DNA from: a virus
Lineage: Duplodnaviria > Heunggongvirae > Uroviricota > Caudoviricetes
IMG/VR virus record: IMGVR_UViG_3300029305_004950
Location: 61,430 to 125,429 of that record
Length of the DNA stretch: 64,000 bases
Direction: 5' to 3' (one strand)
This document shows positions 1 through 64,000 of the stretch, piece after piece. Position numbers and translations under genes: made by a program. The notes beneath the pieces were generated by a model that ran no database searches, was not told where the DNA came from, and saw nothing but the letters and a program-made list of their open reading frames with translations. How positions within the stretch are numbered: the first letter of the stretch is position 1; the number at the start of each line of letters is the position of its first letter.

Positions 1-70
1 AGAAGAATAGGATATCTTTATTGATATCAGTAACATTAGACATAATACTATTGTATTGAGCAAGGGTCAT
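1..70 (-). CDS. partial CDS (5' end, MTLAQYNSIMSNVTDINKDILFF...), runs off the window; probably a late gene
   Basis: AAGGAGGT RBS at about 78-86 on minus, ATG at 70, open to window edge, late promoter motif at 109-120. Confidence 0.7.
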   Translation of the reverse strand, partial: MTLAQYNSIMSNVTDINKDILFF

Positions 71-108
71 TTTTATGTAACCTCCTTTAGTGTTAATTGA
101 ATAAACTT

Positions 109-120
109 TATTGAATTGTT
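109..120 (-). promoter_or_regulatory. late promoter motif AACA-ATTCAA-TA
   Basis: matches AACA-N6-T(A/G), upstream of partial CDS. Confidence 0.6.
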
Positions 121-173
121 TTTGATATGTGTTATTAATGAAAGAAAAATAGAAAGGGGAAAAAATATATAAA

Positions 174-509
174 ATGGAAGAAACTGTTTCTTTTAAGCAA
201 TTAATCCTAAATTTGGGATTAGGATTAAATGATGGGAGACCTATAGAAATATGTTTTCTTAACAATGAAAGTCGTTCAAAACATGTAGAAATTCTAAGAA
301 ATGTATATGATATTCATTGGTATTTTGAAATTTTTAAGATTTTAAATAAAAATGAATCTAACACTTTATGGTTTAATTATAAAGCTATTAATGATGGCTA
401 TAACTGGACAGAAGATCGTTTATTTATATGTAAAGGTGGTCCTTTTCAATTATCTCCTATAGAATATAAAGAAGTAGAATATGGAAAATTTCAGAAAGTA
501 GATGATTAG
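174..509 (+). CDS. small paralog family A member 1
   Basis: N-term SFKQLILNLGLG; RBS; tandem with similar ORFs. Confidence 0.8.
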   Translation: MEETVSFKQLILNLGLGLNDGRPIEICFLNNESRSKHVEILRNVYDIHWYFEIFKILNKNESNTLWFNYKAINDGYNWTEDRLFICKGGPFQLSPIEYKEVEYGKFQKVDD

Positions 510-512
510 AAT

Positions 513-836
513 ATGGAAGAAAATAAACTAATTTCATTTAAAAAGATAATGTTTGAGTTACAATTTTCTGGTATAATTAAATCTCCAATACGTATAAGTT
601 TCTTAAATGAAGAAGAATGTATTAAGTATAAAGATATTTTAAATGATGATTATAATTGTAGATATCGTATAAATGCAAATAAAGAAAATGATAACAATTG
701 GTATAGTATTCGTACTTTACCAAAATGTTTATGGATTTATAAAGGTGATTTCTATAAACAACATTTAGGATATGCTAAAAGATATAGACAATTAGAAAAT
801 GATATTTTTATAAATACTAATTTTATATTGGAGTGA
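513..836 (+). CDS. family A member 2
   Basis: SFKKIMFELQFSGII ... YRQLENDIF. Confidence 0.85.
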   Translation: MEENKLISFKKIMFELQFSGIIKSPIRISFLNEEECIKYKDILNDDYNCRYRINANKENDNNWYSIRTLPKCLWIYKGDFYKQHLGYAKRYRQLENDIFINTNFILE

Positions 837-845
837 TATTAGAAT

Positions 846-1139
846 ATGTATGGAGTAATCAAAGAACTTACTTTTAAACAATTGATGTTAGATCTTAGTT
901 TGAATTTGATAAGCAATCCAATAACGATAAGAATGCAAAATAGTAATGAGATTGAAAGGTACATAAAAATTCTAGAAAACGATTACTCAATTCCAAAATT
1001 TATTACTATAGCAACTATAAGACAAGATAAATTCTATTATGTATACTTTAATGATATAATTATCTATATAAGAAATGAGAATAATTATGGGAGTAGTTAC
1101 GCTCAATTACCTAATGATACTTTCATTGAAATCTACTAA
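846..1139 (+). CDS. family A member 3
   Basis: TFKQLMLDLSL ... YAQLPNDTF. Confidence 0.85.
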   Translation: MYGVIKELTFKQLMLDLSLNLISNPITIRMQNSNEIERYIKILENDYSIPKFITIATIRQDKFYYVYFNDIIIYIRNENNYGSSYAQLPNDTFIEIY

Positions 1140-1159
1140 TAAAAAAGAGGTATTTAGTC

Positions 1160-1492
1160 ATGTCTAGAAAAAATAGAAAAATCTATACAATTGATAAACT
1201 AGTTTTTGATGTAGTAATTGGTAATAAGGATAAAGTTACTATTAAGTTTTTAACTAATGAGTATTGTAAACATTGTGCAAGTACTTTAATAAGAGAAGGT
1301 AAATGTAATTGTATATCTGTAGGTAAGAAAAATATTAGAGACTCATTACAGATATACATACATGATAGAACTAATGAAACTATTATTAGTTGGTATGATG
1401 AAAATTGTTATAAGTATGTTGATTACATTCAGATTGGTTACAATCGATTTATTAAAAATAAATATAAATGGGGTGATCCTTTTGCCTATTAA
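1160..1492 (+). CDS. family A member 4
   Basis: TIDKLVFDVVIG ... YIQIGYNRF; GAGGT RBS. Confidence 0.8.
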   Translation: MSRKNRKIYTIDKLVFDVVIGNKDKVTIKFLTNEYCKHCASTLIREGKCNCISVGKKNIRDSLQIYIHDRTNETIISWYDENCYKYVDYIQIGYNRFIKNKYKWGDPFAY

Positions 1493-1811
1493 ATATTATA
1501 CTATAGAACAGATAGTTTTTGATTTTTTATTAGGTGTTAATAAAAATAACAAAATAAAAATCAAATGTATGTCTAACAAAAGTTGTAAAAAACTTAAACG
1601 TCTATTAGTTGAAAAATATGATTTTATAAACAAAAATTTTGAAATTTTCCCTACAAATACATTATTAATAGCAAAATTTTTAAATATCTTTATAGTATCT
1701 AAATATAGTACTCGTCAACGTTATAATTTTGATTATTTTCAAATTGATGAAAATTGCTTTATATCAGAATATGATTACTACATAAACTATTTAAGAAAAG
1801 GGGATCAATAA
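1482..1811 (+). CDS. family A member 5 (start revised to TTG 1482)
   Basis: GGGGTGA RBS before TTG; TIEQIVFDFLLG ... YFQIDENCF. Confidence 0.75.
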   Translation: MPIKYYTIEQIVFDFLLGVNKNNKIKIKCMSNKSCKKLKRLLVEKYDFINKNFEIFPTNTLLIAKFLNIFIVSKYSTRQRYNFDYFQIDENCFISEYDYYINYLRKGDQ

Positions 1812-1814
1812 TAC

Positions 1815-2201
1815 GTGTATGATTATAAAGCTAAACCATCGAAAAGATATACTTTTAAAGAAATAGTTTTCAAATTTATGATTAGTGATAAAAGTAATCT
1901 TATTATTCAATTTCCATGTACTCTTAGAGTCATTCAGTATTTTCAAGAAGCAAACGCATTATATGGATTTAATGATGTATTAAAAATAGATTTTGTAACT
2001 AATGAATTATTATTTGATATAGCAAATAACATTTTTAATAATGAGATAGAACAATTTCTTATTTTAAATAAAAATAGAAATTGTTTTATCTCAAACATTA
2101 AATATAGACTTGCTATAGATTATATATTTGATAAAGAAGATTCCTTTTATGAACCAATAACTCATTTTCTTAATGGAGAAATTGCTAATGGAAACATTTA
2201 G
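1815..2201 (+). CDS. family A member 6
   Basis: TFKEIVFKFMIS motif. Confidence 0.75.
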   Translation: MYDYKAKPSKRYTFKEIVFKFMISDKSNLIIQFPCTLRVIQYFQEANALYGFNDVLKIDFVTNELLFDIANNIFNNEIEQFLILNKNRNCFISNIKYRLAIDYIFDKEDSFYEPITHFLNGEIANGNI

Positions 2202-2469
2202 TCTTAAAAGAATACTTTTTGATATACAATTATTGGATTATAAAGCCATAACTATTAAGTGTCAATCTTATACTAACGCAATAAAAGTTGCAAATACTAT
2301 AAGAAAAATCACAGAGTATACAGTTTTTTCTGAAGGTGTTGGATTTGACTGTTTAGTAGTTTACAAAGATGGTCCATTTAATGTATTTGATACAATTATA
2401 CATCCACATGGAAAACCTACATATTTTCAATTAGAAGAAGATAGTTTTACAAAACTTAATGACTTATAG
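2188..2469 (+). CDS. family A member 7 (start revised to 2188)
   Basis: GGAG RBS; SLKRILFDIQL ... YFQLEEDSF. Confidence 0.8.
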   Translation: METFSLKRILFDIQLLDYKAITIKCQSYTNAIKVANTIRKITEYTVFSEGVGFDCLVVYKDGPFNVFDTIIHPHGKPTYFQLEEDSFTKLNDL

Positions 2470-2488
2470 AAAGAATAGGTTTTTAGTT

Positions 2489-2938
2489 ATGGAAGAGAAT
2501 ACTTGTTCGTTTAGACAAATCATGTTTGAGATTCAATCAGGTATAGTTGAAGAAGCTGTTGTAAACTTTCCAACTATGAAAAAACTAGTAAAATTTACTG
2601 AATTAATAGAAGAAAACTATGGAATTATTGACATTGATAGTTGTAAGTATATGTCTTCTCCAGAGAAACTTTTTAAGTTACAAATTCTAGATAAAAAAAA
2701 TAAAGCTAAATGTGATTACATGTTTTCAACTGGATTATTTAGTATTTTACTTAGTAAAGAAAATGGAATAATTACATGGCGTTATAGTGTATTATTTATG
2801 CCATTTATAACTAATTATAAGCAATTAGATAATGATCTATTTGAAAAACAAGAAAAATACACTATAGATGAATATAAGGAAAAACTAAATCAAAGAAGGA
2901 ATTATAAACATGGAGGAAAAAGTTTACTTAACACTTAA
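2489..2938 (+). CDS. family A member 8 (start revised to 2489)
   Basis: SFRQIMFEIQSGIV ... YKQLDNDLF. Confidence 0.8.
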   Translation: MEENTCSFRQIMFEIQSGIVEEAVVNFPTMKKLVKFTELIEENYGIIDIDSCKYMSSPEKLFKLQILDKKNKAKCDYMFSTGLFSILLSKENGIITWRYSVLFMPFITNYKQLDNDLFEKQEKYTIDEYKEKLNQRRNYKHGGKSLLNT

Positions 2939-3401
2939 ACAGGTATTGTTTGAGTTTATGTTAAATGGTGATAAACCTATATTATTATTGATCTTTAAAG
3001 ATTATAAACAAACTAAGAAACATATAGATCATTTATTTAAAGAATTTGATATACGAAATAAGAATGATTTTTCCTGTTTTTATTCAGAAGATTTTATTAA
3101 TATATTAGATGACTTTAATCCAAATTCAAAATCTGAATTTATGTTCAAGATGTTTGATTATATAGGTATAAAGTATCCAGACAACCAAGTTATAACATTA
3201 GTAAAAAAGAATACTAATGAACTATCAATGTATTATGTTGATAATAGTAGAGATTTACCACGTTACAAGAACTATCATATTTATGTAGAAGAATTGGATA
3301 ATGGTTTTATAGACTATAGTAATGAAGAAAGTTTGACAGTTATTAATGGATTACTGTATGAAAAAGGAGTGAAAATAGATTTTACATGGAGTCTATCGTA
3401 A
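2910..3401 (+). CDS. family A member 9
   Basis: TLKQVLFEFML ... ELDNGF. Confidence 0.8.
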   Translation: MEEKVYLTLKQVLFEFMLNGDKPILLLIFKDYKQTKKHIDHLFKEFDIRNKNDFSCFYSEDFINILDDFNPNSKSEFMFKMFDYIGIKYPDNQVITLVKKNTNELSMYYVDNSRDLPRYKNYHIYVEELDNGFIDYSNEESLTVINGLLYEKGVKIDFTWSLS

Positions 3402-3961
3402 TGGAAAAGTTTAAAACTGAAAATACTATGATTAGAAAACTTAAAGATGAAAATGGTCATGACTATGTAAGCCTAACTATAGATGATCCTAATTTCAATG
3501 AAAAGGTCACATTAAAGAATATAGTATTTAATGCAACCTTTAGTAACTATAACTACTATATAGTTTTTGATAAAGTACCAAGTAAAGAAGAAATTAGAAA
3601 TTTTGTTAGTACATTTAAGAATGATTTTAATTTAGATATTGGATTTAATGTCCATAATACGTTTGATAGTAGCAATGGTGCTAATAGACTAAACATGAAA
3701 GGTATATTCTCGATCTTTAATAGTGAAAGAGAATATAAAAAGACTGATACTGGTTATAAGTTTCTTATAAACGATAAAAGATACTTTACTTTAGTTCTGA
3801 GAATTGGTCGTGGAACTACTGAAACATTAAGTTGTAAGTTTACTCCGATGGTTAAATACAGCCATTATTCTTATTCAAAAACTGATTTCTATACTCAATT
3901 AAACTATAACTTGAATACATATGACAATGTAACTTTTATAGATTTCAAAAATATCATATAG
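3401..3961 (+). CDS. family A member 10 (N-terminally extended)
   Basis: TAATG coupling; internal TLKNIVFN ... YTQLNYN. Confidence 0.75.
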   Translation: MEKFKTENTMIRKLKDENGHDYVSLTIDDPNFNEKVTLKNIVFNATFSNYNYYIVFDKVPSKEEIRNFVSTFKNDFNLDIGFNVHNTFDSSNGANRLNMKGIFSIFNSEREYKKTDTGYKFLINDKRYFTLVLRIGRGTTETLSCKFTPMVKYSHYSYSKTDFYTQLNYNLNTYDNVTFIDFKNII

Positions 3962-3973
3962 GAGATTTCTAAT

Positions 3974-4507
3974 ATGGAATTAAATACTATAAAAGATATA
4001 AAACTCTATACTTATAAGATAACAAATGAGAACTTTGGTGAAGAATTTCGTTTTAAAAAGTTTCTTTTCGATTTACAAATTGAAGATAGACAAAAACGTT
4101 TTTGCATAGTATTTGATGAAATACCTTCTTTAATAAAACTTATAAGATTTATCAATAGATTTAAAAAACATTATAAAGTAATTATTTGTAAAGAAGAGCC
4201 TTATAGTGAGTTTTCTAAAGATATCTTTAAACATCTATTACAATTTCAGAAAAAATTGATAGAAGAAAGAAAATTTAGAAAGATAGAAAAATTAGATGAT
4301 TATAACTCTTATAAAGTTTTTATAAATGATAAAAGAGTTTATAATACTATGCTTTCATTTGCTATAAACTTACAAGATAGTAATGAAATTCTAATTGATA
4401 TATGTAAAATTTGGAATGGACCAATTTCTAGTAGTTATGAAATATTTAGAAACTACATTTCTAGATCTAATTCTTCAATTGTAAGATTTAGTGATATCCA
4501 ATTCTAA
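3974..4507 (+). CDS. family A member 11 (N-terminally extended)
   Basis: GGAGA RBS; internal RFKKFLFDLQI. Confidence 0.8.
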   Translation: MELNTIKDIKLYTYKITNENFGEEFRFKKFLFDLQIEDRQKRFCIVFDEIPSLIKLIRFINRFKKHYKVIICKEEPYSEFSKDIFKHLLQFQKKLIEERKFRKIEKLDDYNSYKVFINDKRVYNTMLSFAINLQDSNEILIDICKIWNGPISSSYEIFRNYISRSNSSIVRFSDIQF

Positions 4508-4510
4508 TAA

Positions 4511-4557
4511 AGTTCCTTAATACCATCATCAGGTATTAAGGAACTATTTTTTTTTTT
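4511..4557 (+). terminator. intrinsic terminator
   Basis: 14-bp stem AGTTCCTTAATACC/GGTATTAAGGAACT followed by long T run. Confidence 0.9.
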
Positions 4558-4990
4558 ACTTAAGTTGTTCTAAGTGAGATTCATAATCAATCTTAGTTGT
4601 TTTAATAGTACTATCGTGGAACTGTTTCATTGACTTTTGCATGATCGTACTAGCTATACGGTCAGCTATTAAGCCTAGATTCTTCATTTCTAGTCTGTAG
4701 TAAAGCTCACCTGCACACTTACTACAAATTTTATCATTAATACAGTATAAAGGAGAACGAATCTTTATTTTTTTACCGATATACTGTTTTACATTGTCAG
4801 CGTCTAATAAGACTAGTTTACCTTGAGGATCTTCAATCCAACGTAATAGGAATAGGCCCTTATTCTTATCGGTTAAAGTCATTTCAAGATATTTCTTAGT
4901 ACCACAGTCAGAATCTTTTTCATCTAGCATTAGGTGTTGATAGCCTGAACGACTTTGCTTAACTAAATAACCGCCGACCTCAGTGTTCTT
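4556..4990 (-). CDS. rpoC: RNA polymerase beta' C-terminal subunit, exon 2
   Basis: NTEVGGYL..DCGT..RSPLYC..CSKC..SMKQFH parallels RpoC KTANSGYL..DCGT..RS..C..CAHC..TMRTFH (bridge helix end, Zn site, trigger loop). Confidence 0.9.
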   Translation of the reverse strand, partial: KNTEVGGYLVKQSRSGYQHLMLDEKDSDCGTKKYLEMTLTDKNKGLFLLRWIEDPQGKLVLLDADNVKQYIGKKIKIRSPLYCINDKICSKCAGELYYRLEMKNLGLIADRIASTIMQKSMKQFHDSTIKTTKIDYESHLEQLK

Positions 4991-5202
4991 CATTTACTTT
5001 TTGTATAGATTCATTAAGTCTATACTATACAACTTTAGATTTCTCTAAAGATAAGACTATATCTTTACTAGAAACTAGTATTTCTTATTACGAATCTATT
5101 TAGATTCTTTATAGTCGTTGAACTTATAAATAAGTTGCTGATTAAGTATTGTTTTATACTCTTCCAGCAATTAAAGAAATTAAGAGCCAAGACTAATAAT
5201 TT
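4991..5202 (-). mobile_element. group I (IA-type) self-splicing intron, 212 nt, no ORF
   Basis: P1 AGAGCU/GGCUCU with U.G at the 5' splice site; AAUUGCUGGAA, AAUCAGCAA, UCAACGACUA and AAGAUAUAGUCU core elements; P3, P7.1, P8, P9 stems; terminal G; splicing restores the frame. Confidence 0.93.
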
Positions 5203-5976
5203 AGCTCTCGCATAAGTACCTGCAGTTAGGATATTTGCATAGATATGGAAATCTTCCTTGGGAATACCATCAACAAGTGAAGCCATAGAAGCTTCAAATT
5301 TACTAGGGTCAGTAAAATTCATTACTGAACCACGCATTAAGCAACTGTTCTTATAGTTGTTATCAAAACTACCTCTAGCTCCAGATGCATAGATCTGATA
5401 ACCAGGAATGTCCTCAACTTTTTTCTTAGATGCTTTTAATAACTCTTGTTCTATATTGAAGATAGTACTTACATCGTTATTTTGTACTCCTTCTTTATTT
5501 TCCTCAATTAGTCTCTTTTTCATCTCTAAGATATCATCATCAACAATAAACATCTTAGTATCTAATGAAGGTACAATAAAGTAAGTACAACTATAAGCTA
5601 ACCAGTTACATTGATCGAAGTAAAAATGCATATCTTCCATAGTAATCTTTTTAGTTAATAAACATTCATCAATAATCTTCTGGTCTAGATTCTTCATTGT
5701 TTTCTTAGTGATTATAGTGTCTTGATAACCAATTAGTCCTATAATCTTAGGTTCTAGTAGACACTTATTTACTATAAAGCGACCAACAGTGGTAGTAACT
5801 AATCTATCGTTATAATACTCTTTAGCATTTAGTTGTAGTTTGTCATTAGGTTCAAACTTAGCTTTAGGATTCTTTTGTGAAACTGCAAATAAATCCTTTA
5901 GTAAATCTAGAGAAAAATCTTCTTGTTTTAAAGAAAGCAAGTATTTCTTTTCTTCTTCAGTTATAATTCTTGACAA
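5203..5976 (-). CDS. rpoC: RNA polymerase beta' C-terminal subunit, exon 1 (spliced product about 402 aa; probably virion RNAP)
   Basis: TTTVGRFIVN, ASGARGS and bridge-helix start AGTYARA match RpoC; TTG start with AGAAGGTG RBS; late promoter upstream. Confidence 0.88.
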
Positions 5977-6009
5977 TTTGTATTCACCTTCTTTTAAGTT
6001 TTATATGAT

Positions 6010-6021
6010 TAATGCATTGTT
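6010..6021 (-). promoter_or_regulatory. late promoter motif AACA-ATGCAT-TA
   Basis: upstream of beta' gene. Confidence 0.65.
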
Positions 6022-6063
6022 TTTGGCTTATAAAAACATTAAAAAGTTAAACTCTTATACAAA

Positions 6064-6075
6064 CATATATTCTAA
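6064..6075 (+). promoter_or_regulatory. early promoter motif CATATATTCTAA
   Basis: recurrent motif upstream of accessory operons. Confidence 0.6.
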
Positions 6076-6119
6076 TCTTAGTAAAATGCTAACAAATGAA
6101 AGGAGTTTAAGTAATACAA

Positions 6120-7067
6120 ATGGCTACAAAGAAAACACAAAAGCAAAAAGAATTCGATATGCTAATCAAATACGATGGTGATAAGAATGAGTTTACTAGT
6201 AAAGTTGATCTAAGCAATATAAAATTCATCAGAGAAAATCAAGATAAGATTAGTTGGTATGTACTATCTCAAAGAAAACTAACTAATGAGATTATTGAGG
6301 AGTTTTGGGATGAAATAAAGAGATATCTATCTTATGATAAAGAATTTTGGAATTTTAAAATCGATATACTAAAAGCTATTAGAGAAGTTTTCCATTGGTA
6401 TAGTTTTAATTTTCATAATGTAAATCCTTTAAGATTTTCATTAGATTTTTATAAGGAATTTGAAAGAGAATTAGATCCATATATTCAAAGTGTATCATGT
6501 GATAATCGACCTATTACTTTACTACCAGAGGAAACATTGGATTATCTTGTATTAGAAAAGAAAAATGAAAGAGTGATTAGTGTTCTTTCTAGTACTTCAA
6601 ATATCAGTATTTACTATATCGAAAAATACAAAAATGTACTTGATTGGAGTAAACTATCAACTTATTCAGTTGAATTATGCAAATCTAAGAACTTTAAGAA
6701 ATATGAAGAGTATATTGACATTGCTAGTTTTGCTTCATTAAAAACCATAACTAACGATTACTATACAAGTGGATCTTTTATTCTAAGCAAACTAAATATG
6801 GTATTAACTGAAGATTTTCTATTAAAATATAAAAACGCTATAGATTGGAAAGAAATAATCTACTGGGAAAGTTATAGAACTAATAGCAAAATAGAAAATA
6901 GCAAACTCAAAATAGTTTCTAGTGATTTCTTTAAAACACATAAAGATGAATTACCTGAAGAGGCTATTATTGAAATTGAAAACTGCATTAAAAATTTTGG
7001 ATATGATGAAGAAACACTGCATTATGGTGGACTTAGATATACATTACACTATAGATGGATTTTTTAA
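6120..7067 (+). CDS. tryptophan-repeat family protein, paralog 1
   Basis: repeated I/LDW..LS and EDFLLKYK..IDW units; colinear with next ORF. Confidence 0.7.
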   Translation: MATKKTQKQKEFDMLIKYDGDKNEFTSKVDLSNIKFIRENQDKISWYVLSQRKLTNEIIEEFWDEIKRYLSYDKEFWNFKIDILKAIREVFHWYSFNFHNVNPLRFSLDFYKEFERELDPYIQSVSCDNRPITLLPEETLDYLVLEKKNERVISVLSSTSNISIYYIEKYKNVLDWSKLSTYSVELCKSKNFKKYEEYIDIASFASLKTITNDYYTSGSFILSKLNMVLTEDFLLKYKNAIDWKEIIYWESYRTNSKIENSKLKIVSSDFFKTHKDELPEEAIIEIENCIKNFGYDEETLHYGGLRYTLHYRWIF

Positions 7068-7085
7068 AGAATAGGAGTTAAAAAC

Positions 7086-8006
7086 ATGGCATCTAAAAAG
7101 AGAACAGCTAAACAAAAAGAATTTGATCTACTTCTAAAACATGCAGATAACATTGATGAGTTTACAAAAAGAGTAAAAACAACAGATGTTGAAATCATTA
7201 GAAAATATAGAGATAAACTAAATTGGTGGAATATTGTTACTCGAAAGACCTTAACTAATGAATTCATTGAGGAATTTTGGGAAGATATGGAATCACATAT
7301 TGAAAAAGTTCGTGTTAATCCATATATGAATATGGAATTCCTAAAGACAAATAGAAACTATATAGATTGGCGATACTTTGTATATGATAGTAGTGGTTCT
7401 AGATTTACTGTAGATTTCATTGAAGGATTTAAGGAAGAATTAAGACCTTACTTTAGAATAATGATTTCAAAAACATATCTACCTAAAGAAAGTAGAGATT
7501 ATCTTCTTAATGAAGAACAGAATAATCAAGATATGTATATGCAAATGTCTAAAAGCTATATTATTAAACCAGATGCTATTGAAAAATATAAAGATTTCTT
7601 AGATTGGGATTTATTATCTAAAAATGCTAGATGCTTACTTAATGACAAGTATTTTAAGATGTATCAAGATAGAATCAATCTATATGAATATACAAGTCTT
7701 AATATTCGTTATGGTGATTCCTATGAAGCATTTTTAAAGCGTGTTAAGAAAGTAGTAAACGAAGATTTTCTTCTAAAGTATAAGATTGCAAATCTGAATT
7801 GGCATGATATTATCCATTGTAATAGTCATAGATTAAATAGAGATATAAAAGATGGTAATGTAACTCTACCTTTAGATTTCTTTAAGAAATATAAGGATCA
7901 GTTACCTTACGATGTACAAGTTTCCTATAAGAGATTTATAGAAAACTATAAGTTTGAACAATCTAAAACATATCCTTATTTCTATGGAATTCCTTGGGAA
8001 TTCTAA
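7086..8006 (+). CDS. tryptophan-repeat family protein, paralog 2
   Basis: KQKEFDL N-terminus, LNW/IDW/LDW repeats, EDFLLKYK. Confidence 0.7.
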   Translation: MASKKRTAKQKEFDLLLKHADNIDEFTKRVKTTDVEIIRKYRDKLNWWNIVTRKTLTNEFIEEFWEDMESHIEKVRVNPYMNMEFLKTNRNYIDWRYFVYDSSGSRFTVDFIEGFKEELRPYFRIMISKTYLPKESRDYLLNEEQNNQDMYMQMSKSYIIKPDAIEKYKDFLDWDLLSKNARCLLNDKYFKMYQDRINLYEYTSLNIRYGDSYEAFLKRVKKVVNEDFLLKYKIANLNWHDIIHCNSHRLNRDIKDGNVTLPLDFFKKYKDQLPYDVQVSYKRFIENYKFEQSKTYPYFYGIPWEF

Positions 8007-8010
8007 AAAT

Positions 8011-8050
8011 AAAAAGAGAAATACTCTATTGTGAGTATTTCTCTTTTTTT
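8011..8050. terminator. bidirectional intrinsic terminator
   Basis: AAAAAGAGAAATACTC/GAGTATTTCTCTTTTT between convergent genes. Confidence 0.9.
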
Positions 8051-8052
8051 AA

Positions 8053-8436
8053 TTACATCTTTCTCTGAATGGGAATAGACTTAGTTTCAGGCTTCTTAAA
8101 CACGATATCTACAATAAGAATACCGTTTCTAGTTTTCCATTCAATGTTACTAATTCTAGATTCCATAATGGTAAAACGAGAATCAATAGAATAAGTATTT
8201 CCTAATTCTTCATCAGTACAAGTACCCTTAATGACTAAGTAAGAAAAACCATTATCTTTACTTTCAATAGATAATTTAATAAAAGCTTCAGGAATACCAA
8301 TACAGTTATGAATAATAGTAGTACGATCTTCATGCTTTACGATTTCATAGTAATCGTTATTTATACTAGGATTAGTAGTCTTATGTTCACTATCAGCATT
8401 TTCTAGTAAACTATTTATCAAAGAATTAAGATCCAT
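8053..8436 (-). CDS. small heat-shock (Hsp20/alpha-crystallin) protein; start revised to 8436
   Basis: GGAGGT RBS; LVIKG, RNGILIV and C-terminal IPI motif. Confidence 0.7.
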   Translation of the reverse strand: MDLNSLINSLLENADSEHKTTNPSINNDYYEIVKHEDRTTIIHNCIGIPEAFIKLSIESKDNGFSYLVIKGTCTDEELGNTYSIDSRFTIMESRISNIEWKTRNGILIVDIVFKKPETKSIPIQRKM

Positions 8437-8520
8437 ATTCAAATACCTCCAAAAATAGAATAATTCTATATGTCTATTAATCAGTTTCATTATAGTTTAA
8501 AGTATAAAAATTTTTTTATC

Positions 8521-8532
8521 TATATATTCTTA
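8521..8532 (+). promoter_or_regulatory. early promoter motif TATATATTCTTA
   Basis: heads the family B array. Confidence 0.65.
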
Positions 8533-8558
8533 AAGTAAGAATAGGAGGAATGAAACAT

Positions 8559-8915
8559 ATGACAAATAATGAAAGAATAGCTAAAAGATTTCAATTTGAT
8601 TTAGAAATGGATATATTTAAAGATACAAGTTATATAAACTCAATAAGAACCTATTACTTTAAGATTTCTAATAAAAAAGAAGTTGAATTAATGGATTTTG
8701 TTTTAGGTAAATTACTACACTTTGAAAATTTTTATGAAAAGCGTTATAAAGATAAAGTATCATCAGAATCATTATTTGAAGATGGAAGAGAATATGTAGT
8801 TTTAAGTATTGTGATATTAGATAATGATAAAAAAATCTATAATTTTTCAAAATACACCGACGAGTACTTTAATGAATTACCAGATTACATAAAGGAAGTG
8901 GAGATAGAAGAATGA
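8559..8915 (+). CDS. small paralog family B member 1 (start 8559)
   Basis: MTNNERIAKRFQFDLEM ... NELPDY; RBS spacing favours 8559. Confidence 0.85.
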   Translation: MTNNERIAKRFQFDLEMDIFKDTSYINSIRTYYFKISNKKEVELMDFVLGKLLHFENFYEKRYKDKVSSESLFEDGREYVVLSIVILDNDKKIYNFSKYTDEYFNELPDYIKEVEIEE

Positions 8916-9259
8916 CAAATAATGAAAGAATAGCTAAAAGATTTCAATTTGATTTAGAAATGGGTAGATTTAAAAGCTTCAGAAGAAATAACTATCAAAA
9001 TCAAATCCTATTTAGTATTAATACTCAAGAAGATTATGATAAAGTAAACGATCTTATATGGCATAAGATGCGAGGTATTCTAATTGGTAATCAAAATAGT
9101 GAGTTTACTAAAAGTGAAAATCTAATTTGTTGTGTCAATATTGATATAAAATCTAATTTCTTTTACTTCTGTAACTTTTCAATAACTACTAATGATAAAC
9201 ATCGTTATCTTAATGAAATGCCAGATTACATAAAGGAATGGGAAATAAGAAATGACTAA
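8912..9259 (+). CDS. family B member 2
   Basis: first 52 nt identical to member 1; NEMPDY. Confidence 0.85.
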   Translation: MTNNERIAKRFQFDLEMGRFKSFRRNNYQNQILFSINTQEDYDKVNDLIWHKMRGILIGNQNSEFTKSENLICCVNIDIKSNFFYFCNFSITTNDKHRYLNEMPDYIKEWEIRND

Positions 9260-9644
9260 AGAAATGATTGCTAAAAGATTCATGTTAGAATTAGAAATGG
9301 GATTATTTTATGAAGATAAAAAGGATAGATTGTTTATATTTTCTTTAGAAAATAAACATCAAATGCAAATTTTAAATGAGATTTTAGAAGATGCTAAATA
9401 TGAATATGAGTTTGAATATAAGTTTCCTAAACATTATCTATTTTCAAATAGTTTATTAGAAATAGATACAATATCTAAAAGTTATCATTTTGAAGTATTA
9501 AAATTTGTAATTGAATTGATGAAAAATAAATCAACTCATACAATAAATGAACTTCCTAGTTATATAAACGACTATAAACCAGAAGAAAGAGGAGAATTAC
9601 CAATTTATATAGGAGAAGATGGTTATATAATAAGTGAGGAATAG
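9252..9644 (+). CDS. family B member 3
   Basis: IAKRFMLELEMG ... NELPSY. Confidence 0.85.
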   Translation: MTKEMIAKRFMLELEMGLFYEDKKDRLFIFSLENKHQMQILNEILEDAKYEYEFEYKFPKHYLFSNSLLEIDTISKSYHFEVLKFVIELMKNKSTHTINELPSYINDYKPEERGELPIYIGEDGYIISEE

Positions 9645-9647
9645 ATT

Positions 9648-9992
9648 ATGACTAAAGAAGAAGTTATTAAAAGACTTAGATTTGACTTAGAAATTGGTGC
9701 TTTTAAATCAGCTTTTAATGATAATACATATTATTTTGATATATACAATCAACCAACTAAATTGAATATATTTTTAGAATTATTAGCTTTAACAGGATTA
9801 AAATTTGATAACATAATGAATGTTGAAATTGTACAAGGTATTGTAGTAGATATGGATGATAAAGATTTTGGTTATTGGGGTGATTCACTTAATTATGTAT
9901 CTACTACACCTAGCTTTAGTAAACTCTTAAATGAAATTCCTAAATATGTTTATGAATACTTAGACTCAAAAGGAGTAAACTATAATGACTAA
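9648..9992 (+). CDS. family B member 4
   Basis: IKRLRFDLEIG ... NEIPKY. Confidence 0.85.
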   Translation: MTKEEVIKRLRFDLEIGAFKSAFNDNTYYFDIYNQPTKLNIFLELLALTGLKFDNIMNVEIVQGIVVDMDDKDFGYWGDSLNYVSTTPSFSKLLNEIPKYVYEYLDSKGVNYND

Positions 9993-10296
9993 TGAAGAAA
10001 TTTTAAAAAGATTTGAATTTGATTTAAGAATGGGTAGATTTAAATCAGTAAACAATCTAAAAGTAAAAAATGTTTATGCTTTTAGATTAGCTAGGTTATC
10101 TGAATTTCTTTTACTATCTAAGATTTTAGATAAACTTGGTTTTACTAGTAATAACTTTCAACCTATGCATACTAATAAAGGAATTTCTATAAAAGTAGAT
10201 GATAAGATATATTGGACTTATCAAATCGATTTAAACGAAATTAATGATGACGAAAATAAACTACCAGAATATTGTAAAAGGTATAAATATGACTAA
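9985..10296 (+). CDS. family B member 5
   Basis: LKRFEFDLRMG ... NKLPEY. Confidence 0.85.
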   Translation: MTNEEILKRFEFDLRMGRFKSVNNLKVKNVYAFRLARLSEFLLLSKILDKLGFTSNNFQPMHTNKGISIKVDDKIYWTYQIDLNEINDDENKLPEYCKRYKYD

Positions 10297-10621
10297 TGAA
10301 GAAATCATTAAAAGATTTACATTTGATCTAGAATTAGGAGTATTTGAAAGAAAGAATAGAAATAATTGCTGTATTTACTATTTTAATATACCTGATAAAA
10401 ATGGACTTGATCTAATATCTAGTATTTTAGATGATATGAATTTTTACTATTATGAATATTTCTATGATAATACAATTGAAAATAATGTAACACCAACTAT
10501 ACTTATTGTAAATCTAACAGTTAAAAACTACTATTTCAATAGTTACATCTACTATAGTAAATATAACAAATTACCAGAGTATCTATATGATTATAAAGGA
10601 GTTAGAGAATTTAATGGATAA
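10289..10621 (+). CDS. family B member 6 (start revised to 10289)
   Basis: IKRFTFDLELG ... NKLPEY. Confidence 0.85.
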   Translation: MTNEEIIKRFTFDLELGVFERKNRNNCCIYYFNIPDKNGLDLISSILDDMNFYYYEYFYDNTIENNVTPTILIVNLTVKNYYFNSYIYYSKYNKLPEYLYDYKGVREFNG

Positions 10622-10901
10622 CAAAGGTTTAATTCCTATTGCAACTAACATATCCAGTTATGGTACTAATGACAGAAGAGAAGTAATCTTCAGTTGTCCT
10701 GTCTGTGATACATCTTTCAAATACTATCATCGTAAAGAAAAGTTTTGTCATAATTGTGGACAAAAGATAAATTGGGATGATGTGGAGTATGATACTATAG
10801 TTGATCCAGTTTTGATTAAAGCATGTATGAATAATCTTAAAAAAGTAAATGAAACACTTCATAAGATCAATGTACTTAATCATGGAAAGAGTGATGATTA
10901 G
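10614..10901 (+). CDS. double zinc-ribbon phage protein (start revised to 10614)
   Basis: CPVC ... CHNCGQKINW. Confidence 0.75.
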   Translation: MDNKGLIPIATNISSYGTNDRREVIFSCPVCDTSFKYYHRKEKFCHNCGQKINWDDVEYDTIVDPVLIKACMNNLKKVNETLHKINVLNHGKSDD

Positions 10902-10904
10902 AAT

Positions 10905-11246
10905 ATGACAGATAATGAAAGAATTGCTAAAAGATTTGAATTTGATTTAACAATGGGTTTGTTTAAACCAATTAATTCAAGATTGAATGCATTTAAATCA
11001 GTAGACACAAATGATGATACCTATATTTTTATTATACATGAAAAATCTGATTATATCAGATTCTCTAAAGTACTAGAATCAATTGGATTTAAAGTACGAC
11101 ATATGTCTTTTAATTTTCCACTTACTAAAGGAATTACTATAAGTCTAAAGGATAAAAATTTTTGGACTTTTCAACGCAGTTATAGAACTAATCCTTTTGT
11201 TAGTGAAAATAAGTTACCTGATTATATCAAGGAGTATAAACTATGA
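10905..11246 (+). CDS. family B member 7
   Basis: IAKRFEFDLTMG ... NKLPDY. Confidence 0.85.
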   Translation: MTDNERIAKRFEFDLTMGLFKPINSRLNAFKSVDTNDDTYIFIIHEKSDYIRFSKVLESIGFKVRHMSFNFPLTKGITISLKDKNFWTFQRSYRTNPFVSENKLPDYIKEYKL

Positions 11247-11569
11247 CTAATGAAGAAATTCTAAAACGATTTAGCTTTGATTTAGAAATAGGGGCATTTA
11301 ATTCATTTTCATATTTCAATGACTTTATGCTATTTGATCTAAGAAATACTGAAAAAGATACTGGTTTGAGATTATACAAAGTACTATGTAAATTAGGTTA
11401 TAAACCCATTTCGTATGATCTAAATCTAAATTTCTTAGATAGTTACTGTTTTGTGTCTTTAAGTACAAAACAGAAGTGTTTTGAATTTGAGCATTACCAA
11501 TCAATCTACATAGGACTTTATGCAAGTGCTAATCCAATTCCAAAATACGTTTTAGAATATATATTCTAA
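11243..11569 (+). CDS. family B member 8
   Basis: LKRFSFDLEIG ... NPIPKY. Confidence 0.85.
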   Translation: MTNEEILKRFSFDLEIGAFNSFSYFNDFMLFDLRNTEKDTGLRLYKVLCKLGYKPISYDLNLNFLDSYCFVSLSTKQKCFEFEHYQSIYIGLYASANPIPKYVLEYIF

Positions 11570-11610
11570 CTACAGTATTTTAAATAACATAAAGGAGAGT
11601 TTATTCAATC

Positions 11611-12573
11611 ATGGATAATGAAACTAGAGATCTACATTTTAGTATACAAGGAGAATTCATTACTAAAGTGGCTAAAGAATGGATGTTCATTGATCTTAAA
11701 CCATATAAAGTAGTAGAAGATTTACTACTATCTTGTATGACTGGTACTGACCATACACAAGCACAGTTAAAGATCAATGTTCAGAATATTCTATTAGGTA
11801 GAGCTGAACTAAGAGGAAGATCTGATAGTGACGATTATGGATTAGTAAATCTAGAAGATGAGAAAGATCTAAACGATAACAACATCTTTACTGCATTTGG
11901 AGACTTAGCACAAAAGTACAGAGAAGTAAAGAAAGAACTATCTGAAATTACTCATAAATACGAAGATTTAGTAGAATGTTTGGAGAACTGGGAAGAAGAT
12001 GAACTAGATACTAGTTATCTTGATGATACTTTATTAAAGAGAACTCTACTAAAGATTAAGCTAAAATACGATCCTTTTGATGAAGAAACTAACACACAAT
12101 GGAATAAAACTTATTTCAACACTGGTAATTCTTTAGTAGACTCTTATATCAAAGCTACTAAGAATGATGTTAAGTATGGTTGGTTGGATCCAGAAGGTAA
12201 GTTCTATGAAGTAGAATTTGGTGAACATCAAGCTTGGCCTTACATCTGTATTTGTGATAAAGCTGAATCAAGAGATGGAACACTTAGAAGAAGGGTAAGA
12301 GATTCAGAAACTGTCGATTTATCTCATTACTATAATGAACTATTAGAATACTTTGAAAAAGAAAATCACAGACTTACTATTGATAGTGCTTGTGCTGATT
12401 TCCTAGTTCATAAGGGTTGGGTGTTACTACATAATCCTTCAATGGGTATTCCAGTACTAGATAATTATACTATCCAAGGTTTAACTAAAGCACAGAGAGA
12501 ATTCATGTTTGATTACTATATGGCAATTGATGAAGAAAAGAAAGCAAATGAACTATACAAAGATATTGACTAA
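11611..12573 (+). CDS. hypothetical protein
   Basis: 320-aa ORF, AAGGAG RBS, GWLDPEG..FGEH motif. Confidence 0.85.
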   Translation: MDNETRDLHFSIQGEFITKVAKEWMFIDLKPYKVVEDLLLSCMTGTDHTQAQLKINVQNILLGRAELRGRSDSDDYGLVNLEDEKDLNDNNIFTAFGDLAQKYREVKKELSEITHKYEDLVECLENWEEDELDTSYLDDTLLKRTLLKIKLKYDPFDEETNTQWNKTYFNTGNSLVDSYIKATKNDVKYGWLDPEGKFYEVEFGEHQAWPYICICDKAESRDGTLRRRVRDSETVDLSHYYNELLEYFEKENHRLTIDSACADFLVHKGWVLLHNPSMGIPVLDNYTIQGLTKAQREFMFDYYMAIDEEKKANELYKDID

Positions 12574-12594
12574 AACTAACTGGAGATTTTAGTT

Positions 12595-13119
12595 ATGGAT
12601 TTACTTAAAGATTTTTCATCTTATATGATTTCAGCAGTAGTATTTACTATTGTTATGAATTGGAAACATATTTTAGCTTACTTTCAAGTTAAAAAGAAGT
12701 GTAAAGAAAGCATTAAAAGATTTGAATTTGACTTAGGAGTAGGGTTATTCAAACAAGTCAAAGTAAAAGATAATGAAATATACTTCTTTAAACTTGACAT
12801 GGTTGGTAAAAATGGACTAAATAAAGAATTAGCATTATTTGTTAAAGTATTAACCAAGTTAGGCTATACTATGTCTAAAGAATGTTGGTTTCATGGATGG
12901 AAACTTACATTTAATAATCTAGCACATATTAAAAGAGACTGTATTGGAATCAATAAAACAACTAAAACATTTTGGATTTATGAATTAATGACAGATAAGA
13001 TTACTTATTCTGATGTATATTCCATTGTAAATGCTGATGAAGATTTTATGATATGCTATAATAAAAATGAGAATGAATTACCTGAATATTTCAGAATGAA
13101 AAAAAAAGGAGGTAATTAA
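12595..13119 (+). CDS. family B member 9 with N-terminal transmembrane segment
   Basis: hydrophobic N-terminus, then IKRFEFDLGVG ... NELPEY. Confidence 0.8.
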   Translation: MDLLKDFSSYMISAVVFTIVMNWKHILAYFQVKKKCKESIKRFEFDLGVGLFKQVKVKDNEIYFFKLDMVGKNGLNKELALFVKVLTKLGYTMSKECWFHGWKLTFNNLAHIKRDCIGINKTTKTFWIYELMTDKITYSDVYSIVNADEDFMICYNKNENELPEYFRMKKKGGN

Positions 13120-13121
13120 AA

Positions 13122-13496
13122 ATGATGAATGAAAAAGTTGAACAGCTAGCTAGAGACATTTACGACTGGGTTATTGAAAAAGAAATGTGGGATGACATCT
13201 GTATTTACTTTAATGGTAAAGCATGGGCATCATGGGATGATTGGAAAGATGTAAAAGGAAAGAAGATTGATAAAGATTTGTATGAATATAAGGATAAAGA
13301 CCCTAAAAAGTATTTTGAATGGGTCGCAGATCCTCATATTCTTTCTATGTCTTTTGAAGGAACTTTGAATCATGTATTGAATGGATATCTTAGTTGTAGT
13401 GATACCTATGTAAATAGTTTTGAGAAGCTATTTAAGAAGTATGGTATGTATTATGAAATGGGAGATAGTTGGAATCTAACAGTAGCTTTAGAGTAA
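13122..13496 (+). CDS. hypothetical protein
   Basis: AAGGAGGT RBS, 124-aa ORF. Confidence 0.8.
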   Translation: MMNEKVEQLARDIYDWVIEKEMWDDICIYFNGKAWASWDDWKDVKGKKIDKDLYEYKDKDPKKYFEWVADPHILSMSFEGTLNHVLNGYLSCSDTYVNSFEKLFKKYGMYYEMGDSWNLTVALE

Positions 13497-13599
13497 TAAA
13501 GGTGATTCAATGAATAAGAAATTTGAATTTGATCTAGTAATGTCTGATCCTGGTGAAGCTTTATCTAGAATTATTAAAGAAGCAGGTTATACTCCTAGA
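13493..13599 (+). repeat. 107-bp perfect direct repeat, copy 1
   Basis: identical to 13860-13966; covers RBS and first 30 codons. Confidence 0.95.
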
Positions 13600-13863
13600 G
13601 TGGTGGCAACTAACCCTAATGGAGATTGTACTATTATAACTGAAGAGATAGCTAAATCTAAAGGAGATGTTTTTGAATTTCTTCATAAAGTAAATAAAGT
13701 AGCTAATATTGATTTATTCGTTTATAGAATTATTGATACTGATGATAGGGAATTTAACTATCGTACTACTGATAATAGATTTAGTGGATTAATCTATTTT
13801 GATGGAATAGTTGATAATGCTAGATTTATGTTAGAATACTCTAGCAAAGGTATATTATGGTAA
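13510..13863 (+). CDS. duplicated MNKKFEFDL protein, copy 1
   Basis: N-terminus identical to 13877 ORF. Confidence 0.85.
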   Translation: MNKKFEFDLVMSDPGEALSRIIKEAGYTPRVVATNPNGDCTIITEEIAKSKGDVFEFLHKVNKVANIDLFVYRIIDTDDREFNYRTTDNRFSGLIYFDGIVDNARFMLEYSSKGILW

Positions 13864-13966
13864 TAAAGGTGATTCAATGAATAAGAAATTTGAATTTGAT
13901 CTAGTAATGTCTGATCCTGGTGAAGCTTTATCTAGAATTATTAAAGAAGCAGGTTATACTCCTAGA
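13860..13966 (+). repeat. 107-bp perfect direct repeat, copy 2
   Basis: identical to 13493-13599. Confidence 0.95.
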
Positions 13967-14266
13967 ATGATAGCGAATAGTCCTATTGATAAGAGTTGTG
14001 TTATTATAACTGAAGAAATAGCTAATTCTGAAGAAGATGTTTTTGAGTTTATACGTAAAGTAAATGAAGTTGCTGATATAAATCTAGAAATATACGAAAT
14101 TAAATACGAAGATGTAACTTATACAGATGGGTCTACTAGATATCGTACTTCTGATGGAAAATTTCTTGGAATAGTTCATGTTGGTGGAACTGATGAATTA
14201 GGAAGAACTCCATCTGATGAAGATACTAGGTTTTTACTAAAATATTCTAGTAATGTTTGCATTTAA
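13877..14266 (+). CDS. duplicated MNKKFEFDL protein, copy 2
   Basis: paralog of 13510 ORF. Confidence 0.85.
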   Translation: MNKKFEFDLVMSDPGEALSRIIKEAGYTPRMIANSPIDKSCVIITEEIANSEEDVFEFIRKVNEVADINLEIYEIKYEDVTYTDGSTRYRTSDGKFLGIVHVGGTDELGRTPSDEDTRFLLKYSSNVCI

Positions 14267-14283
14267 AGGAGTGACTGATTAGT

Positions 14284-14559
14284 ATGAACATTGAACTAAA
14301 CGATGAAGAGGTTAAGAAATTAGTAGAAAAAACTATTCAAGAAAAAGTCAATAGTATGATTACTAAAACTGTAAAAGATTATACAAGTTTTTATCTCACT
14401 GATCAAAATCTACACATAATGTGCCAGAATGCTGTTAATAAAGCAATCAATGAAATTGCTCAAGCAGAATTTAGTACCATTATTGAAACTTTCAATAAGG
14501 AATCTTTTACAAGATTCATGGCATCCAAAATCTACGATTACCTCTTTGATAATTGCTAA
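14284..14559 (+). CDS. hypothetical helical protein
   Basis: AAGGAG RBS, 91 aa. Confidence 0.75.
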   Translation: MNIELNDEEVKKLVEKTIQEKVNSMITKTVKDYTSFYLTDQNLHIMCQNAVNKAINEIAQAEFSTIIETFNKESFTRFMASKIYDYLFDNC

Positions 14560-14606
14560 ACATATCCACTAATCAACACGAACACATAAAGAAAGGAAGA
14601 ACAAAC

Positions 14607-16877
14607 ATGTCAACTTTTAAGAAATCTACTATTACTCTAGCTGGCAAACCCCGTGATGTCCTTCTCATCAACTACAATAATGATGATACTACTGTAGAAA
14701 GTAAGACTATTGACAGAATGCATCATATCCACATTCTAGATAGATCTTATTCTATGTCTGGTAACATTGTTGGATTGATGGAAGATGTAAAGAAGACTTT
14801 TAGAGCTATTCCTGTAGGTGATTACATTTCTGTAGTATGGTTCTCTTCTGAAGGTCAGAATGGTGTTGTCATTAAGGGTTATAAAAAGACTGAGAATGAT
14901 GACTTTGCAGATGTAGATAGACTCATTGATTCTATTAAGCATTGTGTTGGTTGTACTTGTTTCCATGAACCTATGGATCTGGTTAAGTCTATCATTGATG
15001 AAATGAAGCCTCTGTGTCCTTATTACAATGTAACTCTATTTACTGATGGATGTTCTTGTTGCAATGTTCCTTCTTCTACTGATTACAACATGACTTATTC
15101 TGTTGCAAAGACTTTCAGTGAAGACATCATGGCACTGAATACTCTTGGCTATGGTTATTACTATGATAAGGAATTCCTGACTAAGCTAGCTGAAATTTCT
15201 GATTTCGGTAAGTATATCCATTCTTCCAATGTTAAGGAATACTCTCAGATCTTTACTCATAACTATGAACGAGTAAAGGATATGGTAGCAGAAAAGGTAG
15301 AACTAGAAATGCCTAACTGTGAGATTCTATATCTCAATAGTAAGTCTACTAAGATGGAAACTGGTGCAATGAATCTATCTTCTATTGAGAAGCGTAAGAA
15401 TCAGTTCTTGGTTATTCTACCTGAAGAAAATGACAAGCGTTTCAATATGAGTCTCAATGGTGAATTCATTGATTATACTAAGATGAAGTCTGGTAAGATC
15501 CTTGATTCTACTGTTCTAAATCTACAATATGCTTATGCTTATGAGAACTATTACAAGGGTAATAGAGAAGTATGTCTAGATGTTCTAAAGGATATCAAGG
15601 ACAAGTACTTCATTGATGAGCAGCTGAATGCATTTACTGTTGATGAAACTAGTAAGTTCATGAAGGTTCTGAATAAGGCAATCTTCAATAACAAGACTAG
15701 AATGAAGAATGGTGAAGCACCTGATAACTACATCCCTGCAGATGATGCTTTCTGTATCATGGATCTACTGAAGATTCTATCTGAGGAAGGAAATTTCTAT
15801 GTTCCTGACTTCAGTTCCTATAAGAGAATTGGTCTTCAGGTAGTAGATACTTTCAATCTGTTTACTCCTAAGAGAGACTATGAGATTCTAGCTCCTTTCA
15901 ATGACAATCTAGTTTTCAATAAGTCTAAGCTTAACATTTCTGTTAGATTCCTCAGAGATGGTACTGTAAACATTAATCCTAAGTCTGCTAAGAGAGTTGA
16001 TCTACCTGAAGTAGTTGATTCTAAGCAGTTCCAGTCTCATACCATCATTAAGGATGGTCATCTGAATATGGATAAGATCACTGTTAAGATCACTAAGGAA
16101 GCTTATGGTAAGATTGTAAACACTGAGCTTAATGAAGGAATTACTATTCTAAAGAATATTGACAGAAATGATGAAGCTATCTATGAGATTGACCTAACTA
16201 CACTTCCTGTTATCAATCGTCAGTATCTGAATGAATCTAGTATTGATAGAGTACTAGAACTAGTTAAGGAAAATACTGAACTAGAAATGGCACAGAAGGT
16301 ACTTAACTATCTAATTGCTAAGAATCCCATTAAGGACTATGTAGTTGAAAGTTCTACTGGTCTACCTGTTTATACTGATGAACAGGTTGAAGTTCTAAAG
16401 GAACATGGTTTGAATGATCATTTGACCTATGTAGGTGTAAATCGTAAGACTACTGAAAAGAATGAGAATGATTACTATGAAGCTAGAGAACTAGAATTCC
16501 AGCTTAAGGGTTGTTCTTCTATTCCTGCTATTGAAAAGGCTCTTGCAGATTATGACAAGGCAATTAGTAAGAGTAAAGAACCCAATTTCATGCCTAAGTA
16601 CATTCATAACTACATTATTGCAATCTATGATACTAGACTTATTAAAGGAATTACATGTGATTCTAAGGAAGAAAAGCAGATGTTGACTGATATGCTTAAG
16701 GATGTTAAGAATAAGCTTATCAACAATCGTATTGAACTCAACACTATCAAGATTGCTAAGGTTCTAACTAGCTCTTGGTGGGAAGGTCTAACTCTAGATA
16801 AGGATAAGTATACTTATACTGTTGATAATGATACTGTTATCATCAAGACCAGTTATGAAAAGGTATACTTCAGCTAA
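14607..16877 (+). CDS. von Willebrand factor A domain protein (start revised to 14607)
   Basis: MIDAS DRSYS, FTDG, TLGYG motifs; AAGAAAGG RBS. Confidence 0.85.
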   Translation: MSTFKKSTITLAGKPRDVLLINYNNDDTTVESKTIDRMHHIHILDRSYSMSGNIVGLMEDVKKTFRAIPVGDYISVVWFSSEGQNGVVIKGYKKTENDDFADVDRLIDSIKHCVGCTCFHEPMDLVKSIIDEMKPLCPYYNVTLFTDGCSCCNVPSSTDYNMTYSVAKTFSEDIMALNTLGYGYYYDKEFLTKLAEISDFGKYIHSSNVKEYSQIFTHNYERVKDMVAEKVELEMPNCEILYLNSKSTKMETGAMNLSSIEKRKNQFLVILPEENDKRFNMSLNGEFIDYTKMKSGKILDSTVLNLQYAYAYENYYKGNREVCLDVLKDIKDKYFIDEQLNAFTVDETSKFMKVLNKAIFNNKTRMKNGEAPDNYIPADDAFCIMDLLKILSEEGNFYVPDFSSYKRIGLQVVDTFNLFTPKRDYEILAPFNDNLVFNKSKLNISVRFLRDGTVNINPKSAKRVDLPEVVDSKQFQSHTIIKDGHLNMDKITVKITKEAYGKIVNTELNEGITILKNIDRNDEAIYEIDLTTLPVINRQYLNESSIDRVLELVKENTELEMAQKVLNYLIAKNPIKDYVVESSTGLPVYTDEQVEVLKEHGLNDHLTYVGVNRKTTEKNENDYYEARELEFQLKGCSSIPAIEKALADYDKAISKSKEPNFMPKYIHNYIIAIYDTRLIKGITCDSKEEKQMLTDMLKDVKNKLINNRIELNTIKIAKVLTSSWWEGLTLDKDKYTYTVDNDTVIIKTSYEKVYFS

Positions 16878-16889
16878 GTAAATCTTAAA

Positions 16890-16929
16890 AAGAGGTATCC
16901 TATTTGAATATAGGATACCTCTTACTTTA
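16890..16929 (+). terminator. intrinsic terminator
   Basis: 13-bp stem AAGAGGTATCCTA/TAGGATACCTCTT. Confidence 0.85.
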
Positions 16930-16955
16930 TACAAAAGAAGAAAGGAATTACAAAA

Positions 16956-17666
16956 ATGGATAAAGCATTTGATTTAATGGAGAACAGAGAAGTTGACATT
17001 AACTATGTAATGAAAAACAGTACTACTGGTAAGAAATCTAAGGATTTCAGATTTACTCATAAGTTCAAATGTCCAAATTGTAAACAACCAGTTATTGTAA
17101 AATCTGGTGAAACTAACTATTTTGCTCATAAATCTAATTCCAACGTATGTGATAGCTGGTATTCTAATGATAAAAGAACTGGATTGTTTGAGTTAGCTAT
17201 GAATGAAGGTAATGAAACATTTATTGATAGAAGAAAATCAATAATGGTAAATGGTATTACTCATGTAGCAAATCTGCATAATACTAAAACCAAGACAATT
17301 ATGTTATATATTAGTAAGTTTGGTAGCCTAAATTTTGATGAATTAAGAAAAAGAATCGAATTTTTTGCAAAGAATCGTAGAGTGATGGTTGTTTTTAATC
17401 TTGCTCATAAGGATTTAGAAAGAATTAAATCTTATAAAAATAAGTATTGTGCTTATGAAGAAAATATTGGAAGAAAGATTTTAAAATTGTTTGATTATGT
17501 AATTTCAAGTGATTTTTTGAATAGTTATAACGAAGTTAGAATCTTTTTAGATCTTAAAGAAAATCCTAACATTGCTGAGATTAATGATAGAGGAAGAAAA
17601 CAAAATGTAATATTCTTAGATGGTATGGATTATGAAGATTTTAAGTGTGAACTTGAAACTTGGTAA
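16956..17666 (+). CDS. CoiA-like protein with N-terminal zinc ribbon
   Basis: FKCPNCKQPVIVKSG..YFAHK..C is the CoiA N-terminal pattern. Confidence 0.6.
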   Translation: MDKAFDLMENREVDINYVMKNSTTGKKSKDFRFTHKFKCPNCKQPVIVKSGETNYFAHKSNSNVCDSWYSNDKRTGLFELAMNEGNETFIDRRKSIMVNGITHVANLHNTKTKTIMLYISKFGSLNFDELRKRIEFFAKNRRVMVVFNLAHKDLERIKSYKNKYCAYEENIGRKILKLFDYVISSDFLNSYNEVRIFLDLKENPNIAEINDRGRKQNVIFLDGMDYEDFKCELETW

Positions 17667-17701
17667 AAAGGTGAAACGAATTCAAAACTAGTCAATGAAT
17701 T

Positions 17702-17740
17702 AAAAAAAAGAAAGCTTCAATTAAGAAGCTTTCTTTTTTT
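17702..17740. terminator. bidirectional terminator
   Basis: AAAAAAAGAAAGCTTC/GAAGCTTTCTTTTTTT. Confidence 0.9.
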
Positions 17741-17742
17741 AT

Positions 17743-18231
17743 CTAAAAGATATGTTTTCCAGTTTCTTCATCCCAATCATCTGTCCATTCTGTTTTTTCA
17801 AAGAACTTACATTTACCATGATTACCCCAAACGGGATCATTACATTCTCTTTCCTTGATAGGAGTATTATTTCGTTCTTCATTCAAACACATACCATCGA
17901 TATTACCATCAGAATATTCACAATCCCAACAAGTATATCTTCTGGTTTTATTAAATGGACATGTAGTAGTTCCACTTAAATCAGTATGTAATTTACTAAT
18001 GTGTAGTAAATAAGGAAGTTTGATATGTAATCGATATTCAAAGAATCTGTGTACAGCAACAGAGAAATTATGGAATCTAAATCCTCCTTTACTATACTTA
18101 CATTTATCTCTACAATCACACCAACAGGAACTATAACAATAGTAGTCATGTCTTATAACGATTCCTTTAATCCTATTTCTTTTTTTAGGATCATTATTCA
18201 TTATATCACGATCAAAAAAGATTTCAAACAT
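17743..18231 (-). CDS. Cys-rich hypothetical protein (start revised to 18231)
   Basis: GGAG RBS before ATG 18231; many Cys. Confidence 0.7.
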   Translation of the reverse strand: MFEIFFDRDIMNNDPKKRNRIKGIVIRHDYYCYSSCWCDCRDKCKYSKGGFRFHNFSVAVHRFFEYRLHIKLPYLLHISKLHTDLSGTTTCPFNKTRRYTCWDCEYSDGNIDGMCLNEERNNTPIKERECNDPVWGNHGKCKFFEKTEWTDDWDEETGKHIF

Positions 18232-18418
18232 TGTATTTCTCCGCAATTCTGTTATATATGTCGTTAAGTTTACTTTCTCCTCCATTTTCTACAATAGTAA
18301 GTAAAGCATATACTTTCATTGCTTCAATTCTAACATCACTAGAATAATTAAATCCATCTCCATATTTTTCCATTGCAATCTTATATGCTTCTTTCTTAAG
18401 TTCTTTGATTTTTTCCAT
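18224..18418 (-). CDS. hypothetical protein
   Basis: AAGGAG RBS, codirectional operon. Confidence 0.7.
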   Translation of the reverse strand: MEKIKELKKEAYKIAMEKYGDGFNYSSDVRIEAMKVYALLTIVENGGESKLNDIYNRIAEKYNV

Positions 18419-18435
18419 TATAGTATCTTACTCCT

Positions 18436-18834
18436 TTATAAATCTCTTTCATCTTGAAGAATAAACTTTTGTACTTCAACTTTTACTCTTTCAATATGCT
18501 TAATGAACATTACAGATTCTTCTTCAGATAAAGATTCAATAGCTTTAATTAGCTCATAATCTTTACCATCATATATCATATCATTGATTAAATCTTTTGC
18601 TTTATTAAAAACACAATCAGTTCTATTCTTATATTCATGACCATTTAGATCAATATCTCTACCATTACCATAATCAGTCCAAACAGAACCTGTTATATCC
18701 CATGTACTATCTTCATTTTCTTTTTCTAAATCCTCTTTAAATAAAGCTATCCATTCTTCATATGGAAGTTCTTTACCATCTCTGTAATAATGCTCAATAT
18801 ATTCTGGAATTACAATCATAGTACTTCTCTCCAT
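18436..18834 (-). CDS. hypothetical acidic protein
   Basis: 132-aa ORF in operon. Confidence 0.75.
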   Translation of the reverse strand: MERSTMIVIPEYIEHYYRDGKELPYEEWIALFKEDLEKENEDSTWDITGSVWTDYGNGRDIDLNGHEYKNRTDCVFNKAKDLINDMIYDGKDYELIKAIESLSEEESVMFIKHIERVKVEVQKFILQDERDL

Positions 18835-19202
18835 CCATTTCTCTGAATAATTGCTCTCATATTTTCTCTTCCTACAGGATTCATAGTATGAAGTCTAATA
18901 AGATAATTACGACCAGTTTCTTCAAGCCAATCAAGAATCTTGATATAATCACCACCATCAGAAGCATAATCTCCTGCATCATGGTCTAAATCAATAAGTT
19001 CAATATCAACATAGTTTGCTGTATTATAGCATCTATTTCTACCAGCATAATCTCTGTCTAAGAAACAATTATGACCTCTATCCATACATCTTTGAATACA
19101 ATCTTCAGTAGATTGAATGAACTTAATAGTCTCATTTACAGATTTGCACCAATGATATCCTTTAGGAGCAGGTCTTAAATCATCAACCCAAATCTTCTTC
19201 AT
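18816..19202 (-). CDS. cyclic-phosphate-processing receiver domain protein (start revised to 19202)
   Basis: IWVDDLRPAP ... IDLDHDAG..GGDYIKILDWLE ... HTMNPVGRENM. Confidence 0.8.
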   Translation of the reverse strand: MKKIWVDDLRPAPKGYHWCKSVNETIKFIQSTEDCIQRCMDRGHNCFLDRDYAGRNRCYNTANYVDIELIDLDHDAGDYASDGGDYIKILDWLEETGRNYLIRLHTMNPVGRENMRAIIQRNGWREVL

Positions 19203-19443
19203 TATTTTCCTCCGAATTTCTCCTTTGAAAATCTTTAATTTCATTCACGATTTCTTTGTAAACATGATACTTATCTACATGTCCACAACACATAGCAATA
19301 TCTTCAGAATTAAAAGAAGCAAAGTAACTACCTTTTCTATAAGGTGGAAAATTTTTATCTGGTGGTCTTTTATATTCCTTATCAATAACACCATGTTTAT
19401 TGATAAATCTTCGCATTTGTTTTAACTTTTTGCCTCTGTTCAT
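19183..19443 (-). CDS. hypothetical basic protein
   Basis: ORF in operon with RBS. Confidence 0.65.
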   Translation of the reverse strand: MNRGKKLKQMRRFINKHGVIDKEYKRPPDKNFPPYRKGSYFASFNSEDIAMCCGHVDKYHVYKEIVNEIKDFQRRNSEENNEEDLG

Positions 19444-19456
19444 ATATTTCTATCCC

Positions 19457-19585
19457 TTATTCATAAATCCATCTTGCTAACAGCTTTCCATGAACACATT
19501 TGTTAAAGATATAGATTCTTCTCCATCTTCCAAATGCATCATTTTCAATAGATACTCTAAAAATCTTTCTAAAAAACTTTTTCAT
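19457..19585 (-). CDS. 42-aa hypothetical protein, not in ORF track
   Basis: AAGGAG RBS; MKKFFRKIFRVSIENDAFGRWRR... Confidence 0.6.
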   Translation of the reverse strand: MKKFFRKIFRVSIENDAFGRWRRIYIFNKCVHGKLLARWIYE

Positions 19586-19598
19586 ATGTATATTCTCC

Positions 19599-19751
19599 TT
19601 ACATCTGTTCTTGTTGTTCCATTAACAAATCTTGAAAGAATTCATTTCTTTCTTTTTCACAAGGACGAATTTTACCTTCAGATTTACAGTTAGGATATCT
19701 TTCACTATCATCTTGCTTAAAGCAAGTACAATTTTCACAATGCAGGTACAT
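19599..19751 (-). CDS. 50-aa Cys-rich protein, not in ORF track
   Basis: AGAAAGGT RBS; MYLHCENCTCF... Confidence 0.6.
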   Translation of the reverse strand: MYLHCENCTCFKQDDSERYPNCKSEGKIRPCEKERNEFFQDLLMEQQEQM

Positions 19752-19786
19752 AGAAATTTTTACCTTTCTTTAAAATCATTATTTTA

Positions 19787-19996
19787 TTAATCTTTGTATA
19801 AACACAAGCATCCATTAATTGTATCAGTAGGATAGTTTTTTCCATCAATAGTTACATACTCTTTTACAATATTCTTTTTATAGCAAGGAATTGCCGTAAA
19901 GTCAAAAACTTCTTTATATTCTGTATCTACCATGCAATTAGTAGATAACTCTGTTCCGTCCTTATAAATGCAAGTAAATACAGCTTTCTTAATCAT
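19787..19996 (-). CDS. hypothetical protein
   Basis: AGGAGGT RBS. Confidence 0.75.
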   Translation of the reverse strand: MIKKAVFTCIYKDGTELSTNCMVDTEYKEVFDFTAIPCYKKNIVKEYVTIDGKNYPTDTINGCLCLYKD

Positions 19997-20029
19997 AATA
20001 CCTCCTATTAAAATTGCTCTTTTATATAC

Positions 20030-20182
20030 TTAATCTTGTAATCCAAATTGTTCATATAGCCTCCTCTGTACGTCTAACAAAGCTTCCCAATTTTCTTTAT
20101 CCGTATAATACATAGCAAGTTGGATTGTTGTATCTATTTTACATTTGATTTCACTTATATCATAAAATACATTTTTACTCAT
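20030..20182 (-). CDS. 50-aa hypothetical protein, not in ORF track
   Basis: GAGGTG RBS; MSKNVFYDISEIKC... Confidence 0.6.
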   Translation of the reverse strand: MSKNVFYDISEIKCKIDTTIQLAMYYTDKENWEALLDVQRRLYEQFGLQD

Positions 20183-20236
20183 ACTACACCTCATAAAATC
20201 ATCATTTTATTCCTCTATATATTTCAACACCAGATT

Positions 20237-20422
20237 TTATGCATGGTATCCAGTCGTAATTTCAATGATTCCTTCCCATTGATTTACAACCCAACTAAAT
20301 ACATATTTCTCAAGTAAATACTTTGGAATGAAATTACTATTTGTAAACATTTCTCCATCAATCTTCCACTTGACACCAGTATTTTTATTGGATAAGATAA
20401 ACTCTTTTACTTTTGCATTCAT
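20237..20422 (-). CDS. hypothetical protein
   Basis: GGAGG RBS. Confidence 0.7.
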   Translation of the reverse strand: MNAKVKEFILSNKNTGVKWKIDGEMFTNSNFIPKYLLEKYVFSWVVNQWEGIIEITTGYHA

Positions 20423-20423
20423 G

Positions 20424-20669
20424 TTAAGTCCTCCAATCTAATTTTTGACCACATTGACTACAATAGTGTTCAGATCTAAAGACAACCTTATCACAACAAG
20501 GACAACGATTGCTGTTGAATTTTTCACTTAGCTTAACTTTTTTGCCAATTTGTTTATTTGCAGCATATACTAAGATATCGATATCTTTAGTTGCAGGAAT
20601 TTCATTCTCATATACCTTTTCTGAAATTGAAAGTACTGCTTTTTTATAATCGTCTTCTTTAATTCTCAT
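20424..20669 (-). CDS. double zinc-ribbon phage protein
   Basis: CPCC..HYCSQCGQKLDW, similar to the 10614 ORF. Confidence 0.75.
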   Translation of the reverse strand: MRIKEDDYKKAVLSISEKVYENEIPATKDIDILVYAANKQIGKKVKLSEKFNSNRCPCCDKVVFRSEHYCSQCGQKLDWRT

Positions 20670-20877
20670 GTTTTAATACCTCTTCCAACTCATAACCATA
20701 AACATTCCAACTAGCACCATCATCAAAAACTACATCTATATCATACAATTCTTCATAATCTTCATCTTCAATATCTGCAGTACATTTCATTCCATCATGT
20801 GAAAGAAGCATTTTATGGATTCTGCCATTCCATGCTTGTTTGGTTTTATCATAATGAAAAATATATTCTTTCTTCAT
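20659..20877 (-). CDS. hypothetical protein
   Basis: AAGGTGG RBS. Confidence 0.7.
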   Translation of the reverse strand: MKKEYIFHYDKTKQAWNGRIHKMLLSHDGMKCTADIEDEDYEELYDIDVVFDDGASWNVYGYELEEVLKHEN

Positions 20878-20901
20878 TAGTTATTACCACCTTTTAAAAG
20901 T

Positions 20902-21078
20902 TTAATACAAATCACTTGCATTATGTACTCTTCCTGATGTATCGTATACTTTATATACAAATTCTCCACATTTAGTAGATATTTCGATATAATCAACAGT
21001 AATCAAGTTATTATTTTTCTTTTCTCTTAAATATCTTCCATGTTTATAGATCTCTACACTATATGTATAATATGTCAT
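20902..21078 (-). CDS. hypothetical protein (start revised to 21078)
   Basis: GGAGGT/AAGGT RBS before MTYYTY. Confidence 0.6.
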   Translation of the reverse strand: MTYYTYSVEIYKHGRYLREKKNNNLITVDYIEISTKCGEFVYKVYDTSGRVHNASDLY

Positions 21079-21088
21079 ATAAACCTTT

Positions 21089-21298
21089 TTACCTCCATCC
21101 ATGATTACCAGTAAATACTTCACCATCAAATAAAACTGTTTTATAAATTTTAGAAACACAAGTTTCACTATCAATAGAGTTAATCAGATTCCTAAGTTTT
21201 TTATTGGCTTCTTCTGCATCATGAGCTATTACGATAGCAACATCATCTCTATAATAAGCTCCATCATCTACTTCAAATTTAATTTGATATAAAAGCAT
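21089..21298 (-). CDS. hypothetical protein
   Basis: AGGAG RBS. Confidence 0.7.
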   Translation of the reverse strand: MLLYQIKFEVDDGAYYRDDVAIVIAHDAEEANKKLRNLINSIDSETCVSKIYKTVLFDGEVFTGNHGWR

Positions 21299-21333
21299 AT
21301 TTTATCTCCTATTAAAATCATTCTTTTATTTGC

Positions 21334-21540
21334 TTAAATCAACATAGCAACTTTTCTATCAAATCCGTTTGCCTTGAAAAGTTCCTTTTCCAAGTCTTGT
21401 ACAACAAAGTTCTTCTTTAGTTCTCCTTGTCCAAAACTTTCATATACCAGGTTTAAGGCTTCTTTCTTATTCTGTGCCTTTACTATATAGACACAATCGT
21501 TTTCTCCGTACACCACATATAACTTATGTTCCATAAGCAA
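21334..21540 (-). CDS. hypothetical protein
   Basis: GAGGT RBS. Confidence 0.7.
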   Translation of the reverse strand: MLMEHKLYVVYGENDCVYIVKAQNKKEALNLVYESFGQGELKKNFVVQDLEKELFKANGFDRKVAMLI

Positions 21541-21561
21541 TTACCTCTTAAAATCGTCATT

Positions 21562-21810
21562 TTATTCCCATACAAAATTTCTATATCTTTCAACATCCTT
21601 ATTAAGATCTTTAACTGTTTCATCGTAATAACCCAATATCTTTTTTAATAGTTCATTTTCTTCTTTACTTTTAGGAATACCAATTTTATTAATGTGATAT
21701 ACACACCACTTCAAAGTATATAGGTTAAGTTTCATAAGTTTTTTATGAGTAAATCTAAGTTTGAGTATAGCAAGCTTAAACTTTAAAAAATCCATTTTTT
21801 CTTTTAACAT
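21562..21810 (-). CDS. hypothetical protein
   Basis: AAGGAG RBS. Confidence 0.7.
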   Translation of the reverse strand: MLKEKMDFLKFKLAILKLRFTHKKLMKLNLYTLKWCVYHINKIGIPKSKEENELLKKILGYYDETVKDLNKDVERYRNFVWE

Positions 21811-21845
21811 TGTTATGTCTCCTTATATATCATCTACTATCGTGC

Positions 21846-22001
21846 TTATTCTGTATACAATGTATAGAATCCAGCAATATGATTGGTTTTATAAAATCTT
21901 CCTAAACTATCACATAGAATGAACTGAATGTCACCTTGTTCATCAATAAATGTTCCATAAGCGTCATAGATATTTCCACTTACATCTATTACCTTGAACA
22001 T
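21846..22001 (-). CDS. 51-aa hypothetical protein, not in ORF track
   Basis: AGGAGG RBS; MFKVIDVSGNIYDAYG... Confidence 0.65.
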   Translation of the reverse strand: MFKVIDVSGNIYDAYGTFIDEQGDIQFILCDSLGRFYKTNHIAGFYTLYTE

Positions 22002-22016
22002 ATGTTAATCCTCCTG

Positions 22017-22211
22017 TTATACAGCAATAGTAATTGCATTATTTACAGAGTTAATTCTAATGACTTCACAATCCATATACATTTCAATATTTTCCTTCCA
22101 ATATTCCTTAGTAGTTTCTGCCATCTTTCCATAAAAAGCAGTAATACAACCTACATAGATGACGATATTAGTTCCACCAGAAATAACTGCTAATACATCC
22201 TTTAAAGTCAT
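22017..22211 (-). CDS. hypothetical protein
   Basis: GAGGT RBS. Confidence 0.7.
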   Translation of the reverse strand: MTLKDVLAVISGGTNIVIYVGCITAFYGKMAETTKEYWKENIEMYMDCEVIRINSVNNAITIAV

Positions 22212-22267
22212 TGTTTTTTATACCTCTTTCTTAAAAAATAGTTAGAATGAAGACTTATAAAAAGTCT

Positions 22268-22444
22268 TCATTCATCCTTTACTTCTTCAATAGAACGAAG
22301 GATAGGCATATCCCATCCATATTCCTTAATAACCTTTTCTTTTGCAAAGATCTTTGCTTTTCTTTCAGTATTTGCTTTTACTTCAACAGTTACTTCATTA
22401 TTAGCACTCCAAAAGATTTCAAATCTTGCTTTCCATTTTTTCAT
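22268..22444 (-). CDS. hypothetical protein (start revised to 22444)
   Basis: GGGAG RBS before MKKWKARF. Confidence 0.6.
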   Translation of the reverse strand: MKKWKARFEIFWSANNEVTVEVKANTERKAKIFAKEKVIKEYGWDMPILRSIEEVKDE

Positions 22445-22448
22445 ATAT

Positions 22449-22730
22449 CTACTCCCATACTTCTTTTCTTTCCAAGCATCCTTCATAAACTTCTGGATGT
22501 CCAACTTCTTTGATACTTGGTTTATCATTATGTTGTAGACCACCAAATTCCTTTCCACATACAGGACATTCAAATGTTACCCAGTTGATATCATGCGCAT
22601 ATCTTAATGTATCAAAGGGTCTTTCTCCTTTTACAATATCCCATCCATGAAACCATTTTCCACATTTAGGACATTGTACTGCAATGTGTCTAATTGGTGT
22701 ACTTTCGTATTCTACTCTTACATTAAACAT
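22449..22730 (-). CDS. zinc-ribbon protein
   Basis: CPKC ... CPVC. Confidence 0.75.
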   Translation of the reverse strand: MFNVRVEYESTPIRHIAVQCPKCGKWFHGWDIVKGERPFDTLRYAHDINWVTFECPVCGKEFGGLQHNDKPSIKEVGHPEVYEGCLERKEVWE

Positions 22731-22741
22731 ATTTTACTCCT

Positions 22742-22987
22742 TTAATCAATCTTAAAAGATACAGTTTTACATTTAGGACAACCTAAGAGAATAACTTTTT
22801 CTGTATCAGGTAAACCCCAATCTACATCTTTAGATTTATCTGTTTCAAAAGTAGTAGTTCTTCCAATACTATTCTCAATTCTTATAAAGGATTCATCACC
22901 TTTAATGAATCCTTTATCCCAATCCCATTCTACTTCATATCCACAACAAGGACATTTATGTTCAATTCCATTTCCGTTAGCAAACAT
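22742..22987 (-). CDS. zinc-ribbon protein
   Basis: CPCC ... CPKC. Confidence 0.75.
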   Translation of the reverse strand: MFANGNGIEHKCPCCGYEVEWDWDKGFIKGDESFIRIENSIGRTTTFETDKSKDVDWGLPDTEKVILLGCPKCKTVSFKID

Positions 22988-23005
22988 ATGTAATTTCCTC
23001 CTTAT

Positions 23006-23443
23006 CTATTGCCATCCAATAATGTTACAAGAACAGTTTCTAATTGTAAAACCATCATTATTGATAGATTTTTCGATATACTTCTTAAAAGCATACCACT
23101 CATCTCTAGTTCTTTGTCTCATTCTATCTCTCAAATCACCAATTACAGTGATAACAACTCGTGTCTGATATTCACCATGAGGACACTTATATCCTTCAGG
23201 TGCATCACATTCAAATCCATCATCATAAAGTTTCCTTGTATCTTTATACTGACATGCAAGGCAGTCCATATTAGTAGAACAATTATAACCTGAAAGTACA
23301 TTTACAAAGACATCAGCAGAGCCTTCACTACCTGTAATCTCAGGTGCATCCTTTAAGAGTTCTTCAACTCTTGTTTTGACATCTTTATCATAAATGTAAG
23401 TTTCTACATCAAGTGTAGCTACAATATGTGTCCAAAAACTCAT
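23006..23443 (-). CDS. hypothetical protein
   Basis: GGAGGT RBS, 145 aa. Confidence 0.8.
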   Translation of the reverse strand: MSFWTHIVATLDVETYIYDKDVKTRVEELLKDAPEITGSEGSADVFVNVLSGYNCSTNMDCLACQYKDTRKLYDDGFECDAPEGYKCPHGEYQTRVVITVIGDLRDRMRQRTRDEWYAFKKYIEKSINNDGFTIRNCSCNIIGWQ

Positions 23444-23463
23444 TTTTATATAACCTCCAAACT

Positions 23464-24993
23464 TTAATAAATGAGATCTTCGTCATAGATAGTATGGTTA
23501 TCTAATAAAGAATCAAACCATGTATCATCCATATAGAAATTAGGATCATCATACTTTGAGTCTTCATAACATTCTTTAATTCTTTTGATGGAAGGATAAT
23601 TTTGGCTGTTTGCATTAAGGTAATTAAGGTGTTGTGTGAAATATTTTCTTCCTTTGTTTCTGATATCACAAACGATTTCTATTAGTTCTTTATAGTTATA
23701 TTCAGCTTTATTCTTTTGTACCTTTAGTTCTTTAATTTTACATTCTAGTTCTTTATTTCTATTTTCTAATGATATAATTACATTTCTAGAACTAATATAT
23801 TCTTTAATATAATTGCTTATTAAAGTTTCATTTTTAGATTCACTTTCAAGATTCTCTAACAACTTTTTATTTTTATTTTTAATATTAGTAATTTCATCTT
23901 TTAATCTTTTATTAGACGTATCCAATCTATCCATTTCACTTAAGTATTTAACATTACTAGTATTGATAGATTTAAGATAATTGATTGCATTAATTTCATC
24001 TCTAGTTACAATATAAAAATAAACCAATCTTTTTAATTTTTCTTTTTCATCTTTAGAAAGAGAATCGGCTTTTGTAGTTGTTTTCTTTAAATACGTTTCA
24101 AAATCAACAATCACATTTTCAATTTCATTTAATCTTTTATTTTTCTGAATAATAGTTTCTTCCAGTTGTTCTTTTTTACTAGTCAACTGTATGAATTCAG
24201 AAATAAGAAGATTAAATTCATCAAACTGATCTTTTCTGATAGTTTCAGATTCTTCTAATACCTTAGTAGCAGCAATAGCCCTAGCTTCTTCAATTTGAAC
24301 ATTAATAATGGTTAGCTCAGATAAAAGATTATTCTTACTATCATTAAAACTTTCAATTTCTTTCTGTAATTTTACTTTACTTTCACCAAGTTCTTTAATC
24401 TTTAAAGTAATTTCAGATAACTCATTTTTCAAAAGATTTAATGAATTTTCTTTTTCATTAAGAATTAGTTTAGCATCATCTATTCTACTTCTAAGGTTAC
24501 AAAGTTCTGAATTTCTTTTAGTTTTCTCACTAAGTTCTTTATCTAATTTTTCATTTTCCATCTTTAATCTTTTATTATCTTCAGCTAATTGAATATTTCT
24601 GCTTTTAGCTATTCCTAATTCTTGTTCTACTGCTAATTTAGCTTTTTCTAAAGTTTTAAAGATAACTTTTTTATCTGCTATTTCCTCATTAACAAATTCG
24701 GAAAAATCAATTGCAGGTGCAGCTTCTTTTGAGACATTAGTAATAAATGAATAAGTTTTTTCAATTCTATCATATCTGTATCTTGATAGAAAATTTTTTG
24801 AACTATAAAATACGATATTTCTTGGAAGGTCGTTTATAAAGTCTAGCAGATATTGTTTACTTTGAGTGTTCTTCTTGTAAACAGATCCTATTAGTTCTAC
24901 GGTCTTTTCATCACAATCTTCTTCAAACAATCTTATCATGCCATCATAAGGATTATTTAGACCAAATACATAATACTGAACGTTTTCTGACAT
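23464..24993 (-). CDS. long coiled-coil protein
   Basis: heptad-rich central region; first gene after an early promoter. Confidence 0.8.
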   Translation of the reverse strand: MSENVQYYVFGLNNPYDGMIRLFEEDCDEKTVELIGSVYKKNTQSKQYLLDFINDLPRNIVFYSSKNFLSRYRYDRIEKTYSFITNVSKEAAPAIDFSEFVNEEIADKKVIFKTLEKAKLAVEQELGIAKSRNIQLAEDNKRLKMENEKLDKELSEKTKRNSELCNLRSRIDDAKLILNEKENSLNLLKNELSEITLKIKELGESKVKLQKEIESFNDSKNNLLSELTIINVQIEEARAIAATKVLEESETIRKDQFDEFNLLISEFIQLTSKKEQLEETIIQKNKRLNEIENVIVDFETYLKKTTTKADSLSKDEKEKLKRLVYFYIVTRDEINAINYLKSINTSNVKYLSEMDRLDTSNKRLKDEITNIKNKNKKLLENLESESKNETLISNYIKEYISSRNVIISLENRNKELECKIKELKVQKNKAEYNYKELIEIVCDIRNKGRKYFTQHLNYLNANSQNYPSIKRIKECYEDSKYDDPNFYMDDTWFDSLLDNHTIYDEDLIY

Positions 24994-25047
24994 CTTAGTA
25001 AAATCTCCTTTGTAATTATAGAATTTTTATTTAGGTTTTTACTAAGA

Positions 25048-25080
25048 TAAGAATATATACTTAAATTTTCAATAAATACG
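25048..25080 (-). promoter_or_regulatory. early promoter CGTATTT-N14-TATATATTCTTA
   Basis: conserved bipartite motif heading the 24993-17743 operon. Confidence 0.7.
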
Positions 25081-25121
25081 AAAAAATTTGAGATAATGGA
25101 AATAAATCCATTATCTCAAAT
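25081..25121 (-). terminator. intrinsic terminator
   Basis: 15-bp stem ATTTGAGATAATGGA/TCCATTATCTCAAAT. Confidence 0.85.
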
Positions 25122-25155
25122 ATTAAACAAATTGTCAATAGTTTAAGTATACATC

Positions 25156-25911
25156 TTAAGCGTAGATGTAATAGTATATTGTGCAGCTCTTTAAGTTACT
25201 GAAATAGGGTTCACTGGCAAAGTTTAGTCTAGTTGCAATTTCAATGTTATCCATACGGTCAATAACATTAGTCTTAATAGGATTAGCAATACATAATGCA
25301 ATCTCATTTACAAAAGTATTACGCTTGAATAATACATTATCATTTTCATCATAATCTAGAACAGTTTTGAAATCATCTTCGGTAATCTTTAAAGTAATTT
25401 TTAGAGCAATTTCATCCATCTTACCATACTCATTAGTATTAGTAACCCATTCTAGTTTTTCAAAAGTTTTAGCATAATAATAAGTATAACCTTGATTGTA
25501 ATTATCTTTAATTGCAGTAGGAATTTCACCATAATAACCTTCAGGTCTATCAGTACCATCTTTTACTGCAATAAAAGGAATTTCTTCGCCTAATGCAGTA
25601 CAATCAGGATCAATGGATAATAGATTAAAAGGTTCACCAATTACACAACCACCACGACCAGCTTTCCATAGACAAATCTTCTTAGAAGCTAAATCAGTTT
25701 TATTAAAACCACTAATTTCATTTTCCTTATTAAACATCTTCTCTAGTGCAAAGGTTCTACCACGAAGAACAACTAGGTTATCCTTTTCTAGAACTACTTC
25801 ACCAGAAACATCATCAACTACAACTACATGACCCTTACAAAAAGTTAAGGGCTTATTATCAATCTTATCTTCAAAGTTTATAGGCTTTTCATGAAGGATT
25901 AATTCTTTCAT
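25156..25911 (-). CDS. putative baseplate or tail structural protein
   Basis: late promoter; NLVVLRGR..AG.GG pattern like tail-fibre/baseplate N-terminal domains; downstream of wedge gene. Confidence 0.5.
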   Translation of the reverse strand: MKELILHEKPINFEDKIDNKPLTFCKGHVVVVDDVSGEVVLEKDNLVVLRGRTFALEKMFNKENEISGFNKTDLASKKICLWKAGRGGCVIGEPFNLLSIDPDCTALGEEIPFIAVKDGTDRPEGYYGEIPTAIKDNYNQGYTYYYAKTFEKLEWVTNTNEYGKMDEIALKITLKITEDDFKTVLDYDENDNVLFKRNTFVNEIALCIANPIKTNVIDRMDNIEIATRLNFASEPYFSNLKSCTIYYYIYA

Positions 25912-25943
25912 TGTATTAGAACACCAACTTTCTTTTAGTTTCT

Positions 25944-25955
25944 CATTTATATGTT
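25944..25955 (-). promoter_or_regulatory. late promoter motif AACA-TATAAA-TG
   Basis: upstream of 25911. Confidence 0.55.
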
Positions 25956-28900
25956 AGAAGGTTAGAGTGATTTCTGTATCTAACCCATCGTTTAATGTAA
26001 CAATTGCAGTAATAGAATCTTTTAGATTAACTCCACTTACTAATCCATTAGTATTTTCTATATTAGAAATTTCATCATTGATAGTAAATAAATCAGAACG
26101 TCTATTACAGTTTTCTAAAATTTTCTCTAAGACAAATTTTATTTGAGATATATCGTCTAAAGTTAACTCATGAGATATAGATAACTTATCAATTAGTTCA
26201 GATAGTATAGAAACGTAACCAATATTACTTTCATTACGAGTCATATCTAATAAAGCATACAATTCGCTCTTATAATCAGTTACTAAAAATTTCTTTATAA
26301 TATCTTTAATATCTATAAACTCATTATTTTTAGTATTTAAGATAACTCTTAGTTTTAATAAATCTTGTAGGGTAGGAATAACATCTACAAAACCCTGATT
26401 ATTTAAAACTCTAATCTCATCTAATAGACTTTCTAAATCTGCAATGTAATCCTGACTATCCATAGCTATTTCTTCATGCATAAAGAAAGTATTATGAAAT
26501 TTTTCATCAAATAGTAAGATTGTATTTAAATCTCTTAATTGGACAGTATAAGATTTAATGAAATCTACTAATTGATAGATCAATTCTTTAATATAATCGT
26601 TTATTATAGTATTGCCTTGAATAATAAAATCAAATTCATCATCGTCTAAGTATGCTTCTATACCATTACATAGCTCTAATATATACTCATTGAAAATTAC
26701 TTCTCTATCAGCAGGATTATCTTCTACTGCAGACAATAACTTATCTATATAAGCTGCTATATGAGGATCATTATCCTTTAAATACTCATAAAAAGTTTTA
26801 TAAGTACCAAATAATTCATAACGATAATTACTAGTACAACAACAGTGATAAAGAGCCTGATAATATCTAAACACTCTATAATTTTGAGTTTCTAAAATAG
26901 TTTCTTCTATCTTTTTTCTAAGATTATTATCAGTTTTAAAAATATTTACAAATGTGGCTTGATTCATATTCTTATCACGATCAATTTGTATGAAATTATT
27001 ATTCTTATATTTTTCAATAGCAGCATTTGTTAGATACTTAATACTGTCTGGATTATGAATACCTCTTAGAGTATAGAAATCGAATGTAGGAGATGTATCA
27101 TAATTTTTTAAATAATCTTCTAATTCAGATTTAGATAATAAACCTTCTTTATTCCAACTTCTATAATATTCTATCTCATCTATTAAAACACTATTAGAGA
27201 AATCATATTGATCTATATAAGACATATAGATATTGATATTTTCTTCCATAATTTCAGAAAATTCATCATTTAATAATTTGTAAGTTAGATACTTGAAAAC
27301 TATATCACCAAATGTAAGATTTTTATTTTGTAAGTTAGTTCTAAATTCTCCTTCAGTTAAATCACCATTAAGATAATCTTCACACATACTCGTAATTAAC
27401 GTCTTAGTAATTAAATATCTTTCTTTAAATTCCATTGATTCTTTTAATTTTCTAGTAGAATTTAAATAAATGGTTGTATAATAATTAACTAAGATAGATC
27501 TATAAGATAAATTTTTTGGAATACTAGATTTAAATTTATTTAAGGTTAGTTTTCCATCCAAGAAATCTTTAGCCATTGTTTCGTATTCTTCAGAAAGTAT
27601 AAATTGTGAACTGAATTTATCAAATTCAGAAACTGTAATTTCATCTTCTAAAAATCTATCAATATATAGTTTTATAGTATCTAATTTAATGTAACTTTCA
27701 AATAAGTAACGTTCTGCAATTTTTTTAAATTCTTTTTCAGTAAAGTAAGTATAGTTTTTAAACTCTCTATAATTATCTATAATAGTATTTATATTAGTTT
27801 GATTAATAATACTTTCAAATAATTCAGGATGGTTAGTCTTAATATCTTCAAATTCTTTCTTACTCAATTTTAATTGAATATACTGTTGAATATAATAGTT
27901 AATTAAAACAGTATTTCTATCTAAATTATAATGTTGTAAGAATTGTTCAAATTCTTTTTCAATATCTTCTAATAAAATATTGATAATGTAACTAGAAATA
28001 GAGTCATTTTCTTTTAAAATATCAACAGCTACTATTTTTTCCATATATTTTTCTAAAGGATAGTCAATTTCTTTTATCTTATTAGAATCTATATACACAT
28101 AATAATCTTGTTTTATAGATTTTTGTAAGTTTTCAGGTAATAAATAGTAGAAGTTGTAATTCTTTTCTATATCCTTTTCAAGTTGTTCAATTAAATAAGT
28201 ATCAAAACTATAATCAGATTCAGTTAATTCCTCATTAGCTAAATAAGTCTTATAACGACAATCTATAAGATTTTGTAAATCACCATTAAGAATATCATAT
28301 AATCTAGATGATTTAGTCAATAGATATTTAGTAGTGAAATGATAAACATCATCTAATAAATCATTATAATTAAATCCATAAACTCTAGCAATAGCTGAAG
28401 GAGCTTTTACTATATTGTCTACATAATTATACTTTTTCATAACTAAACTATATAGACATAGTACAGCATTTAAAAGGTTTATTTTTTGAGGAGATACATT
28501 ATAGTTATAGAAATATAATTTATTTAATCCTATTCCATCTTTATTTTTATATTTTTCTTCTATTTGATAAAGAAGATTATTAAAGTTGGAAAAATCAATA
28601 CCAAATTTAGTTAGATTCATAAAACTATCAATAGAAATATACTTGGAATAAATAAAGTTAAATGAATCATTTAATACAGTTAGATATTGATCGTAATACT
28701 CATTATCATCAGAATTTTCACTAGATACATACCAGTATTTATCATCTTTAATAAATTCTTCATAATCATATACTATTGTATTTTTATCTTGTAAACCTTC
28801 TTCTATATTTTCAATTTCAACGTCCATACCATAAAAATGTAGACTAGGTTTATCAATTAAAATATTTCCTGCTGAGTCTTTTTCGTAATCTTTACATAGG

Positions 28901-29925
28901 AAATATTTCATTACCTTAATGTTATCAAAACCGAAAATATCAAGAACGTTAATAATTGCCTTTGTAGTACCTTTATTCTTAATCAAGTAATTGATATTTT
29001 TAAGAATACGTTTCTGATACTTTAAGGGAAAATCAAAAAAGTAATCTAAACCATAAGATAAAAATAGGTTTCTTATAGAATATTCATCAAAGAAATCTAT
29101 ATCATCCATATTTTCCATACGACTAGCAAGAAATCTTTGAATTGTCATAAAGATGATTACTAGTTTACATAGATTATCATAATTAGGATTATCTATCTTA
29201 TAAGCCTTGTTATAACAAACTTTCATAAAATAGTTTAAACAATAGTTATAACATTCTTTAAATTTTGCGACTTCTACTGACGATAATATTCCTTCTTTAT
29301 AATGGAGAATTGAAAAATTAGGGTAAAGTCTAGCTGCTACAAAAAAAGGAAGATTTGTATTAGCTGTAAATTCTTCTGGGCTAGTAATGATTTCTTCTTT
29401 TTCTTCTATATAATATTTATAGATCTTAGCATAATAATCATTATAATCGCCTTTTTTCATATAATTAGTATAAACTTGAAAACGTTTTAACTCTAATAAC
29501 TGATCTTTTTCCTTATCTGTTAAAGATTCTAAAGTCTCTTTTACTGGATTAATAAGTCTTATATCTGTTTTAGTGATAGTATAATCAACATAGTTTTGAG
29601 AACGTTTTAAATCTAATAACTGATATTTTTCTTCATCTGTTAAAGATGATACTTTTTCTTTTGTTTTATTGATTTTCTGTATATCTCGTTTAGTAATGAC
29701 ATAGTCAGTTAAACTATCATTTTTTATACTTGGTCTAATATAATTAGATAAGTTATCTGCTCTTAACATAACTCTAGTTAGTTCATAAGCTCTAGTAGAA
29801 CTATCTATAGTTTCAGCTTCATCTGCTTTCTCCTGATCTTTTATTACTAATTTCTCGCAAAAATCAATAAGATTATTAATCTCAACTATTGATCGTTTAT
29901 CAGTAAAGTAGTTTTCTAAACGCAT
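25954..29925 (-). CDS. large baseplate wedge-like protein (T4 gp7 / P2 gpI-like region)
   Basis: NINYLIKNKGTTKAI motif; late promoter; 1323 aa. Confidence 0.55.
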   Translation of the reverse strand: MRLENYFTDKRSIVEINNLIDFCEKLVIKDQEKADEAETIDSSTRAYELTRVMLRADNLSNYIRPSIKNDSLTDYVITKRDIQKINKTKEKVSSLTDEEKYQLLDLKRSQNYVDYTITKTDIRLINPVKETLESLTDKEKDQLLELKRFQVYTNYMKKGDYNDYYAKIYKYYIEEKEEIITSPEEFTANTNLPFFVAARLYPNFSILHYKEGILSSVEVAKFKECYNYCLNYFMKVCYNKAYKIDNPNYDNLCKLVIIFMTIQRFLASRMENMDDIDFFDEYSIRNLFLSYGLDYFFDFPLKYQKRILKNINYLIKNKGTTKAIINVLDIFGFDNIKVMKYFLCKDYEKDSAGNILIDKPSLHFYGMDVEIENIEEGLQDKNTIVYDYEEFIKDDKYWYVSSENSDDNEYYDQYLTVLNDSFNFIYSKYISIDSFMNLTKFGIDFSNFNNLLYQIEEKYKNKDGIGLNKLYFYNYNVSPQKINLLNAVLCLYSLVMKKYNYVDNIVKAPSAIARVYGFNYNDLLDDVYHFTTKYLLTKSSRLYDILNGDLQNLIDCRYKTYLANEELTESDYSFDTYLIEQLEKDIEKNYNFYYLLPENLQKSIKQDYYVYIDSNKIKEIDYPLEKYMEKIVAVDILKENDSISSYIINILLEDIEKEFEQFLQHYNLDRNTVLINYYIQQYIQLKLSKKEFEDIKTNHPELFESIINQTNINTIIDNYREFKNYTYFTEKEFKKIAERYLFESYIKLDTIKLYIDRFLEDEITVSEFDKFSSQFILSEEYETMAKDFLDGKLTLNKFKSSIPKNLSYRSILVNYYTTIYLNSTRKLKESMEFKERYLITKTLITSMCEDYLNGDLTEGEFRTNLQNKNLTFGDIVFKYLTYKLLNDEFSEIMEENINIYMSYIDQYDFSNSVLIDEIEYYRSWNKEGLLSKSELEDYLKNYDTSPTFDFYTLRGIHNPDSIKYLTNAAIEKYKNNNFIQIDRDKNMNQATFVNIFKTDNNLRKKIEETILETQNYRVFRYYQALYHCCCTSNYRYELFGTYKTFYEYLKDNDPHIAAYIDKLLSAVEDNPADREVIFNEYILELCNGIEAYLDDDEFDFIIQGNTIINDYIKELIYQLVDFIKSYTVQLRDLNTILLFDEKFHNTFFMHEEIAMDSQDYIADLESLLDEIRVLNNQGFVDVIPTLQDLLKLRVILNTKNNEFIDIKDIIKKFLVTDYKSELYALLDMTRNESNIGYVSILSELIDKLSISHELTLDDISQIKFVLEKILENCNRRSDLFTINDEISNIENTNGLVSGVNLKDSITAIVTLNDGLDTEITLTF

Positions 29926-29962
29926 AGCTACAAATCTAACCTCCTCTCTTATTATCTTCGAT

Positions 29963-29974
29963 TATTGTATTGTT
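29963..29974 (-). promoter_or_regulatory. late promoter motif AACA-ATACAA-TA
   Basis: upstream of 29925. Confidence 0.65.
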
Positions 29975-30023
29975 AAGATGGTGAAAAATTAATGAAATAA
30001 GGAAATTTCTCACTGGAACATAG

Positions 30024-30059
30024 AAAAAAAAAGAAACTCTAATTAAAGAGTTTCTTTTT
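30024..30059 (-). terminator. intrinsic terminator
   Basis: AAAAAGAAACTCT/AGAGTTTCTTTTT. Confidence 0.85.
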
Positions 30060-30069
30060 ATAAATTAGA

Positions 30070-30333
30070 TTACCATCTAATAGTATATTCGTTTCCTTCA
30101 AAATAGTCACCATCTTTGAATTTTCTAGATTCAATTTCATAACCAATTGATCTAAAAAATTCCTTAGTTTCCTTCTTTGAAGGAAACTGACAATTAGGTG
30201 AATCTCTAAAAGTTACATAAGACTCACCTCTTTTAATTGCTTTACGAATCATTCGGTCTACAACATTAAAGGGATTTTTATTTTCCTGTCTAACCTTATT
30301 TGTCAATTCTCTTGCTGTGCTTGCGTAAATCAT
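30070..30333 (-). CDS. hypothetical protein
   Basis: AAGGAG RBS. Confidence 0.75.
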   Translation of the reverse strand: MIYASTARELTNKVRQENKNPFNVVDRMIRKAIKRGESYVTFRDSPNCQFPSKKETKEFFRSIGYEIESRKFKDGDYFEGNEYTIRW

Positions 30334-30355
30334 GTTTAGTCATTCTCCTTATTAT

Positions 30356-30979
30356 TTATACATATTTTTCAAAACCAAGGACTCTCTTTTCTTCAGGTGT
30401 AAGTTTACTAAGAGCAGATTTCATAATTCTATCTTTATGTAGGACTTCTTGTAGATTACGATAAGCTACATAATCTTCAAAAGTCTTAAAGACTCTAAGA
30501 TTTACTTCACTTATTCTTGTACATTCATTTCTATCTTCTGAAATCTGCTTAGCCAATTCCTTACTCTCTGTATAAAACAGGGGTCTATTAAGACCACTAT
30601 CAATAGCCTTAAAAATTGCCCAAAGCTTCAAAGTACTAGGTTTTTCAATTATCTCCCTATCAATTCTTAGATTAGGATTTCTACCGAGAAGAGTATATTC
30701 AAAACCAACATGTTGCATTGTTACATACTCACAATCATCAGTCATTGGATGTTTTACTCTTGATTTTAAAACTTCCCAACCTAACTTCCTAAAGTAATCA
30801 GCAACAGATTTTGCTGCAGATTTACTATGAATAGGAACATAAATTTCGAATTTAAATGAGCCATCTTCATATGTTCTAGTTGGTTCTTGCTTATAGATAA
30901 CTTCTTTGATAGTATTGATTCCAATTTCTTTATCTCTGTCTCGTCTCTCTTCAATGGTTAATATTGCTTCATTAGTCAT
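30356..30979 (-). CDS. hypothetical protein
   Basis: AGAAAGG RBS, 207 aa. Confidence 0.8.
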   Translation of the reverse strand: MTNEAILTIEERRDRDKEIGINTIKEVIYKQEPTRTYEDGSFKFEIYVPIHSKSAAKSVADYFRKLGWEVLKSRVKHPMTDDCEYVTMQHVGFEYTLLGRNPNLRIDREIIEKPSTLKLWAIFKAIDSGLNRPLFYTESKELAKQISEDRNECTRISEVNLRVFKTFEDYVAYRNLQEVLHKDRIMKSALSKLTPEEKRVLGFEKYV

Positions 30980-31011
30980 TATGTAAGCGTCCTTTCTTGT
31001 TATCTGAATTA

Positions 31012-31044
31012 AAAGGAGAGGTTTATTGCTAAAACCTCTCCTTT
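31012..31044 (-). terminator. intrinsic terminator
   Basis: AAAGGAGAGGTTT/AAACCTCTCCTTT. Confidence 0.8.
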
Positions 31045-31048
31045 CTCC

Positions 31049-31327
31049 TCATTCCTCATCCTTGATGTTGACCTCGAACTGGCATATGGATCTAACTTCG
31101 CCAGTATCAAGATCCTTAAAGGTCATGACATTACAGTCCAATTCTCGATTATATCTAACCGATTCAATACTACATCTGCCAGAACCCCTTTCACCATTTT
31201 CTGCAGTATAACCCATACCACAAATCTTGTACGTATAGGTTTTACCTCTCATGGATCTTTCAAGTTGCCTTGCCCCATCCCTAAAAACTCGATCAAGATG
31301 AGCCTCGACAGATTGATTATAAGCCAT
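31049..31327 (-). CDS. GC-richer hypothetical protein
   Basis: AAGGAAGG RBS; visibly higher GC than flanks. Confidence 0.75.
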   Translation of the reverse strand: MAYNQSVEAHLDRVFRDGARQLERSMRGKTYTYKICGMGYTAENGERGSGRCSIESVRYNRELDCNVMTFKDLDTGEVRSICQFEVNIKDEE

Positions 31328-31347
31328 AACTAAATATCCTTCCTTTC

Positions 31348-31686
31348 TTAAAAATTAGATTTTAGATAATCGAAGTTAATTACGTTTCTAATGTCATTGA
31401 AATTATTGAGTTTATAGATCTCTACAATTTCATAACCATAGTAACGTTCTTTCATTTCTAATAGCTTATAACGATATTCTCTTAAAGGTGCTTCTAATGT
31501 ACCTTCAATAGACATACCATCTAAACTACCTAAAGTTAGATCATCATTGTATCTACTTAGAAAAATAACTACATCTTTGAAACAAACTATCTCACTTTCT
31601 TCAAAGATAACTAAAATACCAAATTCGCCATTTTTTGCCTTAACCTTTGAAAATGGACTTAAATCGCTTTTACTTAAACCTTCCAT
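31348..31686 (-). CDS. hypothetical protein
   Basis: AAGGAG RBS after early promoter. Confidence 0.75.
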   Translation of the reverse strand: MEGLSKSDLSPFSKVKAKNGEFGILVIFEESEIVCFKDVVIFLSRYNDDLTLGSLDGMSIEGTLEAPLREYRYKLLEMKERYYGYEIVEIYKLNNFNDIRNVINFDYLKSNF

Positions 31687-31726
31687 AAAACATCTCCTTT
31701 AGTATGATTTATTCTTTATTACAAGG

Positions 31727-31760
31727 TTAGTATATATAACTATAAATCTTAAAAATACGG
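31727..31760 (-). promoter_or_regulatory. early promoter CGTATTT-N14-TATATATACTAA
   Basis: bipartite motif; back-to-back with late promoter at 31765. Confidence 0.65.
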
Positions 31761-31764
31761 AAAT

Positions 31765-31776
31765 AACAACTCTATA
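31765..31776 (+). promoter_or_regulatory. late promoter motif AACA-ACTCTA-TA
   Basis: upstream of 31809. Confidence 0.6.
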
Positions 31777-31808
31777 AAAGATTCAATAAAAGAAGGTGTT
31801 TAAACTAT

Positions 31809-32444
31809 ATGATACCAGAAAATAACAAAATTGTTGATATTTCTTCTGTATTAGAAGAAAATGGAAATGTTTCAATACAATCCCCTCAATCTTACTATAA
31901 ACTACCTTACTACGCAACTGCTTTCTATGAAGAAGGAGAATTTAATAAGTTCATAAAGAATGTAGAAAAAGATGTTCGTAAATCCGATGAATATTCCGCA
32001 TATCTATGGAATCTAAGAAATCAAGGTTTAGAAGCTTGTTCTTTCTTAGGAAATGTTAATGACGAAAATGCTACTATCGAATTCCATCATTATCCTTTTA
32101 CTCTATTCGATATAGTTGCTACTGTAACTGAGAAGAGATTATTCAATAAAGAACCAACTAGTACTTTCTTAGTTGCATCTGAAGTATTAAAACTACATTT
32201 TGATAATAAAGTAGGATTATTACCTTTATCCAAAACTGTACATGAATTAGCTCATGCTGGAGAAATCTTTATAAATCTAAATCAAGTATTTGGTAATTTC
32301 CAACAGTTTGTTAATGAATATGAAAAATATATACCATTAGAAGCTAAGAACGCATATAATAAAGTAATAGAAGCCAGTAAGAACGATATTACGTACAGCG
32401 ATAAAGATGTATTGAGTTATAAAGGTAAAAAGGAGGAGATTTAA
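31809..32444 (+). CDS. HNH-like protein, paralog of 41853 ORF
   Basis: CSFLG..IEFHHYPF ... LLPLSKTVHELAH. Confidence 0.5.
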   Translation: MIPENNKIVDISSVLEENGNVSIQSPQSYYKLPYYATAFYEEGEFNKFIKNVEKDVRKSDEYSAYLWNLRNQGLEACSFLGNVNDENATIEFHHYPFTLFDIVATVTEKRLFNKEPTSTFLVASEVLKLHFDNKVGLLPLSKTVHELAHAGEIFINLNQVFGNFQQFVNEYEKYIPLEAKNAYNKVIEASKNDITYSDKDVLSYKGKKEEI

Positions 32445-33428
32445 ATGAAAAAATCTTTTGGTGCTATTTTTTCACCTGCAGATGTTAGAGATTATCGTAT
32501 ATCAAAAGCTGTAAACTATGATTTTCCTGAAGAGTTTAGTTTACCTTATATACCAACTGTAAAAAATCAAGGCGATATTGGTTCATGTGTCGCTCATTCT
32601 ATTGCATCAACAATAGAATATTTCTCATATATACAAGGTGATGAGACAAAAGAAATGTCTATTGGTTACATCTATGGAAATAGACGTAATACTAAACATT
32701 ATGGTAGTGGTATGATTGTTAGAGATGCACTTACTTCTACTTGTAAGTATGGAGATATAATAAATGAGTTTTTCCCTTATAACATTGAAGTTCCAAATGC
32801 TATTAAAGAATTTGAAAAAACCGTAGATATCTTTTTTGAAAAAGGTTATCCTAATAGATTTTCATCTTATTTCAGATGTTATAATAATAACGATATTAAA
32901 AATGCTCTATTCAATAAGAAATCTCCTGTTATTTTTGGTATACAATGGTTTTCTGATATAAAAGTTAATCGATATACTGGAATTATTGAAACTAGCATTA
33001 ACTATAATGCAACTGATGGTGGACATTGTATGGTTATCTATGGTTGGAATAAGGATGGATGGATAATCCAAAATTCTTGGGGTCTTGAATGGGGTATAAA
33101 TGGAAAAGCTATACTTCCTTATGAAGTTCCAATTGAAGAAGCTTGGGGAGTTATTGATGAAATTTCTGAAAATTTAAGAAAGAAAAAAATAAAAGAATTA
33201 GAAAACCTTAATAATGAAACTATTGATGAAATCTTAGCTCTCGATGCTAAAGAAGATGCAGAAAAACTTAAACGTCTTGAAGATTTAGTTGATGAGAGAA
33301 ATTTAGAAATTGAAAGATTAAAAAATGAAGATAGTGATATTAAGAAACCTTATAATTCAAAAATCGGAAAAATTGTTGCTAAAGTTTTTAACTCTATTCT
33401 AAAAATTTCTAAAAAAAGTAAACAATAA
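32445..33428 (+). CDS. papain-like (C1) cysteine protease
   Basis: NQGDIGSCVAH (Gln/Cys), GGHCMVIYGW (His), QNSWG (Asn). Confidence 0.9.
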   Translation: MKKSFGAIFSPADVRDYRISKAVNYDFPEEFSLPYIPTVKNQGDIGSCVAHSIASTIEYFSYIQGDETKEMSIGYIYGNRRNTKHYGSGMIVRDALTSTCKYGDIINEFFPYNIEVPNAIKEFEKTVDIFFEKGYPNRFSSYFRCYNNNDIKNALFNKKSPVIFGIQWFSDIKVNRYTGIIETSINYNATDGGHCMVIYGWNKDGWIIQNSWGLEWGINGKAILPYEVPIEEAWGVIDEISENLRKKKIKELENLNNETIDEILALDAKEDAEKLKRLEDLVDERNLEIERLKNEDSDIKKPYNSKIGKIVAKVFNSILKISKKSKQ

Positions 33429-33469
33429 AAAAAGAGGATATTGACTAAATTGTCAATATCCTCTTCTTA
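33427..33469. terminator. bidirectional terminator
   Basis: AAGAGGATATTGAC/GTCAATATCCTCTT. Confidence 0.9.
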
Positions 33470-33471
33470 TA

Positions 33472-33837
33472 TTATACATAGTAAGGATTGGGCTTGAAAA
33501 CATACGCAATACAATCAAGAATCCAACCAATACCACAGAGACCACCAGTGCAGAGATAAAGAATTCCCATACCAGTCTTTCCTTCATAGAACTTATGAGC
33601 ACCGAAAATACCAAAGCACCAGCAGAGCAGAAGAGCAACCCACTTGTTTCTCAGTCTGCCAGTAAATACAGTAGAACCATTCTGATTGATATTGGTATTG
33701 CTGTTATTGTTATTGTTGTTAATAACAATAGGCTGCTGATTGGAAGCTTGTCGAATTTCTTCAACCTGACCACCGCAATGAGGACACACAACACTGTAAT
33801 CATTGATCTGCTTACCGCAATACTTACAATACTTCAT
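33472..33837 (-). CDS. zinc-ribbon plus TM2 domain membrane protein
   Basis: YCKYCG..CPHCG; KWVALLLCWCFGIFGAHKFYEGKTGMGILYLCTGGLCGIGWILD. Confidence 0.9.
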   Translation of the reverse strand: MKYCKYCGKQINDYSVVCPHCGGQVEEIRQASNQQPIVINNNNNNSNTNINQNGSTVFTGRLRNKWVALLLCWCFGIFGAHKFYEGKTGMGILYLCTGGLCGIGWILDCIAYVFKPNPYYV

Positions 33838-33902
33838 TTTTAATTTCTCCTTTGTAAAAGTAAATGTATGTTTTAATGTTTTTATTTTTCTTTTTACTAT
33901 AG

Positions 33903-33936
33903 TTATAATATATATTTATAAATCTTGAAAGTACGG
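33903..33936 (-). promoter_or_regulatory. early promoter CGTACTT-N14-TATATATTATAA
   Basis: bipartite motif upstream of TM2 gene. Confidence 0.7.
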
Positions 33937-33937
33937 T

Positions 33938-33976
33938 AAAAAAAGGATATTGACGTTTTTGCCAATATCCTTTTTT
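33938..33976 (-). terminator. intrinsic terminator, near-copy of the 33427 hairpin
   Basis: AGGATATTGAC/GCCAATATCCT. Confidence 0.85.
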
Positions 33977-33978
33977 CT

Positions 33979-34170
33979 TTAATCGATACCCATATCGTCT
34001 ATAACAGAAGCTAGAATATTCATTATCTTATCTGCACATATAGAACAAAGATTTGGTAACTTAATAGAACGAAAAACTTTTGAACATGTAGAATCGTTTA
34101 CATTTATACGATGAACATCTTTTTTAAGTTCAATAATCTGCCCACAATTATCACATCGACAAGCAATCAT
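33979..34170 (-). CDS. small zinc-finger protein
   Basis: CDNC ... CSIC. Confidence 0.7.
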   Translation of the reverse strand: MIACRCDNCGQIIELKKDVHRINVNDSTCSKVFRSIKLPNLCSICADKIMNILASVIDDMGID

Positions 34171-34358
34171 TCAAAATCAATTCCCTTCACTTCATTAAGA
34201 ACATCCAAAGCATTTTCAATAGCAAGATGAAGATTATTAATCTTATCTTTCCTTTCTTTACTGTTAGCAATACTTCTAAGAGCAGAAGTATCAGTCAAAA
34301 GTTCAGAAAGTGTATTCTTCATGCTGGACATCTTAAGTTCATATCTAGGGTTTCTCAT
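34167..34358 (-). CDS. hypothetical helical protein
   Basis: AGAAAGG RBS. Confidence 0.7.
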   Translation of the reverse strand: MRNPRYELKMSSMKNTLSELLTDTSALRSIANSKERKDKINNLHLAIENALDVLNEVKGIDFE

Positions 34359-34387
34359 TTTTATAGTTTCCTTTCTTATTTTATTGA

Positions 34388-35044
34388 TTAATCAAGAAGT
34401 TCCTTATCAATAATTTGGAAGTTAGCACGATGGATATAAAGAGCATGACCATCAATGTAAAGCTTAGTAAACTTAGGTAGATCATCAGGAACCTCCCAGT
34501 ATACATCATCACCTGAGAAAGCATAAATGGGAGAACCAGTCTGAGATTTAATAACAACTACCATTTGTTTACCAAACATATTCTTTACTTCATTTACCAT
34601 ACCAGCAATGAAAGTATTGTCAGAGAATCCATTAGCGGTAGAATCAATCTTATCAATATAGAAATTATATTCAGGTTTTAGACCATCCTCATAGAAAATA
34701 CAAGTATCACCACAGGAAATTAGCTGATTACCATCAATCGTAATAGTAATTACAGAACTTACAGTTTCAGTAGTATACCAAGAATCAGTATCTCTACTAT
34801 AAGTACTTTCTTCTACGATATTACTACTAATATTGATCTTTTCACCATGAGTAGTTAGAACTTTCTCACCAAAATTGGAGAAAGTATCAATTGTGTAAGT
34901 GTTACCAGTGATATCACCTTTAAGATCATTTACTCCACTTTCAAATGCAGCACAACCAGTAAATGTAGAAACAATGAAAAGAAACAGTGCAATAATGAAA
35001 ATTGCACTAACAATGTACTTGAGTCCTCTATTTTTGTTATTCAT
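34388..35044 (-). CDS. DUF5052-like lipoprotein
   Basis: signal peptide with lipobox FTGC; C-terminal IDGHALYIHRANFQIID. Confidence 0.7.
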   Translation of the reverse strand: MNNKNRGLKYIVSAIFIIALFLFIVSTFTGCAAFESGVNDLKGDITGNTYTIDTFSNFGEKVLTTHGEKINISSNIVEESTYSRDTDSWYTTETVSSVITITIDGNQLISCGDTCIFYEDGLKPEYNFYIDKIDSTANGFSDNTFIAGMVNEVKNMFGKQMVVVIKSQTGSPIYAFSGDDVYWEVPDDLPKFTKLYIDGHALYIHRANFQIIDKELLD

Positions 35045-35757
35045 TATTTATTCTCCTTTTCCTTCTGTGCTTTTTCAAATGCTCTTTGCATTTCAGTCTT
35101 TCCATCATTAGGATAAAGCTTTTCATGAAGTTCTTTATTCTTTTGAATTTTTTCCATTTCCTTCTTTTCTCTGTTAACTCTCTGTCTAACAGATTCTTGT
35201 CCCTTAGATTCCTTGATACAGTTCTTACATCTTTTAGGGGTATTAAGAGCATTTTTAAAATAAAAATTCAATTCACCTTTACTGAGATAGAATTCTTCAC
35301 CACAGATCTTACATGTTTGCTTATACCAAGCCATATCAAGAATTTCAGATTCAACAATTCTTTCTCTGAGAGATACAATATCCATTAAAGAACTAACAGA
35401 TGAAACAAGATTGAAATCATAAGGAATATAGTTTCCAAAAAGGATGTTATTTACCTTTTCCCAATCAATATCCTTTTCAAAATCATCACCAATTTTTGCT
35501 TTAGCAGCTGAGACAACATTAAGAATATAATTACAACGGAAAAACAGAGGATGAACCTTAAGAAATTCAATCTTATAATTGTCAAAACCTGCATTAATTC
35601 TTTCCATAGGATCTTTAATATCCTTTGCACGGTCCATACATTCTTGCATCATTGCATTAAGGTCAATACCTTGTTTCTTATAGTGCTCCTGTGCAATACT
35701 TCCAAGAAGTGCATATGTACTCAAGCTAGGATTTTTTCTAGTATTTTCATTAGTCAT
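35044..35757 (-). CDS. protein with C-terminal zinc ribbon (start revised to 35757)
   Basis: CKICGEEFYL..E..FY....TPKRCKNC. Confidence 0.75.
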   Translation of the reverse strand: MTNENTRKNPSLSTYALLGSIAQEHYKKQGIDLNAMMQECMDRAKDIKDPMERINAGFDNYKIEFLKVHPLFFRCNYILNVVSAAKAKIGDDFEKDIDWEKVNNILFGNYIPYDFNLVSSVSSLMDIVSLRERIVESEILDMAWYKQTCKICGEEFYLSKGELNFYFKNALNTPKRCKNCIKESKGQESVRQRVNREKKEMEKIQKNKELHEKLYPNDGKTEMQRAFEKAQKEKENK

Positions 35758-35773
35758 TTTAGTTATTCTCCTT

Positions 35774-36136
35774 TTAATCAATCAATGTAGGTCTATAAGC
35801 TTTTTCAGGATTTTTCATTAAAAATGTAGTCCATTTTTTAAACTGTTCTTTTGAAAATTTATCTATATCCATGTCTTTAGAAACAATTTTTCTTTTACCA
35901 TTCCACATAGTTACCATTACATCATAATCAAAATCTTTAATAAGTCTTTGATCTTCTGTATTATAGTAATCATCACATGAATACTTAATTAGATGTAAAT
36001 CTTCAGGTATATGAATTCGATAGATAATCTTTCCTACATAATCTGTAAGACCCTTTAATTTTCGATGACTAGTCATTCGAAAATCACATATCTTATCATA
36101 TGGTTTACAATTAGCTGTAATATAACGATATTTCAT
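35774..36136 (-). CDS. hypothetical protein
   Basis: ORF in operon. Confidence 0.7.
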   Translation of the reverse strand: MKYRYITANCKPYDKICDFRMTSHRKLKGLTDYVGKIIYRIHIPEDLHLIKYSCDDYYNTEDQRLIKDFDYDVMVTMWNGKRKIVSKDMDIDKFSKEQFKKWTTFLMKNPEKAYRPTLID

Positions 36137-36140
36137 TACT

Positions 36141-36428
36141 TTATTCACCAATCAAAATCCAAAGTTTTCTTTTCTTCTTTGCTTTCAACTCATTGATAAA
36201 ATCTACTTTATCAAGACTAACCATAAGTTCAGGTTTGTTTCTTCTGATTTCACTTGTAGAAGGATAGATACCAAGTTCTACTAGAATCTTAGGCAAGAAT
36301 CTTTCCTCTGTGAACAATGTCTTTTCCTTTTCAACACACTCCCAATCGTTTTCATCTGTTGCAAATACCTCGCTAGGATCTACCAATGGCTTACCAATGA
36401 CAATGTTTTCAATATACAATTTTGTCAA
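36141..36428 (-). CDS. hypothetical protein, possibly S4-like helix
   Basis: AAGGAG RBS; LVELGIYPSTSEIRRN. Confidence 0.7.
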   Translation of the reverse strand: MTKLYIENIVIGKPLVDPSEVFATDENDWECVEKEKTLFTEERFLPKILVELGIYPSTSEIRRNKPELMVSLDKVDFINELKAKKKRKLWILIGE

Positions 36429-36452
36429 CTCCTTTTTAGTATGTAACTAGAT

Positions 36453-36486
36453 TTAGAATATATACTTAAAAATTCAGTAAATACAG
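36453..36486 (-). promoter_or_regulatory. early promoter TGTATTT-N14-TATATATTCTAA
   Basis: bipartite motif. Confidence 0.7.
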
Positions 36487-36492
36487 AAAAAA

Positions 36493-36525
36493 ATCCATAG
36501 GTTCCATTAAAGAAACCTATGGATA
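36493..36525 (-). terminator. terminator hairpin, copy 1 of a 33-bp direct repeat
   Basis: ATCCATAGGTTCCATTAAAGAAACCTATGGATA. Confidence 0.9.
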
Positions 36526-36531
36526 AAATCG

Positions 36532-37104
36532 TTAAGAAATAATAAAGTTTAATGCATCGGATAGATACTCTCCATGTTCTAACCTATAACTTTTTCTATT
36601 CTTTAAAATACATTCTTCTTCCATTTCGTAAATCCAATTATCCCAATTTGTTGCAATTAAGTCACAAAATTTGATATCAGATCCACGAAGAAAGCATCTT
36701 CCAACCCACTCTGCTTTCAAATCTTTCTTAGGAAAAACAAGAGTATATTCAATACCAGCATCGTCTAAAGCATCACGAATTTCTTTATGTGTACTTACAA
36801 AGATATAATCTACTTTTCCAATGTTATTCTTAATGTATTCTATATAGTTCTGAGGGAATTCAGGATTACGTTTTCTTATTACTTCATCTTTAATCTTGTT
36901 AATGTAAAATCGACTATCTAATAGATGAGGTTTAGAATCCCATCTCTTTCTCTCAATTTCAAGTTCTTCTTCAGTTCTTATTCTTTCGTGCCAACTAAAA
37001 TTACTACTATCACTATCAAGAACAATAATGTCGTCTGGTCTATTATCAAAATAGTAAGTCTTCCCACAAGCAGGAAATGCAGAAATTACTTTTGTTTGCT
37101 TCAT
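36532..37104 (-). CDS. P-loop NTPase / nucleotide-kinase-like protein (start revised to 37104)
   Basis: ISAFPACGKT Walker A; LDSDSS; AGAAAGGAG RBS. Confidence 0.7.
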   Translation of the reverse strand: MKQTKVISAFPACGKTYYFDNRPDDIIVLDSDSSNFSWHERIRTEEELEIERKRWDSKPHLLDSRFYINKIKDEVIRKRNPEFPQNYIEYIKNNIGKVDYIFVSTHKEIRDALDDAGIEYTLVFPKKDLKAEWVGRCFLRGSDIKFCDLIATNWDNWIYEMEEECILKNRKSYRLEHGEYLSDALNFIIS

Positions 37105-37128
37105 ATAAACTCTCCTTTCTAAAAAAAT

Positions 37129-37161
37129 ATCCATAGGTTCTATTAAAGAAACCTATGGATA
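37129..37161 (-). terminator. terminator hairpin, copy 2 (32/33 identical)
   Basis: ATCCATAGGTTCTATTAAAGAAACCTATGGATA. Confidence 0.9.
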
Positions 37162-37171
37162 TTCAAAATTC

Positions 37172-37588
37172 TTACTTATTCATCTTAGCTTCTAGTTCAG
37201 CCATTTCAGCCTGATACTTAATCTTTTCTCTCTTAGCATTCTCAGAGATAGCCATTAGAATCAGATCATTGATCTGAATAAAATCACTGCAAGTTTCATA
37301 GTCATTGTCATTCTTAAAGTTCTTCTGACTGTAATCAGTTACATTAGGCTCAATACACCAGAACTTACCTACCACATTACTATAACAAGGAATAATTTTA
37401 CAGAATCTAATCTGAGGCATATTTCTCTGTAGCTGTGCTGCATAAATGATAGCAGCATCTTCACTATAGAATACTAGATGTCTTCCTTCTTCGTCTACTA
37501 GATTATTAACTGCCTTAGATAGATAATCCTGTAGTTCCTCATCAGACATTGTAGTAATGCTTTCAATTGTTAGTTCTTCGTAATTCAT
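37172..37588 (-). CDS. hypothetical protein with high-expression-type codon usage
   Basis: AAGGAGTG RBS; AAG/CAG/TTC codons frequent. Confidence 0.8.
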   Translation of the reverse strand: MNYEELTIESITTMSDEELQDYLSKAVNNLVDEEGRHLVFYSEDAAIIYAAQLQRNMPQIRFCKIIPCYSNVVGKFWCIEPNVTDYSQKNFKNDNDYETCSDFIQINDLILMAISENAKREKIKYQAEMAELEAKMNK

Positions 37589-37606
37589 AGTTATATAACA
37601 CTCCTT

Positions 37607-37786
37607 TTATCTAAACTTTTTACAAGTATTCTTTGCCTTATTTTTATATCTAGAGCAGAAACCATCATCATTATCATCACAATCATAATTTCTACATTTC
37701 TCATATTGACTGGACTTATGTTTATTGTTCTTAGTAAAGGTATACTCTTCTTCATAAAATGAATCTTGCTTTCTAGACTTTCCCAT
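37607..37786 (-). CDS. 59-aa Cys-containing protein, not in ORF track
   Basis: AGGAAG RBS; MGKSRKQDSFYEEE...C..C...C...C. Confidence 0.6.
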   Translation of the reverse strand: MGKSRKQDSFYEEEYTFTKNNKHKSSQYEKCRNYDCDDNDDGFCSRYKNKAKNTCKKFR

Positions 37787-37813
37787 TTACGCTTCTTCCT
37801 TTTCTTTTGTATT

Positions 37814-38578
37814 TTAGATTAAAATAGAAATTAGTGGTACAATAAAATTGATATAGTTGTAAGATATATCAATCTGGTCTAAAAATTCTTCTGCTATTTC
37901 ATCTAAGTATAGAACATATCGTGCATATCGTTCTAACAACTTAAATGAATTATTTGGATTAATTTCTCTATAGTATTCTACAGGTAGTTTTCTCTCCAAA
38001 TACTCAATACGTAACTTTTGTAAATTTCTAAAAATTAGTTGTCTATTAGATTTTTCATTTAGTTTTATGATGTTACAAATATGTTTTAATAATGGATGTT
38101 CTTTATCTGTAGCACCTTTGATATCAAAATTATCATTCCAAACTGAATAATAGAATTCTAGTTTATTCAAATAACAATAAGAACTATATCTATTTTTCAT
38201 AGAAAATTCAATGTTATCACCTATTTTAAGATTTTTACATTGTTTCTTTATGATAAACATAGCATCTTTTTTAATAGATAAGATATCTTCATTTTCTATT
38301 TCATTTAGCTCACAAAATTCTAGTCTAGCCTTTCTAAAAGCATTCATCATATTATCAGCTAGTTTTTTGTTATCTCTTTGTAACTTACCAATTTCAATAG
38401 TTCTTTCTTGTTTAGTAAAGTTCTGTTCTAGATAATCAATCTTAGATTGTTTTAATAAACCATATTCTTTAATTAGATTAAAACCAGCTTCTCGCATATC
38501 ATACTCACGAATTATAGATTTCATTAATCCTATATCACTATTTGTATAGATATGCTGATTTGCTAAAGTTGCAGACAT
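37814..38578 (-). CDS. putative minimal family-B-like DNA polymerase palm/thumb protein
   Basis: EYDMREA, SIKKDAMF, KNRY, FDIKG in PolB motif order; no exonuclease domain. Confidence 0.45.
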   Translation of the reverse strand: MSATLANQHIYTNSDIGLMKSIIREYDMREAGFNLIKEYGLLKQSKIDYLEQNFTKQERTIEIGKLQRDNKKLADNMMNAFRKARLEFCELNEIENEDILSIKKDAMFIIKKQCKNLKIGDNIEFSMKNRYSSYCYLNKLEFYYSVWNDNFDIKGATDKEHPLLKHICNIIKLNEKSNRQLIFRNLQKLRIEYLERKLPVEYYREINPNNSFKLLERYARYVLYLDEIAEEFLDQIDISYNYINFIVPLISILI

Positions 38579-38580
38579 GA

Positions 38581-38808
38581 TTAAATACCAAGATTTTTCT
38601 GAGGGTCATCTAGTGGTGCATGTAATGCTTTGACAATCTTAGTTGCACATTCTTCACAAAATTCTAGATTATCAAGATTATCCTTAGTCATATTATCTAC
38701 TTCCACAATTCTAGGAGATACAGACATTCTATAACTAATACGATATACTTTAGCTTCTTTAAAATCGATTTCAGCTCCACATCTATCACATCTATGAAAT
38801 ACTGCCAT
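38581..38808 (-). CDS. small zinc-finger protein
   Basis: CDRCG ... CEEC. Confidence 0.75.
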   Translation of the reverse strand: MAVFHRCDRCGAEIDFKEAKVYRISYRMSVSPRIVEVDNMTKDNLDNLEFCEECATKIVKALHAPLDDPQKNLGI

Positions 38809-38826
38809 ATTAATTTCTTCCTTTCT

Positions 38827-39489
38827 TTAGTCAGCAAATGTTATAATGTCTGGAATTTCTACAAATTTACCATAGTCTTCATAACGATATATGGTAGAAT
38901 AAATACATTCATTTTTATACTTTTCAAATACATTATATAGTTCTTTTCTTTCTTTTTCTAAAAATTCTTTATCTCTATTGATTCTCTTACCTTCTTTGGT
39001 AATATTCTCGTCTGTAATATCAAATAGAATCATCATTGGAATTATGAAAAGTTTTTCATCATTGATTAATTCAAATAAATCATCAATAGCGTCATAACTA
39101 GCAATTACTGTATTAATTTTACCTTTTTCAAATACAGGAATTGTACCATATTGATTCTCACCAAAGTTATCTAGTCTAGCAATTAAAGAATCATGCATAT
39201 AGTCATAGATTTCTTTATTTACAAAATAATAACCATTATCTGATTTTCCTCTACGAGATCTAGTTGTAATCTGAGGTAATTTAGAAAAATACTTTGGATA
39301 GTATTCAACTAGACATTTTTCAAAATAAGACTTACCACTTCCAGAACATCCTGCTATAATAAGAAGATAGTTAGGCTCTTTGTTAGTTACTTTACGAGTA
39401 ACTGTATCTAATAATTCATTATGATATGTGTGTTTATAGAAGATATTGGTATTAAGTATTTTACTTACATTCAACTTTTCTTCGATCAT
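38827..39489 (-). CDS. gmk: guanylate kinase-like protein
   Basis: AGCSGSGKS; LPQITTRSRR; YYFV; YGT. Confidence 0.8.
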   Translation of the reverse strand: MIEEKLNVSKILNTNIFYKHTYHNELLDTVTRKVTNKEPNYLLIIAGCSGSGKSYFEKCLVEYYPKYFSKLPQITTRSRRGKSDNGYYFVNKEIYDYMHDSLIARLDNFGENQYGTIPVFEKGKINTVIASYDAIDDLFELINDEKLFIIPMMILFDITDENITKEGKRINRDKEFLEKERKELYNVFEKYKNECIYSTIYRYEDYGKFVEIPDIITFAD

Positions 39490-40312
39490 TATTCTCACCC
39501 TTTCCTTTATACTTATTTTTAATTTCTTTTTTATATCTTTTATTTTCTAGTTTGATTTCCTTATAAGTATCTAATTTTAACTCATGAATCTTTTCTTTTA
39601 TAGCTTTTTTACATAGCCTATCACAAGTATTATTAAGTATTGTTGCTAAACTACTATTCATTTTTATTTGAGTATGTCCTTTTACCCATCCGCTATAAAG
39701 ATCTAGAAAAATCAAATAATAGTTTAATTCATTCAATAATTCTCTCATCAATTCAGAATAATATAATGAGTTTGCATTTACTGTACATTTTTTAGCTACT
39801 AGTTTTATTACTTTAGGTTGTATAATGTATTCTTGTAAATTCTGAGAATCACTACTAACTATGATTTTAGATCTTTTTAATGCTATTTTATTTTCCTTTT
39901 CATTCAAATATCTTAATCCAATTAGTAATGCTAAAATTTCAACAGTATTATTATCTAAAAACTGTTCATAAACTTTAGTTGTTCTAAAAATTTCATTATC
40001 ATTTTTATAAACGATAGTAGTTAAAGCTGATAATTTTACAGTTTGTTCTTCTTCATTTCCATAATTATATACTGCACCATCACAGTATATTGTATAGATG
40101 TCTCCATTAAATGCAGTTTTATTTTCCTTTACTATTTTAAAAAGATTAGATTTTTCCAATCGTAATTTATCAGAGTTAGTTAATAGACAATCATACCTAA
40201 TAAATTCTTTATTAGTTTCTTTTCTACGAATATTGTAACCGTGGTTTTCAAATCTTATACTATTTGTTGTTTTATCTAACATTTTAATTACATTACATTC
40301 ATAAAAATCCAT
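39461..40312 (-). CDS. rnhA: ribonuclease HI, paralog 2
   Basis: YCDGA, NNTVE, SDSQ, WVKGH, N..CDRL. Confidence 0.8.
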   Translation of the reverse strand: MDFYECNVIKMLDKTTNSIRFENHGYNIRRKETNKEFIRYDCLLTNSDKLRLEKSNLFKIVKENKTAFNGDIYTIYCDGAVYNYGNEEEQTVKLSALTTIVYKNDNEIFRTTKVYEQFLDNNTVEILALLIGLRYLNEKENKIALKRSKIIVSSDSQNLQEYIIQPKVIKLVAKKCTVNANSLYYSELMRELLNELNYYLIFLDLYSGWVKGHTQIKMNSSLATILNNTCDRLCKKAIKEKIHELKLDTYKEIKLENKRYKKEIKNKYKGKGENNDRRKVECK

Positions 40313-40329
40313 TACAATTATTAATCACC

Positions 40330-41064
40330 TTACTTTCTAATTGGTAATCCATTTTCTAGTAAAAGTTCATTGATTGCTTCATTACATAAAAGGTCACATT
40401 GTACATTCATCTTATTCCATAAAGTATCTCTATCATCTTCATGACCTCTAACCCAACAAGTTAAAATTTCAAATTCTGGATTATGAAGATAGTTGTTAAA
40501 ATCTTGTAATAACTCTTTATTAGATACAGGTTTACCTTCATTATTCTTCCAACCACGTTTGATATATCCAATCATCCATTCATTGATACTCTTAATAAAG
40601 TACTGAGAATCAGAAACAAGAATTACAAATTTCTTTTCATCATTAAATCCTTGATTTAGATAATCTAGACCATTTAATCCAGCTCTTAATTCACAATAGT
40701 TATTAGTAATATCTTCTTTAGCATCACTATAACGATGAATCTCTTTATTGTTTTTAGTAATGATAGTAGCCATACTTCCAAATACTGGTTTATTAGGGTC
40801 TTTCTTACCATTATTGTAACTGCCACCATCAGAGAAAATCATGTAAACATCTTCGTTATAAACTTCATCTTCACCTTTTAGAACTTTAAGATTTTCAGGT
40901 AATTCATCTAAGAGATGAATGTTTTCTGTATAGAAAAAGCAATCTTTGTAAGTGGTCTTTTGGGTTTGTTTGTTATAAGTTTTTGACTTAAAAGGTACGT
41001 TATGTTCTTCTAACCAAATATCCTTTGGATTAGAATTTTCAATAAGTAATTTAAAGAATTTCAT
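40330..41064 (-). CDS. rnhA: ribonuclease HI, paralog 1
   Basis: FSDGG, TNNYCEL, SDSQY, N.ELL, WVRGH, N..CDLL. Confidence 0.9.
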   Translation of the reverse strand: MKFFKLLIENSNPKDIWLEEHNVPFKSKTYNKQTQKTTYKDCFFYTENIHLLDELPENLKVLKGEDEVYNEDVYMIFSDGGSYNNGKKDPNKPVFGSMATIITKNNKEIHRYSDAKEDITNNYCELRAGLNGLDYLNQGFNDEKKFVILVSDSQYFIKSINEWMIGYIKRGWKNNEGKPVSNKELLQDFNNYLHNPEFEILTCWVRGHEDDRDTLWNKMNVQCDLLCNEAINELLLENGLPIRK

Positions 41065-41336
41065 ACTTTATTTAATCTCCTTTTTTCATCATAGATAGTA
41101 TTAATTAACTCACGTTTAGTATTTATAATTCCACTAGAAATTTCAAAATATAGTTTTTTAATTTCGTTTTCATGTATACTCTTACAAATTGGTTTATCAT
41201 TTTCATACAAAAATGTTGTTATAAGTTTTTTCTTGATATAAAAACTAGATGGATTTAGTATTACAATCTTCTTTAAAGATAATTCTTCTATTTCTAGATT
41301 TACAAGATCTACTAATTGAGTTAGATCTGTTGGCAT
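41061..41336 (-). CDS. small protein with C-terminal IKKLYFEISSGII motif
   Basis: paralog of 41355 ORF; AAGGAG RBS. Confidence 0.7.
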   Translation of the reverse strand: MPTDLTQLVDLVNLEIEELSLKKIVILNPSSFYIKKKLITTFLYENDKPICKSIHENEIKKLYFEISSGIINTKRELINTIYDEKRRLNKV

Positions 41337-41354
41337 TATTAGTATTTTCTCCTT

Positions 41355-41606
41355 TCATTTCCATTTTAGTCCTCTATTAATTAAAACTCTATCTAGTTCA
41401 ATTCTGTCTTTAATTATTCCAGTACTTATTTCAAAATGTATTTTTCTAATTATATATCTATTATTACTGGAACATACTACAACTACTCCATTATCATCTA
41501 ATCTACATAGGTAATACTTAGTAAATTTCTTTTTAATAAAGAATTTTTTAGGATCAAATTTAGGTTCTTTATTAAATCTTTCCATAAAATCACAGATCGT
41601 TACCAT
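41355..41606 (-). CDS. small protein with C-terminal IRKIHFEISTGII motif
   Basis: paralog of 41061 ORF. Confidence 0.7.
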   Translation of the reverse strand: MVTICDFMERFNKEPKFDPKKFFIKKKFTKYYLCRLDDNGVVVVCSSNNRYIIRKIHFEISTGIIKDRIELDRVLINRGLKWK

Positions 41607-41639
41607 AAAAATTTTCCTTTCATTAATTTATTACTAATG

Positions 41640-41651
41640 TTATAATATAAA
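41640..41651 (-). promoter_or_regulatory. early promoter-like motif TTTATATTATAA
   Basis: heads the RNase H/gmk operon. Confidence 0.5.
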
Positions 41652-41666
41652 TTTATAAGAAAAATT

Positions 41667-41705
41667 AAAAATCTTCCCTTAACTCCTTTCTAAGAGTTAA
41701 GGGAA
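41667..41705 (-). terminator. intrinsic terminator
   Basis: TTCCCTTAACTC/GAGTTAAGGGAA. Confidence 0.8.
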
Positions 41706-41717
41706 ATATATATAAAA

Positions 41718-41830
41718 ATAAAAATGAATATAAAGAAAGTGAAATAAATGTCATAAAAGAAGGTGTTACATAACTAAATGAGGAAAAAGTTAAAAATGTG
41801 CTATTAGGGGAATTTTATATTCATTTTTAT
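41718..41830. repeat. 17-bp perfect inverted repeat with 79-nt spacer
   Basis: ATAAAAATGAATATAAA (41718-41734) and TTTATATTCATTTTTAT (41814-41830). Confidence 0.7.
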
Positions 41831-41852
41831 CAACGAAAAAGATGCCTAAAAA

Positions 41853-42560
41853 TTAGGCAAGCTTTAGTTCATTATCTTGAGAAATGATAGTTTTTGCTTC
41901 TAGCTGATTTTCCATAATGATTTGCTGGAATTTTTTCTTTAGTATATAATTGTTTGATTGGAGTGCATTTTTTTCTGATAGTTTATTTAATGTATCTAAA
42001 GCATCAAATAGTTCTTGAGAAATATAGTCATTATAATCTTCAATGAATTTCTTTACATTACCATAAACTAAATTGAAATTAATGAAAAGTTCTCCACTAT
42101 GAGCTAATTCATGAACAGTTTTAGTCAGAGGAACTAAACCTATCATATTTTCATAGTGAATTCTCATTACTTCATTTGCTACTTCAAATGTATTAGTAGG
42201 ATGAGAATAGAAGTCAGTTTGTTTCTTTAGAACAGTATCTACTATTTCATATAAATTGAAAGGATAATGATGGAATTCAATAGAAACACCCTTCATATCT
42301 TTTCCATCTACATTAGATAGGAATTTACAAGCAGTTAAATCTTGTTCTTCTTTTAAATACTTAATATATCCTCTATATTCTATAGAACTACGAACAATAC
42401 TTTCTATAGATTTAATATATTTCTTTAATTTTTTCTCATCTTCAAATTCATAAAAATGGTAAGAAAATGTATCAGGTGTGCCAACATCAATTTCTACTAT
42501 CTCTATATCATTCTTTTTTAATTTTTCTTTTGTAGTAGCAAGATTATTAGGAAGCTTCAT
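41853..42560 (-). CDS. HNH-like protein, paralog of 31809 ORF
   Basis: CKFL..IEFHHYPF ... LVPLTKTVHELAH. Confidence 0.5.
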   Translation of the reverse strand: MKLPNNLATTKEKLKKNDIEIVEIDVGTPDTFSYHFYEFEDEKKLKKYIKSIESIVRSSIEYRGYIKYLKEEQDLTACKFLSNVDGKDMKGVSIEFHHYPFNLYEIVDTVLKKQTDFYSHPTNTFEVANEVMRIHYENMIGLVPLTKTVHELAHSGELFINFNLVYGNVKKFIEDYNDYISQELFDALDTLNKLSEKNALQSNNYILKKKFQQIIMENQLEAKTIISQDNELKLA

Positions 42561-42596
42561 ATTATATCACCAACTTTTTTATAAAAAATTTAATCT

Positions 42597-43121
42597 TTAT
42601 TTATTTGTTGGTTGATTTTCATCTATATCAGTTCTTTTAAATGTAATGTCTCTATTTTCAATTGCGGATCGCACAAACTTTTTAAGTTTGTTATTATTTA
42701 ATTCTGTTATTGTACTTGTTATCTGATTTAGAACTAGCTCAATAATAAATTCTTTTAATGAATCTAATGTAAAGTATTTTAGTAAGAGTTTTATATATTC
42801 ATCTGATAAAGAATTAAGCACTGAATCAACAATGGTGTATACTGCTTCTTCTTGATCTTCACCTTTTAAGAACTTAGTATCACTTAATTCTGTAGAAGGA
42901 TTTAAAATAAGATCTTTATAAACTTTACATTTAAATCCTACAATATATGTTAGAAAAGCTATATCATCATCAAACCTATATGTAGTTTGAAGTTTCATAT
43001 TTTGTAATTGACCTGATAAAGCACCTAATGAATTTTTAGTTTTTTTAAGTTTAAAAAATAGAATTAAACTTAAAACTATAAAAATACCTAACAAGGAGCT
43101 TAAGATTATTGTTAGTATCAT
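42597..43121 (-). CDS. membrane-anchored hypothetical protein
   Basis: N-terminal hydrophobic helix. Confidence 0.75.
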   Translation of the reverse strand: MILTIILSSLLGIFIVLSLILFFKLKKTKNSLGALSGQLQNMKLQTTYRFDDDIAFLTYIVGFKCKVYKDLILNPSTELSDTKFLKGEDQEEAVYTIVDSVLNSLSDEYIKLLLKYFTLDSLKEFIIELVLNQITSTITELNNNKLKKFVRSAIENRDITFKRTDIDENQPTNK

Positions 43122-43277
43122 ATAATAAAATTCCTTTCTATTAAAGTATTTATTAATAATAAGTTTTTATTAGTTTAATATATTAAAAATCTATTTTTAG
43201 TTATAATCTAATAATTTTAATAAAACAAAGAATTAGCATTAAAGAGTCCTATATATAATGAAAAGAGGTACTTTATT

Positions 43278-43865
43278 ATGATATATTGGAGTCCACATCC
43301 TATTTGTGGTGATTTACCTATAATTCGTAAAGATGAAATTACAGAATTTGCAATTGATTGTCTTATAAATGACGTAGATACTGAACAATCAACTGGTGAA
43401 ATTAATGGAAATATCAACAATAAGCTAAGAAAAATTATAGATGACCACATTCATGATTTACAATATATTTCAGAAGCATTTTATCAAGAAACGTTATATG
43501 AAAATTTTGAAAAAGATATTTGGGAACTTTATAAATATGAAATAATTCATCAATATATGGATAATGAAAATTATTCTTTTATAATTCCATTTTATTTTAT
43601 AATTTTTGATATAAGAGTTAAAAAAGAATATATACCTTACTTAATAGAAATGTTAAGAGATGGTAATGCAGCTGAAAGAGATTATGATAGTTGGGATACT
43701 ATAGATACATATCATCCTATGTATTATGTAACTTTAGTTAAAAATTATAGTTCACAACTATTCGATGAAAAAAATCATGAATTAAATGAACATTTTGTAG
43801 AAAAACATTCCGAAATAAAAAATGTTTATCCTACAGATATAATTGAAGCAGTTTTTCAATTTTAA
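43278..43865 (+). CDS. acidic hypothetical protein
   Basis: GAGGT RBS, 195 aa, weak early motif at 43250. Confidence 0.75.
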   Translation: MIYWSPHPICGDLPIIRKDEITEFAIDCLINDVDTEQSTGEINGNINNKLRKIIDDHIHDLQYISEAFYQETLYENFEKDIWELYKYEIIHQYMDNENYSFIIPFYFIIFDIRVKKEYIPYLIEMLRDGNAAERDYDSWDTIDTYHPMYYVTLVKNYSSQLFDEKNHELNEHFVEKHSEIKNVYPTDIIEAVFQF

Positions 43866-43867
43866 AT

Positions 43868-43905
43868 AAAAGAGATATAGGATAAAAATCCTATATCTCT
43901 TTTAT
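43868..43905. terminator. bidirectional terminator
   Basis: AAAAGAGATATAGGAT/ATCCTATATCTCTTTT. Confidence 0.9.
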
Positions 43906-43912
43906 AATTTAA

Positions 43913-44362
43913 TTAACTATTTTCTTCAGTTGTATTTGTAATAACAGCAGTAGTTAGTACTTTATCAACAGTATCAGAAATAACTTTTTCTAAATCTATT
44001 TCTGTAGTAGCTTTATATTTGTTTAAGGTAATACCATCTAGCTCTTGGAAAATAGACTGAATTAGATTACTAATTTGTTCATCAGTAACAGGGATTTTCT
44101 TTTTATTAGCATAATCTATTAGTTTATCAGTAACCCATTTCTTTTTCTGAGAACCATTTAATAATTCATCTTTCATTGTTTCAGCAGCTTGCATTAAATC
44201 TTTACACTGTTTTTTGAATTTTTCATCTTTGATTAAATCAATTTTTTCATTTAAATAATTAACACCTTTTTTGATTAGATTTACTATAAACGTTACTAGA
44301 ACACCTACTACTGCAACTAATAAAGCATACAGAGCATCATTAAGAATTGAACTAAAACTCAT
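43913..44362 (-). CDS. LL-H-type phage holin (start revised to 44362)
   Basis: single N-terminal TM, then AAE..G..KKKWV..L pattern; late promoter. Confidence 0.7.
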   Translation of the reverse strand: MSFSSILNDALYALLVAVVGVLVTFIVNLIKKGVNYLNEKIDLIKDEKFKKQCKDLMQAAETMKDELLNGSQKKKWVTDKLIDYANKKKIPVTDEQISNLIQSIFQELDGITLNKYKATTEIDLEKVISDTVDKVLTTAVITNTTEENS

Positions 44363-44416
44363 ATATATCCCTTCTTTCAAGATTTTTATTTGTATTTAAA
44401 ATCATAATCGTTTATA

Positions 44417-44466
44417 TATAATTTTGTTCTTCTTAACAAAAAATTATAAGAAAAAACAAAAGCATA
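44417..44466. promoter_or_regulatory. divergent late promoter cluster (minus 44417-44428; plus 44435-44446 and 44455-44466)
   Basis: three AACA-N6-TA matches. Confidence 0.6.
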
Positions 44467-44510
44467 ATTGTTTTTATATAAATGAAAAAATAAAGGAGGT
44501 TTATATAAGA

Positions 44511-47500
44511 ATGGGCTTAAGAGTTGAACAGCACAATATAGAAGATCTACTTAAATATTTTATTGCTCGTAATGAATTTAAACGTAGAAATGTAGTTGAA
44601 ATGTTAAAAGATTTAACTGATGAAGAACGAGCAAAATTAAATATTTCAAATTATGCAGAATTTTATAACTATTATAGATTCTTATATAAAGTATTAAAAC
44701 AAGATATAGTAGAAGGTTCTAAAACTACTATAATTAATAATGTAGATCTTATTGGTAGATCCTATTATGAAAAGGAATTCTTACTTAAATATCCTTTTCA
44801 GTATATTCTAGAATTGCGTTTAGTAGATGAATTAACTAGAGATCATGGTTTTATTTTTGATTCTCTAGAAGATAATGCTTGGCAAGCTATTGGTACTGGT
44901 GGAAACGTTAATTTAGCAGACTTTGGAATTACTGTTAGTGGTGAACCAGATAATGATGACGCACTTAAGGTAAATTATATTGCTTATAATGGTACTAATC
45001 ATGAAACTGCCACCATAACTATAGAACAGGGAAAAGAACGTCTTTCAAATCCAACTATAGATGTTGCTACTTTTGGCAAAAAGATAAGAAGTTTATCCAA
45101 GCTAAATTATACTTCTGAAACTACTGTAGGTGAATTATTTCAAAAGATAATAGATAGTAATCCTGATGTAACATCTAGTTATGAGGATACTATGTTAATA
45201 TCACCTGAATACTCAATATATAATAATTCAGAAACTAATTGTAAGCTAAATGATTTATTTACCTTCACTAGCAATATTTATTATATGAGTGATAAAGATG
45301 TTGAAGGTCTTACTGAAAAAACAAAAAATACAATTATCTTAGCTGCACTTAGAAAAATCTTAGATGATCGTAAAATTCCTTATAAAGAAACTGACTATTT
45401 AGTTAATGTTAAATATGACAGTAATAATGAAATAAAATCTTATGATTTAGTTATTGATAATTTACTAAACTTAGTTTTAAATACTAATCCTCTAACTAAA
45501 AATGATCTACATGATGGTAAGGATGAAACTTTTAGAAGTTTACAAAGTGAAATTATTAGTCTAAAAGCTTATGTAAATGAATATGTAGTTAATGAAACTA
45601 AATATTCTGGTAATAAGTATTTTATGAAGAATGGTAAAGCTAATTATTCTGGTTATAGTTTAGCTACTGTAATTCCTCATAATACTGGATTAATGCCTGC
45701 TAGTATTATTATAAATAATGTAAATCCTGACAGTATTATTGATACTGGAGATGTTTATGTAAAATCAGATACTAAAAATATTTACGTTTATAATACTGGA
45801 AAAAATCGTTCTGAATTTGAATTCACTATTATATTTGATACTGGTGATTATTTAGAATTTCCTAAAGATAAATCTTTTGAAGAGTTTATAGAAATTTGTA
45901 TCAATAGTATTAAAAAAATAAAACTAGATAATTCTCTCATTAGACAAAAAAATGGAAAGATTATTATACATTTATTAGATATTAATAATGAGTCTTTATT
46001 CCATAAATTTGACTTCTTAGTTATTACTAATAATGAAACTAAAGAAGATTCTTATTATAGAGTTGATGATGCTGAATTATTTGAATATAATGAAGTAGAT
46101 AAAACACTTACTATAATCTCTGATAAAGTTAAAGTTAGTTTAAAAGATACTTTTTATATTACTGCGATGCATATTGATGATGCTCCTATAATGTATCTAT
46201 TAAACCAATTATTAATGAACCCTAATTTTTATATTCAGCCTGTTGTAAATTTCTTAGATTTAATATTTAAACCTACAGATTTTGAATTTGAAGAGTATAA
46301 AAAAGTATTAGGTGTTGAAGCCGTTGAATCTTTAATACAAAATGAAGAAGTAAGATTTGTAAATTTATCTTCTTATGATGTTACTGAAGATGATATTTTA
46401 TTTGTTAATGGATTAGCATATTCATTAGTTGATAATGATCATTTTAAATTATTCTATTTAACTAATGAAGCTAAAATTACTAAAAGAATTCTTATTATTT
46501 CTAACTTTAATATCAATAATCTTGACGATATTTACGTTAGTAGACTTACTACTCTGATTAATCCTTTTGATATGGAAGATGATGAAAACGACTCTTCTTA
46601 TAACTTTGATAAATATGTTTATTTAACTGAAAAATCTTCTTTCGGTCATAATTACTTTAAATCTAATGTTATGCCTAATGAAGATGAAATTAAAAAATCT
46701 AATGTAGATAATGTTATAGATAATTATAGAGAATTTAAGAAAACTGGTTATTTTACTAGAGAAGATTTTGTTTCAACTATAAATCGTTATTTTGCTCAAA
46801 GCTATGTAAATATGACAGATATTGATTTAAACGTTGATAGATTTTTAAATAATTCTATTGATAGTTTTACTTTTGAGCAAGTTATAAGTAACTATACTCT
46901 TTCTAACGAATATGAGACATTAGTTAAGAATTATATAGATAAAAAAATAAGTTTAAATGATTTTAAAGATAGTCTGCCTGAAGATGTTAGTTATAGAAAT
47001 CTATTAGCTAAATATTATACTGTCGTTTATTTAAATTCTATTAAAAAAGAAAAGAAATTAATTGAATATAAAGATAGTTATAAAGTCAATGGAGCTTTAA
47101 TTGTTAAAGCATGTAATGAATATTTTAATGAAGATTTATCAGAAGAAGAATTTAGATCAAAATTATATAGCAGTAATCTTGATCCTGATAATGTATATTT
47201 TAATTATCTAACATATAAACTTCTAGATGATGAATTTTCTGAAAATATGGAAGAAAATATTAATATCTATAAGTCTTATATAGAAAAATATAACTTATTT
47301 GATAGTATTTCAGAAGAAGTATATCCTTTTGATTCTTCATCTAGAATGTTTAATAAACATCCTTTAACTAATAGAATTGAAGGTTTCCATTCTCATCACG
47401 CACATCATAATTGTGAGTATGATGATGAAAATCAAACTACTTATGATGATACTTATATGTATGTAGATTGCTATAATGGTAAACATGGTTTTACTACTAA

Positions 47501-48476
47501 ATCTGTCATTCAAAATAGATATTGTATCGTTTCACATAAGCTTGGAAAAACACCTAATTTTGTTAACATTAATCCTTTTGCTAATGATATTGAATCTGAA
47601 GAAGGAAAATTTGTTGGAAATATTTGGTGGGAAGCAGATGATGAAAATATTTATGTTTATAATGATGGTAATTCTACTTGTGAATTTGAATGGTTTGCTA
47701 CTTATGATGAAAATTGTAAAGTAGAGACTCATGAATATGAGGAACTTTTAGATTTTAATAAGAAGGATTATCTATTCTATAACATAACCCACTCTCCTAT
47801 AACCAAATTAGGATATTATGGTAAAGATTATTTAGAGTATGATAAAGATAAGAAATTATTAGCTGTTCATAATGCAAATCCCAATAATGTATCTTACAAC
47901 TATAATTTATCTTATGTTATTGGCAAACACATAACTAATAAAAAGTTTTTAGAATATTCTGAAGATTTTACTTATAATCAAGATGGATACTTTGATAAAA
48001 ATTCAGAGGTTCCTCCTACTGGTAAAGAAATCATTAATTATTCTGGTGAATTTAGATCTACTAAAGGCACTTTTTATGGAAATGGTATAGCACAATATTT
48101 ACCAATTAGTGATTTTGATAAATTTGAAACTGGTGATATTGTTTCTTATGTAGACGGTGTATGTAAATTAGCTGATGCTAAAAATAAAGATACTGTCATT
48201 GGTGTAATAGCTGACAAAGACAATATAGCTTTGTATATAGATAATTATACAACTAATAAAGAACTTGTTTCTTTATTTGGCATTCAAAATGTTAAAGTAA
48301 TAGGAGATATATCTGCAGGTGATAAATTAGGCTTATTAACTGATAATCCTGATTTAAAAGGCGTAGCTACTTCAGGTAATGGTTATGTTGATAATTGTTA
48401 CATTGGTAAAGCATTAGAAAGTTATTCAAGTGAAGATACAGTTAAAACTATTAAAGTATTATTAACATTGGTATAA
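44511..48476 (+). CDS. tail fibre/spike-like protein with C-terminal peptidase-G2/IMC-like chaperone domain (start revised to 44511)
   Basis: AAGGAGGT RBS; C-terminal GDIV..IGVI..G...VKV.G.I.AGD.L...G.A...IGKALE. Confidence 0.65.
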   Translation: MGLRVEQHNIEDLLKYFIARNEFKRRNVVEMLKDLTDEERAKLNISNYAEFYNYYRFLYKVLKQDIVEGSKTTIINNVDLIGRSYYEKEFLLKYPFQYILELRLVDELTRDHGFIFDSLEDNAWQAIGTGGNVNLADFGITVSGEPDNDDALKVNYIAYNGTNHETATITIEQGKERLSNPTIDVATFGKKIRSLSKLNYTSETTVGELFQKIIDSNPDVTSSYEDTMLISPEYSIYNNSETNCKLNDLFTFTSNIYYMSDKDVEGLTEKTKNTIILAALRKILDDRKIPYKETDYLVNVKYDSNNEIKSYDLVIDNLLNLVLNTNPLTKNDLHDGKDETFRSLQSEIISLKAYVNEYVVNETKYSGNKYFMKNGKANYSGYSLATVIPHNTGLMPASIIINNVNPDSIIDTGDVYVKSDTKNIYVYNTGKNRSEFEFTIIFDTGDYLEFPKDKSFEEFIEICINSIKKIKLDNSLIRQKNGKIIIHLLDINNESLFHKFDFLVITNNETKEDSYYRVDDAELFEYNEVDKTLTIISDKVKVSLKDTFYITAMHIDDAPIMYLLNQLLMNPNFYIQPVVNFLDLIFKPTDFEFEEYKKVLGVEAVESLIQNEEVRFVNLSSYDVTEDDILFVNGLAYSLVDNDHFKLFYLTNEAKITKRILIISNFNINNLDDIYVSRLTTLINPFDMEDDENDSSYNFDKYVYLTEKSSFGHNYFKSNVMPNEDEIKKSNVDNVIDNYREFKKTGYFTREDFVSTINRYFAQSYVNMTDIDLNVDRFLNNSIDSFTFEQVISNYTLSNEYETLVKNYIDKKISLNDFKDSLPEDVSYRNLLAKYYTVVYLNSIKKEKKLIEYKDSYKVNGALIVKACNEYFNEDLSEEEFRSKLYSSNLDPDNVYFNYLTYKLLDDEFSENMEENINIYKSYIEKYNLFDSISEEVYPFDSSSRMFNKHPLTNRIEGFHSHHAHHNCEYDDENQTTYDDTYMYVDCYNGKHGFTTKSVIQNRYCIVSHKLGKTPNFVNINPFANDIESEEGKFVGNIWWEADDENIYVYNDGNSTCEFEWFATYDENCKVETHEYEELLDFNKKDYLFYNITHSPITKLGYYGKDYLEYDKDKKLLAVHNANPNNVSYNYNLSYVIGKHITNKKFLEYSEDFTYNQDGYFDKNSEVPPTGKEIINYSGEFRSTKGTFYGNGIAQYLPISDFDKFETGDIVSYVDGVCKLADAKNKDTVIGVIADKDNIALYIDNYTTNKELVSLFGIQNVKVIGDISAGDKLGLLTDNPDLKGVATSGNGYVDNCYIGKALESYSSEDTVKTIKVLLTLV

Positions 48477-48477
48477 T

Positions 48478-48519
48478 AAAAAACCGTATAAGACAATTAA
48501 GTCTTATACGGTTTTTTTT
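48478..48519. terminator. bidirectional terminator
   Basis: AAAAAACCGTATAAGAC/GTCTTATACGGTTTTTT. Confidence 0.9.
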
Positions 48520-49891
48520 AATTAAGTATATCTAACTGATTAAAAATTCTAGTAATATCAATATAAGGATTGTAAGAATTTAACTCCATAGTTAAAGCTC
48601 TTTCATCACCAATTTTTTGATCATCCCATCCATAATACCAATTACCAGGTGCAGGATTATCTGATAATTCTAATGGATCTGTTTCATTAGAGATGACAAA
48701 AATATTAGCATATTCACCAATTTTAAATGCAAAGAAAGCTAACCAAAGTTTAGTATTTACAGTTGTTCCATATATAGCGTTACAGAATTCATTAAATGTA
48801 GTTATATTTGAATCATTACCAACATAAACTTTAGCAGCATCTTTATATTCTTCCCAGTTATTAGAATTTAAAGTAAATAATCTAGAAGAATTATTTTTGA
48901 TATCTAGAATAATACGAACTTTTCCGTTGTCAGTATATTTAAATATGGCTGTTAGATTCTTATTTAAAATACTACTTATGTTAGTCCAGTCATAACTGTC
49001 TATTAATAGGTTATTATTATAAGGATTTTTACCTATACTTTTACCTACATTGTTTAGGAAAGAAATATTATATAATGAACGATAATACAGTTTGTTTGTA
49101 ATTCCATAAGAACTATATCTTACAGTTACTTTATCAGAATTATCTTCATCTATTTCATAAAAATCGTTTATATTATTGAAAATTTCTCTATTTAAAGTAC
49201 CTTCATATTGTACATAATCATTACCATTTTGTAAATAATAGGTTTTTAGACAATCAAATTCAGTAGATTTTTTATATTCAGTTTCAATATCAAAATCATT
49301 TTCTATCCATGTAAATGTTCTATTGTCTTCATCTAGACTGAAACATTCATTATCATAATGAACGCCATTAATATAAATAGAAACAGAATCGGAATGTATA
49401 GGAGTACATGATATGGTAAATGTTTGACCTGTGAATAATTTATCTTCATATGAATAAAAACTTACGATGTCTTTATCTTCAATGAATTCTTCAATTGCAT
49501 TACGAAGATTTATAAGTTCACTTTGAAAAGCTTCAGTTTTTTCAAAACTAGTACTTGCTTTATTCCATGCATTAAATAATGCTTCATAAAAGTTACTACC
49601 AATTAAACTTAATCGTCTTACTAGATCAGGATTTAATTCTTCATTACCAATAATTCTATTAAATCTATCAATAAAATCATGATTTGTATCTCGAACTGCG
49701 GTAGTGATAGAAAATATATCATTGATAGCACCTATAACAGTTTTACTCTCAGTATTTAAACCCTTACTAAGATCTGGATTAATAGTACTATTCTGTAAAT
49801 AAGGATTATTCTCAGTAGAAATAGCAAATAACTTTTTTTGTAATGCATATATTTCATTAAGTTCTTGAGTAGTTAATTCATTAATTGACAT
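48518..49891 (-). CDS. putative virion structural protein
   Basis: late operon; beta-rich SIYINGV module shared with 51002 ORF. Confidence 0.55.
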   Translation of the reverse strand: MSINELTTQELNEIYALQKKLFAISTENNPYLQNSTINPDLSKGLNTESKTVIGAINDIFSITTAVRDTNHDFIDRFNRIIGNEELNPDLVRRLSLIGSNFYEALFNAWNKASTSFEKTEAFQSELINLRNAIEEFIEDKDIVSFYSYEDKLFTGQTFTISCTPIHSDSVSIYINGVHYDNECFSLDEDNRTFTWIENDFDIETEYKKSTEFDCLKTYYLQNGNDYVQYEGTLNREIFNNINDFYEIDEDNSDKVTVRYSSYGITNKLYYRSLYNISFLNNVGKSIGKNPYNNNLLIDSYDWTNISSILNKNLTAIFKYTDNGKVRIILDIKNNSSRLFTLNSNNWEEYKDAAKVYVGNDSNITTFNEFCNAIYGTTVNTKLWLAFFAFKIGEYANIFVISNETDPLELSDNPAPGNWYYGWDDQKIGDERALTMELNSYNPYIDITRIFNQLDILN

Positions 49892-49907
49892 AGCTTATCA
49901 CCACCTA

Positions 49908-50906
49908 TTAATATTCGTATTTATTTAATTTAAAAATATATCTAGTACGAGCAACATTATCAAATGTAAATCTAGAAGCTTCTGCATTATATAGAACTTT
50001 ACCGCAAACTGGTTCTTTTCTATCAGTATCATCAGGTCTTGCCTTATCACTATAGTCGCCTAAATTTCTAAAAACATATGTTTTTGAAAAATTATTTTTC
50101 TCTAAAATATTAATAAGCTCATTCTGATAGTATGTTTCATCAAAGTAATAAAGATTTTCTCTATCAACTTTCCATGTAGAATAATCATAGTTTTCTTTAT
50201 TCCATAATGTATAAACACCATTAGTTATATAATAGTAATCTAAATCACTATTAAAATCATTAGTAACTGGTAAATAGAATAAAGGAAGATAAGACTCAGC
50301 AGGACGATCATATATCCAAAGTTCAACACAATTGCTAGAGAAATCATTTAATTCATAATTTTCTCCATACCAATCTTCCCATGATATAGTTTTTTCACTA
50401 CTTGCTGACTTATTTTTAACATCTTTTAAATAAAGTATTTTATCAGCAAATAGCACGATATACATAGACCATTTAATTTTTCTTAAATTACCATTATAAT
50501 CTGTAGTATAATCAGATTTATCACCAGCATTTAATAGTAACCAATAAATTTTCTCTTTTAATTCTTCAGATAAATTATCAATGCCAATTAAATCGGTCTT
50601 TTTCATATATGTTTTTTCAGAATATTCCTCATGGTTATCTATACGTTGATTTAAATGCTCTAGTTCAGTTTCATAACTTTTTCCTAAAATCTCTAAATCA
50701 CCATTTAGAATATTTTCTATATTTTCATATTTATCAGATAATTCATCAAATTTTTGTTTAAAAGCAACATTTATTTGATGTTTTACATTACTATCTAATT
50801 TATCAAAATCTCTAATAATTCTCTTTAATTGTGAACCATCTTTTATTTGACAAAGATCAATTAAAGATCCAAGATTTTTTTCATGTTCATGTCTTTTTTC
50901 TATCAA
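49908..50906 (-). CDS. putative virion structural protein
   Basis: late operon context. Confidence 0.5.
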   Translation of the reverse strand: MIEKRHEHEKNLGSLIDLCQIKDGSQLKRIIRDFDKLDSNVKHQINVAFKQKFDELSDKYENIENILNGDLEILGKSYETELEHLNQRIDNHEEYSEKTYMKKTDLIGIDNLSEELKEKIYWLLLNAGDKSDYTTDYNGNLRKIKWSMYIVLFADKILYLKDVKNKSASSEKTISWEDWYGENYELNDFSSNCVELWIYDRPAESYLPLFYLPVTNDFNSDLDYYYITNGVYTLWNKENYDYSTWKVDRENLYYFDETYYQNELINILEKNNFSKTYVFRNLGDYSDKARPDDTDRKEPVCGKVLYNAEASRFTFDNVARTRYIFKLNKYEY

Positions 50907-50940
50907 AATTCTTAACCCCCTTCTTTATAAAAATAAAAAA

Positions 50941-50985
50941 AGTTGTTAGAATGATAGTTAATAGTTATCTATCAAACTAACAACA
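50941..50985 (-). terminator. nested hairpin, probable terminator
   Basis: GTTGTTAG..TGATAG/CTATCA..CTAACAAC with A-run on plus. Confidence 0.55.
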
Positions 50986-51001
50986 TTCTTAAAAATTCTA
51001 A

Positions 51002-52594
51002 TTATTTGTTATTAGGGTTAAAATTCTCATTTTCAGAATATAAAACATCATAAACAACAGTTACATCAAAATCAGATTGTATATCAAAACCATTATCCAT
51101 TTCAAGATAATCCCAAATTAAAATAGGAGTTACATTATCTTTTAAATAATAGTAGAAATACGTATCATTTTTATATGCAACACCATTGATAAATAGTTTA
51201 ATACTACTTTCAATAGGTTTATATTTAAGTTCGAAATAAGGTCTTAATACGCCTTCAATTTCAATTTGTTTATATTCAGTAATAGTATCTTTATAATTAG
51301 AATAAACTAAACCAACTTTTTCTTGTAGCTTATTTAATTCATCTTCAGCTTTTTTAGCATCCATTTTGTATTTGTTAATTAATTTATTAGCAATACCAGT
51401 TAATTCATCATGTGGCATAGAATAGATATTTCCATCTAAATCTCCAGTATAGAAGTTAATACAAGAAATTTTAGATCCTTCACAAATAGTAGTGAATAGG
51501 TCATGATTCATTCCATAAACTTCATGAGGCATCATAAATCTTAACGATTTTTTATCAGGATTAATAAGGAAAGTTTCATTAATTCCATTATAGGTTATCA
51601 TACCTTCAGCTACAGAAGATGGGAAATAAACCATAGCATGTTTTTTATCAATCTGGAATAAACCAACTAATTTTTGTTGTTTTAAAACACCTTGATTTTT
51701 ATTTTCATTAACAAATCTTACCATCTTAATATCGTTAATATCAAAATTAGAAGAATTACCAAAATCAATATCTAATATACGAATTAAATAATCATTTTGT
51801 TTATTAATTTCATAAAAATACATAACTGAATTATAAAATAATACACAACCAGAATCTACAGGTTCAGACATTTGGATCCATTCGCCATTTCTACTAGATG
51901 CATAGAATTCATTTTCTTTAGTTACATGTGCCCAAGTATAAGGAATAATGTTGTAATACTCTCTATTTTCTTTAGGATCGAATATTTTAACACTGCCATC
52001 ATCTTCTAAAATAGGAAGACCATATTTATCATATTTCTTGGGGAATTCTACTCCATCTTCCTCATAGTAAGTTATGATAATTCCATCTTTTTTGATTTTA
52101 TAAGGATAATAACATCCATTAAATATTACGAGAGCATTAGAAACATCAGCTTTAAAGTTTACATCTAATCTATATTTTCTAGCCCCATCAATTATATCAT
52201 AGTATAACTTCATTTCAAAATTTACTGGTTTAAGAGATAATCTAGATTTAACTGCAGATGGACTATCTAAACCATCTCTAGCTCCTATTAAATGTTTAAA
52301 ACCATAAGCATCAATATATTCACAATCTGGCAGTAAATATAGTTCTTCATTGGTTAATTTTGGAGCATTTGTAATTTTATCAACGAAATGAATACCAATT
52401 TGAGATAGCATAGCTTTTCTATAGTTAATCCAACTAGATCTAGAATTTTTACATTTATAATAAATCTCTTTAACATTAACTAACTGGGAGTTAATAGTAC
52501 TATAATGTTCATTAAAATATTTTAGATGATAAGCTCTACAAAAACTATCTGATTTAAACATAATAGTTTGACCGTCCATATATTCTTTATACAT
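51002..52594 (-). CDS. putative virion structural protein
   Basis: late operon; C-terminal KLFINGV module. Confidence 0.55.
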   Translation of the reverse strand: MYKEYMDGQTIMFKSDSFCRAYHLKYFNEHYSTINSQLVNVKEIYYKCKNSRSSWINYRKAMLSQIGIHFVDKITNAPKLTNEELYLLPDCEYIDAYGFKHLIGARDGLDSPSAVKSRLSLKPVNFEMKLYYDIIDGARKYRLDVNFKADVSNALVIFNGCYYPYKIKKDGIIITYYEEDGVEFPKKYDKYGLPILEDDGSVKIFDPKENREYYNIIPYTWAHVTKENEFYASSRNGEWIQMSEPVDSGCVLFYNSVMYFYEINKQNDYLIRILDIDFGNSSNFDINDIKMVRFVNENKNQGVLKQQKLVGLFQIDKKHAMVYFPSSVAEGMITYNGINETFLINPDKKSLRFMMPHEVYGMNHDLFTTICEGSKISCINFYTGDLDGNIYSMPHDELTGIANKLINKYKMDAKKAEDELNKLQEKVGLVYSNYKDTITEYKQIEIEGVLRPYFELKYKPIESSIKLFINGVAYKNDTYFYYYLKDNVTPILIWDYLEMDNGFDIQSDFDVTVVYDVLYSENENFNPNNK

Positions 52595-52889
52595 TATAGT
52601 TTCCTCCCTTCTTCTCTAAAATAACAACATTATTTATGGATTTTTCTTCTTTTCCATTTTTACTATAAAATTTTAAAGTTACGGTACTACCAGGTTTATA
52701 AAATCCATAAATATAGTCGCCAAGTCTTCCATCTTTATCTTCACTATAAAGTAATGTAGGCAAGGATAGGCCGTTAAAGTCATCCTCAACGGCCCATCTA
52801 TTATATTTCTTACCTATTACATTATTTTTATCTAAAGAAAGTCTGGTTCCCATAACGAAATTTTCAATATAAATAATGTAATTTTCCAT
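52587..52889 (-). CDS. hypothetical protein
   Basis: AGAAAGG RBS, late operon. Confidence 0.7.
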   Translation of the reverse strand: MENYIIYIENFVMGTRLSLDKNNVIGKKYNRWAVEDDFNGLSLPTLLYSEDKDGRLGDYIYGFYKPGSTVTLKFYSKNGKEEKSINNVVILEKKGGNYNV

Positions 52890-52911
52890 ATAGTATTAAA
52901 CCATCCTTTCT

Positions 52912-55900
52912 TTAATTATCTATTTCTATTTCATTATTATTGATGGTATTAATAACAGCAGTATTGTCAACTTTAACAATATCTACATCTATAACATAGA
53001 TATTGTTACTTTCAGATCTATAACAATAACGGTTTAAACCACATCTTAAAATATCCAATGTAGTTTCAAAATTAGATTCACGTTTCTTTAACTGGAATTC
53101 TATGTCATTACCACTAGCAGAAATATCAGTTTTATAACTAGCTTCAGGTCTTAATTCAACTACTGATTCAATAATTTCATTTTCAGGTATAATAGGTTCG
53201 ATAATCAGCCAGTTTTCATCTTCATAAGTTATATCATCGATATATACTCTAGAAATATCTAACATTTCATATTTGAAATAATCAAATTCACTATTAGTAT
53301 AACTGCCTTCAGGAACATGTAATTCAATTATCTTATTAATACCTTCAATATCAAAGAAGAGATCAAGACTAATCTTACCATTTCTAATGGATTTTTCAAT
53401 ATACTTATTAATAGTTTGGACATTACCAGTACTAGTTTTAAAGTTTTTGAAACAAACATAGATATACTGAGCCATACTATTTTTAGTATAGTTATTATTT
53501 TCATTAACTAACTGAGTATTGTATTTTACAATAGTGTTACCATTGATATCTTTTAAAGCAGCATTAGTAAAATCTATTTTAGAATACTCTTCATTTAAAG
53601 CTAGTTTATTAATAGCTATAGTATAACCATCCATTATATTACCAGTAAAGATACCTTTAGCTGCAATACGAATATCATTAACATCCATAACTACAAATAG
53701 TAACTGCTGTACAAATTCTTTAGTTTCTTTATTATAGAAATCAACAGCTACTACTTCATTTTTATTTAATACACCAATGGTCATGACACCTTCAGCATTA
53801 GTTAATTCAGCCTGACCAATAGACATATAAACACCATCAAGATTCTTTATTGAATAATAGAAGAAGTTATCATCATCTTTATACTTATTAATAAAGTTTT
53901 CATCTAAAGTAGCAGTTAAATTATCATAATAAATAATCTGGTGATTATTCTTAACATTATTGTTAAGTAATTTAATAGTAACATCAGTATAATCTTCAGT
54001 TAAGGTTTCAATAGGATCACCAGTCTTGGTATCATCATTAAATACATAGAGTCTTAATATATATTCTTTATCTAATACTAATCCAGTAATATAATCAGCT
54101 CTGGAAGATTCTTTATCTAATATATCATCTCTAAAAACATATACGTCAACAGTATCGGTAGTTACTTTTTGAATCTGGTTATTATTATAAGTAGCATAAA
54201 TATCAAGATTAGTTATAATTTCTCCATCAACTAAATAGCTATTGGGAATTACATCTAATTTTTTAATTCTCTTACTAGAAACAGGAGATACAAGAATAGA
54301 CTTGGTATCATAAATATGATCACAATAAATAGCTGAAATTATATAAGAGCCTTCAGAATCGACTATACCTTCATCATATTTAATAGAACCATCAAAATTA
54401 GTTAGAGTTCTAGTATATTCTTCTTCAGTTAGAATTCTCTCATTACCATTTTCATAATGAGCAATAACTCTAATAGAATTAAAGATATTATCATTTAAAG
54501 TAAAGATATTAGTGTTACTTACAATTCTAATAGATTCGACTTCAATAGCAACTACTTCCATAGTAATAGAATCAGAAATTAAATTTCCATTTTCACCTTG
54601 ATTGAATGTAGCAGTTACATATTGTTTGCCTACATTTACAGTATCAAAATCAGGTAATTCTTCACCAAATTCATTCTTAAATGTATAATCACAATATTCA
54701 GTAATATCAATGTAATCTTCATCAGAATAATAACCTAATACTCTGAAGATAGGATAGATATTTTGTTTAATCTTTTGGTCAGATGCATTAGTAGTACTGA
54801 TAGAAATTTTCTTAAATCTACCATAATAGATATCATCAGTAGTTTCTACTTTTCTATTAGTATCTAATTTTTCATCTTTAACAATTTTTAACCAACTATT
54901 CTTAATTTCATTATTCTCATCTACATTCTTTAACTGAGTGTAGATATTTTCTCTAACTTCATTAGGATATCTAGTCATGTTAATAATTGCTTTAGCATAA
55001 TCAGACCAGTTTATTTCAGAATAAATTTCAGCATCTTTTAAAGTAATATGTTGATCATCAATCTTTAAATAACGATTGATAATAGAGCGTTTATTACATA
55101 CAGGAACACGTACACGTCCAAGGTATACTTCAATATAATCTTCACAGATAGGTACGCTGTATTCATCTAAATCAATGATACCGTATGAGAAATTAGTTTG
55201 TACGGAAGATTCTTCTAAAAATACTAATTCATCTATTATATCGCTATAGTCATCAGTATATTTAGTAAACATTACTCCATCAAATACTTTAATTCCATTA
55301 ATAATAATTTTATTATTTTCTACTAAACTCTTTACATAGAGAGAAAAATCTAAATATCTATCATTATTTACAAATTCAAAACTATCATTAGGAATAAATG
55401 CTTCATCAATTAAAATGCTATCTACTTCGTCTACAACAATTTCTTCATATTTACCAATTTCAGGATTAGATTCTAAAATTTTTTCTATAGCAGCAATTGC
55501 AATATCGGTATTTTTAATGACTCTATAGAAACGTTCAAACATGTCTCTATTATTACGATAACGATGTTCTTCATATTCATCTTTATAGAGAACACATTTA
55601 ATAGTATCAAGAATAACTAAATCAGTATTATTAGGAATTCTTTCAATATTGATTAAATTTTGGAATTCTTGATTAAAAGCTACATAGTCAGTAATCTTAT
55701 CTAAATTATGTTTGCAGTAGAAATTATAGGTATCATCAATATTTTTATTTCTAAAGACAACCTTAGAATTAGGTTTAAGAATACCGATAAATTGAATGTA
55801 CTGATTACGATCTTCATCATTAACAAAAATGTAATCTACATTATTAATAAGTCTATAACCATCAACATAAACTTCTACATCGTTGATAGATTTTACAGGA

Positions 55901-57081
55901 AGAGGTAAAGAACAACCTGCAACTTTTCTACTATTATCAACTAGAGGAAGAATAATATGATTATTTGCATCATATTTAATATATTCTTCATCTTCCAGTT
56001 CAGTAGTATTAATAAATTCACATTCAACATGCTTTTTTCTATTAATGATTAAATATACATCGTTTTTATTTAAATTATCTTCACTCAGATCTAGAATAAG
56101 TAATTTTCTGTAATTAAAAGGAATAAATCCCCAATTATCTACATTAGAAGTTTCTCTAGTTTCTAGAGCAAATAGAATATCACCTGCATTACAAGTAAAG
56201 TTACCATAAGTACCAGCAACTAATACTTTATAAGCTTCATTTTTCTTTACATTTTCTAAAGGTAAAGATATAATATCTGAGCCAGATCCAATCTTACCAA
56301 TAGTACCTTTAAAAGTTAAAGCATCTACAAAAGGAATATATTCTTTAATAAAAGCTTTAGTATTTAATTGGAAGTATTGCTCATCTTTTTCTAAAGAAGA
56401 TTTCTTAAAAATAAGTAAATTTTCTAAAACAGCAATATCTTCATCTTCATCTAAAATTTCACCATATCTACCAACATCTTGTTTCTTAATCGTATAAGTT
56501 TTAGTATTAACATTATCAATACTTATAGTAGTATAGAAAGAATTACATCTAGGTTCTTTACGAATTACTACACTGATAATATCTCCAACATTTACTTTGT
56601 TTTCATCAATCAAGAAACGTCTACCACCAGTTTTAAAGTTATAAACTTTATCACTAGGCATTTCAATATAGTTTTTCTTAGATAATTTTATACCATTTAC
56701 AAAAACATCAGAGTAGAAATCATAGTTATCTGATGCTAAAGAACTATCGGTACAAACAATTAGAATTTTATCGCCATTACCAAAGTTTAGGTAAACAGAG
56801 TCATTATTGAAAATATTTTTATAGAGTAATTTTTGTTTAGTTTCAACACTATCAATATAAACATCGGTTTGATAAACAATGTTTGAAGAAGCTTTTAAGT
56901 ATCTTCTTATATAGTCAGGATCTTCTTTAATGATCTTATCAAAAGTTTCTTTTAGTTCTTTTCTAGTAGCGTAGGGGGTAATTTGTTTTTTTAAAGCATC
57001 TATAGTAGAGATACTAGTATCTCTATTTTTCATTGCCTCCATAACAATGGAATCAAAAGTAACTGACATTCGTTTCAACAC
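52912..57081 (-). CDS. large virion protein with Ig-like modules
   Basis: 1389 aa; VFVNG/VYVDG modules; DTVNVGKQYVTATF and V.AHYENG Ig-like strands. Confidence 0.6.
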   Translation of the reverse strand: MLKRMSVTFDSIVMEAMKNRDTSISTIDALKKQITPYATRKELKETFDKIIKEDPDYIRRYLKASSNIVYQTDVYIDSVETKQKLLYKNIFNNDSVYLNFGNGDKILIVCTDSSLASDNYDFYSDVFVNGIKLSKKNYIEMPSDKVYNFKTGGRRFLIDENKVNVGDIISVVIRKEPRCNSFYTTISIDNVNTKTYTIKKQDVGRYGEILDEDEDIAVLENLLIFKKSSLEKDEQYFQLNTKAFIKEYIPFVDALTFKGTIGKIGSGSDIISLPLENVKKNEAYKVLVAGTYGNFTCNAGDILFALETRETSNVDNWGFIPFNYRKLLILDLSEDNLNKNDVYLIINRKKHVECEFINTTELEDEEYIKYDANNHIILPLVDNSRKVAGCSLPLPVKSINDVEVYVDGYRLINNVDYIFVNDEDRNQYIQFIGILKPNSKVVFRNKNIDDTYNFYCKHNLDKITDYVAFNQEFQNLINIERIPNNTDLVILDTIKCVLYKDEYEEHRYRNNRDMFERFYRVIKNTDIAIAAIEKILESNPEIGKYEEIVVDEVDSILIDEAFIPNDSFEFVNNDRYLDFSLYVKSLVENNKIIINGIKVFDGVMFTKYTDDYSDIIDELVFLEESSVQTNFSYGIIDLDEYSVPICEDYIEVYLGRVRVPVCNKRSIINRYLKIDDQHITLKDAEIYSEINWSDYAKAIINMTRYPNEVRENIYTQLKNVDENNEIKNSWLKIVKDEKLDTNRKVETTDDIYYGRFKKISISTTNASDQKIKQNIYPIFRVLGYYSDEDYIDITEYCDYTFKNEFGEELPDFDTVNVGKQYVTATFNQGENGNLISDSITMEVVAIEVESIRIVSNTNIFTLNDNIFNSIRVIAHYENGNERILTEEEYTRTLTNFDGSIKYDEGIVDSEGSYIISAIYCDHIYDTKSILVSPVSSKRIKKLDVIPNSYLVDGEIITNLDIYATYNNNQIQKVTTDTVDVYVFRDDILDKESSRADYITGLVLDKEYILRLYVFNDDTKTGDPIETLTEDYTDVTIKLLNNNVKNNHQIIYYDNLTATLDENFINKYKDDDNFFYYSIKNLDGVYMSIGQAELTNAEGVMTIGVLNKNEVVAVDFYNKETKEFVQQLLFVVMDVNDIRIAAKGIFTGNIMDGYTIAINKLALNEEYSKIDFTNAALKDINGNTIVKYNTQLVNENNNYTKNSMAQYIYVCFKNFKTSTGNVQTINKYIEKSIRNGKISLDLFFDIEGINKIIELHVPEGSYTNSEFDYFKYEMLDISRVYIDDITYEDENWLIIEPIIPENEIIESVVELRPEASYKTDISASGNDIEFQLKKRESNFETTLDILRCGLNRYCYRSESNNIYVIDVDIVKVDNTAVINTINNNEIEIDN

Positions 57082-57098
57082 CTTCCTTGCTCAATTTT

Positions 57099-58061
57099 TT
57101 AACTACGACTTAATACACGAGTAATTTCAGTGTATAAATCTAGAGCATCTTTGTTAATTGTACTATCAACTAACTGATCTCTATATCCTCTAATGTTAAA
57201 GATACAAGAAGTTATAATAACTTCTAATAGTCTTTGATAATTTTCTATAACAAATATAGAATCTTCACCATAAAGATTCATGAACTCATTTAAGAATACT
57301 CTTAGATTTAGCTTATTTAATACGTCAAAGTATTCAGATAATGCTTTAAAGAAAGTTTCTAATGATTCATAATTCTCTTTAGGGAAATCTAAATCTGTAC
57401 TAAGCATTAGTTTCTTAGGACTATTACCAGAAGTGCAAGCATAAGCAATATCGTTAGTTGCATCATTTTCTGGTTGTTCTAATACATAAAGTAGGAAGAA
57501 CTTAGCTAATAGATAACTAATACGGTCTGACTTCTCAGGCATTAGATTGATTGCATATAGTTTATCTAATACTTTTCTCATTAGCTTTACATAGCATTCA
57601 GCAGAAAGTTTTTTAATCTTACCATTCATAGTAAATTTTCTTTCTGTTTTTTGTAACTCTCTAGAGATATAAGCACATTCTAGATAACCATATAGTTTTT
57701 TATTATCTATTCTAACTTCACCTTGTTTGCTTTTAGTAGCACCTATAGACTCTAGATTTACTACAGCAGTTATGTCATCCTTAAGAACTCTATTCTTTAT
57801 AAGAAATATTGGAACTAATCTGGTTAGTTTTACATGATCTGAAAAAACAGTTGTTATTTCTTTATTTTCATAAGAATTGATAACTTGTTGCTTTAAGGTA
57901 AATGAAAAACGTCTTTTAATGATATCGATTTCATTTTTAAAATATTCAGCATCTACTAGATCTTTTTCCCAATCTATTTTCTTTACATTTTCTCTAAAGT
58001 TTTTACCTACTTTTTCATCTTTTCTAAATAGGTAAGTATCACTTAATCCTTTCAAGCACAA
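57099..58061 (-). CDS. conserved-looking late protein of unknown function
   Basis: first gene after late promoter 58095. Confidence 0.7.
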   Translation of the reverse strand: MCLKGLSDTYLFRKDEKVGKNFRENVKKIDWEKDLVDAEYFKNEIDIIKRRFSFTLKQQVINSYENKEITTVFSDHVKLTRLVPIFLIKNRVLKDDITAVVNLESIGATKSKQGEVRIDNKKLYGYLECAYISRELQKTERKFTMNGKIKKLSAECYVKLMRKVLDKLYAINLMPEKSDRISYLLAKFFLLYVLEQPENDATNDIAYACTSGNSPKKLMLSTDLDFPKENYESLETFFKALSEYFDVLNKLNLRVFLNEFMNLYGEDSIFVIENYQRLLEVIITSCIFNIRGYRDQLVDSTINKDALDLYTEITRVLSRS

Positions 58062-58094
58062 ACACCTACTTTCTTTCTTTTTTCATCATAGATT

Positions 58095-58106
58095 TATTAG
58101 TTTGTT
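58095..58106 (-). promoter_or_regulatory. late promoter motif AACA-AACTAA-TA
   Basis: heads the 58061-48518 structural operon. Confidence 0.65.
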
Positions 58107-58145
58107 TCAAGTAGATTAACTTGTTATTTTAAAAAGATTTACAAC

Positions 58146-58157
58146 TATATATCATAA
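58146..58157 (+). promoter_or_regulatory. early promoter-like motif TATATATCATAA
   Basis: heads the sbcD operon, divergent from late promoter. Confidence 0.5.
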
Positions 58158-58194
58158 AGGTATAGAAAAACTAAAGAAAGGAAATCTGATACAA

Positions 58195-58467
58195 ATGAGT
58201 AATTTTGTTGAACTTAAACAAGGTTTAGAAGGAAAATCTGAAGGACTTATAAATCTTAATAGAGTATCATATATCACTATTGACATTGATAATTATAACT
58301 ACATTACTGGTGAATATTCAGATGATCCAATATATTTTATAGTTTTTGTAATGGATGATAAGGATGAACATAGAAGACAATGTAGTTCACTATTAGAAGC
58401 ACAAATGATCTATGCAAAACTAAGAAAATATCTTTGTAAAAATGAGGAGCTGAATGAAATACTATGA
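58195..58467 (+). CDS. small hypothetical protein, paralog of next ORF
   Basis: LINL..V..I ... Y.IV ... C.S..E. Confidence 0.7.
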   Translation: MSNFVELKQGLEGKSEGLINLNRVSYITIDIDNYNYITGEYSDDPIYFIVFVMDDKDEHRRQCSSLLEAQMIYAKLRKYLCKNEELNEIL

Positions 58468-58679
58468 GTAAATGGATGAAACTTGACGGATGTTTGTTTA
58501 ATTTAGATTATGTTATGAAGATCTATATGTTAAACGAAGTTAATAATAGAGGAAAAGATAAATACTATATAGTAATCGTCCAAAGTGAAGATTATGGAGA
58601 ATATAGAATTCCTTGTGTTAGTAGAACTGAAATGGAAGATACATTCAGTATGATTGAAAGAAAAGTTATGGAGGAATAA
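58464..58679 (+). CDS. small hypothetical protein
   Basis: similar layout to 58195 ORF. Confidence 0.7.
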   Translation: MSKWMKLDGCLFNLDYVMKIYMLNEVNNRGKDKYYIVIVQSEDYGEYRIPCVSRTEMEDTFSMIERKVMEE

Positions 58680-58682
58680 CAT

Positions 58683-59783
58683 ATGAAAGAATTAATTAAG
58701 ATAGCACATATAGCAGATGTACATTGGGGAAGCATTAATCCTAAGAAACTTTATAATGATTTAAAAACAGAATTCATTGACAAAATCAAAGCTATGGATG
58801 ATCTAGACATGATTATGATTCTAGGTGATTATTTCGACAAAAAGATTCCTCTAACAGATCAATCTAGTATTCTGGGTATCAAATTTCTGAATCAACTTTG
58901 TAGTTATGCTAAAAAAAGAAATATTGAAATCCGCTTAATTCGTGGTACTAAAACACATGATTTCAACCAATTAGATAACTTCAAATCATTAGAAACTAAC
59001 TTTTCTAATTTCAGAATCATTAATACTGTTTCTGAAGAAGTATTTAATGGTCTCAAATTTTTGTATGTTCCTGAAGAGTATATGAATGATCAGGAAGAAT
59101 ACTATAGAGAGTTTAAGAATAATAGTTATGACTGCATGTATGGACATGGTACTTGGGATGTTTTTGCTTTTCAGAATCAGATTTCAGAATCAGAAAGAAT
59201 GATTAAGGGTTCTCCTGTTTTCATGTACAATGAATGGGATAATGTAGTAAAGTATGACATTATCTTTGGACATATTCATGTAAGAAATAATCATAAGAAG
59301 CTACAATATCCTGGCTCTTTTGAAAGATGGTGCTATGGAGAAGAAACAAAAAAAGGTTTCTTAATTCAGGAAATTGATTTAAAGAATGAAGTATCTTTCA
59401 TTCAGTTCTTTGAAAATACTAAAGCAACTGAATATACAACAGTTACCTTATCGAATTTAGTAAATGAAAATGAAGATTTAAAAGAAACTATTTCTAAAAT
59501 AGAAAATCTAAAAAAAGATAATAGTAACTTTAGAGTAAAAGTAAGTAAGGATATGTCTTTAGATAATTTAAATATTCTAAAAGAAACTTTTTCTAATGAA
59601 AATTCTATTAGAATCGAATTGCAGTCAGTTAAAGATCAGGTACAAGAAAAAGTTTTACAAGAATATGATTTCTTAGGTAATGATGTTAGTGAAAATATTC
59701 AAGCTTTTATAAAAGAAAAATTTGGTAAGGATATTTCATTAGAAGAAATAAATGAAATTTCTAAAGAAGAGAATGATGATTGA
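58683..59783 (+). CDS. sbcD: SbcD/Mre11-like metallophosphoesterase nuclease
   Basis: IADVHWG, LGDYFD, GTKTHD, GHG, GHIH, YPGSF. Confidence 0.9.
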   Translation: MKELIKIAHIADVHWGSINPKKLYNDLKTEFIDKIKAMDDLDMIMILGDYFDKKIPLTDQSSILGIKFLNQLCSYAKKRNIEIRLIRGTKTHDFNQLDNFKSLETNFSNFRIINTVSEEVFNGLKFLYVPEEYMNDQEEYYREFKNNSYDCMYGHGTWDVFAFQNQISESERMIKGSPVFMYNEWDNVVKYDIIFGHIHVRNNHKKLQYPGSFERWCYGEETKKGFLIQEIDLKNEVSFIQFFENTKATEYTTVTLSNLVNENEDLKETISKIENLKKDNSNFRVKVSKDMSLDNLNILKETFSNENSIRIELQSVKDQVQEKVLQEYDFLGNDVSENIQAFIKEKFGKDISLEEINEISKEENDD

Positions 59784-59793
59784 TTTATAAAAA

Positions 59794-59832
59794 TTTTAGT
59801 TCTAAGTACTAATAAAGTACTTAGAACTAAAA
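59794..59832 (+). terminator. hairpin / terminator
   Basis: 17-bp stem TTTTAGTTCTAAGTACT/AGTACTTAGAACTAAAA. Confidence 0.75.
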
Positions 59833-59994
59833 ATGTCTGTTAAAAACTTAAGGAGGTTAAAATGAATGACAAAGATTTAGATCAAAAAAGAAAATGTTAT
59901 TCTTAATTTAATAAATTGTTTCCAAATTTTTGGAATAAAACTTTATTTAAATAAATCATTATAAAGAATATATGAAAGTGTAGGTGAAATATAC

Positions 59995-60576
59995 TTGGAT
60001 TATTTATATAATATTAAGAAAATAGATGAATTAGAAATAGGTGATATTATATTTATGGAAGTAGATGAAAATAATAGACCTATTTGCGAATATATAATTC
60101 TAGAAAATTTAGATGATGGATATAAATCTACTTTTTGTTTAGAAGAAAAATCTATGAGAAAGTTAGATTTTAATGATATGAAATTTGTATATTTCTTAGG
60201 AAATATGTGTCAAAAATTAAGTATTAAAGAATTAATGAAAAACGTACAAAAACGTTATGTTTGGTTAGGTATTGAATATGATCTTATAAAAGTATTGGTT
60301 AATTTACTTGATGGTAATGTAGAAAAGTATAACTACGAAACTGAAGAATGGGAATACCTTAATGACGAAGTAGAAGATAATGGATATATAATGACATTAA
60401 CTTTTGATAGTGTTAGATTCCGTATCAATCTTACTACTCTAAAAGTTCAAATGGCTAACTCTCATACTTTAAGATTTAGAAATTATAACAATTTCCTTTT
60501 AGGTTTAGAAGGTGATTATGTTTTCAATAGTGAAAATGAGTTAGAATTAATAAAACCTAATGGAGAAACAAAATAA
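59995..60576 (+). CDS. hypothetical protein
   Basis: TAGGTGA RBS, TTG start, 193 aa. Confidence 0.7.
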   Translation: MDYLYNIKKIDELEIGDIIFMEVDENNRPICEYIILENLDDGYKSTFCLEEKSMRKLDFNDMKFVYFLGNMCQKLSIKELMKNVQKRYVWLGIEYDLIKVLVNLLDGNVEKYNYETEEWEYLNDEVEDNGYIMTLTFDSVRFRINLTTLKVQMANSHTLRFRNYNNFLLGLEGDYVFNSENELELIKPNGETK

Positions 60577-60620
60577 AAATTTCTGTAAATCTTAAAGTAT
60601 ATTGGGAGGAGGTTTTAAAT

Positions 60621-62297
60621 TTGGCTAAGAAGAAGGACAATTTAACAATACAGATTCCAATTAATCTCAAGCAATTTGAATTATTTATTGGAACTGCATT
60701 AACATATAATGAATACGTTAATAAACAGTTAATAAGAAAAATTGCTGAATTAGCTACAAATATAGATAAAACCATGTATGAAGATGATATTGAGTTAGCT
60801 TCTAGACTATGGTTTTTAAAGGCTATACTAAAATATCGTATTAAAAATGGATTAAAAACTTCTGATGAACTAATTGAAGCTGTAAGAGTTAGTGGTAAAT
60901 TCGAAGAAGAAATTGATACAATTATAGAATGTATTAATGATAATTGGTATGAAGAAGATAATGGTTTAGATAGAGAAAGTATTTTATATGTAGATGAGTT
61001 AGTATCCGATATCTTACAGTTTAGCTTTATTTTTGAATACCAAGATATTGTCGATGATTTAAGCATTAGATTGCGATCTGGTGATTATGGAGATAGTATT
61101 CATGATTTTTGTGATTCATATAGAACTACTATAACTAATCTCTATACGGCATTTAAAAAGGCAGAAACTATTTCTAAAGAAAGTGAGAATGATTTTAGTA
61201 GTAATGATTCATCTCTAGAAATTGCAGTTGGTCGTTCTTTAAAACAGTTGAATTCTCCTAGTAATAAACTAAAAACTTCTATTCGTATGAAGAATGAAAT
61301 GTTGAATGGAGGTTATGAGTCAGGACGGTTTTATTTGATCCTTGGTTTACAGGGTGGAGGAAAGAGTGTAGAATTAGCACAAATAGCTATGGATTTTAAG
61401 CACTATAATAAAGATCTAGTTCTAGAAGGTGGAAAGAAACCTGTAATTCTTTTTATTACTCAGGAAAATTCTATTAGAGAAACTATTGAAAGATTCTGGA
61501 GTTTCTATATGGGTAATTCTGATGATTTCAAATCTCATTCTCTAGAAGAAGCTATGAAAATTCTAAATGAAAAAGGTTTTTCTAAGGGAACTGAAATGCT
61601 GGTTAAGTACAGAAGTTCTAAGTCTATCTCTACAACTGATGTAGATGCTATGATAGAAGAAATTGAAGAAGATGGAGATAGAAAAGTAATTGCAGTTATT
61701 CATGATTATTTAAAGCGTATTCGCAGTTCTCAATATAGTAAAAATATTGGTAATAACTATGAAGAAATGGGTGCAGTTGCTGATGAATGGACTGTTATTG
61801 CAAAACAACATGATATTGTAGTTGTTAGTGCCATGCAGTTTAATCGAAATGCTCTACAAAAGATTGAAGAAGCTATGAAAAAAGATAAAGCTGATCCATT
61901 GAAAACTTTAGGTACATCTGATATTGGTGAATCTGTAAAGATTCTAGATAATAGTGATGTTATTTATTCTATTCATAGAAAACCTAATCCTCTTAATGGT
62001 GAAATGATGATTAGTTATAAACTAATGAAATATAGAGGTAAACGTTCTGCAGATGCTCCTGAGTATTTCAGTCATCCTTTTGAAGAGAATAATACAATGA
62101 AACTGAAACCTGATTTAAATCTGACTAAGCCTCTATCTGTAGTTGAAATGGGTGATGGAATGAATAATTTCAATCCTAGTGAAAATCGTAAGGCTAGAAA
62201 CGAAAAGAATGGTGGTAAAACACCTTCTGGTGGTCGTATTACTGTTAATAAGAGTAATAGAAAGAACTTAATGGAAGAAGAAGACGAAGAAGAATAA
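60621..62297 (+). CDS. dnaB: DnaB-like replicative helicase
   Basis: Walker A GLQGGGKS, FITQEN, IHDYL, SAMQFNR, ES..I.D.SD; GGAGGAGG RBS. Confidence 0.9.
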   Translation: MAKKKDNLTIQIPINLKQFELFIGTALTYNEYVNKQLIRKIAELATNIDKTMYEDDIELASRLWFLKAILKYRIKNGLKTSDELIEAVRVSGKFEEEIDTIIECINDNWYEEDNGLDRESILYVDELVSDILQFSFIFEYQDIVDDLSIRLRSGDYGDSIHDFCDSYRTTITNLYTAFKKAETISKESENDFSSNDSSLEIAVGRSLKQLNSPSNKLKTSIRMKNEMLNGGYESGRFYLILGLQGGGKSVELAQIAMDFKHYNKDLVLEGGKKPVILFITQENSIRETIERFWSFYMGNSDDFKSHSLEEAMKILNEKGFSKGTEMLVKYRSSKSISTTDVDAMIEEIEEDGDRKVIAVIHDYLKRIRSSQYSKNIGNNYEEMGAVADEWTVIAKQHDIVVVSAMQFNRNALQKIEEAMKKDKADPLKTLGTSDIGESVKILDNSDVIYSIHRKPNPLNGEMMISYKLMKYRGKRSADAPEYFSHPFEENNTMKLKPDLNLTKPLSVVEMGDGMNNFNPSENRKARNEKNGGKTPSGGRITVNKSNRKNLMEEEDEEE

Positions 62298-62300
62298 AAT

Positions 62301-62336
62301 AAAGAGAAAGTAAGATTAGAATATCTTACTTTCTCT
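62301..62336 (+). terminator. hairpin / terminator
   Basis: AGAGAAAGTAAGAT/ATCTTACTTTCTCT. Confidence 0.75.
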
Positions 62337-62367
62337 AAAATCTAGATTTTAGAAAGGAAATGCTAAA

Positions 62368-62745
62368 ATGAGAAGAAATGTCTATCCAGAAACTTTTCTA
62401 GGGAAAATTGTTTATCATGAAAAAGAAAAAACGTATTATCGAATTGATCATTTACCTAAAAGATATAGAAACACATCTGAGACACATAGTGGAGAATATT
62501 TTACAAGAGTAACTAGATTAACTAATAATGAAGATAAGGACTCTTCAGATACCGTGTTACATATTAATCCAAATACTATAGAACATATGAAACTAATGAA
62601 ATCTAAGAAAAATTCTAAACTAGAAATTAAGATTTATAAAGACAATAGTTATTATAATGAAAATCTAGTTGAGCATACTGCATTAACAAAAGATTTTAAT
62701 GAATATATATATGATATTCACTATGGTATTCATAAGAAGGAATAA
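62368..62745 (+). CDS. hypothetical protein
   Basis: AGAAAGG RBS. Confidence 0.7.
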   Translation: MRRNVYPETFLGKIVYHEKEKTYYRIDHLPKRYRNTSETHSGEYFTRVTRLTNNEDKDSSDTVLHINPNTIEHMKLMKSKKNSKLEIKIYKDNSYYNENLVEHTALTKDFNEYIYDIHYGIHKKE

Positions 62746-62751
62746 ATACCT

Positions 62752-63303
62752 ATGGATTTAACAAAAGTTAGTAAATACTTAAGTCTAATTTTACGTCATA
62801 AACCTGAAGTAATTGGAATTACTTTAGATAAACATGGCTGGGCAAATACAAAAGAATTGATTGAAGGAATCAATAAACAACAAGATTTCAATATGAAAAT
62901 GTTAGAAGAAATTGTTAGAAATGATAATAAACAACGTTATTCTTTCAATGAAGATAAGACATTGATTCGTGCTAATCAAGGTCATTCCATTAATGTAGAT
63001 GTAGAATTGGAAGAAAAAGAACCGCCTGAATTTCTTTATCATGGGACAGGTATGAAATATGTAGGTTCTATTAATAGAATTGGATTACTTCCAAAAACTA
63101 GACTTTATGTTCATCTTTCAGAAACTTATGAGATTGCTATAGAAGTAGGTAAACGACATGGTGAACCTAAAGTTTATCAAATTAAAGCTAAAAATATGTA
63201 TAAAGATGGATATAAATTCTATCTATCAAAAAATGGTGTTTGGTTAACAAAAGAAGTTTCTCCGAAGTATTTTAATCATAATATAGATGCTACATTAAAC
63301 TAA
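62752..63303 (+). CDS. kptA: RNA 2'-phosphotransferase (Tpt1/KptA)
   Basis: SKYLSLILRHKP, KQRY, IRANQGHS, LYHGT, RLYVHLS, NGVWL. Confidence 0.95.
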   Translation: MDLTKVSKYLSLILRHKPEVIGITLDKHGWANTKELIEGINKQQDFNMKMLEEIVRNDNKQRYSFNEDKTLIRANQGHSINVDVELEEKEPPEFLYHGTGMKYVGSINRIGLLPKTRLYVHLSETYEIAIEVGKRHGEPKVYQIKAKNMYKDGYKFYLSKNGVWLTKEVSPKYFNHNIDATLN

Positions 63304-63304
63304 C

Positions 63305-63350
63305 AAATTTTGGATATATCTCATTTTAGAGATATATCCAAAATTTTTTT
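63305..63350. terminator. bidirectional terminator
   Basis: 18-bp stem AAATTTTGGATATATCTC/GAGATATATCCAAAATTT. Confidence 0.9.
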
Positions 63351-63828
63351 ATAATAATCTAGTATCTTTAACTCTAACTGGTGTTAAAATATGTTTTTCT
63401 ACAAATTCAGGTTTATCTTTGTTTAGTAACAATTTTCTATTATATGAATTTACTATACGATTTATATGTGATATTTTAGTTGGATCATAAATGTTTATAA
63501 CAGGAGAATTGAATTCAGCAGCAGAAGGTATAGGATTAAACATCATAACTAAATACCAAAAGTCTACGCTACCATAAATTTTTTTAGCTACTATTTCTGG
63601 ATGATAATAATAAGCTTCTGGACAATTAACTTTTATTACAAATTGAGCTAAAAATCCTTTATATCTTTCTAAAATATTATAATCAAATGTATAAAACTCG
63701 TCATTAAAATTTACTTTATGACTAAGATTAGTCAATAGCATTGAATTATTTTCACTTTTTTCTAATGATTTATTTATATTAGCAACACCAGCTGTACTAT
63801 CAAACTTAGAAAGGTTTATTGTCTCCAT
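63349..63828 (-). CDS. baseplate wedge protein (T4 gp53 / LysM-like)
   Basis: YHPEIVAKKIYGSVDFWYLVMMFN. Confidence 0.75.
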   Translation of the reverse strand: METINLSKFDSTAGVANINKSLEKSENNSMLLTNLSHKVNFNDEFYTFDYNILERYKGFLAQFVIKVNCPEAYYYHPEIVAKKIYGSVDFWYLVMMFNPIPSAAEFNSPVINIYDPTKISHINRIVNSYNRKLLLNKDKPEFVEKHILTPVRVKDTRLL

Positions 63829-63863
63829 AAAATTTACACCACACCTTTATAATTTCTACAATT

Positions 63864-64000
63864 TTAATTACATTTACATTCAATATTACTACCACTTTGG
63901 AAATATCCTGTACCACCAACATCTATTGAACCACCAATCGAAGTTGCGCCACTGATATCAACTGAACTATTAAAATTAGCAGATCCATTAACATCAGATG
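63864..64000 (-). CDS. partial CDS, C-terminal beta-repeat of a probable central baseplate spike
   Basis: ...SDVNGSANFNSSVDISGATSIGGSIDVGGTGYFQSGSNIECKCN*; adjacent to gp53-like gene. Confidence 0.55.
   Translation of the reverse strand, partial: SDVNGSANFNSSVDISGATSIGGSIDVGGTGYFQSGSNIECKCN

Follow-up and report, generated by a model that had tools for sequence, protein, structure and literature searches.

A short helix motif of the overall form K-[KR]-x-x-F-[DE]-L-x-M is shared by 26 small proteins encoded in the analyzed window, a 64,000-nucleotide stretch of a 319.6-kb, 28.6% GC jumbo phage genome related to Bacillus phage AR9/PBS1, and by ~47 proteins of the genome as a whole, with roughly one in eight genes of this 320-kb phage carrying the helix motif at the N-terminus. 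The carriers are not independent cases, as they sort into four to five fast-diversifying families (A, B, C, D, and W), which were delimited with HMMs and all-against-all BLAST, and common descent is the source of motif sharing inside each of them. The existence of families A, B, C, and W is clear, and that of D is probable; they have expanded as tandem arrays, whose sizes vary among related phages, and they come from uncultivated jumbo phages that form a clade related to AR9/PBS1. Judged by sequence comparison, the likeness of the helix between families is real and exceeds that among other N-termini of the same phage. We tentatively favor, at slightly less than even chances, the view that variable early proteins carry the helix as a constant handle for interactions, the helix being the first one in several lineage-specific, rapidly diversifying families.

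Families and arrays carrying the motif

A preliminary description of the window had reported about 25 motif proteins, in line with the 26 counted here (11 A, 9 B, the C pair, the D pair, and two W), and all motif peptides it quoted were found at the genes it had named. It had further called these proteins otherwise hypervariable, which is overstated for A and B, whose members are homologous over their full length. Its view of ~25 carriers on different scaffolds holds insofar as the bodies of C, W, and D cannot be aligned with B, but the carriers collapse to the four to five families. Searches of Pfam, PHROG, and PDB by sequence gave no match for the families, apart from the Trp-repeat protein 6120-7067, which matches phrog_3532 at E = 1.2e-8. 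The genes of the first family are arranged as follows.

174-509, 513-836, 846-1139, 1160-1492, 1482-1811, and 1815-2201, + strand: family A, genes 1-6
2173-2469, 2489-2938, 2910-3401, 3386-3961, and 3974-4507, + strand: family A, genes 7-11

Family A thus comprises 11 tandem genes spanning 174-4507 on the + strand, two of which have non-ATG starts (A5, TTG at 1482; A6, GTG at 1815). Its version of the motif, [ST]-[FLI]-K-[QKE]-[IL]-x-F-[DE]-h-x-h-x-[GND], lies at residues ~6-20, and the C-terminal part contains a conserved block, Y..Y.Q...nD.F. Syntenic A arrays are present in the related phage records G001 (at least nine genes) and G004 (at least six). Family B occupies the region downstream.

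8521-8534, + strand: early-promoter-like site (TATCTATATATTCT), preceding the first B gene by 29 nt
8550/8562-8915, 8912-9259, 9252-9644, 9648-9992, 9985-10296, and 10289-10621, + strand: family B array, first part
10587-10901: zinc-ribbon gene inside the family B array, breaking it up
10905-11246 and 11243-11569, + strand: family B array, last part
12595-13119, + strand: family B member with the motif at residue 41, behind a hydrophobic N-terminal segment

With nine members in the window and 19 in the genome, family B also forms arrays of 9-18 genes each on six other related phage contigs and accounts for 213 clusters at 50% identity in metagenomes. K-R-F-x-F-D-L-x-M-G is present in all nine window proteins, and members are fixed at both ends (MTNEEIxKRFxFDLxMGxFK at the N-terminus, N-E-[IL]-P-[DE]-Y-I at the C-terminus); a profile built from 84 unique members contains conserved core positions as well, and conservation in the middle of the proteins is close to random. 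Among 145 representatives less than 50% identical to each other, the first 20 residues are near-invariant, including the polar ones (K in 139 of 145, R in 124, the two F in 143 and 144, D in 136, and L in 131). The syntenic part of record L005 encodes four B members that are extended at the N-terminus, and several of these end in an amphipathic tail. Synonymous codons of the motif vary (GGT, GGA, and GGG for G; AGA and CGA for R; TTA, CTA, TTG, and CTG for L), and selection therefore acts at the protein level. The 5′ ends of the genes in the window B array are 62-86% identical in DNA, with ~52 identical nucleotides common to genes 1 and 2. The first three codons, ATG ACT AAT, may owe their conservation to an effect on the DNA level, as they create TGA and TAA in the two alternative frames and so end the upstream gene.

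The preliminary description had also placed early-type promoters before several motif gene clusters, and a promoter-like site is indeed found ahead of the B array. This putative promoter resembles the AR9 early promoter consensus published as AAATATATATTAT-(6N)-G (PMC5312081), and its TATATATTCT core is also located 28-66 nt upstream of ~17 genes genome-wide. The remaining carriers comprise three pairs.

6120-7067 and 7086-8006, + strand: Trp-repeat (W) proteins, starting with ..T/A-K-Q-K-E-F-D-[ML]
13510-13863 and 13877-14266, + strand: family C pair, starting with MNKKFEFDLVM
41061-41336 and 41355-41606, - strand: family D pair, carrying the motif toward the C-terminal end (IKKLYFEISSGII and IRKIHFEISTGII)

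Orthologues of family C keep the motif (NKKFEFDLNI in L005, NKKLEFDLKM in G004). Family W has 13 members in the genome, two of which lie in the window; the genome members start with L-T-K-K-Q-x-F-D-L-x-x-K-Y, and the orthologues of G001 and G004 retain the motif. The Trp-repeat proteins had been credited with a weaker echo of the motif, but it is in fact no weaker, since L-T-K-K-Q-I-F-D-L-x-x-K-Y is a conserved start in the 13 genome members and in relatives from other phages. In family D, the motif comprises residues 54-72 of proteins 83-91 residues long and resembles the family A helix, that of A8 and A2 above all.

Likeness of the motif between families

Enrichment of the motif over shuffled proteomes, proposed as a check in the preliminary description, was confirmed with its strict pattern, found 17 times in the genome vs 0.12 ± 0.35; these matches are not independent, because family B homologues account for 14 of them. 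Cross-family position weight matrices (PWMs) are a fairer test of chance. When the N-terminal 30 residues of 320 other proteins from this phage serve as the null, the matrix of one family places the others at median percentiles of 95-100, with every family pair at or above the 95th. This result weighs against the proposal that the cross-family likeness is due to chance or composition and that conservation is real only within families, a proposal we regard as very improbable. In its favor, the core shared by all families contains little information (four defined positions only: K, F, [DE], and a hydrophobic residue), several unrelated proteins reach a similar score with the family-A matrix, and under a whole-protein null the B matrix leaves family A at a median percentile of 65. 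The other medians under this null are 93-97, and most of the best matches fall at the motif position.

Profile-profile alignments point in the same direction. For every family pair the best local alignment by hhalign lands on the motif, and this coincidence on one element counts against chance, as does the P-value of the C-B match (P = 1.3e-4), which covers 11 columns, all of them motif columns, with no alignment of the C body to B. A and B match over 34 collinear columns when the enlarged A alignment is used (P = 8e-4, probability 25%), followed by W-B (P = 0.007), D-A (P = 0.04 over 22 columns), and W-A (P = 0.054); statistical support is weak for the links of B to A, of W to A, and of D. 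The two D peptides also speak against chance, ranking first and second among 88,304 windows compared with the A8 14-mer (BLOSUM scores 38 and 36, the next being 29). They are not picked up by the B and W matrices, and D is therefore the weakest link of the set.

The helix in predicted structures

AlphaFold2 makes the motif the first helix in the models of both A and B, in agreement with the helix supposed in the preliminary description. The B model (pLDDT 85.8, pTM 0.80) has the motif helix at residues 3-16 with a pLDDT of ~95, and the fixed C-terminal N-E-[IL]-P-[DE]-Y-I is likewise placed with high confidence; the A model consists of a helix at residues 9-18 (pLDDT ~80), a strand at 26-30, a helix at 33-47, and four further strands. 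Both models follow the same order of elements (helix, strand, helix, three to four strands). According to these models, the A and B helices may be the first helix of one shared domain type, the very case that the preliminary description had set against its adaptor proposal, and from the alignments A and B may be distant paralogs.

As the helix appears integral to the modeled B domain and is predicted at this confidence, its conservation could be mainly for folding. Accordingly, one explanation holds the helix to be purely structural, a folding nucleus or cap that A, B, and perhaps C have by descent and W and D by convergence, with no common partner; we consider it possible, though rather doubtful. 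The convergence it invokes concerns a common amphipathic K..F-D-L pattern in an AT-rich proteome. Besides the high helix pLDDT and the pTM of the B model, the common element order of A and B together with their collinear match, the restriction of the all-family core to four positions, and the internal location of the motif in W members and in 12595, as expected of a domain's first helix, are in keeping with such a role. Several observations argue against it. The probably exposed K, R, and D and the N/E ahead of the helix vary as little as the hydrophobic residues among the 145 B representatives, and this near-invariance of polar and hydrophobic positions alike is easier to reconcile with an interaction surface than with a helix that is entirely buried. 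Weak neighbors in AFDB and the ESM Atlas align mostly to the bodies only (B ~35-111, A ~22-107), so that both bodies have neighbors without the helix; no neighbor was common to the A and B models among those compared. Listeria phage LPJP1 (MZ422438.1) encodes a tandem array of W homologues (23% identity, E = 8e-8) that fold from the same repeats without the K-K-Q-x-F-D-L start, the repeats beginning at once, and families A and B are not detectable in this phage. The confinement of the C-B match to the motif columns is a further point against a purely structural role.

LAGLIDADG domains, built in the order helix-strand-strand-helix-strand-strand-helix, make up seven of the best 50 VIA rows for the B model, at Z-scores of only 2.1-2.7, and none is among the structural matches listed for the A model. 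By sequence, no LAGLIDADG family model was matched: 35 B proteins drawn from the window, L001, L003, and metagenome sequences gave no such Pfam match at E up to 10, and the register of the B acidic residues relative to glycine differs from that of LAGLIDADG.

The helical wheel has two hydrophobic stripes (I/F/L and F/M), suited to packing on two sides, and several paralogs are presumably co-transcribed in arrays. Both points would agree with an oligomerization element through which paralogs form homo- or hetero-oligomers, the alternative put forward in the preliminary description, but in B the second stripe could be covered intramolecularly by the fixed C-terminal segment, and we judge oligomerization to be improbable.

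A constant helix on variable proteins

Under the favored explanation of a constant handle, A and B would be distantly related paralogs, both having received the helix as part of a shared helix-strand-helix-sheet domain, and C, W, and D would have gained the same helix on other bodies, probably via recombination at conserved 5′ ends. The handle would close a small domain, in B in cooperation with the equally fixed C-terminal segment, and expose one invariant surface made up of K, R, D, and flanking aromatic residues. This surface would meet one partner, or serve one biochemical step, that all of them share, leaving the remainder of each protein to vary freely and to recognize different targets. 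Given that early-type promoter-like sites lie upstream, the families would most likely be host-takeover or anti-defence proteins. A stronger version, which we hold to be less probable and rather unlikely, makes the motif a portable address: one phage or host machine would recognize K-[KR]-x-x-F-D-L-x-M on ~47 early proteins with four to five unrelated bodies, and the arrays would be an effector library with a common signal. Candidate machines would be a packaging/injection apparatus, a protease/unfoldase, or a membrane or transcription complex.

The closest precedent for a constant address on variable cargo is found in T4, where the internal proteins IPI, IPII, and IPIII have a 10-residue N-terminal targeting peptide (CTS) and divergent bodies (Mullaney and Black 1996, reviewed in PMC9026906), and the sets of internal proteins vary between related phages (PMC9026906). 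The present families are similar in that a short conserved N-terminal peptide is placed on otherwise dissimilar proteins and in that the gene set differs among related phages. A comparable targeting signal, by which a diverse protein library is sent into the prohead or another virion compartment and injected with the DNA, would draw on this precedent and on the conserved N-terminal peptide of ~47 proteins, and also on the W member at window coordinate 215241, which is fused behind an N-terminal domain that BLAST groups with large structural-looking proteins. The partners of this domain are presumably tail-fibre-like. We nevertheless think such targeting improbable. An [LI]-x-E prohead-protease site was sought in the motif logos and none is conserved behind the helix, the conserved acid sitting within F-D-L; in the model the peptide is a helix built into the fold and not a propeptide that could be cut away, the motif is internal in some members, and early-type promoter-like sites lie upstream, including the one ahead of the B array. 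Unlike the T4 peptide, to which no sequence similarity was established, the motif is also present in many more copies, arranged in tandem arrays.

Lineage-specific expansion of a small protein in a jumbo phage has been described for the ~35 zinc-ribbon copies of Bacillus phage G (PMC7824862), which resemble the tandem expansions reported here; in contrast to phage G, three different expanded families and smaller ones have one N-terminal element in common. The W bodies themselves resemble phrog_3532 and the LPJP1 array, apart from the missing start in the latter. The poxvirus ankyrin-repeat/PRANC (F-box-like) families, to which the preliminary description had likened the motif proteins, combine many paralogs with a constant docking element and a variable target-binding part. 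The analogy would be limited to a large virus with many paralogs and to the proposed way of working, as what stays constant here is a helix of ~15 residues at the N-terminus and the host is bacterial; Pfam scans of ten window motif proteins (A-D and W) and of the 35 B proteins found neither ankyrin nor PRANC/F-box domains at E up to 10. Beyond the T4 peptide, we know of no effector library with a common signal in phages.

Family B alone accounts for more than 200 metagenome clusters that are devoid of any annotation. Should the helix prove to be a common handle, a single pull-down could reveal the role of large, fast-evolving jumbo phage arrays, and the motif would provide a sequence tag for spotting such accessory proteins in other genomes. 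If it is only a fold element, several new protein families are defined, with their expansion and recombination shown.

Motif-bearing gene families and their phage

The source contig is a single sequence of 319,626 bp with 28.6% GC, in which the window occupies positions 61430–125429. A 774-residue von Willebrand-type protein (14553–16877) displays 41–42% identity to proteins of Bacillus phages AR9, PBS1 and relatives, and split RNA-polymerase beta-prime genes adjoin the arrays; on these sequence grounds the phage belongs with the AR9/PBS1-related jumbo phages. The beta-prime-like subunit pieces are encoded by adjacent ORFs at 4556–4993 and 5068–5976 (−), with a gap between them.

Starting from a simple gene call of 365 ORFs, the motif-bearing proteins were grouped by all-against-all BLAST together with iterated HMMs. 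Families A, B and W (the latter being the Trp-repeat proteins) are the three largest definable gene families of the genome by BLAST on this call. The preliminary description had counted about 25 motif proteins; family sorting agrees, yielding 26 in the window, and ~47 genome-wide, or roughly one gene in eight.

Motif-bearing families, in window coordinates
174–4507: family A, 11 tandem genes, two with non-ATG starts set by hand (TTG at 1482, GTG at 1815)
Inside the window: family B, 9 members
32–35 kb upstream of the window: second B array, 9 more members, one with a GTG start
191250: one lone B member
13510/13877: family C, gene pair
41061/41355: family D, gene pair
6120 and 7086: Trp-repeat proteins, part of family W (13 members in the genome), whose members start L-T-K-K-Q-x-F-D-L-x-x-K-Y
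215241–215939 (−), outside the window (G000:C1:276670–277368): 232-residue W member, K-K-Q-I-F-D-L motif and Trp repeats after an N-terminal domain

Further paralogs were found by BLAST. Zinc-ribbon genes lie at 10587–10901 (+), inside the B array, and at 20424–20669 (−); the former has a counterpart at 9655–9954, likewise inside the B array, in L005, a related phage contig syntenic with the window. One gene pair is formed by 31809–32444 (+) and 41853–42560 (−), another by 39461–40312 and 40330–41064 (−). The latter pair follows immediately downstream of the D pair; its first gene overlaps the end of 41061–41336.

Pfam and PHROG scans of families A, B, C and D returned no match over cut-offs, the B profile found no PDB sequence below E = 0.1, and A and B members are absent from 50,697 GenBank phages searched by tblastn. 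B arrays of 9–18 genes are present on a metagenome contig from ENA, with 17 genes in 5.8 kb, and on IMG/VR contigs of up to 299 kb. In L005 an A gene comes first, followed by the split beta-prime genes and two W genes; next stands a B array, broken up by zinc-ribbon and phrog_31560 genes just as in the window, and a C gene closes the series. The motif is retained in A arrays and in W and C orthologues of related records, and array sizes vary from phage to phage, a pattern indicative of gene birth and death.

The first B gene is preceded, at a distance of 29 nt, by a TATATATTCT-type site that resembles, by sequence match, the AR9 early-promoter consensus AAATATATATTAT-(6N)-G (PMC5312081). Across the genome, about 17 gene starts have a site of the form TTT[TA]A..TATATATTCT 28–66 nt ahead of them (for example at 8521, 11558, 25059(−) and 36464(−), and, before the window begins, at −843 and −869); these sites are probably this phage's own version of the AR9 early promoter. 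Variants matching in sequence precede the W pair (6061) and the D pair (41642). Our search before the A array came up as empty as that of the preliminary description.

Resemblance of the motif between families

The strict motif pattern proposed in the preliminary description matches 17 times in the genome versus 0.12 times in shuffled proteomes, but 14 of the 17 matches are family B proteins and thus not independent. Since a motif shared within one family reflects common descent, raw counts overstate the case, and position matrices were therefore trained on one family and scored on the remaining ones, with proteins of the same phage as null. Against whole proteins, best matches of the other families reach median percentiles of 93–97, except for the B matrix on A (65), and most of these best matches fall at the motif position. 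When only residues 1–30 are used on both sides, which removes any general N-terminal composition effect, the median percentiles are 95–100. In profile–profile comparisons, the same element is the best local alignment in every family pair tested.

Profile–profile comparisons between families
C versus B: P = 1.3e-4, 11 columns, motif only
A versus B: P = 8e-4, 34 columns, A alignment enlarged with relatives
W versus B: P = 0.007, 17 columns
W versus A: P = 0.054, 17 columns
D versus A: P = 0.04, 22 columns

The D peptides rank as the top 2 among 88,304 windows scored against the helix of A8, the eighth A gene; the B and W matrices miss them, which makes D the weakest link. We conclude that the resemblance between families is real for B, C and W; for A it is probable, for D possible. 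That the similarity between families arose by chance is very improbable in our estimate.

Conservation and modelled fold of the B helix

At 50% identity, the B sequences gathered by an exhaustive profile search form 213 clusters, almost all of about 100–130 residues and matching end to end. Among the 145 representatives that hold the complete 21-residue motif window, residues 1–20 are nearly fixed as M-T-N-E-E-I-x-K-R-F-x-F-D-L-x-M-G-x-F-K, with the polar K, R and D fixed to the same degree as the aromatics. Across 84 unique array members, columns of high information are confined to this N-terminus, the C-terminal N-E-I-P-D-Y-I-K-E-Y and a few core positions. Drawn as a helical wheel, the motif has its hydrophobic residues in two stripes, hence the helix is likely covered on two sides; the sheet, together with either the C-terminal segment or a partner, would be a plausible cover.

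Synonymous codons vary at conserved residues in two phages, and 5' ends of B genes share only 62–86% DNA identity, with the exception of one gene pair. Selection thus acts on the encoded protein, and gene conversion happens occasionally; a DNA- or RNA-level cause of helix conservation was rejected because synonymous sites vary and replacements are conservative in the protein. The exceptional pair, B genes 1 and 2, shares about 52 identical nt at the 5' end while the remainder has diverged, which suggests gene conversion between them. The B start itself is fixed as ATG-ACT-AAT and, at junctions such as 8544–8621, 8897–8974 and other B starts, reads ATG-ACT-AAT-GA, placing TGA and TAA into the two alternate frames. 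This matches overlapping stop–start junctions, many upstream genes ending in ..N-D or ..Y-D within the start of the next gene, so the start may reflect a DNA-level constraint.

The wording "helix" in the preliminary description is borne out by AlphaFold2 models of both A and B. In the B model (35-sequence alignment, pLDDT 85.8, pTM 0.80) the motif forms helix 3–16 (pLDDT about 95); after it come a loop of lower confidence, one strand, another helix that closes with the conserved L-G-Y, and three strands, and a short C-terminal helix spans P-D-Y-I (pLDDT about 95). In the A model (11 sequences, pLDDT 71), the motif is helix 9–18, and behind it lie one strand, one more helix and then four strands. 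A ribbon-helix-helix strand, prompted by the alternating F-x-F-x-L, was discarded given the modelled helices, as was a clamp-binding or PIP-box reading, B having no conserved Q.

Foldseek of the B model against PDB gave no match at E <= 0.001, VIA found no matching solved structure for B (top Z 3.1) and generic alpha/beta matches only for A (Z <= 5.9), and an ESM Atlas feature search with B yielded nothing over 0.83. The BFVD matches were all weak and fell on small, uncharacterised proteins of phages, several of them paralogs from Acinetobacter phage Aristophanes. Among predicted structures, these small paralogs and those of phages related to Aristophanes come closest to the B body, though the match is weak, and the fold may be a small one common among early proteins of phages. 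Neighbours in predicted-structure libraries are weak and align mostly to the body alone (B residues ~35–111, A residues ~22–107), indicating that such bodies occur without the helix.

Placement of the helix and its possible role

W proteins of a repeat array in Listeria phage LPJP1 (MZ422438.1) begin straight at the repeats and carry no motif, so the helix is not intrinsic to the W-repeat fold. A free N-terminus is not required either, since the motif lies internally in the W member at 215241 and in the protein at 12595, where a hydrophobic segment precedes it. The N-terminal domain of the former clusters by BLAST with large structural-looking proteins of 645–2290 residues, which we read as putatively tail-fibre-like, so that some W repeats may belong to the virion. 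A B subgroup with N-terminal extensions is found in L005 (10809–12657), 12595–13119 having the hydrophobic segment instead; several members of this subgroup end in amphipathic W/K-rich tails, a hint that they associate with membranes.

Among documented systems, the T4 capsid targeting sequence (PMC9026906), an N-terminal peptide on internal proteins, follows the most similar logic. A packaging signal of this type is improbable here, as the T4-type protease site is missing and the helix is modelled as integrated into the fold. Oligomerisation of paralogs through the helix also has a low probability. The two-copy prediction of a B homodimer (score 0.01) returned no verdict and speaks neither for nor against it.

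A purely structural helix is unlikely, if the most serious competitor. The preliminary description regarded a core helix of one shared fold as the case against its portable docking helix, and for two families this applies in part: A and B may be remotely related paralogs sharing one domain type. C, W and D seem to place the helix on other bodies. The families themselves exist, are expanded and share a helix conserved at the protein level across families. Because the B helix is near-invariant on all faces, the C-terminus of the B proteins is co-conserved, neither the structural neighbours nor the LPJP1 W proteins have the helix, and early-type promoter-like sites are present, we tentatively favor a role in which the helix would be a putative handle for interaction, kept constant while the early proteins that bear it vary.
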